DNA from: Haplodiscus bocki
Taxonomy: Eukaryota
Direction of reading: 5' to 3'
NCBI GenBank assembly: GCA_965655095.1
Contig: OZ296655.1
Location: 39,494,001 to 39,558,000, forward strand
Length of the DNA: 64,000 nucleotides
In this document: piece after piece, positions 1 through 64,000 of the stretch
Numbering within the stretch: the stretch's first letter is position 1
How the letters are laid out: the number at the start of each line of letters is the position of its first letter
Program-made: the position numbers and the translations under genes
The notes under the pieces: generated by a model
What the model saw: the letters and a program-made list of their open reading frames with translations, nothing else
What the model was told of the DNA's origin: nothing
Database searches by the model: none

Positions 1-3000
1 AAAAATTGCACATTTTACAAAGCTCAAATTCCTTCTAAGAACAAAGCATTAAAAAATCAAGTGTTTTAAAACAAAGCAGAGATAAGAATATTTGTTTTTG
101 TTAAACTGAAAGAAAAGGTTGTTTACGTTTAATAAAGGGGTAATTACGCTTGTTGATTTCTGTTATGAAAATCATGTTTTGTTAGTTAAATCAAAAGGTT
201 AATTTAGGTTACTTGATTCATTGTCTGAATTCAACAGAGCTCAAAAGAGTGAACTGGAGTATTGGATTCCCCTTGAACTTACTCCAAATTGTACGGCCTA
301 GCTGTTATATTGCTTGCATTTGTTAGAAAATGATGACCAAAAACGTAATTGTCTACACCTCCAGTAAGTGAACGTTGAGGTCCTATATTGGAACACTGCT
401 CATTTATTGTTGTAAGCAATTCTTTTTAAAAAAAGGGCATAAAAAATGCATGTGCTTTAACAAAGCGTTGATAAGAAATTTTGAATTCCGATAAACTGAA
501 AAGAAGGGTATTTCCGTTTATGAAAGTTGTGAATAATTTTGTTACGAAAACCTCGTTTGAATATTTGAAGATTGATGTTAATTGAAGGTACTTGATTCAT
601 TCTTTCGATTCAATCGGAGAGAAAAAATTGAACTAGATATTGGAATAATTTTTATTCTAGTTGAATTTGTACGGCTTAGCCCTTATTTTGTTCCCTTTTG
701 CGGAAAATTGCGCCCCGGAAAGGTAATTGTCTGAAAGACCATTAGGTCAATGTTGACATCCTGTTCGAAAAAAAGCAAACTTTTGAATACTCAAATTGCG
801 ACTCAAAGAAAGGCAAAAAAACTGGAATGTGTTCTATTAAATCAGTGAAAAGAAGTTTTGACTATGCTAAACTGAAGAAAACGAGTGATTACGTTTTATT
901 AAACGTCATTTACGTTTAATTAAACTCGTTGTTAAAATCAAGTTTCGCTAATTAAAGTTATTGTTCTTTGAGGTATCTTGATCCATTGTCTGGAGTCAAA
1001 GATTTGAAAATAAAGAACTCGAATGCATGAAAATTTTTGCATTCACTTCAATTTGTGCTGCCTACCCGTTAAACTGCTCTTTTTGTGAAATCTTGAACCC
1101 CGCAAAGGTAATTGTCTACAGGTCCTTTAGTTCAACATTGAGGTCTTATAAAGAAAATTTGCACACTTTACAAGGCTCAAATTCCTGCTAAAAACAATGC
1201 AAAATAAAAAGAAAGTGATTTAAAACAAAGCAGAGATAAAAAGATTTGATTTTGTTAAACTGAAAGAAAAGGTTGTTTACATTTAATAAAACGGTAATTA
1301 CGCTTGTTGATTTTTGTTATGAAAATTACGTTTTGTTAGTTAAATCAAAAGGTTAATTTAGGTTACTTGATTTTTTGTCTGAATTCAATAGAGCTCAAAA
1401 AAGTGAGCTGCAGTATCGGATTCCCCTTTAATGTACTCCAAATTGTACGGCCTAGCTGTTATATTGTTTGCACTTGTTAGAAAATGATCACCAAAAATGT
1501 AATTAACTACACCTCCAGTAAGTGAACATTGAGCTCCTATATTGGAACACTGCTCACTTAAAAATGTTAACAAAATTTTTTCTGAAAAAAAGGCATAAGG
1601 AATGCATGCGTTTTAACAGATATTGATAAAAAATTTCAATTCCGATGAACTGAAAAGAAGGGTAGTTCTGTGTATGAAAGTGGTGAAAAATTTTTTTACG
1701 AAAACCTCGTTTGAATAATTGAATATTGATGTTAATTGAAGGCACTTGATTCCATGCTTCAATTCAACCGTAGAGAAAAAAATGAACTAGACTTTGAATA
1801 ATTTTAATTTTAGTTCAATTTGTACGGCCTAATCGTTATTATAATCCCTTCTGCGGAAAAATGCGCCCGGAAAAGTAATTGTCTGAAAGACCATTAGGTC
1901 AATGTTGACATCCTATTGGAAAAATTGCAAACTTTTGAAAACTCAAATTGCGACTGAAAGAAGGACAAAAAACTGAAATGTGTTCTATTAAAGCAGTGAG
2001 AATTATTGACTATGCTAAACTGAAGGAAACGAAGGGTTACGTTTTTTTAAACGTTTTTTACGTTTAATTGAACTCGTTGTTAAAATCACGTTTCGTTAAT
2101 TAGAGCTAATGTTCTTTAAGGTATCTTGATCCATTGTCTGGAGTCAATGATTAGAAAATAGAGAAATAGATTTCATGAATAATTTCCATTCACTTCTCAA
2201 TGTGCTGCCTAGCCGTTAAACTGCTCCTTTTTGTGAAATCTTGAACCCCGCAAATGTAATTCTCTACAGTTCCTTTAGTTCATCATTGAGGTCCTATAAA
2301 GAAAAATTGCACATTTTACAAAGCTCAAATTCCTTCTAAGAACAAAGCAGTAAAAAATCAATTGTTTTAAAACAAAGCAGAGATAAGAATATTTGTTTTT
2401 GTTAAACTGAAAGAAAAGGTTGTTTACGTTTAATAAAGGGGTAATTACGCTTGTTGATTTCTGTTATGAAAATCATGTTTTGTTAGTTAAATCAAAAGGT
2501 TAATTTAGGTTACTTGATTCATTGTCTGAATTCAACAGAGCTCAAAAGAGTGAACTGGAGTATTGGATTCCCCTTGAACTTACTCCAAATTGTACGGCCT
2601 AGCTGTTATATTGCTTGCATTTGTTAGAAAATGATGACCAAAAACGTAATTGTCTACACCTCCAGTAAGTGAACGTTGAGGTCCTATATTGGAACACTGC
2701 TCATTTATTGTTGTAAGCAATTCTTTTTAAAAAAAGGGCATAAAAAAATGCATGTGCTTTAACAAAGCGTTGATAAGAAATTTTGAATTCCGATAAACTG
2801 AAAAGAAGGGTATTTCCGTTTATGAAAGTTGTGAATAATTTTGTTACGAAAACCTCGTTTGAATATTTGAAGATTGATGTTAATTGAAGGTACTTGATTC
2901 ATTCTTTCGATTCAATCGGAGAGAAAAAATTGAACTAGATTTTGGAATAATTTTTATTCTAGTTGAATTTGTACGGCTTAGCCCTTATTTTGTTCCCTTT

Positions 3001-5950
3001 TGCGGAAAATTGCGCCCCGGAAATGTAATTGTCTGAAAGACCATTAGGTCAATGTTGACATCCTATTTGAAAAAAAACAAACTTCTGAAAACTCAAATTG
3101 CGACTGAAAGAAGGGCACAAAAAACTGAAGTGTGTTTTATTAAAGCAGTGAAAAAAAGTAATGACTGTGCTAAACTGAAGGAAACGAGTGATTACGTTTT
3201 ATTAAAAGTTTTTTACGTTTAATTATACTCGTTGTTAAAATCACGTTTCGTTAAAAAAAGCTAAATGTTCTTCGACGTATCTTGATCCAGTGTCTGGAGT
3301 CAATGATTTGAAAAAAAATGAGCTCGAATTCATGAATTTTTTCCATTCATTTCAATTTTGCTGCCTAGCCGTTAAACTGCTCCTTTTTGTGGAATCTTGA
3401 ACCACGCAAATATAATTGTCTACAGGTCCTTTAGTGCAACTTTTAGTTCAGCTTTCAACCCGCAAATGTAAATGTATACAGGTCCATCAGGTTAACATTG
3501 AGGTCCTGGATGAAGAAAATTTACACTCTAAAAGACTCAACTTGCTGCTGGAAGAAGGGCATAGAAAAAAAAAGCAAGTGTAATAAAAAAGCAGAGAGAA
3601 GAAGATTTGATTTTGTTAAACTGAAAAAAAGGGTAGTTCTGTGTATGAAAGTGGTGAAAAATTTTTTTACGAAAACCTCGTTTGAATAATTGAATATTGA
3701 TGTTAATTGAAGGCACTTGATTCCATGCTTCAATTCAACCGTAGAGAAAAAATGAACTAGACTTTTGAATAATTTTAATTTTAGTTCAATTTGTACGGCC
3801 TAATCGTTATTATAATCCCTTCTGCGGAAAAATGCGCCCGGAAAAGTAATTGTCTGAAAAACCATTAGGTCAATGTTGACATCCTATTGGAAAAATTGCA
3901 AACTTTTGAAAACTCAAATTGCGACTCAAAGAAGGGCAAAAAACTGAAATGTGTTCTATTAAAGCAGTGAGAAGTATTGACTATGCTAAACTGAAGGAAA
4001 CGAAGGGTTACGTTTTTTTAAACGTTTTTTACGTTTAATTGAACTCGTTGTTAAAATCACGTTTCGTTAATTAGAGCTAATGTTCTTTAAGGTATCTTGA
4101 TCCATTGTCTGGAGTCAATGATTAGAAAATAGAGAAATAGATTTCATGAATAATTTCCATTCACTTCTCAATGTGCTGCCTAGCCGTTAAACTGCTCCCT
4201 CTTGTGAAATCTTGAACCCCGCAAATGTAATTCTCTACAGTTCCTTTAGTTCATCATTGAGGTCCTATAAAGAAAAATTGCACATTTTACAAAGCTCAAA
4301 TTCCTTCTAAAAACAAAGCATTAAAAAATCAAGTGTTTTAAAACAAAGCAGAGATAAGAATATTTGTTTTTGTTAAACTGAAAGAAAAGGTTGTTTACGT
4401 TTAATAAAGGGGTAATTACGCTTGTTGATTTCTGTTATGAAAATCATGTTTTGTTAGTTAAATCAAAAGGTTAATTTAGGTTACTTGATTCATTGTCTGA
4501 ATTCAACAGAGCTCAAAAGAGTGAACTGGAGTATTGGATTCCCCTTGAACTTACTCCAAATTGTACGGCCTAGCTGTTATATTGCTTGCATTTGTTAGAA
4601 AATGATGACCAAAAACGTAATTGTCTACACCTCCAGTAAGTGAACGTTGAGGTCCTATATTGGAACACTGCTCATTTATTGTTGTAAGCAATTCTTTTTA
4701 AAAAAAGGGCATAAAAAATGCATGTGCTTTAACAAAGCGTTGATAAGAAATTTTGAATTCCGATAAACTGAAAAGAAGGGTATTTCCGTTTATGAAAGTT
4801 GTGAATAATTTTGTTACGAAAACCTCGTTTGAATATTTGAAGATTGATGTTAATTGAAGGTACTTGATTCATTCTTTCGATTCAATCGGAGAGAAAAAAT
4901 TGAACTAGATTTTGGAATAATTTTTATTCTAGTTGAATTTGTACGGCTTAGCCCTTATTTTGTTCCCTTTTGCGGAAAATTGCGCCCCGGAAATGTAATT
5001 GTCTGAAAGACCATTAGGTCAATGTTGACATCCTATTTGAAAAAAACAAACTTCTGAAAACTCAAATTGCGACTGAAAGAAGGGCACAAAAAACTGAAGT
5101 GTGTTTTATTAAAGCAGTGAAAAAAAGTAATGACTGTGCTAAACTGAAGGAAACGAGTGATTACGTTTTATTAAAAGTTTTTTACGTTTAATTATACTCG
5201 TTGTTAAAATCACGTTTCGTTAAAAAAAGCTAAATGTTCTTCGACGTATCTTGATCCAGTGTCTGGAGTCAATGATTTGAAAAAAAAGAGCTCGAATTCA
5301 TGAATTTTTTCCATTCATTTCAATTTTGCTGCCTAGCCGTTAAACTGCTCCTTTTTGTGGAATCTTGAACAACGCAAATATAATTGTCTACAGGTCCTTT
5401 AGTGCAACTTTTAGTTCAGCTTTCAACCCGCAAATGTAAATGTATACAGGTCCATCAGGTTAACATTGAGGTCCTAAATGAAGAAAATTTACACTCTAAA
5501 AGACTCAACTTGCTGCTGGAAGAAGGGCATAGAAAAAAAGCAAGTGTAATAAAAAAGCAGAGAGAAGAAGATTTGATTTTGTTAAACTGAAAAAAAGGGT
5601 TGTTTACCTTAAATGAAGGGGTATTTGCGTTTAATGAATTTTCTTATGAAAATCTTGTTTTTTTAAAAGCACCATGTTATTTAGGATACTTGATTCTTTG
5701 TTTGATTTCAATGGGACTGAATAAAAATGAACTGGAGCTTTGGATTCCTTCTGAATTTACTTCAAACTTTACGGCCTAGCAAATATAATGCTCCCATTCC
5801 TTAAATAATGATCACCAAAAATGTAATTGTCCACAGGTCCAGTAGGTTAACGTTGAGGTCCCATATAGAAACACTGCACATTTATTGTTGTAAATATTAT
5901 TGGACTAGGGCCATAGAAGAAAGTGCATGTGTTTTATCAGAGCAAGGATA
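1..5950. repeat. Tandem satellite array, ~375-390 bp diverged monomers with higher-order structure
   Basis: The motif GTAATTGTCT(A/G) recurs at ~346, 723, 1108, 1499, 1876, 2256, 2646, 3025, 3412 etc. The block starting at position 1 recurs near-identically at 2302 and 4273, and ~1660-3630 is near-identical to ~3631-5600. The array runs off the left edge. Confidence 0.95.
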
Positions 5951-5959
5951 GGAATTTTT

Positions 5960-7773
5960 TTCTTTCGTTAAAGTGATAAAGAAATCCACAGTTGATGAGT
6001 TGGAATTGAGATCCGTGGCGGAAAATGACTGGAGTTTGGTACGCGTGGATGTGGCAAAAAGTACTGCGGAAAAGTTTTTTTTGGATGATTTTTTCGTAGT
6101 TGTTGAAACAGGGTAACCAAAAGTTTCATCGGAAATGTGAATTGTGGCTAAAACCAATCGGTATTAAAGGCACAAAGACACTGTCTTCTGGTTTCATGAA
6201 CTTCGAAAACTGTTCAAGTTATGGCGGTTGTCAAAGAAAGCAACGTAACGACAGATAACTCGAGACAATTGTTGAAGTTGCAAATTGTGCCGAAGACAGG
6301 GAAGCCATTTTGCGTGGTTTGGTAAGAGGTAGGGGCTGAAAGCGGTTTAACAGAGAAAACTCGTGCATGGGGTGACGTATGCGCAAATAACTGAAAAGAC
6401 AATAGAAGAGAAAGGGGCCACTAAGGCAAAATTACGGGAAATTTTTGACAAAAGTTGATTTCTGAGCTACTCCTCAGGTGACATCCCTAAAATTTAGGGG
6501 CCCTTTTAACGGGTCGTGCCAGGTCTCGCATAAAGCGGAACACACAGCGCGAAACTGGAGAAAGTAAGCTCGGATTTTGTCGATCAATAGCATCTTCTGA
6601 AACTAGGTTCCGACGTAGTTCCGCGAAAATGATTTTAACTGGCGGGTGCTGAAAATCACTGACAAGAAAAATATTGGGCGAGGGTCTTGGCCTAATGCTA
6701 AGAAAACATGAACTAGTTAAATTTCACTTTTAAATTTGAACTTGATCATTTTTAAACCACCATGCATTTGAAGCATCTCACTCCTGTCACCATTTTGAAA
6801 CAGTCATATGCATGAAAAGAGTTCTCTAGAAATTAGTTTTGGACGCATTGGACAACTGTTATTGTAAAGGGTACTCAGTAATTTCTCAAAGTACTATGTG
6901 AGTGATTATGCTTTTGGTGGTTGCTAGCGAGATATTTCAAGTGATGAGAAATGATTTTTGTTTTTTAAAAGAAAAAATTGAAGTACAATAAAAGAAAAAA
7001 CAAAATTTTTGTACTGTTGTAAAGACGCGTTACAAACATACATTTAGGTTTTTACTGACGGGGAAAGACGATTGTTTTTCGTCTCTGCAAAAAAAGGGCA
7101 ACGGTTTGCGGTCGAGTTTGTTGGATTGTTGTTGTTTGTTGATTGAACCCTCTGTTAGCTGGGTTGTCGTTGCCCCTTGAGTGTTGGTTTTCGTTGTTCG
7201 CAGTCTCGAGTGAAGTTTTTGATATTAGTAATGTTCTCAGGGCTATTCAAGATTTGCAAATCGGGTCACCACAGAAATATATAGTCAAAAAAACTTGGGC
7301 CTGTAGGGTCAAAGATCTGCACCAGGTTATAGGAAGCAAAAGAAGAATTGACCAGGCAACGTTAAATGTAGTGGGCGGAGAAAATAGTGGACAAAAAGCG
7401 GTCCCGAAATTTTTTCAAGTTGAAATGGTTCAATTGTTGAGTATATGAATGAATTGCACTCTAAAGTGTTCAAAGTGCTGTTGAAAGGAAGGCATAGAAA
7501 AAAAACCACGCAGTTTTAGAACCATGCAGTTTTAACAAAGCAGTGATAGGAATTATTGATTTTTTTAAACTGAAAGAAAGGGGTATTTATGTTTTTTAAA
7601 CGGGTATTTGCTTTTAGTGAATTTTGATATGGATGCAAGTTGTGTTATATAAAGTCGAAGCTTCTTGGGGGTACTTGATTCACTGTCTGAAATGAATGGG
7701 ACTGAAAGCAAGGGGACTGGAATTTTGTTTCATATTTAGTTTAGTTCAATTTGTACGGTCTAGCTGTTATACA
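5960..7773 (-). mobile_element. Partial LTR retrotransposon (5' LTR plus leader/ORF0) of a family related to element A
   Basis: Colinear similarity to ~19740-21339 (e.g. 6361 TCGTGCATGGGGTGACGTATGCGC vs 20090 TCGGGCATGGGGTGATGTATGCGC; 6850 GGACAACTGTTATTG vs 20555). Begins TGTATAACA on the minus strand at 7773. Possible PBS TGGCACGACCCG at 6521-6510. Confidence 0.75.
6214..6402 (-). pseudogene. ORF0 remnant (leader ORF upstream of gag), copy 2
   Basis: AHTSPHARVFS-x2-PLSAP-x2-Y-x-T-x-QN-x-FP is shared with 19862-20131, with many third-position synonymous differences. Confidence 0.6.
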
Positions 7774-9548
7774 TGATAACCCAAAAAAGCAAGTACAGGT
7801 AATTAATTTCTCCAACTTGTCCCAAGTTTGTCATAGAATATGTCTACTATAGCAGTAGTTCTCCAAAAATTGTTTTTTTTGCTAAAGTTTTTTTTGGTAG
7901 AATAGAGATGTCATTTTTTAAGTTTGTTATTTTGACACTTTGACAAAGTTTTCAATGTTTCCCTATAACGGATGGCGAAAATTATCCCAGAGTTTGCGGG
8001 GCTTTTGTATGACCTTCCTCTGAAAACATATGAACTTCTCTGTGAAGTATGTTCGCGAAGTCCAATCCCCTAGATGGATTCCACCTTCGGCTTATCATTT
8101 ACTTGTTGCTGATACAAAAGTAAGATATTTTTTTTCGTCTTTTTTGTTCGGAGGGAAATACGATAAACGTAGCATATTACTCAGCTGGAATATTATTTGA
8201 AAAAGTGAAAGTTTTGAAAAAAATTCATTGTAATTTCAAATACTTCAAACAAATTTCAATGTTTTCTGCTGCTGCTCATGTCACAACAACTCCTTTTCCA
8301 GATGCGTCGATGAAACGGTTCAAATTCTGAGAAGAGCTATGAGATCCGAATGTACCAGCTAAGACTAATATAACGAGACTTACAAAACCTTTAGTTAAGT
8401 AAATATGTAGTTTGGTACGAATTTTTATCTTACCGGAAAATATTTTTTTTGGATTTCTTGGTCATCTTACGTACGTAACCTGTCCACTTGAACCCTTTGG
8501 AAATGCATTCTTCAACTGTTATGTTACCACCAATTACCGCCAAATTGATGAGTTTCTTAACCCCTGAAACCCACTCAGTCAAAGCTAATAGTGCACAATT
8601 TGTGAAATTCAAGCAAAAAGCTGAAAATTGTTCTCGTAGATTACATTTGTAGGAGCTGATATCTGTCGTAACAATTCCATTGAGCGCGAAATATTTCTAA
8701 GTTCCCTAACTTCCGAAAATGAATTCCCCAAGATACTTCCTAACGGACCGCACGTGATCTCAACTCAATCCTCCCAAAGATGGTATCCTACGAAGGACTT
8801 GCACGACAATCTTCAAATTTGACACATATATACTGCAGAACTAGAACTGACGATTTATTGATACACCGAGGCTCTAAGATGTCTTGGCGCCAAGCAACTA
8901 TCACTTGGCGCTAAACTGCTATTAGAGACCAGAAACAACGCATCGTACAGATGCCGGGAACTCAATCTTTGGGACTGTTTGGCACCTAGGGGTACTTTTT
9001 TTAGAAGGCCTGCAAGTGAAAAATCTTGTATGACGTTTTCAGCTTAGGTCATTTGTAGCGTCGAGTTTGAAAGAGAACAGGATTGACCTTGATCATGCAA
9101 ATATCAAGGACGACCAAAAGTGCCATTTAAATTCCACGGTAAGTTGCTCTATAGAAAGTAAATAGTTGCATGCATGAAAAGAAACTCAGACCTAGACCAA
9201 AGCGAAATTATAGTTCAGAAGGATTAAAATTGAAGCGAGTGAGTTGCTTTTGTGAAGCCTATTTCACAGTTTCTCGGACGAATCGTTGTAGCTTGAGGAG
9301 TTGATTCGAGATTTGTGTTTCATACAAAAAACTGCCGATCCACCTGCGTTGTTATTATGTTATTACTGGAGGTTCACCATACCGGAAAGCATCTAATTGG
9401 TTTAACTTATTCGATCAATTAATCAGAGTTTGGACTTATTACAGATTTTTCCATCAAATGAGTGGAGCCGAAATTGCATGAAGTGGACAGAATTAGAGCA
9501 GATTATCAACTTGCTACTCAACATGCCTATCAACTAAGAACCTTAGTT

Positions 9549-10383
9549 CTGTAACAGTCGTATGCTTTTAGAACAGATCACTAGAAAAGAATTTTGGATG
9601 CGGAGGACGCCTGTTATTGGAAAGGGTACTCAGCAATTTCTAAAATTACTAATTAAGTGTTTTTAGTTTGGTGGTTAATAGCGGGATATCTCAAGTGAAT
9701 GAAAAATGGTTTTGGCTTTTTAGGGAAAAAATAAAATACAAAAAGAGAAACGGGAAGAAAACAAAAACTTTTAGAGTGAAAATTTTGGGATACAAAACTT
9801 ACATAGCTTCCGAGCTCTTTTTGGTGACGGTTGAAGGGTCTTCTTGTTGAGTTGCGGAGGCGAGATTGTTTTCTTCGGAAACTGGTTTTCTAGTTGAGTT
9901 GCTTTTGCGATTGTTAGATTGGAAATTTTTTTAGAAAATCTTTGTAAAAATGTCGAGAGTCTAATGACTGTCAGGGAAAACGTCGGGTCAGTTTTGACTT
10001 CAGTAACAATTTTAATTTCAAGTTACACAGCAGAGAAAATTTTACGACTGCATATAAATGTTGCATACGGTAGACAAAAGGGTTTCAGAAATGGTAAGTG
10101 TGTGTAAAATGCACACTAAAATGTTATAGAGAAAAGTTATTGTTCGTAGGCAGAGAGAGTGCAAAGAGTATTGTATGTATTAAACAGCAGTGATAACAGG
10201 ATTATGTGTTTTGTGAAAGTAGGCTGTGTTTACTAAGAGCACTCGAGGGTTTCTCGAGGGTACTTGACTTACTGGCTTTAAATTTGGTTCAAGTTACTGA
10301 AAGAAAAAATAGTTCAAGTTGTAAAAGAAAAATTGAGCAAAAATTAGGAAGGAAAAATTAAGCTTCAAGTTTTTAGTGTTACA
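9549..10383 (-). repeat. Element A 3' LTR (distal end truncated)
   Basis: Aligns to ~20500-21339 (about 85-90% by eye). Starts TGTAACAC at 10383 on the minus strand, directly after the PPT. Confidence 0.9.
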
Positions 10384-10396
10384 TTGCTCTCTTTTT
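10384..10396 (-). other. Polypurine tract of element A
   Basis: Minus-strand AAAAAGAGAGCAA lies immediately 5' of the 3' LTR TG. Confidence 0.75.
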
Positions 10397-10629
10397 AGAA
10401 GATTTGCGATCCGCAAAAATATTGACATTACAGATCCATTAAGTCATTAAGTTGTTGGAGGAATGGGTCGCATCGTGAGCATGTACGGAGACCATTGTTG
10501 TTTCGTGTGACACCGGGCAGACCACAGCGGCTATAGATGGGTCGTGGATTCTTGTTAAGTAGAATACTTTTCGCAAGGGCTACCAATGGCACGTGTTGAC
10601 TAGTTGTCGATGGTACAGAAAGGTTTTTA

Positions 10630-11352
10630 TCAGGGTGGAGCTCCTGTAATAGACAGCAGAAATCCTTTTCTGCAGGATTTCTTGGGACGAACTAGGGGCA
10701 CAACCAAGCTTGCGGAAGAAGAGATGATGAGGAGCGGTATTAGCATGTTGTTAGCGGCAGCTGCTGGGTGTGACCAAAAGCATCCGTTGAAGAACTGGGA
10801 GGTGACTATGGACAGAGGTGACGGCTGTGAGGCTAAAACATTTTCAGTGAGTCCGAAGGTACACTTCAAAAGAGATTCATTCTCAGAAGTCAGGGTAGCA
10901 ATTTGTTGTGTTAAGTCATTGCTTTGTTTCTCAAAGTAATCACTTTTTAGAATTTCCTCGAAAAGTTAATGAAAGGCTGCATGGGCGGCTGTTTTCGTTT
11001 CCTCGAACCGCTCTTGGATTTTAGTCACTGAATCGAATTCCGGGTGCTTGTAGGTGACATACAGTGGAATTTTGCAAGGGCAGTTGTCAGTTGTTTCGTC
11101 AACAAAAATTTCGGCGTCCCCAGTAGGTGTTGGGAGTAAACAGAAGGCTGCGGAGTATCTCATGAAACTACGTTGGTTGGCGTTAGCATCTATTCTTCGG
11201 AAAACCACAACGCCAGAATGGATAAAACTTCGTAACTTGCGATATTCCCATTCATCAAGGACATGAATTACATCACCAGGAGTGGTGATAGAATTCTTGC
11301 CACTGCAAGTGTACTTGGTGAAACCAGTTGGGCGCATTGAGGGAAACCTCAC
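10630..11352 (-). pseudogene. Orphan accessory ORF after env (~240 codons, central coiled coil)
   Basis: ORFs 10966-11352 and 10630-10869 are in one frame separated by a single stop. The intervening frame reads LFEEILKSDYFEKQSNDLTQQIATLTSENESLLK (heptad-like). Confidence 0.55.
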
Positions 11353-11789
11353 ACAAAAATATGATCAGAACATTTTAAAATCAAACGAGGAAAAAGAAAA
11401 AGGGGAAGAAACGGGACCCGGGTTGTTTACGTTTTTTTGTGCGTGTATATTCATTCACAGTGCGTGTTTATGGACACGTATACTATCAAAGCTGAAATCA
11501 TTGGACAACGGAGACATGGTCTCACGTTTTTTGTTTTTCTTTCGTTTTGAAGGGTCAGAGCAAAGTCTGAGCAAAAGTTGGGCACGGACACGTGCACGAC
11601 GGGCCAACAAAAGCTGGGAAGGTATGGAAACGTGCATTAGAGCAGGCACGGAAAAATGCAAGAGAAGACCAACATCTGAATCTAGGTAAGCTAATTACGG
11701 AACCGTACCGAAGGGGGCACGAAAATGCAAGGCAGTCTTCAAATGTATTTTACGGATGAATTAGAAACAAAAAATATTCAAGAATTTAG

Positions 11790-14096
11790 TCAAGATGTTG
11801 TATATTCGGCATAGAGCGGGGCTGCAAAGTCTGGATTAACACGGGTAGGGACTTGTGGGGCATTGCAGGTAGTTTTTGATTTCGTATTGTGGGGCGAGTA
11901 ATTCAGGGTTTTACTAGCCAGTGTTTTTGATGCGTTGAATTCCTCCAAACTGAGCTGAATGAAAGCAGACGCGTCATCAGTGGCTGTGTCTGGAGTTTCA
12001 TCACTGTTCGTGACATGCAAGATTTGTCCATTTGTACTTTTGAAGAACTTGTCTGGAAGAAAGAATAGTCTTTTCGTTGGCAGTGGAACAAGGTAAACTC
12101 ATGGTAGCAGTCAAAGAAGAAAAGGTAACCGAAACATTCGAGAACAAAACGGCGGTACGAAAAAGGAGACAAAGCTTGAGGGCTTGTGATGTTGCCGGAA
12201 AATTGACGAATAATATTGTGCAATCGAATGTGTTAATTGATCGATTGAATCAACTGAACTGCGTCGCACGTCCGGAAGTTCTGCCAATTCCATGCGAACA
12301 CTGCTGAGGACGCAATGACGTGCTCCACTCAACGGAAAAGCGTTAAAGATATGCTCGGGTTGTGGGATATGTTTGAAGACTTGTTCTAATGATGAGATCA
12401 GTTCAATCATTGCAAAGAAGGGCTCTAGGCTGGTCGAGCAGTAGTCCATATCCGATTCAAGAACCAGATTTTTTTGATTCAGGGTTAGGGTAAGGTGGCA
12501 ACTGGGCCTCAAAGTGCAGGCTTGACAAAGAATAATCGACACACTTACGCCATTGATATCACTGCCGTTTTTCATGTGAACAATTGGTTCGCGGTTACTA
12601 ACATGGTACCACCTTACAGCCAAATAAAGGGCTTGTGGCAAAGCTTCAGGTAAAAACACAGAAGTGGCGGGGCACTTTCGCAATGCCGGGATGGCGTAAT
12701 CGAACATCAGTGATCTCAGGCATAGGAGGGTGTCATCAGTTGTGGTTGAGAAACCGTTGCGACATTCTGATACGCTTGTTGCCTGAATAATGTTGTAATG
12801 TGAACCTATCTAAGTCAGCGTATCGAGAATCTTCATGGGCCACGGCCAAGAAAGGCTTTGACAGCTACAACAAGCGGGCTGTCTTGTTGTCAACGTTTGG
12901 CTGATACAGCGGAGTAGCAAGGTACACGTTGAAAGCGGAAGACTTGGAGTTCATTGAAACACCAAGCACAACTTATATAACGTGCAAGATTAACTTGACT
13001 TCTAAAACGTGTTGAATCTCATAATAGATAATTTCGAAGCCAGGATGTATGGCGGGCGTAAATTTTGTACCACTGTAACTCTCTTCTTTCGACAGTGTTC
13101 GAACAATGTCAGCATTTTGCTGGGATAGGAGGAACTGAGGGTTGACTTGCCCACTGTTAAGGGACAAAATTGGCCAGAACAAGTTAAAAGTGCAGGCGTA
13201 GAACGCAGCTTGGTTTGATTTTATGTGAGTGTGAAGAGTACCCAATTGTGAGATGACATATCTAATCTCTTGGGCGAAAAGAGAATGTTTCGTTTGTTTC
13301 TCGGTGCATTCTTTGTACAACGTTAATTCTACTTGAAATAAGGTAAATTTTTCATTAAAGGTCTGCAAGTGGTCTTGTACCGCATCTCGGTGGTTTTTCG
13401 CATTCTCCTGAGATAGAGGGACTTCATTTCCCAGAAGGAAGAAGTCCTCACCGTTGGATGACTGGACACGTTGCATGGTCGCTGATGTTTCTATTTTCGT
13501 CTGAAGAATATCTTCTACATCCTTAGCTAAACTGCTTGTGTCATCGCAAAAAAGAGTAATCGAGACAACTGCACCAAGAGCAGCTGTTGGGCCAATGAAT
13601 CGTTTAGAACGTGGAAGCGTCGCCACACCCTCTTGATACTTTTTGGGAGAATTTATTGCATTACATCAGCAAACTTTTTTTGTTCCTCAGTAGCGTGACT
13701 CATTTTGACCTTGATCAAGTTAACGCCATCTTTCAACTGTGTCATTAAAATTCGCAACCTTTCATCATTCATGGTGTAGTCGCGGTAGGCCTGCGAGTAC
13801 AATCCAGCGACACCAAGGACTCGTGTCTTGGTTTGGTTCAGCAACTCTTCAGCTCCACTTAGATTAACATCTGGTACTTTTGGGTACGGGGAGAACACTC
13901 GAAATTTGCTCTCACTTTCGGAATTGACTGCTTGATATTCAAAGAGGAAGGCAACGCCTTTTGTGAAGACTGGAACTTCTGGCTGATCGTTGAGATTAGT
14001 CGAGTAGTGGGTCACAGTGTGACAAGGAGGTGGGCCGTTGAGAAGGACAAAACAAAATAGAAGGGGAAGCTTGAAGGAGGAATAAAAGGGGTTCAA
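11790..14096 (-). pseudogene. env: env-like class I fusion glycoprotein (errantivirus/F-protein-like), frameshifted
   Basis: N-terminal signal peptide (FKLPLLFCFVLLNG), furin site RSKR (13611-13600) followed by the hydrophobic fusion peptide FIGPTAALGAVVSITLF, a heptad region, a Cys-rich segment (ILCQACTLRPSC), a hydrophobic TM near 12190-12080 and a cytoplasmic tail to 11790. Confidence 0.8.
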
Positions 14097-14277
14097 GGCG
14101 TTAAATTACCGTTCTGAAAGAGTAAAAATTTATGAAGAGGGTGAACTTATCTTCTTCGAGTTGGCGGAGGAGTTAAACCCACTCAAGTCAGGAGGTAGTT
14201 TTGATTTCCAAAGCGGTTGGACTTTGCGTTGCATTGTACACTTACGCAGGTTACGTTGAGGTGGGCTGGTGAAGCAA

Positions 14278-15860
14278 CTACTGCTTCACCGAATTGAAGG
14301 GTACGAGAGGTGTTGTCAATGACTTCGCGGAACCATGGTTTTGGTGGCACAGATGACGATGTGGAGGAACTATTGGGAAGACTCTGTGAAAGTCCCGGTG
14401 ATTCCACGAAAAATGTCGGTGGTTGGGGCGTAGGTGTGCTTGAACGGAAAGAAGTTGATGCTCTTGGCGTGCCGGGAGACCCGTGGTTACCGATGCAGGA
14501 GTAGCAGACGGAATTGTACATGCAAGGCCGCGAGAACAAGTAGTTGCTGACTGGACGGTATGGTTTGGATAATGCCAGGTGCATTGATCATGATTAGACG
14601 CAGGAACTATTTGTTGTTGTTGCTGAAATTTTGGAGGAAATATGTTGTCCTGGTTCCGCTTGTCGCGCATAGAGAAGTTCGAGGTCGGTGGGGGTTCATG
14701 GAAAAGCTTCAGACGATCACTAAAGACCACAAGTTCCCTTTGAGTTGCAATTTCTTTAATACGGTAGATCACATCCATGAGGCATTGTAAAATGAAATAC
14801 GGGCCTTTCCATAGGCTATAGAGCTTCAGTGATATACCAACTGGAACGACAGGGTTATGTAGTAGGAAATTTTGATTGACTTGATAAGTGTACCCATGGA
14901 CCTTTCGGTTGAAATGTGCATTTCTCCGTCACTGACTGAAATTCAGGGCTGTACGAGCCGAATCGCACGCTTTTTGAAATATCACTTGTCGGACAGACAC
15001 GTACTCATGCATGTCTGTTAGAGGTTGATCAGTCGGGTCTGGTTACATGAAATTTATAGGAAGACAAACCTTTTGTCCATAGACATGAAAATGTGGGGTA
15101 TACTCTGTGGATTCATGAACCGAGGTACGATATACCACCGTGACATACGGTAACTGTTCTGACCAGTTGCTTTGTTCATCGTTAATGCATTTGGCAAGCA
15201 TCATTTGCAACGTCCGGTTCATCACTTCCACGACTGCGTTTAACTGGGGTCGGCAGGCTGTTGTTCGGGTTTTGTTAACTTCCAGGGCGAGATTCAGACT
15301 TTTGAAAAGTTTTGATTCAAAACTACGATCCGGCTCGCTATGGATGTTGTGGGGGATCCAAATCGACATATCCAATTTTCAAGAAGTGATGTAGCTGTTG
15401 CAGAAGCAGTTTGATCGGGAAGTGGAATCGCTTCCTACCACTTCGCGAAATGATCGCCAATTAGAAGTATGTGTTGGTTACCGTTCGACAATGGTAACTG
15501 ACCCATGAAAGTGATGCTGATATGACGAAATAGGTAGCTTGGGGTCCAATCGACCAAAAAATGTCGATGAGTTTTGGGTGGGTTGGCTTCTTTCTGGCAT
15601 TGTTCACAACGATTGATGCAATAAATTCACAACTTCTTGGACGCCAGGCCAGTAGAAACGTTCACAAGCCTTCTCTACAGTCTTGCATTTTCCTAGGTGA
15701 TCTCCAGTGGTCGATGAGTGGATTGAATTCAGGACTTGGGGTAATAATGACGCAGGTATGAATTGTTGAATGTACGATGGACGTCCTTTGTGGGCGAATT
15801 CTCTACATGAAACGTCGTTGATGATCTTTAGACTTCGGAAAAGGTTGATCAATGGCCATG
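14278..15860 (-). pseudogene. Element A integrase (HHCC, catalytic core, C-terminal region)
   Basis: IHSSTTGDHLG..TVEKACERFYWPG; IPHNIHSEPDRSFES..KTRTTACRPQLNAVVEVMNRTL..WSEQLPYV..YRTSVHESTEYTP. Confidence 0.92.
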
Positions 15861-16066
15861 TTGCTCGTAGCAGTCCTTATAATTTTTGGGTTTTCGATGG
15901 TGTAACGCGTATGACCCGTTGAAAAAGGTTCATCAATGCTGGTTTGGCTCAATGTGCCGACGCGAGTGAAGTCAACGTTTCGGAATCACTAAGAGTCTCT
16001 GCTGCGACTAAGATATCCATGGAATCAAATGAGTCTTTAGTTGCGCGTGGCGGTTCTTTGGAAAGC

Positions 16067-16475
16067 TTTAGAAACACGAAATATTCTATGTTGGGAGGCC
16101 GGAAAACTTTTTGAATCAATGATCGAACTTGACTCCAATCAAGTTTATCGAGGCCATAACCTATCTGTGAATGCTCATTCGCAAAACATTGTTGCCTTCA
16201 GCGTGGCTCTTCATTGCCTCTAGAGATAATCTCGATGCTTTTTACGTAGGTTTATGGAAAAAACGTACTTTTGTTATTAAATGACAGGAAAAACGTTGCC
16301 ATTCGAAGATCCATTGTAGCCAAATGTTTTCGCTAGCAATGGCTTCTTCGTCGGGGTACAGCGTTGGAATGCGTCTCTTAATGCTTCCAGCAATTCCTGC
16401 TCCTAGCTTGAAGTCAGCTGAAATACAGTGAGCAATGTAGTCAGTTGAATACACTACATCGCCTATGATCCCCAA
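16067..16475 (-). pseudogene. OARD1/TARG1-type macrodomain in element A pol, between the RNase H remnant and integrase
   Basis: GDVVYSTDYIAHCISADFKLGAGIA..HLITKVRFFHKPT*KASRLSLEAMKSHA..(frameshift)IGYGLDKLDWSQVRSLIQKVF matches the TARG1 pattern AHCISEDCRMGAGIA..LITK..HKPTY..SLEAMKSH..IGCGLDRLQW. Confidence 0.9.
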
Positions 16476-16529
16476 ATTTTGGAGATGTTTGTGGTCGGGT
16501 GGATTTTCATTCGTACGGTTGGGCCATTC

Positions 16530-18260
16530 CTAGTTATTTTCAGGCGCTTCTTCTACCGGGTCTTCAGTTACAGTTGATTGAAATGCTCCAAGAGGTGTTC
16601 GGGATAAACCATCGGCTTGGCCAATCGATTTTCTGGGAAAATACACTACCTCGTGGTCGAAGGCGGCAAGTTTCTCAAACGATTTTAGTTCGGGCGGATT
16701 TGTTGGAATGGGAAACCTTTTTGAATCTTTAATGACATTGGCCTGCAATCCGTTTTTGCTGATGATCGGACCAACAAAAGGGGCACGAGTTTGGAAAGTT
16801 TCACAAGTTGTCGGATTTTTTTTGAGATTCGGAGAGCGAAAACTTTTAAGAACTTCTTTTAGTCTTTGAATGTGTTCTTCACCCGTGGAAGAGATGTTGA
16901 TGCAATCATCAAAACATGGGATGGATGTCTTCTAAGTCAGGCCATCCAGAACTTGTACTATCAAGCTTTGAAAAGTGGTTGGGCTACCAGTCAGTCCCAA
17001 AGGAAATGGGAGCCATTTGCAAGATCCGAAAGGTGTACTAAACGCTGTGAAATCTTGAATTTCCTCAGCAATTGGTGGCTGATGGAAACCCGAGGACGTA
17101 TCAATCGTGGTGGAGAGTTCACTTCCTTCTGAGAAGTCAAAGATTTCCTCTACGGATGGAATGGGCCAACAGAACTTGATGGTTTGTTTATTCAACTGAC
17201 GGAAGTCTACTGCTAGACGGAGTGTGCCGTTTTTATTTGGGAAGAGCCTGGCCGTTGAACTATGTGGGCTATGACAAGGCGTGATTTGCTTCTCTTTTAG
17301 AGAAGCATCGATTTTTTTCTTGTACGTTGTCCTATTAATGTAAGGGCATCCTCCAGTTGGGGAGCTTAATCGGTCACGATCCGGGTTCTACTTGAATCTT
17401 GCATCGCATTGGCGTATGTCCCATTCACTTTTCGAGATCACATTAGAAAACTCCTTGATTAGTTCAGACAACTTTACTTTTGCTTCCAGGGAAATACCGG
17501 TATCAATAAAATTTTTGAAAAATTTCAAATTGTTTTTGACATCCTTTTTGTCGGTTAATTTCTGGCTTTTACGATTTTTCAGTATACCAATGTTTTAGAT
17601 TATTTCCGTTTCGACTACTTCATATTGTCCCACTGTGGTATCTTTATGTATTATGACCGCTTCGTTTCCAGTATATGTTACCATCACCTGGCTTATTATC
17701 TCAGCAGAATTAAACAACACAAGGTCAGCACTGACCTCTTTGTCTGCTTTGAACCGTTCATGCGGTTCAAGTAAGGTTGCCAACTCTATTGTTTCACGAT
17801 TAGTCATGGGACGTGGGCTGCTATGATCATTGAATAACGGGCCGGGATCCAAACATTGCCCGTGGTGACAACTAGGAAGACGTGATCAGTTTGGATTGTA
17901 TAAACTTGGAGATACAATGGGACAAAAGTGTCATCATTCACTCGCATTTTTTTCAGAAACAGTGGATCACATTGGTGATTTTCCAAAAAATCAAGGCCTA
18001 TCAGACAATTGGCTTCCGATTTAGCCAAAACATGAAAAAGATGTTTAAACGTTTTTCCGCCTGAACATGGGGGAGGCGTACGATGAATTGCTTCTCAATG
18101 GGCAATTGATTTGCAACTTTCAGTTGTTTCAGTGCAGGTTCCAACTTCAAAGAAGGTTTCAATTTGAGGGAATCAAAGATTTTAAAACTAAGTCAGGACG
18201 AAAATGTTCCACTGTCTCATATCGTTTCGAACATGCAATCAAAGATTTTTATTCGAATAA
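16530..18260 (-). pseudogene. pol: Element A protease + RT (RT thumb and most of RNase H deleted near 16680)
   Basis: Protease xDSG (~18216-18208) and LIGLDFL; RT LRLAVDFRQLNKQT..WPIPSVEEIFD..IDTSSGFHQ..AFSTPFG..PLGLTGSPTTFQ..PCFDD. The junction ELKSF|EKLAAFDHEVVY..QADGLSR shows the deletion. Confidence 0.9.
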
Positions 18261-18363
18261 AAACACTTCGGTGATAAAAACAACGGAATTCAATGTTTCA
18301 AATTGTAGGCCTGGAGAGGTGCTTTTGTCGCCGCTTTGACCTTCTGGCGTAGACGTGTTTAGT

Positions 18364-19420
18364 TTATATTGTTGGGAAAGTTACTTCGGCACTCCTTGCG
18401 GAAGTTTCTAATCCTTTCACACATGAAACACGCTTTGCATTCGTTTGAGGTATGATTTTTGCGTTTACAAGGTTAGCAAGGTCCTCTGGAACTAATTTGG
18501 ATGCTTTTGGGAAGGTTAGGGATTGATTTTTGGCAGTTGAGTCCTCGCCGATTGTTGTCTTGGCGATTGTCATTTCCTCCTTCATTCGAATTATCTTGGA
18601 AACGGGCCGTTCTGGTTCCTCGCGCATTGGTGCTTTTGTATCGAGAACGCTGGTTGCGACATGGCGTACTGCTTCGCTGTCGGGAGATATCTTGGTTCGG
18701 CTTAAGCATGGCGTTCTTGAATTCATCCGTTGGCGTTCGATTAAACTCGTCCCCACACTCTTTGGTGGAAGGCCCAGGAGTTTCAAGGGAGATGGCGTTC
18801 ACGCTGATCTCGGCCATTTTGCTTGTTGATGGGGCTCCATTCTCGATTTCCACGAAAGAGTTCAAATCCATGGCTAGGGCTAGAGCATCATCAGCTGTAG
18901 CTGGTTTCGACTTTCTAAGTTCCCATCGAAGATTCGCATCGTTCAAGATTTCAAGGAAGCTAGTGAAAACAATCTGTTCGACCAAGTGGGGGAAGGCGCG
19001 ATAGACGCGTTGCGCAAAAGTTGGATCGTCACACAAGGAGGCAAACGTATCTTGATTGAGTTGCTGCCGGGCAGTTTTCAATCTTGCTTTCAATATGTCC
19101 ACATTCGTTGTATAGTCTTGCCGGAAGTCATCAACTAACACGTTGAAGTCAGCTTGTTGGGCTGCAGAAATCGTTGTGTAGAAACGCAGGGCATTTCATC
19201 TTAGCCGAAGAGCGGAATAATGTGACTTGTTGTCATGGGCCGGGCAAAGCCAACCAGGAAGTAACGCATCAGTGTTAAATTGCTGTAGGTAGTCCTCAAA
19301 GTCACCAAAACCGATGAAACTTTCTGGCACAAGGCATGAGGGCAAAGGAATTACAAAAGGGTCATCTCCGGGGCCAAAAGGTGCCGCAAAGGGCCTGCCA
19401 TGTGCGACGGTTGTCGACAT
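18364..19420 (-). pseudogene. gag: Element A gag
   Basis: LVPESFIGFGDFEDYLQQFN.. capsid-like N-terminus; two C-terminal CCHC-like knuckles (C*PCKRKNHTSNEC; CFMCERIRNFRKEC). Confidence 0.8.
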
Positions 19421-19861
19421 TATAAAAAACTCGAAAAAAAATCAGACTATTTCGAACTATTAGGGTCTGAGGTGTTCAGGTTGGGAGGGTCGGTTGCCTG
19501 GGTACACGATAGCAAGGGGTTCCGTAAAGTAGTGCGACAGAACTTCAACATGAGTTCTGCAGATTTGAGCTGGGACTGAGAAAAAAACTTCTTGTAAACT
19601 GAATGTGGTTTGGATGGTTCGTGTTAGGAAAAAAATGAACCAGTAGTTGCGTTTCCATGTGTTGGTGGTATTGATTTCCTTCAGGCCGATAATGAATACT
19701 CAATTAATGCTGTGAAATAGAAGATTCGGGCCAAGAAGTGATTGGGATTTGATGTGTGCCGACTTGGCAGAAATAGCAACGAATAAAGATTTCTTTAGGT
19801 AACCTGTTCTTGGTTGTTAACACAGAAAAACGAAAAGTTACATCGGAAACACAAATTCAAC

Positions 19862-20131
19862 TCAAAAAGTTTCTTTTGTTAACAAGTCGGCGTTTACTGC
19901 GGGAAAACACTTTTTTCTGGTTTCGTGAAAGTCGAAAGATAATCCAGATTCGGCAGCTATCAGTAGGAGTTGCGTGATGACAGTCAATGCACGAAAAAAG
20001 TTGAAAAAGTACTTTGTGTTATTGATAGGGAAGCGATTTTGCACGGTTCGGTACGCGGGTGGGGCTGAAAGAGGACTCATAGAAAAAACTCGGGCATGGG
20101 GTGATGTATGCGCACAGAATTGAACGGACAT
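19862..20131 (-). pseudogene. ORF0 upstream of gag (ATG-initiated MSVQFCAHTSPHARVFS...)
   Basis: Codon-level conservation with 6214-6402; lies between the 5' LTR and gag. Confidence 0.6.
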
Positions 20132-20220
20132 AAAAAAGAAAATGAGCTAAAAGCAAAAAAGAACGAAATATTTCAGAGAAACTGAAGTTTTTAGCAAGTA
20201 ATCACGTGAGGTCATTAAAA

Positions 20221-21339
20221 GGACTCGTATAAGGCGGCAAACATAGGACGAAGCTGGAGAAACTAGGCTCGGACAAGGTCCGGCGAGGACGATCTTAAAA
20301 AAACTAGACTCGGACGCATTCCGGTGAAAAGGATCTTAACTGGCGGGCACTCAAGTTCAGTGACAAGATAAACAGTGGGCAAAAGTCTGGGGCCAAAGCC
20401 AAGAAAAGGGAAAGCACTTCATTTTTATCGTTTTGAAAAATTGCTCACGGATCGTTTTTCAACCACCTTTCACGTGAGGTATCACACGCCAAGCAACACT
20501 TTGTAAGTCGTAGGTTTTCAAAACAGGTCGTTAGAAATGTATTTTGGTTGCGGAGGACAACTGTTATTGGAAATGGTACTCAGCATTTTCTAAAATTACT
20601 TTTTAGGTGTTTTTAGTTTGATGGTTGCTAGCAAGATATCTCAAGTGAATGAAAAATGTTTTTGGCTTCGTAGAAAAGATTTTATATTACAAAAAGAGAA
20701 AAGGAAAGAAAGAAAAAGAAAACGTTTTAAAAAGAATTTATTGGATTACAAAACTTACATAGCTTCAGAGTTCTTTTCGGGGACGGTTGAAGGCTCTTCT
20801 TGTTGAGTTGCGGAGGAGAGGTTGTTTTTTGTGGAAACTGGTCTTCTTGCTGAGGTGCTTTCAGGATTGTCTGATTGGATATTCTTTCAGAAATTCTTTG
20901 TAAAATTGTCGAGGGTCTAATGACTGTAAGGGCACGCGTCGGATCAGTTTTGACTTCAGTAACAATTTTAATTTTAAGTTACACAGCAGAGAAAATGTTA
21001 CGACTGCAAAGAAATGTTGCATACGGTAGACAAAAGGTTTTCAGAAATTTTAAGTGTGTGTAAAATGCACACTAAAAGGTTTTAGAGAGAAGTTATTGTA
21101 CGTAGGAAGAAAGATTAGAAAGAGTATTGTATATATTAAACAGCAGTGATAACAGGATTTTGTGTTTTGTGAAAGTAGGTTTCGTCTATTAAGAGCACTC
21201 CGGCGTTCCCGAGGGTACTTGACTCACTGGCTTCAACTTTGGTTCAAGTTACTGAAAGAAAAATTAGTTCAAGTTGTAAAAAAAAATTGAGAAAAAAAAT
21301 CAGAAAGAAAAATTAAGCTTTAAATTTTTAGATATTACA
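20221..21339 (-). repeat. Element A 5' LTR (inner boundary approximate)
   Basis: Starts TGTAATATC at 21339 on the minus strand; aligns to the 3' LTR and to 6522-7773. Confidence 0.85.
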
Positions 21340-22099
21340 GTTTTTTAAAACCAGTTTTTCTGAACTTCTTTCGCCTACGACAACTGAAACTTCGATAAAT
21401 GGACAGCAGTTTCTTTCAGTTTCCGTTTGACTCATGGGAAGCAAAGCATTCTAAATATAAGGCTCTAACAAATTTGAAATTGTCATCGATTGTGACGGAA
21501 TCTTTTTCCTGTGAACATGTTTGCGACAACTGATAGACAAAAAAATTCTCATATTCACTAAGGGGATAAAAAATAGGTTCATGTTGCGAATCATACTTTT
21601 TGAGAATTCCTTGATGTGTAAGTTCAGTATCGAAACGGATTAATGGAAGTAATAATCATTCAGTCGCAGTTCTTTTGAAAAATTTCAAGCAGTTGTTTTT
21701 GCTGGTCCAACATGTTGAAGTTTGCCACCTTTATAAAAGAGTTTGAGATTTTCGCCCATCTTTCAAGTTAAGTAAAGTAGACTTCAGAGGACTCAAAGGA
21801 CAATGAAGCTACCTAATTGTGGGTTTCTTTTTCCCCGCCATTGTCCTTGAAAAAAGATGATCAATACTAACTATCAAGAGTTAGAAATTGGAAATTAGTG
21901 CGGGATTCATTTATCAAAAAATTTTAGAGATAGCGTAGTATGACATTATAACTCGAAACCTTTTTCATAACTGGCATTTAGTCTGACGATTATTCATTAA
22001 TTAGTTTACGCCGCTTTATTTTTAATGTTTGCTTACGTTGATAGTCAGAGGGGGATATAAAGAGAAACAATAATGTTCATAATAACATGTGTCTGATAA

Positions 22100-23179
22100 T
22101 TAAGAGTAATGCGCAGAGCGAAACTCCTTTGTTTGAATAGGCGGACGTCGCTTTACCTTTTTGTTAGTGACAAGCCCCTCAATAAATAACGTGGTTAATG
22201 ATTCCGGACTATATTTTTCCCAGTATTGCCAGTGTTTTTCTAACCTTTCCACACTTTCCTGAGGGCCTGTTGCTGGAGAAAACACTCATTTCCGTAAAAC
22301 TGATAAACCTTTTTTACGGCAAACTTGGCGCCATCTACCACGACGCACACCGGAAGTATACTCATCCAAGGTATCAATTACAATTTGTTGGTTGGTAGTA
22401 GTAGCGGCGTCCCATCCAGATAAAATCGTTGTGGCGAACCAGTGTCCAAAGTTAATACGGCGTGAGCGAGAAGATGGGGATTATAAATCAAATCGCCGGG
22501 ACGTTGAAGAGTAAATTGTAAAAAACGCGACTCACGTTCACGGGTTCACGCTGCATAAATTCTGTATAACCCTCAGAGGAGTGACAACAACGTTCGAAGA
22601 AGCGTGTACCTCGAGATGAAATAGAAGCACGCCAAATTTTTATTCCCTTGTTCAATAAAGCGAAAGAAGCGCGGCCGCCGATTTCCGTAAAAACGAAAGT
22701 GAACCACCGTCTTTTTTTGAATAATCCCTTACAAATGGTAAATACTTGATCAATGAAACAAAAGGGGACAAACAGTGGCTGAAGTCCATATCGGTTTAGA
22801 TGGAATATACAGAGTTACGAGTAACGGCATACTAGGGACATTTAGTAATTTTTGTTAGGGGACGTGAAGAGATATTGTTTACATGTTCCCAAATTAAATT
22901 AGAGTGGTCACAAAACAATTTTAATACTCCTATAGGCTTTACATTAACACTGAACGAAATACGCGGGACGAGGGGAGAGTTTGCACTAAAATTAACATCG
23001 GAAATAATATTAAAATGGGGCCAATGTTCATTAATATTTGAAGATTCAACATTGACAAGATCAATAAAGACAGGACCAAAAATGCTCTCCAAAAAATCCA
23101 AAACATTTAAACAACGTATTTCGAAGTCAGAATAATAATCAAGTTTACCAAAAGAATCCAAATCAATCATTTTTGCCAT
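22100..23179 (-). pseudogene. Intronless JmjC-domain (2OG-Fe(II) dioxygenase) pseudogene
   Basis: Joining frames gives TEIGGRASFALLNKGIKIW..LQFTLQRPGDLIYNPHLLAHAVLTLDTG, the JmjC strand motifs (cf. HxD-FGG..LKGEKIF and QxPGDxIxIPxxxxHAVxN). ATG at 23179, stop at 22100; several stops and frameshifts; the HxE His region is disrupted. Confidence 0.75.
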
Positions 23180-25067
23180 TTTTGCACTCCTGAATTTGCT
23201 GTGTTATTGCACGTGAATTGTGTGAATTTTAGCAGTGAGAATGATGCGTGAAAAAGGAATATTGAATTGAATAAGCACTACGGTGGAATGAGAACAAGCA
23301 GCGGAGCAAGTATCAGTTTTTTTCGAAGGACCTTGTCACGTGTATTGACATAGCAAAGTAACAGCAGCGTAAAATTTAAATTTTGGTCCGATTCGAACCC
23401 AAATTTTAACGTCAATTTTCTCAACGACCTTTATAGATAAAGCAAAACAATTTTGACTATTGAAAAGAACATCTGAAGACAAACAGTTTGACCGATTTTT
23501 ACTGCATTCTGATAGTTTAAAATTGTCGAAAAATTAAAACGAAAATTATTACGGACTGGAAAACAGTTCAGTCGGAACTTTAGAAGCGCATAAAAGTGAA
23601 AGTCGAGTGAAAATAAATTGTTATAAATACAAAAGTAACACAATAGAAGGGTTTTGGAGTGGTTTCTGACCACGCGCATGGCCTCCACCACCCCACGTAA
23701 TAGCATATTTACGCTCTCGCTGCTCAAAAATAGAGCCTTTTTTTAAATGTTCCCCAATGTTTGCTTCCTCATTTCTCTAAGAAGAAAAAAGATATCAAGA
23801 AACGATTTCCACCATTGTAAGTTACATCCATAGGAAAGCTTCAGTTTGAAATAGGAGCAAAATCGGAGGGAATTAAGATACTGCAAAATTGTTGCAAGAG
23901 GAAATTGGGGAAATGAGTTCAGTTAAAAACTTATTCTGAGCGAACCACGCATCAAAAAAGGCTTGGAACAGTTTTAAACGGAAGATATTCGGATGGACTA
24001 ATGTCCCTGAAAAGATGAATTGAATATACTTGGTCATTTTTGAGAACTAAGGAGAAAAACGCCAAAAAACGCCAAAAGTGGCCATAATCTGTACTTTTGC
24101 GAGATTTTATATAACTTTTATTTTGAGGCCAGCTAGAGAAGTCATCTTTTTGTTAAAACACTCTTCTTTGAATTTGCCAACGTGAAATAACTACCGCTGT
24201 GGAAAAAAATCATAAGTTGAGAAAAAGGACCTCAAAATGACCAAAATTCGACTTTTCGGATATGGAAATTTGATTACTTTCAAAAAAGCGCATTTTTCGA
24301 CCATGATTAATGGAAATAACTATAAAAATGTGAACAATGCCAAACTACGTCAAACTTTCCGTGTATTGATGTGTTCATTTTATTTCTATGGCGTTTATGA
24401 TAGACACAATTAAAAATTGATTTTTGGACAAAAATTACGCCTTTTTTCGGACATTTGTTTTTGCATATATATCATGATGGAAATGGTTAGGGAAGATATT
24501 CTAATCACCTATTTCAGAATTACTTGATCATGCGCGGCGAACTAAATAGATGACACATGAACCCAAAGACTTTGTCAATCAGAATGGTGACATAATCAAA
24601 TGGAAACGAAGAGGCATTTTCTTGAACATTTTTAACACCCCCGTTTTGCCAGTGGATACAACCAAAATCAATTAATCATATCTGATGTAAGCTAAAAAAA
24701 CAAACACCGAGTAGTACCAAAACTGATGATTATTGCACTGAAGTGAGATGAACCAAAAAACCAACGAAAATTGATATGTCATTTTACAAAGTATTGGATA
24801 CGATTAACCGGATGAATAATAATAGGGCCGAAAATAGCCCTAGCGGTACAAACACGAAACCAAGAGAGCCATAGGCGAAAAAGCGTCCCTGAACGCTGCC
24901 AAACGAAAGTGAGTTAAATTGCCGGGCAGTTTCTACTTTGCTTAAAACCGTTTGTTGTTTTCTTCAACTTAGTCAAGGACTGAAGTTGGGAAATTGTTCT
25001 TTCTGAGAAGTTATTGTCGAACAGTCCGGGAGTGTTGAATTCGATTGGCTCTTCATTCGAGAGTCGG

Positions 25068-25164
25068 ATGAAACTAGAAAAATTTGTTCAAAAATTGTCC
25101 AGTTGTGGTTTTGGTGTTCGATCCAATTCCAGCAGTAGTAGTGAGAAATTTTCCGACTATCAAC
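25068..25164 (+). CDS. Host gene (small PLAT/LH2-like protein, 137 aa), first coding exon
   Basis: Upstream intron GTGAGT(24909)...TTAG(24972); ATG at 25068; donor GTAAGG at 25165, phase 1, compatible with the next exon. Confidence 0.55.
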
Positions 25165-26409
25165 GTAAGGTTGTGGTGTTAAGTTTTCTCCAAAGTGATT
25201 GATGCTCCTATCTGTTTTAGCGTATTTAATGAAGTATTTATTCAATATTATTTGATGTGTGAGCACGAACCGATAGTCTTATCTGCCATTATTATTCTGT
25301 TAACCGTTATTATTCTATTAATTTTATATCTATTAACTGAGAAAAATTGTCTGTGAGAAGCAGACCAAGCTAATTCAAGTTTTTGCCAGACAGTAAATTT
25401 CTTCGATTTCTTGAACTAAAAGTCAGGAGCTACGAGACAGACATCCTTCTCAGTTGAACGGTGAGAATCATAGAGTTAGGCATATACTTCCCAGAAGAAC
25501 CCCACCGCCTCCAGAATTGAATCTCCCTTTTATTGATTTTGGAGTTATATTTTTTTGTAGATCTCGGCCCGTTCCCCGTCTCGTGAACAGTGGTACTACG
25601 GTTTAATCGAGTTGGAAGTTAAATTCCTAAAAATTCTACAATTAGCTTAGTCAAAAAAGAGAAAGAGCCCATTTCACGTAAACAGACTGATAATTAGAAA
25701 AAAAACAGGAATCAATTTCGAAAATTTCCCAAAAGATTTTGAATTATTCAACATCCACTCGGAAATAAATTCAATTGCTTCTCATCTACCCAAAAGTGAA
25801 AGAAAGTAAACAGAGACGTTCAACCGCGGGGTAAGGAAAATCAATGGAATGCCTGACATCCACATCCGAGAGTTACCAAAAAGTAATCATGGAGAGCCAA
25901 TTGTACTCGCTCCAAGTTTCACACTCCTTCCGTTCTCCCGCTTATGCGTCATTCATTGCTGTGAAGTGTCCACTAAGAAGTGAAGAAAAAACAAAAAAAA
26001 CTAAGTGACCCATAAAAATGGTACACTTCGACGTTATGTTAAAACATAACATCGCGAGCAAAATGAGCAACAAAACGTACCCTTTTTAATGGGCCATTTG
26101 TTAGAAGCAATAGTACTTTATCTTTGCGTTTTATAAAGTGCTATTTTTCAAAATATTGTTCTGAGAAAGAGTAATGTCCGAGCAGGTCATAATATCAACG
26201 ATTCGAGAGAGACGATGCGGCAGATACTTGTGTCTAGTTGTCTTCTTTTGGGCAACCGCGCGATTGACAGCTGGTCTTGCAATTTCAAAAGTGTAAATAT
26301 CCTTATCACATTTCAGTATCAAATGATTTTCAGGATCACTGATTTTTTTGTTTTTTTCCTTATCTCAATTTGTACTCTTTTAATGTTGTGATTTTTGATC
26401 AGGTGCTTT

Positions 26410-26788
26410 TTTTTGTTCAGAAGGAGCTTACCTCTTACATCAGTGTTTTACAGTTGGATACTCCCATTAGCGTGGAATATAACGGTGTTGAGACTCCCAA
26501 ACATGCCACCTGACCAATCATAGATGACAAGGCATGAAAACATTAAAATTAATAAACATTATTTTTTTGAATGTTTTTCATGATTTTATATGTTACCTTC
26601 TTTTTGTTCAGAAGGAGCTTACCTCTTACATCAGTGTTTTACAGTTGGATACTCCCATTAGCGTGGAATATAACGGTGTTGAGACTCCCAAACATGCCAC
26701 CTGACCAATCATAGATGACAAGGCATGAAAACATTAAAATTAATAAACATTATTTTTTTGAATGTTTTTCATGATTTTATATGTTACC
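26410..26788. repeat. Exact tandem duplication, period 191 bp
   Basis: 26410-26597 repeats identically at 26601-26788. Confidence 0.95.
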
Positions 26789-28130
26789 AAACAGTTTTTG
26801 AATTATTTGATTTGATTCAAAAATATCTCTCCATGTCAAGTTCTTGTCTGCAGCATTGATATTTTTCAAGTTTCTTTTGTGATTTTTCCAAATTTCGCTG
26901 GGGTTTTCTAAGTTATAAAGTTCCTAAGTTTCATTTTGCAGCTGGAGTTAATATTTTTCGCCCATATTTATTATATGAAAGGAAAATCATGTACTCAAAG
27001 CGAACCTTTTTTAACGTTTTTGCCTATTTATAATGTCTAAGTGTCAGTGTCCGGCAAAATGATGACGAAAATGACGGTTCTGACCGTGAAATTTTTTATT
27101 CACCTAATTATAGAAATTTGCGGGAGAATGCGACTCAAATAGTAAAATTCCTCAAAACGTACCAAATATTTTTTTGGAAAGAAAACGATTGGTTTTTCAG
27201 AAAAAAAATTGAGCATTTTCAAATGTCTTTTCCACCTTAATTTTGAAAATTTTTTTTGCAACAAAATCCGAAAATTTTTAAATCTGGAAAAACTACAAAA
27301 TATATGAAGAACATTTTTGAAAACAAAGACGTTTTCATCCTTTTGAAAGGCATTTTCAACAAACTTGTATGGCGAAAAATATGCGTGGTAGCCTGCCGTC
27401 TTGTTTCACATGTAGATGACAAATTTTTAATTTTGTCAATTTTCAGCTTTAAATGTTTAGGTTAAGTTTATACTCAAAAAACCCAGCATCACTTATGAAC
27501 AAATATTAGCGTAACAGTCAAACGTTTCAATAAATTAACAAGAAATAATTACTCTGAAGTAATAGTAATGGAGCCAATAGAAGTGCGAGATATTTTCTTT
27601 TTCCACTGCATAGTGGCATAGTCTGAAAGCATGAGAAATCTTTTGATGCCGCTGTGGAAACTTTCAAAATACATGTGTGCTGATTATCTACATCACCTAT
27701 GTTTTCTAAATTATATTGACTGTACGTAACATACAAAATTATCGTGCAACTTCGAAAAAGATGTCTCCAAATTAGTATTCAGAACTAGCCATATTCCCAT
27801 CTTACCCATATTACTATAAGCTTGTCGCTACAGATTGTCTTTCAACTCTTTACAACCTGGTGAAAGATTGAGTTCCAAAAGTACTTCTTCGTAAAACTAC
27901 TGATTACCTAAAGATTAATTTCTCCAAGTAAGTTTGTAATTCGACCAGCTAAAAACTCGATATTTTACATTCTGCATTCAAGTTCATTCAAAACCTCATT
28001 GGTAGTTCAGAGAATTTCGAAGGTCAAAAGTGTCAAACAACTCAAGAAAAAACATTGAATTGTGAATGTTGGCATCACATGCATCCGAGTCCGTAGTTTA
28101 CAAAATTGGTTAGTTCTGAACTGTTTGCAG

Positions 28131-28278
28131 TGGTTGACAGGTTGGCCCAAAAGACATTAGATGTAAAATATGCACATTCCGACGACGACTTCTACTACAC
28201 TCTTGTCACAAACATGGAAGAGCAATGTTCCCTGGGCAAACTTGATCTGCCCGACGTAGAAGATCGCCAACAAGGAGC
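28131..28278 (+). CDS. Host PLAT-like gene, coding exon 2
   Basis: Acceptor TTTGCAG, donor GTACGT; phase 1 in, phase 2 out. VDRLAQKTLDVKYAHSDDDFYYTL..CSLGKLDLPDVEDRQQG resembles the PLAT pattern KTxDxxxAGTDxxVYxxL..LD..D.FE.G. Confidence 0.65.
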
Positions 28279-29589
28279 GTACGTTTGATTATTTGTCTGT
28301 CAACGCCTTTAGGTTTTTTATCTTTTCTGAGTATTCGTCACAATGTGTTTCCCGTTTCCTACTCATAGTCGACGCCTTATAATTAAGTAAAACTTACCGA
28401 TTATTACAGTGACAAGTTTTTTTCACTGTATATTCGATGAAAATGAAAAGTTGATTTCGTGCTCTCTCAAAGGAAGAGTGGTCTTTAAAAAGGCCACTTA
28501 CTACTCCTACCAAGTACAACCAGTACCGAAAATCACGTTTTTAAATACATAATTTCGAAATTTTGGCCCGAAATGTTTCTTGATACACATTTTTCTTACA
28601 CTTCATTTTTTTGCATTGGCGTGTAACATTAGTGACTGAAAATTTTCATGCCGTAAAGGTCGTATCAAAGAGTCCACCTATATTAAGTTTTCGCCACTGG
28701 GTGACGCAGTTTTTTGGAGAAAAAATGTGATTTTACCCATTTTTTGGTCGAGAAAGTCATACACAATGGAACCAGTTTTGAGAAATTCGAAGGTTCCAAA
28801 GCTGTTTTTGACAGACTTTTGATTGCAAAGATACTTGCAAAGAAATCAAAACTTTGATTATTTTTATGACTACTTTTTCAGACTACTTTTTGCAATCAAA
28901 AACTAAAATTTGGGCTCGTCCGATATGCACGGTGACACTTTTTCACATCGAAACACGTCATAAATTGTCTGGAACACGTTTTGCCAAGTTGTCCGTTTTC
29001 GCCAGTGTAATTGTGAGCAAAGTTTGCTGAAAACGCCATTTCCAGCCGCATCTTTACCAATTTTGAATTCACTGATATGAAAAAAAATTCAGAACATCGA
29101 ATTAAGGTGGAGAAATGTACTTTTTAAAATCAGACGTTCAGTGCTGAAAAAATCCAAGTGTTTCCAATATTCCTGAAATCTCAAATCTTTACGTCCCCCT
29201 CTTAAATTATTTGGAGGAAAATCATACTATGAGGACTTCTTTAAACCTTTGGAAACTCAAAATTGAGCTTGCGAGACTTGCAGCATGACTAGTTTTGACA
29301 CCAAAAAACGCTAGAAAACGTGACGTACGCGTTGTTGCAATTTTCACTGTTTTCTCCAGTGTTACAGTCACTAAAATTTGCTTAAAATGATATTATTGAC
29401 CAAAATTTTTTTCACCTACCAATCTAAACTTTTTGCTTCGAGTTCACTGACTAACTGGAATTCCATTTCTTTTGAGAAATCGCAGCGTCTGTGTAGAAAG
29501 AAATCATGCTTTTGTACTTTTCATGACCGAAAGTACGTAAACTTTTACAATTGTACCCGAAAATTATCGTGGGTACTACAGGTGTAATT

Positions 29590-32479
29590 AATTGTTTACT
29601 ATTGTTCTCACTAGCTAAAATCGCTGAGCAGTGTGTGCGACCATACGTCTTTTTTATCGTTTAAGAAAGTCTCAGAAGCTCACATTAGTGTTAGCTTTGT
29701 ATATTTGCCTTGCTAAACCGCGCGAACAAAATTGCGTAATTTCAACTAGCAAGGATTTGGTAAGCACAGAAAAAGTACAGAATGAGAGATGAACTATTTG
29801 ATGAACATACGAAAAAGGCAGTCAATCTAATAAATGCAAAGGTTCAAAAGATAATATAAAAATGCGGATGGGTGATACTATTAGGGCAGAGATTTGAGAA
29901 ATCGAATCAAAAACACTTCAACAACTGTCCGCCAAAGTCTATCCAATCAAGTCTGTAAGATATAATATCACATCCGAATAAACTGCAAAATATTCAAAAA
30001 CTTCTGCATATTATCAACTGTAATATAAAACAACCAAGTTATCCTCCAATTCGCAGAAACAAATCTTTCCTTTGTATGTTTATCCCGAAATTGAAGATAT
30101 CAACAGATTTTTTGCCAGTATCACGAATTCGGAACAAGCTAATTTATCACAAAGTCCTGAATTTTCTGAAATTTGTTTGAGAAATCTGGAATTCAAGGCA
30201 TCGCAACAATTGATAATACAAACACAAGCCTTTATATTAAATCAAAAATGTACCTAACTTTTGAATTACTCGCATGGATTAGGAAACAAAAATCGATAAA
30301 AATGATTCACAAATCTTTCCAAATGATGGAAATAAATATCAGATTTAGAGAACATGTTGAGGTATTGTTTTTTGACTACTTCGCTTTTGGCTAGCACCAC
30401 CAATATTACATTAGTTGTTTCTAACTCGGTTTCTGCCTTTCTGTTTCAATTCAGTTTTACTCTTATGTTTTATGTAATCAGTTTAGCTATGATTTTGGTA
30501 ACATACCATAAAAGCAGCAAACCTAGTCATTTTTTTTTGAATCCCTGTAGTGCAGGCCGTGACATAAGTCAAACGGTGTTTTAGAACGGGATATCACTTT
30601 TCATCTACAACTTTGCTGGCATGCTAAAGCAGTCGACCAAGTCAACTTTCTAAAGGTCCCCATTTTTTCAAGCGTTAAGGTATTTTAGCTTCTTCCAAAT
30701 GATTCAGTACTTGCGTGACAAAGTAATTGGTCGAAGGATCTTAGTTCTTCTTTTGTCCCATACCGTGACGTAGTTTTTGGTTTCATTGGAGGGATTCAAA
30801 CGGTTTTAGTTTTTTAGTTTTCAACTAAGACTAAGTTTCATTCGTTTTGAACGGTCACTGAGCTACTCTTCCTACTTTCGTTTTTTCTCAAACGCGGTAT
30901 TTCAGTCGCGAACTTGTTTGAGAGGCCTCTTTTCATAGGTTTCAAAGGACCAGTAAAGTGATAACTCACTGGGTTTTAAATGCAAAAATCAGTGAAGAAT
31001 TTCTAGCGAATTTTGCTCCACTCTAAATGAAAAAAAACTCACTGGTACCATCATTCAAATTGAAGAATTCGGTTGAAGTTTGGGTGACGATTAGTCGTGA
31101 AGATAGGATTTTTGCTCGTTGAGAAGTAATGAGGAGAAGATTCAAATAAAAAAGGTAAAATATTGGCGAGGAGGTCAGAAAGAGATCTGCCCTGTAAAAA
31201 AAGCAGGTGAATTGTAGCAAGCGAACGATTATAATGGATGTGCACTGGATTTTCATAACCGTTTAGTCAAGTGTCCATGCAATTTGATGTGAGACCCATT
31301 AAAATCATTTGGCGAGGAAATTGGGAGAAGGAAGAGCTTGGTTCTGGAGATGAAGAGTTTGCAGTTAAGACAAGATTTGTAATTGTGTCAAAATAAACTC
31401 GTTGAAATGATGAAGAATCTGTCTTGGATTAATTTCATCGACGACGATTTTGCCCTACAAAAATGACGAGGGGAAATTGGAAAAGCTTTTCGCTTCCGGG
31501 AAGCATGCTAGTTAACTTGAGAAAGCGAACGAAGATTATGAACGTGTACAAGGTGTTCACACCCGTTTTATGGCGCCATCGAGTGGTCGTCCCACAGGAG
31601 AGCGCTGCAGAAAACAATATCTTCATTAGGATCAATTAGTTGTTGTGAAGAGTTGAAGAACTGCGGTTTATAGAGTTATGGGGGTTTTGTACCTAAGTCA
31701 TAATTTGCTTTGGAAGAAATTCGATGATGATGACTTTGCGGTGGTGTCTGATTTTGACTCAGAAAAAATTTGAGAACTGAGAGCAAAGAGAAAATGATGT
31801 TTGCGGGTTTAGAAAAGGAGAAGAGAGGAAAAGTAAGAAAGGAGAAGAAAGCAAGTTGTTGACGGTAAGCTAGTTAGTGAAATTATGAACTTTTCCGTCG
31901 TGCCAAATGACTGAAAATGGCATCATTCTGCTTTTTCATGTCACCATCAGCAAAACAGCACATGCCAGGCATGTCAGACCTACTGACGAATAGGCTGAAA
32001 GTCGACTGTGCGCAAAATTGATAATTTATTTTTCATTCATTTTTGTCATCAATTTGTCCAATAATCACTTCAATTTGAAACTGTAGCCATATTGACAAAA
32101 AACATTCATTCGTCAACATTCGGTATCAAGTTCGATCCTCTCCGCCACCATAGAGTCGGAATTTAATTTCTTCTTTTAACCAACTTGGTGGCTTTTCCTG
32201 GGAGCTTTCAATTACAATTCTCGTGCTTTATCTCGCTGATGGTTAACTTGGGTATGGTTAGTAAGTTTTGTCTCCTTCGTAAACTTGGTTAACTTGTAAA
32301 TCAAGTTTTAAAATCAAATAAATAAACCAACTGCACTGATCTTTCCCAGTTTTCATCTAAAATTTGATAAATCATTCGTTTTTTCTTTTAGCCAGAGATC
32401 TCTTTAAGTTAGTTGCAACTTTCTTTTGTAAAAACTAAAAAACTGCAATTTTCTTTAGGGATGAGCGTTTGGCGTGACG
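29590..32479 (-). repeat. Element B 3' LTR
   Basis: Colinear with 48207-51072 (ATTGTTTACTATTGTTCTC.CTAGCTA at both 29591 and 48207; TCGATGATGATGACTTTGCGG at both ~31721 and ~50307); roughly 75% identity by eye. Confidence 0.9.
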
Positions 32480-32499
32480 CTATAACTCACCTCGATAGA

Positions 32500-33769
32500 A
32501 GAAAATGAAAACTGATTGGAGGGCTTTCAGGAAAAGGAGGAAATGGAGGTTTTTTGCCAGACGATTTCTGCACAATAGGGTCAGAAAAGGTTACTTCGAC
32601 TTAACAAACATCATTCACAATGTAGTCATCAGTTTCGCTGAAATATTTATAGAGTGGTATGTTTTCGTAAATGGCGACAGCAAAAAGCGCATCGTTTTTG
32701 AGGGAAAATGTTGGTCCTCTGAAGGGGGGCTCTCGTGTAGACTGAATCGTTTGCGTCCACGTTTTGTGTGCGTCTATCTGGTCCCTGATAATGAGATGGA
32801 CAACCTTGGGAAATGGCCCTCTTAAGGGGCCGTCATATTTTCCAGGGAAAATAGCTAAGGTGAGGGTTGCAAATTGGCCGGCTGTTGTATCAATTCCATA
32901 AGGGTGAAATGGGATGATCAAATTATACCCAGAGGGATGGGTGTGAAAAACTGGACTCCAGTAACCAAAAAAATTATCATCAATAGATTTAGGTTGGAGG
33001 TGAGTTGGTTTCGCTGAATCGAAGACAAATCTCACTGAGGTTTGTCTCCGCCATAAGATAGTATTCGGGAAACCAGCTTCCCGTTGACGAACCTTGTCAT
33101 ACGAAAAGGAGTAATTACTCTGTATGCCTGAGAGTAGGGACTGCCGACGCAAAACATCAACTCTTAATTGCTTCTGGAGGGCAATGAATTTGGAGAGTAG
33201 GTCTGGAAGTGCTGTTGACGGAAAGATTTGAGGATTTTAAGAAGATTGGCATGGACTAGAAAAGGAAAGCAAGGCAGACAATGTAGACAATTCGGAATTG
33301 CCTATTAGTATAGGTCAAGAAACGGATGCTCGGGGAAGCTCATGGATTTCAAGTACTGAAGGGCTCGCCACTGTGCCTTCACTTGGTGGGTCATTGGGTA
33401 GAGGTTTTGGATGGGTTCCAGCGTTCTGATTCGCAAGCAGGTTTTGTGTAAATCTGATATCTTTCGGAATTTGGAGAATTACAAGCTGTAAAGTCTGCCG
33501 TTCCAGCCATTTGGATTTAAGATCCAGATGAAAGTATGCAACTTTGAGCTGTACCGAAGGAAGATACTGTACCTGTTTGATGTGAGCTAATGGGAACTTC
33601 TGTATCAAAGCGGTAGAAGCTGCATTGACGATTCGGAGTATGTCCAAAGTTGGTTCAACTGGGTGTTCAAGGATTGAATTTGTTCTTCAAGTTGCGGAGA
33701 ACAGGAGCTAAGAGAAGCAGATGCCAAAGTATTCTTTGCTGGGGTTTCGAGTTTTTCTGAAGAATCCAT
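32500..33769 (-). pseudogene. TRAF-like accessory ORF: coiled coil + TRAF-C/MATH domain, no RING or zinc fingers
   Basis: ILWR..YWSPVFHTHPSGYNLII.FHPYG....GQFATLTLAIFPGKYDGPLRGPFPKVVHLIIRDQ..PFRGP..YIVND matches the TRAF-C consensus FIWK..SPAFYTxxxGYKMCLRxYxNGxG.GTHLSLF.VMxGxxDxLLxWPFxxKVTLxLLDQ..FQRP..YVxDD. Candidate ATG at 33769. Confidence 0.85.
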
Positions 33770-34495
33770 TTCCACAGGAGACTGAGGCCGACTAAAATCC
33801 TAAGGCTTGAAGCGTTGCTGCGGACAGAAAGTAAACCAAATGAGTCTTGTCATCGGGTCTGGTGAGCTGTAATAGCTCTTAGGGGCACAACACTTCGTTG
33901 AGAGAGTAAAGAACTGTTTCGTATAGTAAATTCTTGTCGCGTACTATCCCAATATGCAATTTCCCGTGAGAAAAAGTATGGTTTGAGTTTATAAGGCAAA
34001 TGACGATTGAATCGAGCCTTCTTAGTTTCTTGGCCCGACAGGGAAAATGCTCGCGTCGGTGTTGTTTGTGGAGTGCCACTGATTCGGCGTGATGTTGAAA
34101 TTTAGTGTGTCTGGGACAAGAGACAAGAGGTGGAACGTCTCGTCTCCAGGTAATAAATTGTTGGAGTGGCTCGTTTTCAGATTCGGACTATACTTGTGAA
34201 AAAGGGTTGAGATTTTGATGAGTACATTGATGCTGGGAGAAGCTGGCGGTGAATTGGTTAATGATCTCGCTTCAGGGTTAGGTTGTTCGTTGTTTGGTTC
34301 AGGGTCTAAAGGTTTTTGAGAAATGGAATGGGGGACAAAATGAAAAATAGGTGTCGTATTCCGTCCAAAGACGTTGGGGTGAAATGCTCTATTTTTAGAT
34401 CGGGATCTCTGGGCATAGAAATAATTTCGCTGCTGTCCAAAGAGGAATAGACTTAAAAGATTCTAGCTAAAAAGATTCACAACAATAGAAGAACA

Positions 34496-36652
34496 TTAAA
34501 GAGGTGATACAGGAAGGGTAGAAAAAACCAACGCAGCAGGATTACCAACCGGGTAGAGGTACTCTTCTTTTTTCTTATCTTCATCTCGAATTTCAGTAAA
34601 TTCAATACTTACTCTGAGTTGCATGTTTTGAGATTCGGCGGAAGCCAAACCAGTTGCTTGAGGATTATACTTTGAAATCGTAATAAACGTCGTGAAAGTA
34701 TTGTATGAGGTGGTCATTAGGGTCCTACCCAACCCAAGTGAATCACCAGCCATCCTGTTTCTTTCAACTTGCCTTAGTTTCATGACTATGAAGTCTATTC
34801 AGAGCTCTAGTAACGGGAAGACCGTGAATCCAATTCCACAGTGTTCAAGGATGTAAGTAACTGCCCAAAGGTATCCGTAAAGCGTATTTTGAAAAATCAC
34901 GGGGTCATCAATTCCTTAACGTAGAACTTGGTTCTTGGGGTGTAATAGTGGAGCCCGTCAGACCCCTCCTGATGAGTAGACAACACAACGAGGTTCTATG
35001 AGAACTTCTTTAAAGCAGTTCTGGAATCCGTTATAATAAGGATGTTGTCCCAGAAACCGCGAAGTTACCTTCTTGTAAATATGGAACCTCTTGAGCATTG
35101 AGGGACTGTGCAGTCATAGGTGTGAGATTTTAGGCCCAAAAACAGCGGATTTATCCTGATGTACTATACCAGTAGTGGGAGTGTACCAAGAGTCTTCCTG
35201 GTTTGGGTCAAGTTGAAAAAGATTCTTGATTCTATCGGAACAGTTCTGCGTAACAGCTTCAAAATAAGTTTGTCGTGTGATAGGATCAACATATTGAATT
35301 TCACTTTCGTAAAGTATGGGCATTCTGTCATAACACTGACTCAACGTAACAAACGGTGAGTGAAAAACCGGGCAATGATTCAGCCAGGCTAGTCTGCCGT
35401 CTGTTTCAGGAACATTGGTCGTTTCCTGTGAGAAGACAGCTCGCTATTTGAGTACTTTCAAAGGCCAGCATTAAGTTACTGAGGATTTGTGAACGTTCTT
35501 GTTCCCATTGCTTTTGTAGCAACTGTATTTCAGTTGCCTGAACAAGAAGTGAACTTTAGAAGAAATAGTTTATCTTCAATTCAAGGTGCTTTTCGTAATC
35601 TACGTTCAAATAGTTGTCTCGGTCTTCTGTTTGCTGGAACTGCGTTCCCTCAAGCTTGGGGTTATCTGCATACAGTTGGCCCAAGTCAGTTTTTCCCTGT
35701 CGCCCCAGGTTTTGAGGAACAATAAATTTAGTCGCACCATTCTTCTCTCCACCGAGATTTTTCCACAGCTCAATATGGAAACCCTCACTTTGTCGCATTA
35801 TGGAGGGAGAGAGAGATTCATAGCTTGTTGGGTAAGAAAGTGTGCGTTTCTCACAAAGTTTTTGAGGGTTGTTCATAATACGGAACACAAATTTCGATGT
35901 AGAGTCGGTTCCTCTAAAAAGCTCGTACTTTTTGTTTTGTTTAACCAAGTTGACGTCTTCTGTTCGAAAAATTGAGAATAAATATTTGTCCGGGTAATCC
36001 CAGATGTGAGCATAAGGTTCAAGTAAAGTTGTTCCGCAACCAAGCTCTTCTAAAGCAAAGTAGTAATAATCCAATACCGGATAGCACTTTTTCCGTTTCC
36101 GATCGTGACTTTTGGAGTTTTTTTTCATAAGTGGATAAAGAAGGTATCTTGAGAAATGACGCTTTTTGTTTAAAAGTGGCTTCTGTTGGAGCCGGTTGTG
36201 TCACCGGAAAGTTTAACGACAGGGGTCTTCTTGGTATACCATTCAAAACCAATCCAGAGGCCTTGTGAGTTGATGCTGGCTACTTTTGCAAGAGTTCGGC
36301 AGTGTTCTGGCAAAATAATCAAATCACTGGTTATTCCGGCAAAAGTGTGGTCAATGCTGCTTTGATCAAGGTGTCCACAAGGCCTTTTTTTGTTGGCGCT
36401 GGATGTCGCGTCTAGCTTTTCTCTGACATATTTGGTGTAAAGCGTAAGTTAGGCTTTCCTAACTTCTACTGTTTCTGGTGTAACATAACACGATCCTACT
36501 TGGTTTACAGCATGAAGACAATTTTCTGTTTTTGAGCTGCAATCAAAAAGAGATACTTTAAGAAGTGGAGCAACCTGATCTGAATTTGTATTTATATTGT
36601 GAGTTACCTTGGTACAAAACACGAGTAAATGAAGGAGGAGTAGCTTCATCAC
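34496..36652 (-). pseudogene. env: env-like class III glycoprotein (chuvirus/herpes gB-like), frameshifted
   Basis: Signal peptide MMKLLLLHLLVFC; SLFDC..VNQVGSC; GCGTTLLEPYAHIWDYPD; CYDRMPILYESEIQYVDPITRQTY..QNC; C-terminal hydrophobic helices near 34900-34680. The pattern resembles chuvirus-like glycoproteins (YDC..SLxxVxxC; CYxELPV..FxxPxTR..C). Confidence 0.7.
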
Positions 36653-36925
36653 TAACTACTCAGTGGAGATTTCTATCAATTTTTTACAGAAATAGCTATC
36701 AAAAACGCCCTAAATTAAAACCGGCGTTCTCCTGCACTCGTACATTGTGAAGGCAGAAAATTTGAACTAGAAACTAGGTTACTGCGAGAACGACGTTGAA
36801 ACTTTTATAAAGGGCGTTGGACTAAAATCAGTTCCGGTGAAAGGGGATGGCGGTCAAAAACCAAAACGTCAAAATGAAAAGGTGCCGAGTAAAAAAAGCT
36901 GACCTCTACCAGTTGGATTAGACGG

Positions 36926-37402
36926 TTAGAGTAAATGCAAAATGGGCATTCTTTTTAGCCCCTTCTTGAGTAGGTGTTGCTGCTCAGGCTGAAACTTCTT
37001 CAGACTACGTGACCGTCTGATAAATTTCTTGTTCGTCCCAGTCCAAAATTGAATTTTAAATGTCATAAAGATAAACGACAGCGTGTAGGATGTTGAGTTC
37101 TGACACCCGTGAATTGCACCAAAGTTAGTGTCCATAAAAATTAGAAGATCGTCCAAGCTTTGATTTTCCCCTTTGTCCAGTATTTTGGAGATCTCCAGCG
37201 TCACAATGGAGTTTGCGAACTATTCTGTTTTGATTGTTGGGTGGATCAGTATTACATCGAATAGATTCTCAGCAACCCCTATTCTGACGTGAAAGGTGCT
37301 TGCGTCAGGAATACAAAACTGGTAGATTTTGAAAGTTTTCCTTGTAGTAAAATTGTGCCCACTTGCAGTTGCGATCAGCTCACAAAAATTCTTTGTTGTC
37401 AC
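36926..37402 (-). pseudogene. Orphan ORF between the integrase-side orphan and env
   Basis: Two adjacent minus-strand ORF fragments (37220-37402, 36926-37204) in the element's sense direction; no recognisable domain. Confidence 0.35.
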
Positions 37403-38053
37403 CAGGGCGTCGTAAAATGGCTTTAACGAGGGTCACTCGAGGTTTTCCGTTCCGCCTAATTATATGGTCCGGTGGAGGGTTATGAGTATTGATTTGATTA
37501 AAGGATGGTGACTAAATTTTGGGGGCACACAAAGGTTTTATTTTTGTCATTTCTGACGAATTGAGTTTTCTTTATAAAACTCTCGTTCTTGTGTCCAGTG
37601 TTAATGCCACGATGACTTGGAGTTTTTTGTCGATTCGAAGCCAGATGAGTGTCATCTAAACGATGAGCTCCCGTTTCCAAAAATAATGTTGCTAGTTATG
37701 TAGTTATCTGCAGAAAGTAGACTGCGTAGGTGATAGTAATTAAGAGACTCGGGATAGCACTTGTAATTTTATTCCACTCCCGTTTCTGTTTTCGTGTGAA
37801 TAAGAATTGTTTTTCAATCGGATTTTGTTTCATTTGTTTTCACTCTCGGCAAATCTCCGTCAATTTCCACGTATTTTGAATCATAGCAGGGCTGAGAATC
37901 AAATCATCGGGCTATTTCATTTCTAGGACGATAGGGTAAGTTGTATGTAATATGTAAAATAAATAGTCTTAATTAGAACTAGGTTCTAGGATTAAATATG
38001 CTAGAGAATACATAGGAAACAAAAATGTTGCTGCAATGTCTTCTCCTGGAGAT

Positions 38054-39431
38054 TCATCTTTCTGTTCCATTACTTCCGTTGTAGCAGGGTCTTCCGGAAG
38101 GAAAGGGTAAAAATAGGAAGCCTATCGGTAGGGTTGGCCTTGAGTAGGAAAGTTGCAGGGTGAGTGGGCTGGATTCGGCCTGTACATGCGAATCCAATCG
38201 CGGGTTTGTAGCTATCAAATAGGAAGATTGTTGCAAGCAAGTTGCCAAGGGGTTGGTATAGAAACAATGGGGTTGTCAACTCTAAAACTAATTGTTGTGT
38301 ATTATAGGATGCAACAACCCGGCCCGTCCTTCCGTAATTCAGTGCTCCAAAATTTTCAAAAGAAACCGGAGCATCCGAGTGGTTCGGACATTTCTTTTGT
38401 AAAAATTTCAAAAAAAATGATCCTCGAGTTGGGGAGGAAATCCCGTTGGGAATTGGGTTAAAGTTGTCTTCGAAAGTCGAATATGAGGAGTCCTTCTCAG
38501 AAGAGGTTAATAATAATGGTGGCCTGGGTTACGGCTGCGATAATAATTTTGTTGGAGATGGAGATTATGTCTTGTACTCTCGTGTACAATCTTCAAGGGT
38601 TGAGGACGTTTCTAAGGGAGAAGACGAATTGTGCGGGGTTCCTAGATCCACCAATTCTAGAAAGAGCTAATTTGGTCTAGAGAGCCTTTTATGGCCGAAA
38701 TTTGCAAAAAATGGTACTCAGCGCCCCAAAAAAGATGGCAGTTGAATTTCTGGGTGCTGCAATTACCGGCTTTAGTATTAACAACGCACAGGAAGGACGG
38801 GATTTCCTTCGGTTGTTTGGGTGCTGGGCTGCGGCTGAATTTTGCTCTGGTGTTCATGACTTGGATGCCCGGGGCGATTTCTTGGACATCGAGTAGAGCT
38901 TCGGGGAATCTCTTGTTGGTGTGGGGTTCTCTCACGCCAATTTCAAAAACTTCAGTCTTTGTGCCACTGTCTGGTAGGTGGATATTGGAACTGCACAAAC
39001 ATCTTTTTTGAGAAGTTCAGAGAAATAGCTTGAATCATCGAAACAGAAAGCAGATGTATTGGAATCAGAAAATAGGGGTCATCATCTGAGCTTTCATAGA
39101 CAATATAGTCGAAAATATGTGAAAGGAAGCAGGTAGGGAGACAGGAGAGAAGTTCATCCAGCAAAGAACCAAGGGAATTGAGAGGGTGGTCACAAAGAAG
39201 TTCGTAAGGACCGACTAAGGCCTTGGCGCCGAAACAAATCTGAATATTGGATTTGCGGTTGACGTCAGGTTTGAAAATTGTAAATGAGATCGAAGTAGCA
39301 CAAACTTGAACCCTGTCAGTGGCATAGTTCCAAATTGTTTTAGTGAGCAGTGCACATTAAAAGTTCAAACCATGCCCATCAGGAGGGACAGTCCAAATAC
39401 AGTTGGGAAAAATCTTTCTGCATGGAGGCAT
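38054..39431 (-). pseudogene. Long orphan ORF downstream of integrase (~450 codons, disrupted)
   Basis: MPPCRKIFPNCIWTVPPDGHGLNF*CALLTKTIWNYATDRV..LDELLSCLPTCFLSHIFDY.. continues through successive frameshifted fragments to ~38054. Confidence 0.45.
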
Positions 39432-39913
39432 TAAAACTTTAAAAAAAACAGAAAGGTAGCAAGAAGACTGGTGAACATTTTGAATATTGATTAGCGAGAT
39501 TAGTGAGAAAAACGCAGAAAGAATTGCTGAAACAAAACACTGATTGATCGTAATCAAAAATAAGTTAAAGAAGTGCTAAGTTTTAGTATTTTTGGCCTTG
39601 GCGTGTACATGTGCGTAGTACCGGTTCTGGGTCGGGGTGATCGGGATCAGAACGGTTATGTTTGGACTCTTTATTCCAAAAGTTACGAAGTTTTCGGATG
39701 AATTATTGGATGGGGCTCAGTGGATGATCAGGCGAGAAAGGTGCAGACATCTGTCGTGATGTGGAAGGAACAGCAGGCAATGGCCGAAAAGTAGTATAGG
39801 CAGTAGTCGATCGTTGAAGGCGAGAGAAGGTCTGACGAGCATTGACTCCTGAACCACTATTAGTTTTTATGGTTCTTTGTGTTGGAAGAACAGTTGAAGT
39901 TGAAGGTACGGCG

Positions 39914-41284
39914 CTATAGGGAAAAGCACCGATTCAGTTGCGGTTGGTTCGTCTCTGGTGTATATTTTTTTGATACGTTGTTCCATGAGTCGTTCATAAA
40001 AACCATTGTCACGTATTTTTGACAGGATGGCTTCTTCAATCGTCGCCGGCAGGAATAATTAAGTTGGTATCTAGTGTTCGTAAAACATTTAGTAATCAGG
40101 AATGGTCCCAGACAGCGTTGTCGGAGTTTTTGACTTTTGGATAGATCTTGCCGATGATTCTCGTATGAAACTTTTTGTCCAACGTTGAGATGATGGCCCA
40201 ATGTGCAGCGGTTAGGATAAGCGTGCAATCTAGCTGTCTGCTCCCAACTTTTCTTGAATGTAGCAGAATAGAGTAGCTTGCTATTTCGTTCTGTTTCTAG
40301 AAGGGTCTGAGATAACTGTGGACGGAGAAGGTTGTCTAAGAAACGATTCTTCATAATGTTATCGATGTGAGAGTGTGCAGGTGGGTCTTTGCAAAACTCC
40401 CAACAGCAAAATTTCTGCTTATTCCGGTAAAGGTCACGCTTTAGAAACATGGGTTTGTGTGGTTTCGCTCCAAAAACTACCTCATAAGTTCTTTTCCCAG
40501 TTGTGTTTTTCACACTAGTAATATGTTCAAAAACAAATACGGGTGCTGAGGAAGGCCAGTTAGTTCCAGCATTACTCAGAATTTTCGCCAGTATCTAGTG
40601 ATAAGTTCTGTGTCTCTACCTTGCCATTTGTCCGTGAGTGATGGACTGTTTGTGGTCTTAACGTAATTCCAAACTCTTCTGTCCAGTAAATGAAATCGGT
40701 ACTGATGAAAGCGGTGCCCCAATCGTGCATAGTAGACTGGTTTTCCCGAACGACTTTGTTCAATTTTCGATTGCAACAGTCCTGACTTGGGCACTAATAT
40801 TGGTAGCCGGGTGAACCATAAGAATTCCTGGGAAGACATGAATTACTATCAAGCAGTGAAGATAACCTTTAGTTGGGGGGTGGAGAGGCCCATCATGGTC
40901 AATATGCAACTTGCAAAACGTTATTGTGTCGTTCTGCCATTCTTCCAGTGGGAATTCCTATTTGTGTTTTGCTTTAGTTTTGTTATTTTAGCAAGTAATG
41001 GAATCAGCTGTGAGAGCGCAAAACCAGTCAGACCTTCCAGGCCAATCAAAAATTAATTAGCAGGTCCTTGTTTCTTCCACGTAGCCGCCCATTTGGTTGT
41101 AATGCCCAAAGCTGAAAAAAGTTAGATGTAGAGATAGGGGGAGAAATTGTCTAAAACTTTGGTCGTCCCGTTTATCGGGATGCGCAGTGTCGCAGAGTAT
41201 CTGTCCTTCAGTTTCAATCAGGGGTCTCTTCAGTTCTGTAGTATAAAATCCCTTTAGATTGTTCGGTTTTTGTTGATTTTGCAC
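39914..41284 (-). pseudogene. Element B integrase with GPY/F-like C-terminal motif
   Basis: GHYNQMGGYV (HHCC region), MHDWGTAFISTDF..WTEEFGITLRP..TNGKVETQN, TGKRTYEVVFG, LGPFLITK..TRYQL. Confidence 0.85.
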
Positions 41285-42049
41285 TTGGCGAAGTTTTTCA
41301 TCAAGGAACGTTCAGTGCCAATTACAGGGTCATTGGTCTCCTCAGCAGGGATTGTGGAGATATTCAGGTCTACCAATTTAGCAACTTCATCTAATTTGGC
41401 AATGAGTGCTTCCGTAATCAGGTGAGCAGCCTCGGTGTATGCGAGTGGCTTTTCAAAGGAGGAGGCGTAATGTTGCCTAGCAAGGAGTCGTGAGCTGTTT
41501 TTGCTAAATACAAGCAATAGTGATCAATGTTAGTGTCTATTCTGCATTTGTGGGCATGTTCCTGTTCCTCCTCATCATCTTCCGTCGGATCAGTTTGTAC
41601 AGAAACTGCGTTTAAGGCCACGCAGTCTGCTTTTTCGTTTTCCAAAGAATTGATGGAATTGTAAGTTGCGTCATAACTGTTCTTTAGAATCAGGTAATGG
41701 GATAAAGGAAAGCACAGGAGGAGGAATTGGTTGTTGGTTTTGCTCATGTGAAACCAATTTACAGCACCTTTGGCCAAAAAGTTGGGAATTCATTGCTGAT
41801 ACTGTTTAATGTATAGCTTTTGCTATCGTTTTGGAGTCCCAGAATTTCTTCTTCTCAGCCTTGACAGCGATGTAAAGGATAAAAATCATTGAAGGACTCG
41901 GTCGGGTTGTGCTCGTGTTGATTTTTGTATGTTACTGAATTTCCACGTGCTTCAAAAAAGTCAATATCCCTAGGTATCTTCTTGTGTTGCAAGTGGTGTT
42001 TTTGATTTTACTCTAGTGTTAAATTTCTACTCAAAATGTCAAGAAAGGC

Positions 42050-43450
42050 AAGATTAGAGCCAGAGGTGCAAAAGCAATTCAGTTTTTGGAGCTTGGTGTT
42101 GATAACCCGAATTCTAGAAAGCCGATGGGATAGTTTTCCGTTGCGCCCTTATAAGTAAAAATTGGTTCTGTGATGACAATTTAGACAAGTGGGGAATGGA
42201 AGTCCAAAGATATGAACTTCATTCGTATGCAGCGCAAAGACAATTCCGCACAATTCGCGGTAGATTCTAGACATTTTGCTTACTTTCATCGGAAACTCAA
42301 GAATTGGAGGATTTGATACTTTTTGCTTCTGGAAAACGTTGTAATAAGATACAACCTGTACCAACACTAGAAGATTCGACGAGAATATGGAACCAGTAAT
42401 CAGCGGACGGGACAGCAGGGAAGGTGTTTTCACTGATTCTGTCTTTGATCAACTTGAAACGATCCTCGTGCTCATTGTTCTATTAGGAGGACGTCGATCT
42501 TTTTTTCAAGTCTTGGATTTGTTGACTGTCTACATGACTTTTCTTGATAAAGCAGCTGTAGAAGCCAAGGCATCACAGGAGTTCCATGACATCTGGTTTA
42601 CACTCTTGTAATTTCCGATTCTTGAGTTCTTTAACTCGTTTTGCGATAGGTTGAACTCCGTCGGGAGGAATACCTAGTCCAATAAAGTTATTTTTTAGAA
42701 GAAATAATGTTTTATCGGGCCAGCTTTTAGCCCAGTTTTACGTAAAAATGTATAATACTCATTTATAATGCCGAACATCTGTTTTTAATTTTGCGCTTGC
42801 AACATTCTATCATCAATGTGTGTAGAAACCTGCTTCTTTTCGATAACGGGGTCGAATTGGATTGTCATCAGGTGGTTTAAAAAAGTTAGGGAGTTCACAT
42901 AGCCCATAGAATCCTCGAGTATATTATATTGCCGTCCACCAGAATTAAAACCAAAAAATTTTGAGTTTTAGAACTCAGAAGTACATGATGATAAGCACAA
43001 GAGAAATCACTGACAGAGAAGACTCTACCATTAACACGGGTCAAAATCATTTGAATTGGTTCAAGCGGCCCGGAGTAATTAATGGGGGCCGTTACCGAGT
43101 TGAGGTACCAGGCCTCAAAAAAGAGTTTCCCAAAGTCATTTTAGGCCTCAAAATATTGGGGTTAACAAAAAGTGATCCCATTCCGTCATTGTCGTCCATC
43201 TGTCGAATGTTATCAGCTTCTTTAAATTGTTTGAAAAAAAATTTCTATCAAATGCCAGCGTAATTTACTAGGTAATTGCCTCTTCAATTCAACGTTAGGT
43301 TTATAGGTAACATGGAAATTTTGCTTGGCGTTACCCACCTCAACTTTATATTGGGAAAAAACATCTTGGGAATCAAGCAGTACCTAAATAAGGAGCGTCA
43401 TCTCTTCATCTGTGATGTGTGAAAACTGAAAATCAAATTCTCTGATGAAG
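42050..43450 (-). pseudogene. pol: Element B RT + RNase H
   Basis: FNSGGRQY.., THIDD (YIDD) at ~42825-42811, and RNase H YRELCGIVFALHTNEVHIFGLPFPTCLNCHH. Confidence 0.85.
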
Positions 43451-43689
43451 TTTACTAACTCTTTCGATTGATAAAGTAAATAATGTTTTATATGCCGATT
43501 GTTGAGGTCCCTCTCAGGGAAGATACGTAGATGTTGGTCACTTGTTGGTTGTCAGAACTCCTAATTTTTCCTAAAATCCGTCTCGACGTCCTTGTCACCA
43601 AAAGAAATTTCTGCACTATATCGTTCGATTGCAACCGCAGCATAAAACTTGACGTCGCCATCTGAAGTCATCGCGTGAACTCTATGGCT

Positions 43690-44110
43690 CTCAAGATTGT
43701 ACACGACAACTTGAATTTCTGACTGACCAAAGACGTCGAGTAATAACTTCACAACTTCCTGCCAATTCACATGATCTAACTCACAAGCGATTGTAGGTAT
43801 GGCAATCGTTGACACACCATACATAGTTGCAAGAGACTTCTTAGCCTCGAGCGATATAGAAGCGTTGGCAGATCAGGTTTGTCAGAGATTTTTTTTTTGT
43901 TACAAGATTGCAGATATAATGTCTGCTAGTGCAGTCCCAGAAAAGAATCACTTGCCCTTTCGGAAGCTCTGCTTTTTTACAAGTTAGGCGAAGACCAAGA
44001 AGACAGTGAGATAGGATGTGAGCAAAACACTTACTCAATCGCGCAGAGGCCGAGGTACAATGTCCAATAGCGTTCGGCTGCTGGATAAAGCAGTTTTCAT
44101 TTCCGTGAAC
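43690..44110 (-). pseudogene. OARD1/TARG1-type macrodomain in element B pol, between protease and RT
   Basis: QPNAIGHCTSASARLSKCFA..YICNLVTKKK..YGVSTIAIPTIACELDHVNWQEVVKLLLDVFGQSEIQVVVY, vs TARG1 [41 protein letters not shown]. Confidence 0.88.
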
Positions 44111-44936
44111 GATTTGTAGGAATTCATCGCTGGATTGGGTAGCAATTGCTCAATGTTGAAGGAAACACTCAATATATCGTCCATCAAGGATTTACTACAA
44201 TTTATGCCTCCGAATTTCTCTTAAATTTTCTAAATTTTTCAGCCACTTTCTTCATTGTGTGAGTAGTAGTGAAATGCACTTCAAGAAACTTTTCATTCAT
44301 TTTCTCAATTGCTTCAATTGTAGAAAGAACATCTTCGAGTAAAATTTCAAGTGTATATCTGACCACTTTTTTTTCCGGTCGAAAATAATTGGGGACCATT
44401 TCGATACTTCTGTCCACTTAGTTTTTTCCTGTAACCGAATTTTTTAATGAGATTTTAACAATCCTAGTTTTACAGAGCGTTTAGGTCATCTTTTTTGACA
44501 GAACGAATAGCTTTTCTATCTTTTTTTGACTGTTGGGCCAATATGTTTTTAACTAAGCCAATAGACGGAAAAAAATTCATAATTAATTTCTACCTCATTG
44601 TTTGTTTCACTAGCCTTAGTAAGTATGTTTTTAGTTTCCTTCAATTGAATTTATGTATTTTTTTCGTACTTTTTTTGGATCTATGTACATAAAGCTAATA
44701 ATAGTCTTCTTTCCAGGTTTTCCTACAAACACTTTTATATCAACATAAAGTATAGTAAATTGCTGATGGCATTTGTTAACTCATAAGGACTCCTATTCTG
44801 ATATTTAGGTTCTTCGCGGTCGGAAGCATAAAAAAAACTCCAATTCTTTCTTTGGGAAGTGTACTCAGGTGGTTTTTGTTGTTTTCTATTAGTGTTTGGA
44901 GGCTTTCTTCCTATTGCGTGCGTAAGGTATTTTTAA

Positions 44937-45540
44937 TTAACGGGCCAGTTGAAACAACTTGGCGGTTGGGTTGAAATGTATAACCACGTGGGAAGTGAGT
45001 TTGAGAATCTTCGGGAGAATATTTCCAACATCGAGCACTTTTGACGTCAAAATACATAGTGTAGGGAATCCAAATGTTTCAGAATTGAGATAAATGGGGA
45101 GAACATTTGTTTTGGTGGAAACTTTTATAACAAAATGACCTAAGGGTTTCCGTGTTCTATTCCTGGCGAACCAGAGTGGATCCCAGTCACTGTTTATGAC
45201 AAAAATCCGGGGTAAATTTCCGGGGTAAATCCAAAAAAGGTAAATTTTGATTTTCAATTCAATAATCCAGACCGTTGGAGGGAACACAGAAGATCCATTT
45301 GGGTCATAACTGAGAGTTACGCTTCCAGAGCCGGCCACTGGAACGGCTTGTCACGACTAGGTTTTAGTTTTTTCAGTACTTTTCTGAGTTGTTATTGGGT
45401 GGTGTAGCTGGAAGACTTCTGAGAAAGTACGAAATTTATTAAGTGAGCAGGAAACTCCAGTGTCCAACATAATCTCAACTTCCAGTCAACTATCTTTTCG
45501 AACGTCTCAGGTGGCAAAATAAAAGATGTTAAAACTGAGT
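44937..45540 (-). pseudogene. Element B aspartic protease
   Basis: VEIMLDTGVSCSLNKFRTF at ~45480-45425. Confidence 0.8.
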
Positions 45541-45943
45541 CTGGAGTTGCTGGGTTGATCGGAATTACAGTTCGGACACCCTAGTAGTTTGAAGGACAAA
45601 GGTCCCAAAACGCGTTGATGCAATCGTCCTTTGTGATAAGGCGAAATATGTTAGCTAGTGGCTGATCTTTGGATTTTGGGAATTGTTGTTCAGAAAGGGT
45701 GAAAATGATCGTAGGTTGATTATCCGGTCGTGGAGAAACCGGGTTTTTACATTGGTTGGGCTCTGGTTTGACGAAATGAATTGTTTCGCGGAAAATCTTG
45801 TCTCTGGTCAGATGGAGATCGAAGGGAATTTGCACTACTTCGCCAGTTTCCTTTAGAATTGTTAAAGCTCCCATGTCTGGGCCAATCCTCATTGATCCTG
45901 TTAGTAAATAGGTCCTTTCGTTATTCCGAAAGTCGTCTCGGGC

Positions 45944-47152
45944 TCAGGTCATTAGGTTTGTAGGAAAGATATGCTCTAGATGAGTCTCGACGATTTTTAC
46001 ATTGTCAAGAACCATGGTTTGCTCCTCGTTTTTTGTTATAGGTTTTGGTAAGGGTGACTTTTTTTCGGAAGTTCTTCCAGTTTCTAAATTTTTCATTTCA
46101 TTATCTCGTATTTTCTTTCTACACCAGCTCGGGGTTTGGGGTGTGTCCACTCGTGGGGCAATAATTGAAAATCGAGTACCGTTCCATCTTCCTCTTTGGT
46201 TTGGATCAACTGGGAAATATTTTCCACAGCGTTGACTCGACAATCTTGTAAATCTATTCGAAGATCTTTCCTTTTTTTGCACAATTTGCCAAATTCAGCT
46301 TTAGTCTAATCTTCAACAATCAGAAAGTTTAAATATACTTGAAAAGATACATCCTTCTGAAATATACTGGTTGGAAAGTCATTCCAGGTGGCATTTGGGT
46401 GCTCCATTAGGTATTGCTGGGCCTTAGGTTGTAGAAATCTATGTCTCAATCCTCTAAAACTGTAATCCATGTACCTGTGTCTCCTTTGTCTTCCTTGTGT
46501 AGCTCGTTCTGCGTTTTGTTGAGCATACTCATTTCCATTCTTTTAATCAGGCCAGCCTTTGTCCAGTGTCTTTTTGATTCTGTAGAGAAAGTTCCGTACT
46601 TCTTCTCCATCTCCTCAAATACAATGTTCTATTTCTAGTCGGTGGCGGAATTGACTTCGTCGATCTGAGAACCTAGTAAAAAAGTTCGTTTGGCTATCGT
46701 CCCCTGGGATGGAAGCTTCGAGGTTGTTTCCATTTCAATTCAGCGGCGGCGGAGCATCTGAGTAAAGAGGAGATGAGGGCTTTTTTCAAAAATTTTATTT
46801 GGCTATGGCGTCGGAATTTGCTGGAGAATCTCCGAAGGCGAAGTTATGTTTTCGTTCTAAAAATTGTTTTGAATGATTCAGCATGTTGATCGGGACCAGT
46901 GCCAGAGAACTTGTCTAAGTCGCGGCCAGGGTAGGCTAGGTGAGTTACAGCCACAATGTTAGAGTCAAATTTGAAGCTTAGACATTCTGTTACCTCTTCC
47001 CGGATTGCAAGTTGATGAGCGTTTGAATGAGGCTGAAGAAAAGCTTTGTTTAAGTTAGGTGCGTCACATACAGATCTCAGCAAAAGGTGATTAGCATCTA
47101 TGTCTAGGTTTTTACCAATTTGTGAATCCAGATGTACTGTAAACCGAATCAT
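45944..47152 (-). pseudogene. gag: Element B gag
   Basis: LDKFSGTGPDQHAESF capsid-like start; degenerate knuckle ..TPSWCRKKIRD; position upstream of PR. Confidence 0.65.
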
Positions 47153-48159
47153 GAAATCTTAGTTGAAAGTCCACTTCAAACAAGTAATTATCACCGTTAG
47201 AGTTTCATCTTTAGGAGATATGATCCAAGGGCATTTTAACGGAACAAGTTTGCACACCTTTTCTGGTAGCTTTTCCCAGTCCCGTGGAGGGTTGTCTGGT
47301 TTTTGTTTTTGCGGCTTGTATTTGTGGTTAGCAGATTCTTATATAGTTTGTACCAGTTTGATAGTAGTAAGCGAACGGCTTGGTCACAAGATTAGCACTA
47401 ATGTGGCAAGGAGAAAAAAATTGAAGCTGAAAACCACGTCTTGCCTCATTAAGATCAAGCTATGAAAATGGGATGGTTAGCAGCGTTATTGTCAGATTGA
47501 GGACAGAGTGAAAATTAACAATCAGATTCTGAAGAAATTACAATTAAACATGAAGCTTCCTCATTAGGGGGTACCTGTTCCAGTTCTTGACAACGTCAGG
47601 GAAATTAATCCAGAAAAATATCATCTAGGCGTCGAATACCCTGCGTCTCTAATCGTTGTGGAGAAGACCGGGGCAGATATGGCAAAGGAACAAGCCCAAT
47701 TAATGAAAAAAGATGATTAAATAAATCACAAAGACGAGGAATATTAATTAAATCGGCATTCAGGCCCCCAAACTGCTTTTGAAAACGATTTTGTGTAGTT
47801 CAAAAACTGCCAGGAGTTAAAGAGGTATTAAGAAAAGAGTTATGACTGTTACTGTTACAGTGAACAAATAAAGCGCTACATATGTTTCGTCTTTGATTCC
47901 AATGAGTGTTTCAACAACCCAAAAAAACCGGGTGGAACTGCATCGTCGTTTGGAGTTGAACGTCAGTATCAAGCAAAGAAGGAATCCAATAGATACACAA
48001 TCTTTCGAATAAATGCAGGTTGACTGGAAAGAAGAACAAAAGGAACGGAAGAATGTGGATAACTTCAGCAAGAAAGTCAGATAAAGATTTCATACAACTA
48101 AAGCATCGAAGAAAACTGCACCGATTTATCCATATTAGTGGGAAAATTGCTCAAAAAAT

Positions 48160-48174
48160 GCCTCGCTGGTCGCA
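48160..48174 (-). other. Degenerate primer-binding site (tRNA-Arg-like TG(G)CGACCA...)
   Basis: Minus-strand TGCGACCAGCGAGG lies just inside the 5' LTR; one G is missing relative to TGGCGACC. Confidence 0.5.
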
Positions 48175-51072
48175 GTAGTTTCTAGCGGAAACTGAGGGTT
48201 CTTTTGATTGTTTACTATTGTTCTCGCTAGCTATTACCACTGAGCACTATATGTGCGGCTATACGTGTGCTATTTTGTGTAACAAAGTCTCAGAAGCATA
48301 CACTATTGTTATTTTTGTTTATTTACCTTGCTAAACTGCGCGAGGAAAATTGCGTAAGTTCCACTAGCAAGGATTTGGTGAGAACGGAAAAATACAGAAA
48401 GAGAGATAAACTATTTGATGAATATATGAAAAAAGCAGTCAACCTAGTAAATGCAAAGGTGCAAAACGTAAATTAAATTTGTGGATGGGTGAAATTGATA
48501 GGGAGAGATTTGAGAAATCGAATCTATTGACCTTCAACAGCTGTCCTCCAAAGTCTATCGTTCAAAATTGTAAAACAAAAGATCAAATGCGAATCTACTG
48601 CCAAATTTTCAAAAGCTTCTGTCTATTGTCAACTGTATTGTAGAACAACCAAGTTATCCTCCAAATTGAAGAAACAAAATAAAACCCACTGTATGTTTGT
48701 CCCGAAATAGAAGTTTTCAACAAAATATTCGCCTGTATCACGAAATCAGAAGTATTTAATTTATCGCAATGTCCAGAGTTATCAAAATTTTTTTGAGAAA
48801 GCTGAAATTTAAGGCAGCGCAGCATTTGATAAAACAAACATGAGGATTTAGATTAAATACCAAACTTAGCAAAAACTCGAATTACTTGCATAGGTTGAGT
48901 AACAGTAATCGTTACTATTGATTTACAATTCTTTCCAAAAAATGGCAATTTTTCAACAGATTCAAAGACTGGGTTGAGGTAATGTTTTATGTCTTTTTCC
49001 TTTTTGGCTAGGAGTAAAAGTTACATTCGTTGTGTCTAGCTCGGCTGTTGCCTTTTTGTTTCTTCTAGTTTTATTTTGAAGTTATATTCAATCAGTTCAG
49101 CTAAGATTGTCAATTTCCGTAAACCCCTACAGTTCAGGCCGTGACATAAGTCAAACGATGTTATGGCACGTGATATCACTTTTTATCCACGAGTTTGGTA
49201 ACATGTATAGAACAGTCGACCAAGTCAAGTCTCTTAGTGTCCTGTATCTGTCAAGCGTTAGTCCATTGACGAGGCGACTCGATGTACTTTAGTTTTCTTT
49301 TATGACTCAATACTTGAATAACAAAGTAACCGGGTGAAAGATCTTAGTTCCCCTTTTGTCCGTTACCATGACATAGTCTTCGGCTTTCTTGGAGAGTTTT
49401 AAATTGTTTTAGTTTTTAGTTTTTTTCCAAGAATCAATTTCATTCGTATTAAACGGTTATTGAGGTATTTTTCCTACTTTTTTTCTCAAACGCGGTACTT
49501 CTCCTGCAAATTTGTTTGGATGGGTTTATTTTTAAAAAATTCGGATAACCAGTAGAATGATAACTCACTGAGTTTCAAATGCAATAATCTGTTAGGAATT
49601 TTCAGCGAAGTTTACTCTACTAGTAATTAAAAGGAAAGACTCACTGATACCTTCATTGAAATTGAAGAATTGGGTTGAAGCTTGGGTGTTGATCGTTTTT
49701 ACTCGTTGAGAAGTAATGAGATGAAGGTTTAGGTAAAAGAGTTAAAGAAATGAGGAGGAAGTCGAAAAACGTTTCGCCTTTCGGAAATGAGCAGGTGAAT
49801 TGTAGCGAGCGAGTAAACATTATGGACGTGCATTAGGTTTTTTTACCCGTTTGATCAGGTATCGCTGCATTTTGGAATGAGAGCCAATAGGATCGCTTGG
49901 CGAGGAAATTGGGAAGAAGAAAATTGGTTCTGGAGATGAAATGTTTGCAGCTGAGATTTTTTCCTGATTGTCTCAAAATGTTTTTGTGGAAATAAGGAGG
50001 TTATCTGTCTTGGAAAATTTTCATCGACGAGTTTTTTGCTCTAGAAACATGATGAGGGGAAGTTGAAGAGATTTTCGCCTCGGGGAAGTATGGTAGTTAA
50101 CTGTAGAAAACGAATGAATATTGCGAAAGAGTACGGGGTATTTTCATTCGTTTTTTAGCACCATTGAGTAATCATTCAATAAGAGAGCGCCGCAGATAGC
50201 AATGTTTACAATAAGATCAATTAGTAGTTATAAAAAAGTGAAGACTGGCAAATTTTTTGAATTATTGAGGTTTTGCAGCTAGGTCATACTCATAATTGGA
50301 AGAAGTTCGATGATGATGACTTTGCGGCTAAGTCAACGTTTGACTCAAAAAAAGACTAAGAAGTGAGAGCAAAGAAAGGAGGACATTTTTAGGTTTTTAA
50401 AAGGAGAAGAAAGGAGAGGTAAGAGGGGAGAAGAGAAAAAGTTGTTTACGGTAAGCGAGTGAGTGAAATTATAATCGTTTCCGTTGTGCCAACTGACTGA
50501 CAAATCGCATCATGCTGATTTTTCATGCCACCATCATCATAACAGCGCATTTCGAGCATGTTAGACCGACTGACGGATAGGCTGATAGTAGGTTGTAGGC
50601 AAAATCGATATTTTAATTTTTATTTAGTTTTGTCATCAATTTTTGCAATTCCAATCGAGTAATCCCCTCAATTTCAACAGTCGCCATAATGAGGACAAAT
50701 AAATGTTCGTCAACATTTGGTATCAATTTTTTTCTTCTCCGCGGCCAAACAGTCCGATTTTTTCTTCTTCTCCATTTAACCAAGTGGACTTTTGCTGGGG
50801 GCCTTCATTTACAAATCGCTTGGTTTATCTCAATGATGGTGAAGTTTGGTTTGGTTATCATATTTTACTTCCTTCGTAATCTAGGTTAGCTCGTAAATCA
50901 AGTTTTAAAATCAAACAGACCAACTGCACTGATCTTTCTTTGTTCTTTTCTAAATTTTGTTAAATCTTGGGTTCATTTTGGGCTGAATTTTTTTGATGTT
51001 CGTTTCAATTTTCCGCTTTTACAAAACTATAAAACTGCGGCTTTGCGTAAGGTTTGAGCGATAGTCGTAACG
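48175..51072 (-). repeat. Element B 5' LTR
   Basis: Direct repeat of 29590-32479; similarity ends at CGTAACG (51072) and CGTGACG (32479). Confidence 0.9.
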
Positions 51073-63718: not shown

Positions 63719-63893
63719 AGATTTGAACACGTTGGTGAGTCGAACGTTTCTGAGCACTTGTAAAGAGCATGGCAGAGATCCGAGGGTGGAAGCGAGGCCC
63801 AGGGGAGTGAGGTGCCTTCCGTCGGGCAGGTAAGTGTCGAAGTTCACTGGATGACGTACGCAAGGCTGAGGCACAAAAGGCATCACTCCAATG
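63719..63893 (-). CDS. TMEM94: TMEM94 internal exon (gene continues off the right edge)
   Basis: IGVMPFVPQPC..LTPLGLASTLGSLPCSL resembles TMEM94 IALDPLYPSRC..LSPLQLSGQLNSLPCSL; TTTCAG acceptor and GTGAGT donor (phase 0, joins the 58571 exon). Confidence 0.88.
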
Positions 63894-64000
63894 CTGAAAC
63901 ACACGAACATCTCTTTCACCAGCATTTTTCTTGTCAAAATTAAGTATCCCAAAGAGAGGTTGAACATCGAGAGGCGAGCAATCGCGAAACATTTTTGGGC

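Follow-up and report, generated by a model that had tools for sequence, protein, structure and literature searches.

A tandem array in Haplodiscus bocki apparently derived from an LTR retrotransposon's PPT/U3 junction

A 64,000-nucleotide stretch of the Haplodiscus bocki genome (contig OZ296655.1, positions 39,494,001 to 39,558,000; below, the window) opens with a tandem array of ~380-bp monomers, each composed of ~60 bp of 3' internal retrotransposon DNA, a polypurine tract (PPT) and ~335 bp from the start of an LTR, in native register. The array appears to descend from an LTR retrotransposon, specifically from its PPT/U3 junction, and the direction from element to repeat is supported by the structural junction, LTR terminus to PPT and internal DNA, which the monomers keep in register. 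We put a probability of about 0.6 on the array being the amplified 3' end of a Gypsy-type element, B, now internally deleted, and on its being small, local and neutrally decaying. Here "U3" stands for the 5' third of the LTR, because the TATA-like hexamers seen near LTR position ~328 in a second element, A, and by eye in B, are too weak for locating the U3/R border.

The array (1-5985, minus strand in element sense) is open at the left end of the window and ends on the right at ~5976-5986 (breakpoint zone 5951-6006); the initial annotation had extended it to 7773. The same annotation had read the monomer as LTR U3 plus ~60-70 bp of internal sequence and PPT, and this composition is borne out by all 15 near-full monomers (370-391 bp). 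Each matches LTR B within 7435-7772 at 69-73% local identity, with scores of 107-229 that lie far above the maxima of 42-52 for dinucleotide-shuffled sequence (z 18.7-48.3), a comparison that had been proposed as a check on the match to LTR and PPT; each alignment stops at 7770-7772. Beyond this LTR terminus all 15 switch to a PPT and ~60 bp of 3' internal DNA as in element A. Their best match to the 3' internal region of A (10384-10520 offered) falls within 10384-10445 in 15/15, the individual matches being weak (z 0.9-6.2). When the tails were slid over 6001-64000 on both strands, the PPT window of A ranked first of 5792 for eight of the nine distinct tails and seventh for the ninth, a 56-bp unit; the summed tail score there was 289 against 129±13, the tails being related and hence not independent. 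A profile of eight monomers matches LTR B at E 2e-44 and crosses the U3/PPT/internal junction of A (10209-10445) at E 5.6e-6. The PPT-like tract that the monomers had been said to retain stands out in classes c and b (11 purines in 13 nt) and d (10/13) and has decayed in a, a' and b' (9/13); element A has 12/13. In size and layout the array resembles the tandem TRIM arrays of bivalves, in which a short LTR alternates with a short PBS-PPT domain, but it is very improbable that it is one: the monomers are without R-U5 and PBS, 30 of 32 comparisons with these falling within the shuffles and the two exceptions scoring 35-37 against 107-229 for U3.

Element A (9550-21339, minus strand) is a decayed Gypsy-type LTR element with RT and integrase C-terminal fragments. 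As in Ty3/Gypsy elements, RT (RVT_1, 16935-17387) is followed by integrase (Integrase_p58_C, 14281-14928), both on the minus strand, and LTRs and a PPT are present; an env-like stretch, judged by eye, is without a Pfam match. The 3' LTR (9550-10383, minus strand) is 86.7% identical to the second LTR (20502-21339), and next to it, at 10384-10445 on the same strand, lie the PPT and neighbouring 3' internal DNA homologous to the monomer tail. This 3' LTR is a relative of LTR B, 77-79% identical across the initial 200 bp at the U5 end and barely alignable in U3, where homology is still detectable (score 51 against 26±4 for shuffles, maximum 43). The monomers match the U3 of A at z -0.2 to 4.0 only, and A would be a more distant relative of the array than LTR B. 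The array had been described as lying beside its source, which would apply to LTR B, as a coeval sister copy, and not to A. It had also been asked whether the LTR might have captured an older satellite monomer. The U3 of B is indeed much nearer to the monomers than to the U3 of A, as capture would have it, but the exact register of monomer PPT and internal DNA with the LTR start of a separate element refutes this course of events, against which the homology of the B and A U3 regions and the monomer profile spanning the U3/PPT junction of A also speak; we give it next to no weight.

On the plus strand the monomers follow the order a b c a' b' c' a b c* (56) x c' a b c* (56) d e(partial), where (56) denotes an extra 56-bp copy of the internal tail without the LTR part (3438-3493, with its second copy at 5406-5461; here as below, minus strand). 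Classes are mutually 58-65% identical, trimer copies 73-90% and recent copies 99.3-99.6%; Tandem Repeats Finder did not detect the array because neighbouring monomers are <70% alike. Positions 1-2301 form a hexamer (a b c a' b' c') of two trimers that are 88.8% identical, and its a-b start is found again at 2302-3050 and 4273-5020 with 99.5-99.6% identity. A recent tandem duplication with a unit of 1971 bp occupies 1648-5589 (1648-3618 and 3619-5589), its copies being 99.3% identical, with 13 substitutions over 1965 aligned bases and seven gaps, mostly at homopolymers. Monomer x (3494-3871) is a hybrid, d supplying its left part and b' its right part, and is the crossover product of this duplication. 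At the right edge lie the divergent monomers d (73% identical to a) and partial e (77% to b), at 5462-5985, e ending abruptly in mid-U3. The head-to-tail copies with local homogenisation in trimer, hexamer and 1971-bp layers are those of an LTR-retrotransposon-derived tandem repeat; this trimer and higher-order organisation is absent from the initial annotation. The score of the 56-bp unit against the tails of c* and d was reached by 0 of 2000 shuffles. A second ~57-bp repeat in the 3' internal DNA of A was rejected as the source of this unit, equal scores being obtained by 286 and 1199 of 2000 shuffles.

Register with the monomers and A puts the start of LTR B (6796-7773, minus strand) at 7771; if the TG at 7773 is real, the LTR begins there. 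Its segment 7437-7771 is what recurs in the array. A primer-binding site (PBS) beginning TGG (6776-6793, minus strand) lies 2 bases past the LTR end and may resemble the 3' end of tRNA-Leu; no tRNA gene for comparison was found within the window. A 5' LTR and a PBS of a candidate non-autonomous element are present (6796-7771/3; 6776-6793). The initial annotation had suggested the 5' LTR, with a wrong boundary: it had drawn the LTR at 6522-7773, and 6522-6795 is PBS and leader. The 5' leader of B (5986-6775, minus strand) is 66% identical to that of A and is cut ~270 bp short of where the gag-like region of A starts, as read by eye. Array and B have the same orientation and directly adjoin. LTR B, at 58-68% identity, is as far from the monomers as these are from each other, which makes it a coeval sister copy and probably the 5' LTR of the deleted parent. 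The tree is nearly a star, with a branch of 0.25 for LTR B, internal branches of 0.02 (52% support) and 0.03 (74%), and uneven class branches of about 0.20-0.35 from the centre; such a tree, and equal identity of B to the monomers, are expected if the 5' LTR of B and the monomers began identical.

The junction between array and leader was followed in the contigs of X1-X3, which represent one sample, possibly the assembly's own source, and of X4, a second sample. A contig of 1329 bp (5571-6899, 0 differences) spans it in X1 and X2 and one of 808 bp in X3; the X4 contig extends past it by just 28-37 bases. At depths of 18.5, 46.1 and 34.4 in X1, X2 and X3, against 15.1, 39.3 and 31.5 for the flank, the junction contig is single copy, and no dispersed copies with the same junction were found at this depth in X1-X3, where copies <80% alike would escape. 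B-type U3 is rare, with a summed depth over 7395-7812 of 2-3.6x flank (X1-X3), compared with about 290-510x flank for the U5 end of A, and a chance adjacency of B and the array is therefore unlikely. The shared orientation, the abutting leader, the single-copy junction contig and the near-star tree make it probable that the array sits inside a defective element with LTR B as its 5' LTR; the closing 3' LTR and the target-site duplication would fall outside the window, and the former is hinted at, no more, by an unplaced single-copy contig that carries pieces of B-like U5 and d-like U3.

It is conceivable, at rather low probability, that the array came from another copy of the B family, elsewhere or earlier, and that the insertion of B in it or next to it, and then the truncation of B, came later. 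The identity of B to the monomers of merely 58-68%, the existence of other B-like LTR pieces and the good preservation, by eye, of its PBS and LTR end for such an age would fit this course, but the common orientation, a B branch as long as the monomer branches and the rarity of B-type as against A-type U3 argue for the parent reading. Moreover, the array stops in mid-monomer where it meets the leader, itself cut short of gag, and this has the appearance of a deletion junction, not of an integration end. An assembly artefact of array or junction has very little probability: the near-identity of the 1971-bp copies and the gaps at homopolymers could raise that suspicion, but the classes differ by 35-42%, contigs bridge the array edge, an exact b piece, present three times in the window, reaches 3.3x flank depth in X1, and the c'-a joint 2.3-2.5x in X2 and X3.

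In the history that we favour, a ~380-bp block would have been duplicated head to tail just upstream of the 3' LTR of B, about when B inserted, either in a single event of illegitimate DNA recombination or slippage or through nested insertion and deletion, with at least three copies (a/d, b and c) born almost together. That the trimer subsequently expanded by unequal exchange in rounds (73-77%, 84-90% and 99.3-99.6% identity) is visible in outline in the array, and the last round left hybrid monomer x; a deletion may then have taken gag-pol and part of one monomer, so that the leader of B came to abut the array. Microhomology is not significant at the monomer junction, where 48% of background windows score equally, or at the array edge (16%; an overlap is visible by eye only), and favours no particular mechanism for the first duplication.

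Alternatively, the first copies might have been made by reverse transcription, which we consider unlikely: U3, PPT and ~60 nt of internal RNA would have been copied with repeated template switches to U3 position ~335, and plus-strand priming at the last PPT would have yielded a normal 5' LTR and a multi-PPT array before the 3' LTR, an element that could have transposed together with its array. A single cycle of this kind would agree with a/d, b, c and LTR B having arisen almost at once, minus-strand transfer is followed first by copying of the very region that makes up the unit, and monomer variants not present in the window amount to about 4-7x flank depth in the contigs. Against this, junction microhomology does not exceed background, upstream of its PPT element A shows no partial copy of U3 (scores of 29-31, shuffle maxima 42-44), the array-leader junction is single copy, the PPTs of a, a' and b' are decayed and the later rounds are DNA-level exchanges. 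Somewhat less likely still is that reverse transcriptase itself wrote the founding trimer through repeated template switches, which would have set one internal-PPT-U3 block after another before the 3' LTR, with B as a fossil of a multi-PPT non-autonomous class; if so, tandem repeats would be seeded at insertion, and the same array would occur between LTRs at other loci of the genome. Of the repeated strand transfer or recombination at the PPT that had initially been invoked, strand transfer has no support: the monomers join ~60 bp upstream of the PPT without significant microhomology, and the hybrid monomer shows unequal exchange between DNA copies for later growth.

The array measures at least 6 kb within the window, and its summed contig depth of 11-30x flank in X1-X3, which is not a copy number, suggests a small array rather than a major satellite; "satellite", as it had been called, probably overstates its size. 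At least two further single-copy B-like LTR pieces occur among the contigs, and these and the extra monomer variants may stem from other loci. The decay of the array is probably neutral, and its explanation requires no function, of which there is no sign; nor is a centromeric or silencing role predicted. In the sets including B, invariant columns were no more clustered than under permutation or neutral simulation, and later substitutions do not spare conserved columns (pooled p 0.49). Two of 18 conservation tests gave p < 0.01 (adjacency among a, b and c, p 0.004; c vs c*, p 0.004) and one more p 0.04; overall, conserved motif blocks are not supported as a sign of function. Positions 1-7800 contain no ATG-initiated ORF of at least 60 aa, and 1-10500 have no Rfam match at E up to 1. 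A hammerhead or retrozyme was rejected, there being no Rfam match and only two occurrences of the core motif within 7.8 kb instead of one in each monomer.

The view that LTR-derived satellites are found mainly in plants, expressed in the initial annotation, overlooks rodent and fish cases. RPCS of Ctenomys rodents is a major satellite. According to the parts of the literature available to us, to which the comparisons below are limited, its 348-bp monomer combines LTR U3, described as similar to retroviral U3 (PMC3648361), with a polypurine tract (PMC3648361; PMC9659126; PMC6947457), and is thus an animal tandem repeat of ~350-bp units built like the present one. Unlike RPCS, the array described here adjoins a parent-type LTR, PBS and leader, its PPT/LTR register is fixed by a sister element, and it is apparently small, with trimer and hexamer order. 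MALREP of the eel Monopterus albus is listed as another animal satellite assigned to a Gypsy LTR (PMC9659126). CRM1TR and CRM4TR of maize are likewise locus-restricted arrays derived wholly from a Gypsy LTR/internal junction, proposed to result from illegitimate recombination with subsequent gene conversion or unequal exchange; as in our array, their junctions were without direct repeats (PMC3648361). They differ in covering the LTR-UTR junction, in their location in centromeric regions and in having one monomer end that varies inside the LTR (PMC3648361), whereas the unit here covers the 3' PPT-U3 junction without R-U5 and PBS. The 3'UTR-derived satellites of Ogre/Tat elements (PisTR-A, Lathyrus) resemble it in lying inside an LTR element near the 3' end and in their capacity for local expansion, but their monomers are 3'UTR repeats in many dispersed elements (PMC9659126; 10.1101/677575); here the monomer includes PPT and LTR sequence, and element A is without an array. 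Head-to-tail LTR and internal DNA with PPT, formed by recombination, is also seen in tandem-array TRIMs, which in bivalves have terminal repeats of 202-218 bp and an inner domain of 77-80 bp with PPT (PMC6934838), and in LTR-shared or internal-to-internal tandems of Drosophila (PMC5932611); TRIM arrays retain whole LTRs and PBS (PMC6934838), both of which are lacking in our monomers. An animal PPT-U3 array together with its parent was not encountered in our literature search, most subscription papers lying outside its coverage. The case shows with unusual readability how an animal transposon turned into a tandem repeat, with monomer ends placed to the base on the parent, a likely parent LTR that serves as internal clock, and three higher-order layers and a crossover product within 6 kb. 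It offers a good worked example of satellite birth outside plants without by itself changing existing knowledge: repeats of U3 plus PPT (RPCS) and of LTR junctions (CRM1TR) have already been described, and this array is a further example.

Self-alignment and k-mer periodicity place the tandem array between base 1 and about 5985 of the window, with periods near 380, 1150, 1970 and 2300, and not up to 7773 as the initial annotation had it; Tandem Repeats Finder, run on the window, left the array undetected. Cut at a common site, it yields 15 near-full monomers (370–391 bp), a single partial one (e) and two units of 56 bp, in the plus-strand order a b c a' b' c' a b c* [56] x c' a b c* [56] d e, where primes and the asterisk mark variants of a class. 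A search of positions 1–7800 for open reading frames found none of 60 aa.

All 15 near-full monomers align with the neighbouring LTR (LTR B) at 7435–7772, far beyond shuffled sequence (200 dinucleotide shuffles; z 18.7–48.3), and each of these alignments ends at the LTR terminus, 7770–7772. Immediately beyond it, the best match of each of the 15 is 10384–10445, where a second element, element A, has the polypurine tract (PPT) of its 3' LTR and the internal DNA next to it. Since single tail matches are weak (z 0.9–6.2), the nine distinct tails were slid across 6001–64000 on both strands: eight ranked this PPT window first of 5792, and the ninth, the 56-bp unit, ranked it 7th. A profile of eight monomers matches LTR B (E 2e-44) and spans the U3/PPT/internal junction of element A (10209–10445, E 5.6e-6), with nothing else in the window outside the array better than E 0.067. 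The tract itself retains 11 of 13 purines in c, c', c* and b, 10 in d, and 9 in a, a' and b'. The proposal that the monomer joins LTR U3 to PPT and internal DNA is thus borne out, and the register of the monomers at the LTR start fixes the direction, from element to repeat.

LTR B, the probable 5' LTR of a deleted parent element, lies at 6796–7771 (or 7773) and not, as first annotated, at 6522–7773. A TGG primer-binding site follows two bases on, and then a leader (5986–6775) 66% identical to that of element A. This leader breaks off at 5951–6006, abutting the middle of monomer e, about 270 bp ahead of the point corresponding to the start of the gag-like region of element A, as judged by eye; more than 9 kb would be missing if B was similar to A. 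Element A (9550–21339, minus strand) is a decayed Gypsy-type element with reverse transcriptase (RT) and integrase fragments and LTRs 86.7% identical. It is a relative and not the source of the array: the monomers scarcely match its U3 (z −0.2 to 4.0), although the U5 ends of B and A are 77–79% identical. LTR B (at 7771) and monomers a, a' and d begin with TA where element A begins with TG, which may reflect a non-canonical LTR start in the B lineage. The primer-binding site of element A (20470–20501) is collinear with that of B and lacks the TGG start; roughly one position in three differs between the two, which exceeds the expectation from the 13% LTR divergence of A. Element A also carries further ORF remnants beyond integrase (10700–14105, minus strand), one env-like by eye, three pieces of which gave no Pfam match.

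The anatomy of the array and its late exchanges can be read directly. In their U3 parts, classes a, b and c are 58–65% identical to one another and counterparts between trimers 84–90% (a-a' 90%, b-b' 84%, c-c' 87%), while at the array edge d is 73% identical to a, and e 77% to b. Three a-b copies are 99.5–99.6% identical, and 1648–3618 is duplicated as 3619–5589 at 99.3% identity. Monomer x, d on its left and b' on its right, is the product left by this duplication and the signature of unequal exchange. A tail was also duplicated, giving the 56-bp unit. LTR B shares 58–68% identity with the monomers, and the tree is near-star, with a branch of 0.25 for B and internal branches of 0.02 (52% support) and 0.03 (74%). 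The separation of a/d, b, c and LTR B was therefore roughly contemporaneous, and lies about three to five times further back than the insertion of element A (0.073 per LTR). This is as expected if the 5' LTR of B and the first monomers began identical. Tests for constraint on the monomers were mostly negative: pooled later substitutions hit conserved and variable columns equally (p 0.49), and block statistics stayed inside the range of neutral simulations; of 18 tests, two gave p<0.01.

The most likely origin, to which we give a probability of roughly 0.6, is an event at the DNA level. Near the time of insertion, a block of 60 bp internal DNA, the PPT and 335 bp of LTR would have been duplicated ahead of the 3' LTR of B, giving rise to a trimer that unequal exchange then enlarged, and the coding region of B would have been lost by deletion. 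A closing 3' LTR would be expected to resemble one single-copy, unplaceable contig, in which B-like U5 and U3 pieces are joined to a d-like piece. That B instead inserted later beside a pre-existing array appears unlikely. Writing of the first copies by RT template switching is equally doubtful: the repeat unit and the star tree are compatible with it, but junction microhomology is only at background, element A carries no such duplication and the array-leader junction is single copy, so that the repeated strand transfer at the PPT originally suggested finds no positive support. An array both written by RT and carried by dispersed elements is less probable still. A TRIM array, a retrozyme, satellite capture and an assembly artefact were each tested and are unlikely.

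Depth was taken from the contigs of a single study, in four sets (X1–X4) that represent two samples, X4 being the second. Contigs with zero differences span the array-leader junction at unique-flank depth (5571–6899 in X1 and X2, 5571–6379 in X3), though not as independent support, since X1–X3 may be the source of the assembly; the X4 piece extends only 28–37 bases past the junction. An exact b piece at 3.3 times flank depth in X1 agrees with the three copies in the window, and monomer variants not found in the window reach about 4–7 times flank depth. Summed depth across the array, which is not copy number, is 11–30 times flank in X1–X3, and the array does not look like a megabase satellite. 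The U3 of B stands at 2–3.6 times flank, against about 290–510 times at the U5 end of element A, and two single-copy contigs, the unplaceable one described above among them, hold B-like LTR pieces from elsewhere. Within the B leader, segment 6350–6395 has very high summed contig depth and is thus conserved across the abundant A family, possibly as a packaging or regulatory signal.

Elsewhere in the window, two 2.9-kb direct repeats (29588–32479 and 48204–51072, 74% identical) enclose about 16 kb that resembles decayed retroelement DNA and contains a MATH-domain ORF (32601–33236) and an integrase SH3-like piece (39914–40594); the whole is probably an LTR element of very large size that carries a MATH gene. 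A GC-rich LINE-like element with long ORFs and an (AAC)n tail (58931–63488, plus strand), which looks much younger than its surroundings, has a cysteine-rich first ORF and, judged by eye, endonuclease-, RT- and RNase H-like stretches. A TMEM94-like gene, divergent in sequence, has its C-terminal exon at 56325–56912 (minus strand); this shares 30–37% identity with the TMEM94 proteins of hemichordates, echinoderms, a cnidarian, a mollusc and insects, while the best database match reaches 54%, and it identifies the window as animal DNA. A near-perfect 191-bp tandem duplication (99% identical) lies at 26406–26788.

Related structures are described in the parts of the literature covered. CRM1TR and CRM4TR of maize are arrays from an LTR-UTR junction, and the 348-bp rodent satellite RPCS, cited in the same source (PMC3648361) and tabulated in PMC9659126 and PMC6947457, is U3-like with a polypurine tract. 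Eel MALREP is listed as derived from a Gypsy LTR (PMC9659126). Arrays expand locally within LTR elements in Lathyrus (10.1101/677575), tandem TRIMs occur in bivalves (PMC6934838), and internal-to-internal LTR tandems in Drosophila (PMC5932611). Within the literature covered, no animal case was met that combines the PPT-U3 register with an adjoining parent LTR. The array described here is a real and well-preserved example of an already known process.

Follow-up and report, generated by a model that had tools for sequence, protein, structure and literature searches.

The window, a stretch of 64,000 nucleotides from an acoel genome, contains a decayed copy of a Ty3/gypsy element that is probably a complex, envelope-using endogenous virus with trans-spliced, multi-gene mRNAs. 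Judged by their sequences, young relatives of this copy carry gag, pol, env and about twelve accessory genes under selection, and the family, with 15 or more ORFs, is one of the most gene-rich mobile elements that we found described in an animal. The window copy spans 51077..29565 on the minus strand (21.5 kb; 21,513 bases; Table 1). The order gag-PR-macro-RT-RH-IN-small ORFs-env-TRAF given in a preliminary description of the window holds on this strand, as determined by tblastn with unbroken relatives and by Pfam. The two orphan ORFs of that description, given without coordinates, are far too few, since it missed six gag-leader ORFs, an antisense gene after pol, three small pre-env ORFs and an AUG-less ORF before TRAF; the 'complex' gene set that it proposed is larger than first claimed.

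Table 1. Features of the element copy in the window, in the order of the element.
Feature	Position	Strand	Basis or remark
Target-site duplication, upstream side, 4 bp	51078..51081	-	same 4 bases as 29561-29564
5' LTR, 2.9 kb	48181..51077	-	self-BLAST, K2P, ends from young copies
Primer-binding site, decayed	48161..48177	-	complementary to tRNA-Met(CAU) 3' end in young copies
L1-L5, five small hydrophobic leader ORFs (43-61 aa in young copies), broken	47321..48093	-	tblastn, dN/dS, hydropathy
L6, leader ORF, 116 aa, element-specific 'CxW' small-protein family, broken	46964..47311	-	tblastn; dN/dS 0.16
gag, broken	45587..46957	-	tblastn; PF03732 in a young copy
pol (PR, macrodomain, RT, RH, IN and C-terminal module), broken	39589..45614	-	Pfam, tblastn
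TARG1/OARD1-type macrodomain between protease and RT, approximate bounds	43698..44101	-	phmmer, dN/dS, motifs
Insertion, 577 bp, later than the element, foreign to the family	44187..44763	.	matchless among loci examined; weak 26-bp inverted ends
P, post-pol ORF, 140 aa in lineage C, candidate CxW paralogue	39012..39431	-	decayed in lineage A
ASP, antisense gene, 184-213 aa, acidic N-terminus, helical C-terminal domain, broken	38309..38896	+	splice acceptor 38306-38307 upstream
Pre-env cassette: acceptor 37892, then ORFs a (73 aa), b (73 aa), c (127 aa), broken	37060..37892	-	joined stop-to-start
env, class III fusion glycoprotein, broken	34499..36649	-	PF24664, Atlas, hydrophobic segments
ORF X, 204-227 aa, no AUG, acidic N-terminus, basic conserved C-terminus, broken	33860..34466	-	starts at splice acceptor
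TRAF-like gene (low-complexity N-terminus, coiled coil, TRAF-C/MATH), broken	32540..33853	-	Pfam, PDB matches, dN/dS 0.09-0.13
3' LTR, 2.9 kb	29565..32484	-	self-BLAST, K2P, young copies
Target-site duplication, downstream side, 4 bp	29561..29564	-	same 4 bases as 51078-51081

All 23 related loci taken from the same genome are LTR elements with env and TRAF, and all 23 also carry ASP, a, c or a c paralogue, and X; RT and the macrodomain are present in 21 and b in 19. The 23 include 6/6 loci picked by RT alone, and the same architecture occurs at independent loci on nine contigs. Younger intact copies, for which the preliminary description advised a search, were found with this architecture and near-identical LTRs, in a host that, being an acoel, is the invertebrate it had expected. 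LTR identity is 98.8–100% in 20 of the 21 copies whose ends were called by script, and 15 of these 21 have an exact 4-bp duplication. The LTRs of the family measure 2.4–3.8 kb, the internal region about 15.7 kb and the whole element 20–23 kb. A first look at the genome gave 13,032 RT and 3,587–4,696 TRAF candidates, figures that are not copy numbers. The family is very abundant and has recently multiplied in the acoel genome.

The leader upstream of gag contains six small ORFs. L1–L5 (dN/dS 0.42, 0.08, 0.23, 0.30 and 0.09, the value for L1 being weak) have one hydrophobic peak each. None begins with MG and the hydrophobic segment starts at residues 1–24; a FAST/sORF2-like fusogen, with an N-terminal myristoylation motif and an ectodomain of about 30 residues, was considered for them and rejected. 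The predicted L6 model (pLDDT 86) has four strands and two helices, without a significant fold match (best Z 4.5, PH-like; Foldseek best E 0.14, PUR repeats; leads only), and the Atlas gave no lead for L6. The c protein belongs to the same CxW family, its link to L6 being significant only with separate profiles and not in the first comparison. P is likely a CxW paralogue, as suggested by hhalign against the family alignment (E 8e-4), but HMM E is 0.09–0.6. A second post-pol frame in lineage A (114–120 aa, dN/dS 0.47) is weak and was left uncounted. ORFs a and b are paralogous (E 1.2e-5) and have no detectable relation to the CxW family; structure prediction gave no support for a complex of a with b.

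The antisense gene ASP (dN/dS 0.11–0.14) lies opposite a 152-aa minus-strand frame at 38070-38528. Its five other frames are all closed, and an acceptor lies directly 5' of its start, in 12/12 copies examined; in one sub-lineage the gene has been relocated into both LTRs. The core of the ASP model is well predicted (pLDDT about 90) and has no fold match (best Z 4.4, none viral); the idea of a death domain found no support. The stop of X (dN/dS 0.19–0.20) overlaps the TRAF start. Pfam and PDB sequence searches returned no match for ASP, c or X.

Selection and AUG usage were assessed pairwise over related, non-independent copies, with unbroken frames only (12/17 for ASP and X), and the following values are to be read on that basis. 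In lineage A, dN/dS is 0.05 for gag, 0.04 for RT, 0.07 for the macrodomain and for env, 0.10 for MATH and 0.13 for the coiled coil; it is 0.11 for ASP, 0.19 for X, 0.23 for c, 0.08 for a and for b, and 0.08–0.42 across L1–L6. By this measure the accessory ORFs are under purifying selection (0.08–0.42). The upstream ORFs avoid AUGs in their interior: out-of-frame ATGs number 5 against 59 expected in L1–L6, 1 against 43 in c and 15 against 53 in X, and the observed/expected ratio in gag, RT, IN, macro, env and MATH is 0.8–1.7. One leader contains exactly six ATGs in 1,130 nt, each starting an ORF.

A deleted copy preserves a 38-nt piece between the primer site and the 'a' acceptor (G000:C10:40253173-40253210). 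The piece matches at 37/38 positions the first exon of a tandem gene, in which the exon is followed by GTAAGT and linked to 5S rRNA. Its last 31 nt differ at one base from the spliced leader given for Symsagittifera in the accessible part of an earlier study (PMC9911081). The leader exon is followed by GT in 695 copies, in a tandem array with 5S rRNA, and altogether it has 1,036 matches, followed by varied sequence; it has the donor, the multiple copies and the unrelated 5' ends that mark a spliced-leader RNA gene. An acoel spliced leader is joined exactly to an internal acceptor of the element, a fossil of trans-splicing. The fossil is one match, in a single copy and at a single acceptor. Patterns for a retrocopied junction at the X acceptor and for the leader joined to the ASP start gave no match, but were too narrow to show absence. 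In contigs of unrecorded kind from four runs, none of 15 joints inspected out of more than 1,000 had GT..AG ends, a result without bearing on expression.

The same element and genes might instead make their subgenomic mRNAs mainly from internal promoters or by cis-splicing, the spliced-leader copy being a rare event. We regard this as unlikely, though a serious contender. It agrees with the single fossil junction and with the strong donors that lineages B and C have after the pre-env cassette. ORF X lacks an AUG, and because an in-frame stop closes the leader, translation of X must begin at a non-AUG codon or in a first exon joined by cis-splicing. A search for such an exon found none, yet all three lineages have the X acceptor in phase 0, an argument for cis-splicing of X as a coding exon. 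The Oikopleura element Tor, in the available text, expresses env from an internal promoter or by cis-splicing (PMC4402516), and about 30% of genes are trans-spliced in a related acoel, so that any unpaired acceptor may occasionally take the leader (PMC9911081, in part). Against this stand the exactness of the junction, with the whole leader present, and the absence, upstream of the 'a' acceptor, of any donor conserved in the three lineages; internal promoters and trans-splicing can, moreover, coexist. Trans-spliced, multi-gene mRNAs remain our preferred reading.

Pfam analysis of a young copy and colinear matches in the window give gag followed by a pol of PR-RT-RH-IN order. In young copies pol overlaps the end of gag in the -1 frame, with a slippery-type heptamer at the overlap. 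A PDB search with Gag gave no informative match. RT-RH is nearest to Ty3 (E 5.6e-37 versus 1.6e-22 for foamy virus, 3.7e-21 for entry 8r0s and 5e-15 for MLV-type enzymes) in what is a similarity ranking, not a tree with retrovirus or caulimovirus outgroups. A quick RT tree, built without retroviral outgroups, contains a separate long-branch clade of 21 rows. The macrodomain matches human OARD1 structures (phmmer E 2.5e-25), and the lysine and aspartate that we take to be the TARG1/OARD1 active-site residues are both aligned. Each key motif is kept in 20/21 copies, which together with the low dN/dS (0.07) is compatible with an active enzyme. More distant clade members lack the macrodomain and some closer ones have lost the second key motif; the domain is therefore dispensable at the level of the clade. 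A TARG1-type macrodomain occurs in two unrelated elements of the window.

Env matches PF24664 (E 6.9e-37 in a young copy, 1.3e-5 in a window fragment), and the Atlas (0.96) places it next to gB and rhabdovirus G. Hydrophobic segments at the N- and C-terminus correspond to a signal and an anchor; with its gB-type env downstream of integrase, the element has the sequence hallmarks of an Errantivirus in the broad sense. A PDB sequence search with Env returned no match. The TRAF-like protein matches PF21355 (E 4e-19) and 28 TRAF chains in the PDB, with coiled-coil-type matches as well. It has no RING or zinc fingers (2–6 cysteines per protein, no such Pfam match), the N-terminal modules of TRAF2-6-type proteins, and is in this respect compatible with a decoy role. 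The residues that we take to line the receptor groove of TRAF2 are mostly changed, and the sole intron-containing host TRAF found is not close to the element TRAF. The preliminary description had named a Ty3/gypsy element (Metaviridae), a macrodomain, a class III env and a TRAF domain; all four identifications stand, the first also through the LTRs, primer site, duplication and gag-pol order, the second as a macrodomain of TARG1-like type.

Alternatively, the element could be a retrotransposon that stays inside cells, in which Env, TRAF and the macrodomain contribute to replication within the cell lineage or to host tolerance, and not to spread between cells or defence antagonism. Viral contigs yielded no relative of Env, no furin-type site was found in lineage A Env, and TARG1-type enzymes, which act in DNA repair according to the accessible text of one source, could simply aid integration (PMC4695847). 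But in two lineages with only about 56% identity in Env, the constraint on this protein equals that on the protease (0.07). Env also has its signal and anchor segments, both copies without pol retain it, and we consider the intracellular reading improbable. A metagenome scan gave only two gypsy loci, both distant (28%).

The window copy itself is a single insertion, dead and decayed. Its direct repeats of ~2.9 kb, already proposed as LTRs, are confirmed by self-BLAST (73.6% over 2,948 columns, 29588-32479 versus 48204-51072), and their ends were refined by comparison with young copies. The two LTRs are about 74–76% identical (K2P 0.30), and an identical 4-bp target duplication flanks both sides of the copy. 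DNA of other copies matches 20,231 of its 21,513 bases (94%, colinear), the longest piece without a match being the insert in pol. The primer site was assigned from tRNA 3' halves with a CAT anticodon and CCA, two of three joined to the LTR end; ARAGORN called no tRNA gene at these matches because they are 3' halves. A short, imperfect purine run (32485-32493) precedes the 3' LTR, where about ten A/G are expected of Metaviridae. Every gene contains stops and all except X have frame changes too. The idea that insertions became nested by chance between two unrelated LTRs, suggested at most by the one real nested insert in pol and the low LTR identity, is refuted for practical purposes by the matching duplication, the colinearity and the recurrence of the architecture on nine contigs, in agreement with the earlier view of one element.

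We infer expression, infectivity and roles of the macrodomain and TRAF as defence antagonists, and the element might work as follows. The LTR transcript would be both the genome and the mRNA from which the leader ORFs, Gag and, by frameshifting, Gag-Pol are translated; leaky scanning or stop-start reinitiation would take ribosomes past the leader ORFs. Addition of the host spliced leader at internal acceptors would yield a capped subgenomic mRNA for a-b-c; env, X-TRAF and, on the other strand, ASP are probably trans-spliced too. tRNA-Met would prime reverse transcription, and integration would leave 4-bp duplications. With Env, particles would pass from cell to cell, the germ line or stem cells being the probable targets. 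The macrodomain would be packaged together with Pol and may strip host-added ADP-ribose from replication intermediates or proteins, and the RING-less TRAF may dampen host TRAF signalling, more likely via host trimers than receptor tails. X and ASP, by analogy with complex retroviruses, could regulate transcription or RNA export.

Complex retroviruses (HTLV-1 with Tax, Rex and HBZ, HIV, foamy viruses) and caulimoviruses use a post-env regulator exon, an antisense gene, and polycistronic scanning or reinitiation. The acoel family may be likened to them in its way of working, but its RT-RH is nearest to Ty3 instead, and no sequence or fold link of X or ASP to either group was found. The Metaviridae profile shares LTRs, a primer site, gag, PR-RT-RH-IN and env downstream of integrase with the family, whose internal region falls inside the '3 to >15 kb' given there (PMC7879559). 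The profile has one to three genes and non-coding LTRs, whereas the family has 15 or more ORFs, one of them inside the LTR in a sub-lineage, and a short, imperfect purine tract.

The remaining comparisons draw on the accessible parts of the sources. Envelope-bearing gypsy elements with a gB-type env have been described across animals (PMC13524379), and such a class III env on a gypsy element is not new. These 'ancient errantiviruses' with HSV/gB-type env share the gag-pol-env order, class III env, tRNA primer site and multiple young copies with the acoel family, which differs in about 12 further ORFs, its long LTRs and its total length; TRAF, macro, acoel and Xenacoelomorpha are absent from the main text of that paper, and six acoel names from 7 supplementary files. 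Cer1 of C. elegans is also Ty3/gypsy, and its spliced mRNA receives a spliced leader, the splice sites being left unused in the long RNA (PMC3315495); it has one spliced message near the 5' end, whereas the acoel family has an internal acceptor before a multi-gene cassette, env and many accessory genes. Tor is likewise an env-bearing, gypsy-like element of a trans-splicing marine animal with a separate env message, but neither 'trans-splic' nor 'spliced leader' is found in the text available (PMC4402516). The Drosophila MDG1 group has small membrane-protein ORFs (sORF2/FAST-like) upstream of gag too, of 63–107 aa with a myristoylation motif and without env, in contrast to the shorter L1–L5 and the env of the acoel family (PMC11952523). 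Plant Retand elements have extra ORFs, including antisense ORFs between pol and the 3' LTR (PMC11963269), and bdelloid LTR elements have extra ORFs and captured enzymes (PMC5408684); both have one or two extra ORFs, which belong to other families, and the portions seen mention no TRAF, macrodomain or chained small ORFs. In a search of mostly non-subscription literature, outside Repbase, Dfam and GyDB, no listed paper dealt with this family or with an LTR element that carries a TRAF or a macrodomain.

We tentatively propose, as something that could well be otherwise, that the family represents a lineage of complex endogenous viruses of invertebrates that lies outside Retroviridae and is so far undescribed. 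Such viruses, with their 15 or more genes, would have evolved post-env and antisense regulators independently and acquired a TRAF and an ADP-ribose hydrolase for use against host immunity; they would resolve their operons by the host's spliced leader and by stop-start translation, and would now be spreading in an acoel. The family suggests that gypsy elements may independently reach or exceed the accessory-gene complexity usually seen as a trait of vertebrate retroviruses. It offers a natural multi-copy test of how animal ribosomes handle chains of five or six ORFs per mRNA, and of whether trans-splicing can let mobile elements build operons. Counts of TRAF genes in acoel annotations could be too high, given the thousands of TRAF matches that lie in elements. 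The capture of TRAF, and of a macrodomain in two unrelated elements of the window, suggests that an early-branching bilaterian uses TRAF signalling and ADP-ribosylation to defend itself against retroelements.

The two long LTRs named in the preliminary description are genuine repeats of ~2.9 kb each, and an identical 4-base duplication flanks both ends of the element. The two LTRs are 73.6% identical in a BLAST alignment and 75.7% identical when only ungapped columns are counted, with a K2P distance of 0.30, indicating an old insertion, and no long ORF survives in the element. Unbroken relatives from the same acoel genome place gag, pol, env, X (an AUG-less ORF between env and TRAF) and TRAF in order on the window copy. 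Their genes are colinear with it, and 20,231 of its 21,513 bases are covered by DNA of other copies, which upholds the proposal of a single ~21.5-kb element. The insert in pol contains a 71-aa frame, its ends form a weak inverted repeat, and it matched nothing among the element loci compared. Broken forms of the leader ORFs (L1–L6, before gag), ASP (an antisense gene after pol), the ORFs a–c before env, and X are all present. The gene set first proposed stands, env, the macrodomain and TRAF included, and there are many more accessory genes than the two orphan ORFs. The window element is thus genuine: one decayed insertion that belongs to an active family.

Features of the window
Feature	Position	Strand	Description
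LTR element, window copy	51077..29565	minus	21,513 bp; ends set by comparison with younger copies
Foreign insert in pol	44187-44763		577 bp; only clear foreign piece in the window element
Second, unrelated decayed LTR element	9556-21339	minus	LTRs ~830 bp, 85% identical
Third LTR piece	6175-6998		Related LTR piece
LINE	58931-63488	plus	PHD/C1-type ORF1, endonuclease, RT, RNase H; AAC repeat at end
Higher-order satellite	1-7800		~380-bp units; near-identical 1,971-2,301-bp blocks

Searches of the 1.5-Gb assembly containing the window with a TRAF fragment and with RT returned 3,587 and 13,032 candidates, respectively, which are first-look matches and not copy numbers; all 150 TRAF candidates scored had E < 1e-69. 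The nearest named matches to the mitochondrial COX1 of the assembly are acoels (Symsagittifera, 75%; Baltalimania, 72%). The younger copies that the preliminary description suggested seeking were found: 23 related loci were compared (17 picked by TRAF, 6 by RT), most with near-identical LTRs. Every one of the 23 is an LTR element that carries ASP, a, env, X and TRAF as well as c or a c paralogue; RT and the macrodomain are present in 21, and two have an internal deletion. The loci form at least three lineages, between which RT is 92-98% identical and TRAF 33-40%. Of the 21 copies whose ends were called by script, 20 have LTRs that are 98.8-100% identical (the remaining one was mis-called; two further loci were uncalled), indicating that the family multiplied very recently, and 15 of these 21 carry an exact 4-bp duplication. 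The LTR starts with TA in lineages A and C and with TG in lineage B, and a purine run before the 3′ LTR (window 32484-32493), found in all lineages, reads as a perfect splice donor.

Among solved structures, the RT-RH region is closest to Ty3. A quick RT tree placed the elements within a long-branched clade comprising 21 unnamed rows, and the macrodomain is confined to an inner part of this clade. The tRNA whose 3′ end corresponds to the primer site has a CAT anticodon. Separately, three copies of the 3′ half of this primer tRNA, CCA included, are fixed in DNA (L125-L127), two of the three joined to an LTR end; these are reverse-transcription accidents. One non-autonomous copy (G000:C6:14386228-14400721, L026-L028) lacks pol, has LTRs 99% identical and retains ASP, a–c, env, X and TRAF, together with a 327-aa open frame in which a much-changed piece of gag runs into the terminal part of pol.

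The envelope protein matches PF24664 (E 6.9e-37), and a comparison by model features matches it to proteins of the chuvirus type, to gB of herpesviruses and to G of rhabdoviruses. Signal-like and anchor segments are present; a furin-type motif was not found in lineage A Env. For the macrodomain the match is human OARD1/TARG1 (E 2.5e-25), and the catalytic lysine and aspartate are retained. The TRAF protein consists of a coiled coil and a TRAF-C domain, and RING and zinc fingers are absent from it. Pairwise dN/dS among natural lineage A copies with unbroken frames was 0.07 for env, 0.07 for the macrodomain, 0.10-0.13 for the TRAF domains and 0.03-0.07 for core genes. The element may be infectious, the macrodomain enzymatically active and the TRAF protein a TRAF antagonist. 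A host TRAF gene with introns and a zinc finger lies at G000:C8:58443000-58453000 (L029-L032); searching the genome for zf-TRAF gave no other match.

In lineage A, six ORFs that start with ATG tile the 1.2-kb leader; five encode hydrophobic products and the sixth a soluble one. The lineage B leader has a single hydrophobic ORF, plus three paralogues (B2-B4) of the soluble ORF. L6, B2-B4, c and d belong to one family (profile E 8e-6 to 1e-4), and a and b are paralogues. L6 was confidently predicted to contain four strands and two helices; the model gave no significant fold match. A splice acceptor precedes env and is followed by a, b and c, each stop lying directly before the next start in lineage A. 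X starts at an acceptor in all 12 copies examined; it lacks methionine altogether and ends in a stop that either overlaps the start of TRAF or lies directly against it. ASP is ~31% identical between lineages and sits inside both LTRs in one sub-lineage. Two types of ASP were tested, in the 12 of the 17 TRAF-picked copies where the frame is unbroken; in these, stops close all five of the remaining frames, and its start comes immediately after an acceptor. Across L012-L079, ASP occurs in several allelic types and shows dS of 1.1-2.1 against 0.1-0.6 for its neighbours, a pattern that suggests module exchange or conflict. Across the leader ORFs, ASP, a–c and X, dN/dS is 0.06-0.42; here and in the AUG counts only related copies with unbroken frames were used. 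Any functions assigned to X, to ASP or to the small proteins are inferences.

Out-of-frame AUGs are depleted in L1–L6 (5 observed vs 59 expected), c (1 vs 43) and X (15 vs 53); observed/expected ratios are 0.8-1.7 in core genes, and an LTR control gave 17 vs 17. Such avoidance, together with the abutting stops and starts, is the sequence signature expected of leaky scanning or reinitiation, mechanisms known from caulimoviruses and several RNA viruses. In one pol-less copy, 38 nt separate the primer site from the acceptor of a, and they end exactly at that acceptor. Allowing one mismatch, the genome contains this piece 1,036 times; in the 20 loci that were read, the sequences behind it are diverse and unrelated to one another. 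GT follows it directly in 695 copies, many in a tandem array in which the 38-nt exon is followed by GTAAGT and a 5S rRNA gene; the piece in the pol-less copy differs from the array exon at one of its 38 positions. The piece also matches the spliced leader printed for Symsagittifera (PMC9911081). The simplest origin of the junction would be a template switch during reverse transcription, with a subgenomic RNA that had been trans-spliced as one template and genomic RNA as the other. This junction, the only one of its kind found at the a acceptor, shows that trans-splicing happens there and does not speak to its frequency. The spliced-leader RNA gene array linked to 5S rRNA runs from G000:C9:72473746 onward (L123 729-1098); Rfam returned no match for the leader RNA. 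Several hundred dispersed leader copies head retroposed sequences (L089-L107), some of them recurrent and one with a PHD-like frame; they are a fossil record of trans-spliced RNAs.

Elsewhere in the window, the second LTR element encodes gag, RT and a macrodomain between RT/RH and integrase, and its downstream frame resembles F-type envelopes in having a hydrophobic stretch just after a basic site. The LINE has longer frames than the LTR elements of the window.

Size alone does not set the acoel element apart, since plant Ogre and planarian Burro elements equal or exceed it in length. A macrodomain is also present in the unrelated gypsy protein P0153 and in the second LTR element. Envelope-bearing gypsy elements with a gB-type env are described as widespread (PMC13524379), and the ICTV Metaviridae profile lists one to three genes (PMC7879559). 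Other reports offer precedents for single features: a spliced leader on Cer1 mRNA (PMC3315495), separate env messages in Tor elements (PMC4402516), small membrane-protein ORFs upstream of gag (PMC11952523), ORFs in antisense orientation in the Retand elements of plants (PMC11963269) and captured enzymes in bdelloid LTR elements (PMC5408684). No description of this gene combination was found in the literature searched; repeat libraries and the acoel genome supplement may hold the family unannotated. The family is a new and unusually gene-rich form of envelope-carrying Ty3/gypsy element.

Follow-up and report, generated by a model that had tools for sequence, protein, structure and literature searches.

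The 64,000-nucleotide stretch of Haplodiscus bocki DNA analysed here (the window) contains a 21.5 kb Ty3/gypsy element that runs from 51077 to 29565. In this order it carries gag, pol, env, ORF4 and an intronless gene for a coiled coil and a MATH (TRAF-C) domain, the last lying on the minus strand between env and the 3' LTR. The features of the element, in window coordinates, are:

29565..32484, minus strand: 3' LTR, 73.6% identical to the 5' LTR
~32485-32496: short purine tract before the 3' LTR
32526..33853, minus strand: TRAF-derived accessory gene (72% identical to a natural intact copy in a DNA alignment; protein alignment)
32580..33077, minus strand: MATH / TRAF-C domain (Pfam E 5.6e-9; fold of an intact copy)
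33078..33209, minus strand: coiled coil 2, the TRAF-N trimerisation helix (helix 3-46 in the structure model)
33435..33697, minus strand: coiled coil 1, with an FPL..QYLH motif common to the host RING-less paralogues (sequence comparison)
33821..33853, minus strand: position of the PAM2-like motif at the N-terminus, which is damaged in the window copy and intact in most others
33850..34466, minus strand: ORF4, ~205 aa, with a splice-acceptor-like site directly before it at 34467 and a stop that shares bases with the TRAF ATG (ATGA)
34496..36700 (upper end approximate), minus strand: env, a Monjiviricetes (chuvirus/mononegavirus-type) fusion glycoprotein, broken
36700..39588, no strand assigned: pol-env interval, occupied in intact copies by one antisense ORF and a number of small sense ORFs
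39589..45614, minus strand: pol (PR, Macro-like, RT, RNase H, integrase), broken (Pfam in an intact copy, alignment map)
45587..46957, minus strand: gag, broken (Pfam in an intact copy, alignment map)
~48165-48180: degenerate primer-binding site, adjoining the 5' LTR
48181..51077, minus strand: 5' LTR, ~2.9 kb (repeat pairing and alignment to natural copies)

The LTRs were detected as a repeat pair at 29588-32479 and 48204-51072 (73.6% identity), and the target-site duplication ATTT is found at 51078-51081 and 29561-29564. The primer site of the family begins with TGG, directly after the 5' LTR. In an intact copy Pfam gives the pol domain order PR-RT-RH-IN with gag upstream, and the named matches of pol are gypsy-like at 24-30% identity; the placement in Ty3/gypsy (Metaviridae) rests on the LTRs, the target-site duplication, the gag-pol order and these named matches. 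Env matches PF24664 both in a window fragment (35114-35443, E 1.3e-5) and in an intact copy (E 7e-37).

The stretch 32601-33236 on the minus strand matches the Pfam family TRAF-mep_MATH (E 5.6e-9), as does the TRAF ORF of a naturally intact copy (E 1.6e-18), in whose protein Pfam finds no RING or zinc finger. An earlier note, made from the letters of the window, had described an intronless MATH gene with a coiled coil upstream, in the element's sense direction, in the slot between env and the 3' LTR and devoid of RING and zinc fingers, and had proposed a profile search for MATH; the description is borne out and the search is positive. The extent it gave, 32500..33769, places the MATH domain correctly and misses the end point, the true start lying 84 nt upstream at 33853. 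The order env, gene, 3' LTR likewise stands, except that ORF4 intervenes and that the polypurine tract is only a short purine tract. The window copy of the gene is broken: four stops interrupt its frame (33802, 33317, 33239 and 32603), small indels lie near 33847, 33836, 33713/33708 and 33618, and the first codons are damaged; the counterpart proteins of intact copies have about 405-458 aa. The window element is an old, dead insertion.

Several further features were seen in the window and in related copies. An insertion of ~580 bp (44186-44764) interrupts the window pol. Between protease and RT there is a weak Macro-domain match (E 0.005, under the cut-off; L044:3-4907, corresponding to window pol 39589-45614), a possible second counter-defence module. 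Families A, B and C share a conserved antisense frame of ~165-265 aa in the interval from pol to env (8 of the 9 gaps listed; for example L035:4250-4885 and L043:5884-6441, both minus strand), and its homologue in copy E5 lies inside the LTR instead. Small sense ORFs (113-160 aa) recur across families before gag and before env (L043:7652-7999, L093:6157-7290, L035:5744-6124, L044:5922-6278); the leader ORF is triplicated in one family B copy, and a similar ORF precedes env in a sister lineage. Neither the antisense frame nor the other pol-env interval ORFs of intact copies have a Pfam match; ORF4 and the remaining small ORFs have none of note, and ORF4 has no usable match in the Atlas. The genome plan resembles that of a complex retrovirus. 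LTRs start with TA in families A and C and with TG in the single family B copy examined, and all end with CA (L031-L048, L093-L107). Elsewhere in the window lie a second, unrelated decayed gypsy element (9556-21339; LTRs of ~830 bp, 85% identical), whose pol is 24-38% identical to that of the TRAF-bearing element; a non-LTR retrotransposon on the plus strand (58931-63488) with a C1/PHD-like ORF1, endonuclease, RT, RNase H and an (AAC)n tail; a satellite-like array at 1-7800 with a ~385-bp monomer and higher-order repeats of ~1150 and ~1970 bp; and, outside the TRAF-bearing element, a near-perfect 191-bp tandem duplication (26406-26788).

Element families and selection on the TRAF ORF

Searching the 1.5 Gb genome with the window TRAF fragment brought up 3,587 candidates, with 150 scored matches among them, and two relatives at about 38% identity used as queries brought in two further families. 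At least 342 related TRAF loci are present, at least 150 in family A, 97 in B and 95 in C, with an overall identity across families of 38-41%. The TRAF frame is intact, at 405-458 aa, in 47 of the 71 loci examined. All 12 full copies, from neighbourhoods chosen by their TRAF matches, share the layout LTR-gag-pol-env-ORF4-TRAF-LTR; they are 19.5-22.2 kb long with LTR pairs 95.5-99.4% identical, and 9 of the 10 copies examined for it have a legible 4-bp target duplication, the tenth running into an assembly gap. The sister lineage was picked via pol (~50% identity; 33 loci), so that its selection is free of TRAF bias, and in all three copies followed downstream we find env, ORF4 and a TRAF of ~250 aa, a bare coiled coil and MATH domain that has neither the PAM2-like motif nor coiled coil 1. 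In copy E6 (L046-L048), env is near that of E1 and E2 (dS 0.12-0.16) and TRAF is distant (dS 0.92), a mismatch from which the TRAF cassette appears to have been exchanged by recombination. An Atlas search with the TRAF ORF returned only generic TRAF clusters.

The TRAF ORF is under purifying selection. Pairwise dN/dS is 0.19 overall and 0.09 for MATH in family A (19 unique intact copies), 0.33 in family B (16 young copies) and 0.36 in family C (11 copies), values that are biased downwards in dN since the loci were the best matches to protein queries. Shared variants give lower ratios than singletons (0.21 against 0.39 in A, 0.17 against 0.57 in B and 0.35 against 0.65 in C), a difference to be expected when selection works on replicating elements and inserted copies then decay. 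Between families synonymous sites are saturated, yet TRAF frames are still open. Across six full family A copies dN/dS is 0.10 for coiled coil 2 plus MATH, 0.05 for env and 0.02 for RT, and the between-family identity of aligned columns falls from 90-94% (RT) through 62-76% (env) to 52-55% (coiled coil 2 plus MATH). The ORF is thus conserved, yet the fastest-changing among the large ORFs, which suggests a host-facing accessory gene, as such genes tend to change fastest.

These data bear on whether the gene does anything for the element. The earlier note had proposed that it is a virus-style accessory gene, to be checked by its presence in other copies and by its dN/dS; the ORF is fixed, multi-copy and selected, with ratios far below 1 in all three families. 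That it is a neutral passenger can hardly be the case: the window copy is broken and singletons in the young family B approach neutrality (MATH 0.80), but hundreds of copies keep the ORF in a fixed slot, with frames open across saturated synonymous divergence and dN/dS far below 1. A one-off processed pseudogene was rejected along with it, there being neither a poly(A) nor a target duplication of its own. In active copies the TRAF ORF is almost certainly a functional accessory gene.

Probable origin from a RING-less host TRAF subfamily

A profile search retrieved proteins that share the MATH signature and the first coiled-coil motif of the element TRAF, and the host genome encodes the same TRAF type at two single-copy, intron-containing loci, C5a and C5b. 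No gag, pol or env lies within about 20 kb of either. Close to the MATH end an intron divides the host gene, at a position through which the element ORF reads uninterrupted, so capture was likely via spliced RNA. In trees, all element TRAFs group with the two host C5 genes, apart from the canonical TRAFs, which include four other host TRAFs (support 98/97, and 99/97 in a later tree, from which 16 near-duplicate, gappy or decayed rows were dropped). The TRAFs of families A-D make up a clade of their own (100/99), as do those of the sister lineage (100/98); a single grouping of all element TRAFs, and with it one capture, is not rejected (p-AU 0.243). Two sequences, P0323 and P0342, are of an element-borne type and not cellular.

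The phylogeny against host TRAFs, which the earlier note had called for, hence joins the element proteins to a RING-less host subfamily. Upstream of the two host C5 genes no RING is found within 18-20 kb, only one zinc-finger-like exon, which belongs to C5a and is present in no element; P0362, an apparently spliced relative close to C5b, also has no RING. The RING-less state of the element protein was therefore likely inherited, and the idea that RING loss was the element's own trick finds no support, its closest host-type relatives showing no RING either.

A transfer in the other direction, with the host C5 genes domesticated from an element TRAF and gaining introns later, would concern the origin only. 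The best tree does place the sister-lineage TRAFs outside the host genes and families A-D (85/89, unstarred), but C5a keeps the upstream zinc-finger-like exon that the elements are without, the sequences of several host-type relatives in other records break off at the same intron point, and trees holding all element TRAFs together are not rejected by the same p-AU. As long branches meet in the TRAF tree, we keep reverse domestication as a minor and very improbable rival. Separately, decayed copies of the host TRAF exon (L140-L147; for example G000:C3:129.36 Mb, C6:7.79 Mb, C10:61.98 Mb) end at or before the host intron point, and the 6-11 kb examined around them contain neither gag nor pol nor env; two of them occur as inverted pairs, and separate DNA-level mobilisation is likely.

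Expression, the PAM2-like motif and the receptor groove

In families A-C ORF4 has no ATG and, in the five junctions examined, starts right after a pyrimidine-rich AG; it is presumably entered by splicing at this acceptor-like site. Its conserved end is basic. The ORF4 stop overlaps the TRAF start (TGATG, TAATG or ATGA) in 42 of 46 copies, ORF4 being shifted in the remaining four, and in the sister lineage it lies 5 nt before the TRAF start (3/3 copies). To judge from its layout, the junction would match the termination-reinitiation pairs of caliciviruses, influenza B and SART1, in which stop and start are described as overlapping or within 20 nt (PMC10275272). The likeness lies in a UAAUG/AUGA-type overlap at a 3' ORF pair; for the present element, the coupling and any TURBS element upstream would be predictions from sequence.

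The PAM2 consensus has the spacing Leu-x-x-x-Ala-x-x-Phe-x-Pro, and the N-terminal motif of the element protein has the same spacing. Such a start is present in 57 of 74 independently predicted family A-C proteins of at least 395 aa and occurs neither in 22,308 aa elsewhere nor in 103,786 aa of pol. It is kept in 19 of 24 broken copies, its fixed residues vary freely at synonymous sites, and it is among the best-conserved parts of the TRAF ORF across families. Four peptides were scored with the Pfam PAM2 family (PF07145): those of families B and C gave E 0.007 and 0.01 (16.4 and 15.9 bits, against a cut-off of 20), and two from family A gave no match. The motif was gained by families A-C after capture. 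PAM2, in which Leu and Phe are conserved, is described as binding the MLLE domains of PABP and UBR5 (PMC11572963), and the element's PAM2-like tail may bind MLLE in either. The host genome has a UBR5-like MLLE+HECT gene. An MLLE family search of the genome gave only the UBR5-like exon, a search for the PABP family, with 74 of 134 candidates scored, brought up other RRM genes, and a motif-pattern search gave only a tandem-repeat artefact, so that none of the three yielded a host PABP MLLE. Shortly before its MLLE, the UBR5-like gene itself encodes a PAM2-like stretch (L116:2-421), without a Pfam match.

Coiled coil 2 plus MATH of an intact copy folds as a coiled coil and TRAF-C domain with pLDDT 85 when a deeper alignment is used (57 with a shallow one). 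Foldseek relates the element fold to TRAF1, TRAF5 and TRAF3 (E 4e-12 to 6e-12; best PDB matches 5h10 and 5e1t). A glycine in strand beta7, which from TRAF2 and TRAF6 structures we take to be a position of the receptor-docking strand, is present in six host TRAFs, in 13 of 13 outside rows, in 5 of 6 canonical rows and in the sister lineage, but in none of the 73 family A-C proteins, among 120, in which the position could be located. Host-type residues are kept at 0.48 of predicted trimer contacts versus 0.19 of groove positions, and the first-strand Arg/Lys and Tyr/His are partly kept. The beta7 strand is conserved within each family and differs between families, a pattern equally in keeping with a new ligand and with a dead groove. 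A mixed trimer modelled without alignments from two element chains and one host-type chain scores 0.63, against 0.30 for the best control; its runs agree in at least 85% of contacts, with a partner pLDDT of at least 78. In the calibration, which covers no close relatives, 51 of the 78 solved pairs attain the mark set for such models, as do 2 of the 108 mismatched ones. Since TRAF trimers are already solved, so that the score may reflect likeness to them, and since the host-type subunit is a stand-in (P0362, near host C5b), the model shows compatibility only.

The earlier note had proposed a decoy of immune signalling, and its premise of a TRAF-C fold holds; for families A-C simple competition for receptor tails is weakened by the lost beta7 glycine and by a strand that differs between families. 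As a full account, element homotrimers would bind receptor or adaptor tails, out-compete host TRAFs and blunt NF-kB/antiviral signalling. The intact fold and the partly kept first-strand residues speak for such a decoy, as does divergence faster than that of pol or env, which suggests a host-facing role, and it suits best the sister lineage, with its beta7 glycine and bare coiled coil plus MATH. Against it, families A-C, the window's included, have lost that glycine and most host-type groove residues, the donor subfamily itself shows no RING, and the PAM2-like motif is left unexplained; we hold it to be unlikely. We are equally doubtful of a role confined to the element's own RNA, in which a MATH trimer would display three PAM2 motifs to PABP and so aid translation, stability, localisation or packaging, with host TRAF signalling not the target. 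The conservation of the motif at 38-41% overall identity, the apparent coupling of translation to the basic-ended ORF4 and the remodelled groove residues all agree with this, but the retained coiled coil 1 motif and the trimer surface common to host paralogues do not, the sister lineage manages without PAM2, and a host PABP MLLE was not found in the genome searches.

Proposed mode of action and relation to known elements

The reading we prefer, tentatively and at somewhat less than an even chance, is interference with host TRAFs through mixed trimers combined with PAM2 tethering. A TRAF gene would have been captured through mRNA from the RING-less host subfamily, and its product would be made by stop-start reinitiation after ORF4. 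The element protein would enter host TRAF trimers, weaken them through its altered receptor groove and anchor them by its PAM2-like tail to MLLE proteins (PABP or UBR5), so that TRAF stress, death or immune signalling may be damped or rerouted in cells transcribing the element. What inclines us to this choice, short of conviction, is the combination of a kept trimer surface and coiled coil 1 with a remodelled groove and an added docking motif. A receptor-binding-dead TRAF6 is described as dominant-negative over the wild type (PMC3697994). The mechanism cannot be lineage-wide, as the sister lineage keeps the glycine and has neither PAM2 nor coiled coil 1. A related reading, rather unlikely but worth keeping, is that the captured TRAF became a new adaptor, its receptor binding swapped for the PAM2-like tail in the manner of accessory proteins of the Vif/Vpu type. 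It would then bring host TRAF trimers, or new targets held by MATH, to the E3 ligase UBR5 or to RNA granules with PABP, and would do so within a genome of complex retrovirus type that has some six more uncharacterised ORFs.

Among cellular proteins, the nearest likeness to the mixed-trimer reading is to TRAF1 and to dominant-negative TRAFs of truncated or receptor-dead type, which share a coiled coil plus TRAF-C without RING and predicted mixed trimers. TRAF1 is RING-less. The protein described here differs in being element-borne and in having, in families A-C, lost the beta7 glycine and gained the PAM2-like motif. Among viral proteins, ISKNV ORF111L is, according to its published description, likewise a virus-encoded TRAF homologue acting on host signalling, but of a fish DNA virus and not endogenous, and it is reported to bind TRADD and promote apoptosis (PMC3352826). 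On this pattern the element protein would be an agonist that switches on a TRAF-linked survival or death pathway favouring spread. In favour are the caspase-8 apoptosis that ORF111L is described to drive through TRADD and the BIR and BCL2-like domains reported for planarian Burro elements (PMC6431247); however, the element TRAF has neither RING nor zinc fingers, and with hundreds of germline copies a death-inducing product would presumably be costly. We regard an agonist as quite improbable.

The statement in the earlier note that TRAF cargo was undescribed in Metaviridae does not hold. By the published account, planarian Burro/GYPSM1 gypsy elements (for which Jurka 2007 and Grohme 2018 are cited there) carry MATH_TRAF_C together with a mononegavirus-type env, and in a Dugesia tigrina element MATH lies on a separate accessory ORF (PMC6431247). 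The element described here is thus alike in being a gypsy-type LTR element with such an env and MATH_TRAF_C cargo. Burro, as described, exceeds 30 kb and encodes a ~5,000-aa polyprotein in which env is placed in frame after gag and before pol, and its MATH lies inside or upstream of ORF1, with BIR, BCL2-like and ankyrin motifs in addition. The present element, in contrast, is 19.5-22.2 kb long with separate gag, pol and env, has TRAF as its last ORF behind ORF4, bears the PAM2-like tail and has a donor subfamily in the same genome; no Pfam match to BIR, BCL2 or ankyrin was found in it. Compared by published description, it departs from the defining architecture of Burro, and we do not assign it there. 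LTR elements with Jingchuvirales-type glycoproteins (PMC10084718) are alike in env, which here matches Monjiviricetes_fusion PF24664; the paper deals with arthropod EVEs, and its abstract mentions no TRAF cargo.

In the literature searched, with Repbase, subscription papers and supplements outside its scope and possibly describing the family, Burro and ISKNV were the only precedents found for TRAF cargo. The same search found no 3' stop-start-coupled TRAF ORF, PAM2-TRAF fusion or traced donor, and no description of a retrotransposon protein with PAM2. Gypsy elements with TRAF cargo were already known; the PAM2 gain, the stop-start coupling and the traced donor are apparently new.

To our knowledge, LTR retrotransposons seldom carry signalling genes taken from a host, and those known are mostly described as lists of domains. 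Here the donor subfamily, several active families and changes made after capture are found in one genome, which makes the evolution of an accessory gene traceable and testable; the changes visible are motif gain, groove change and cassette exchange. Together with Burro, the case suggests that gypsy elements with env have targeted TRAF signalling more than once in invertebrates, which points to a host defence yet to be defined. The PAM2-TRAF fusion, if true, would connect the TRAF pathway with UBR5 or with the machinery that binds poly(A).
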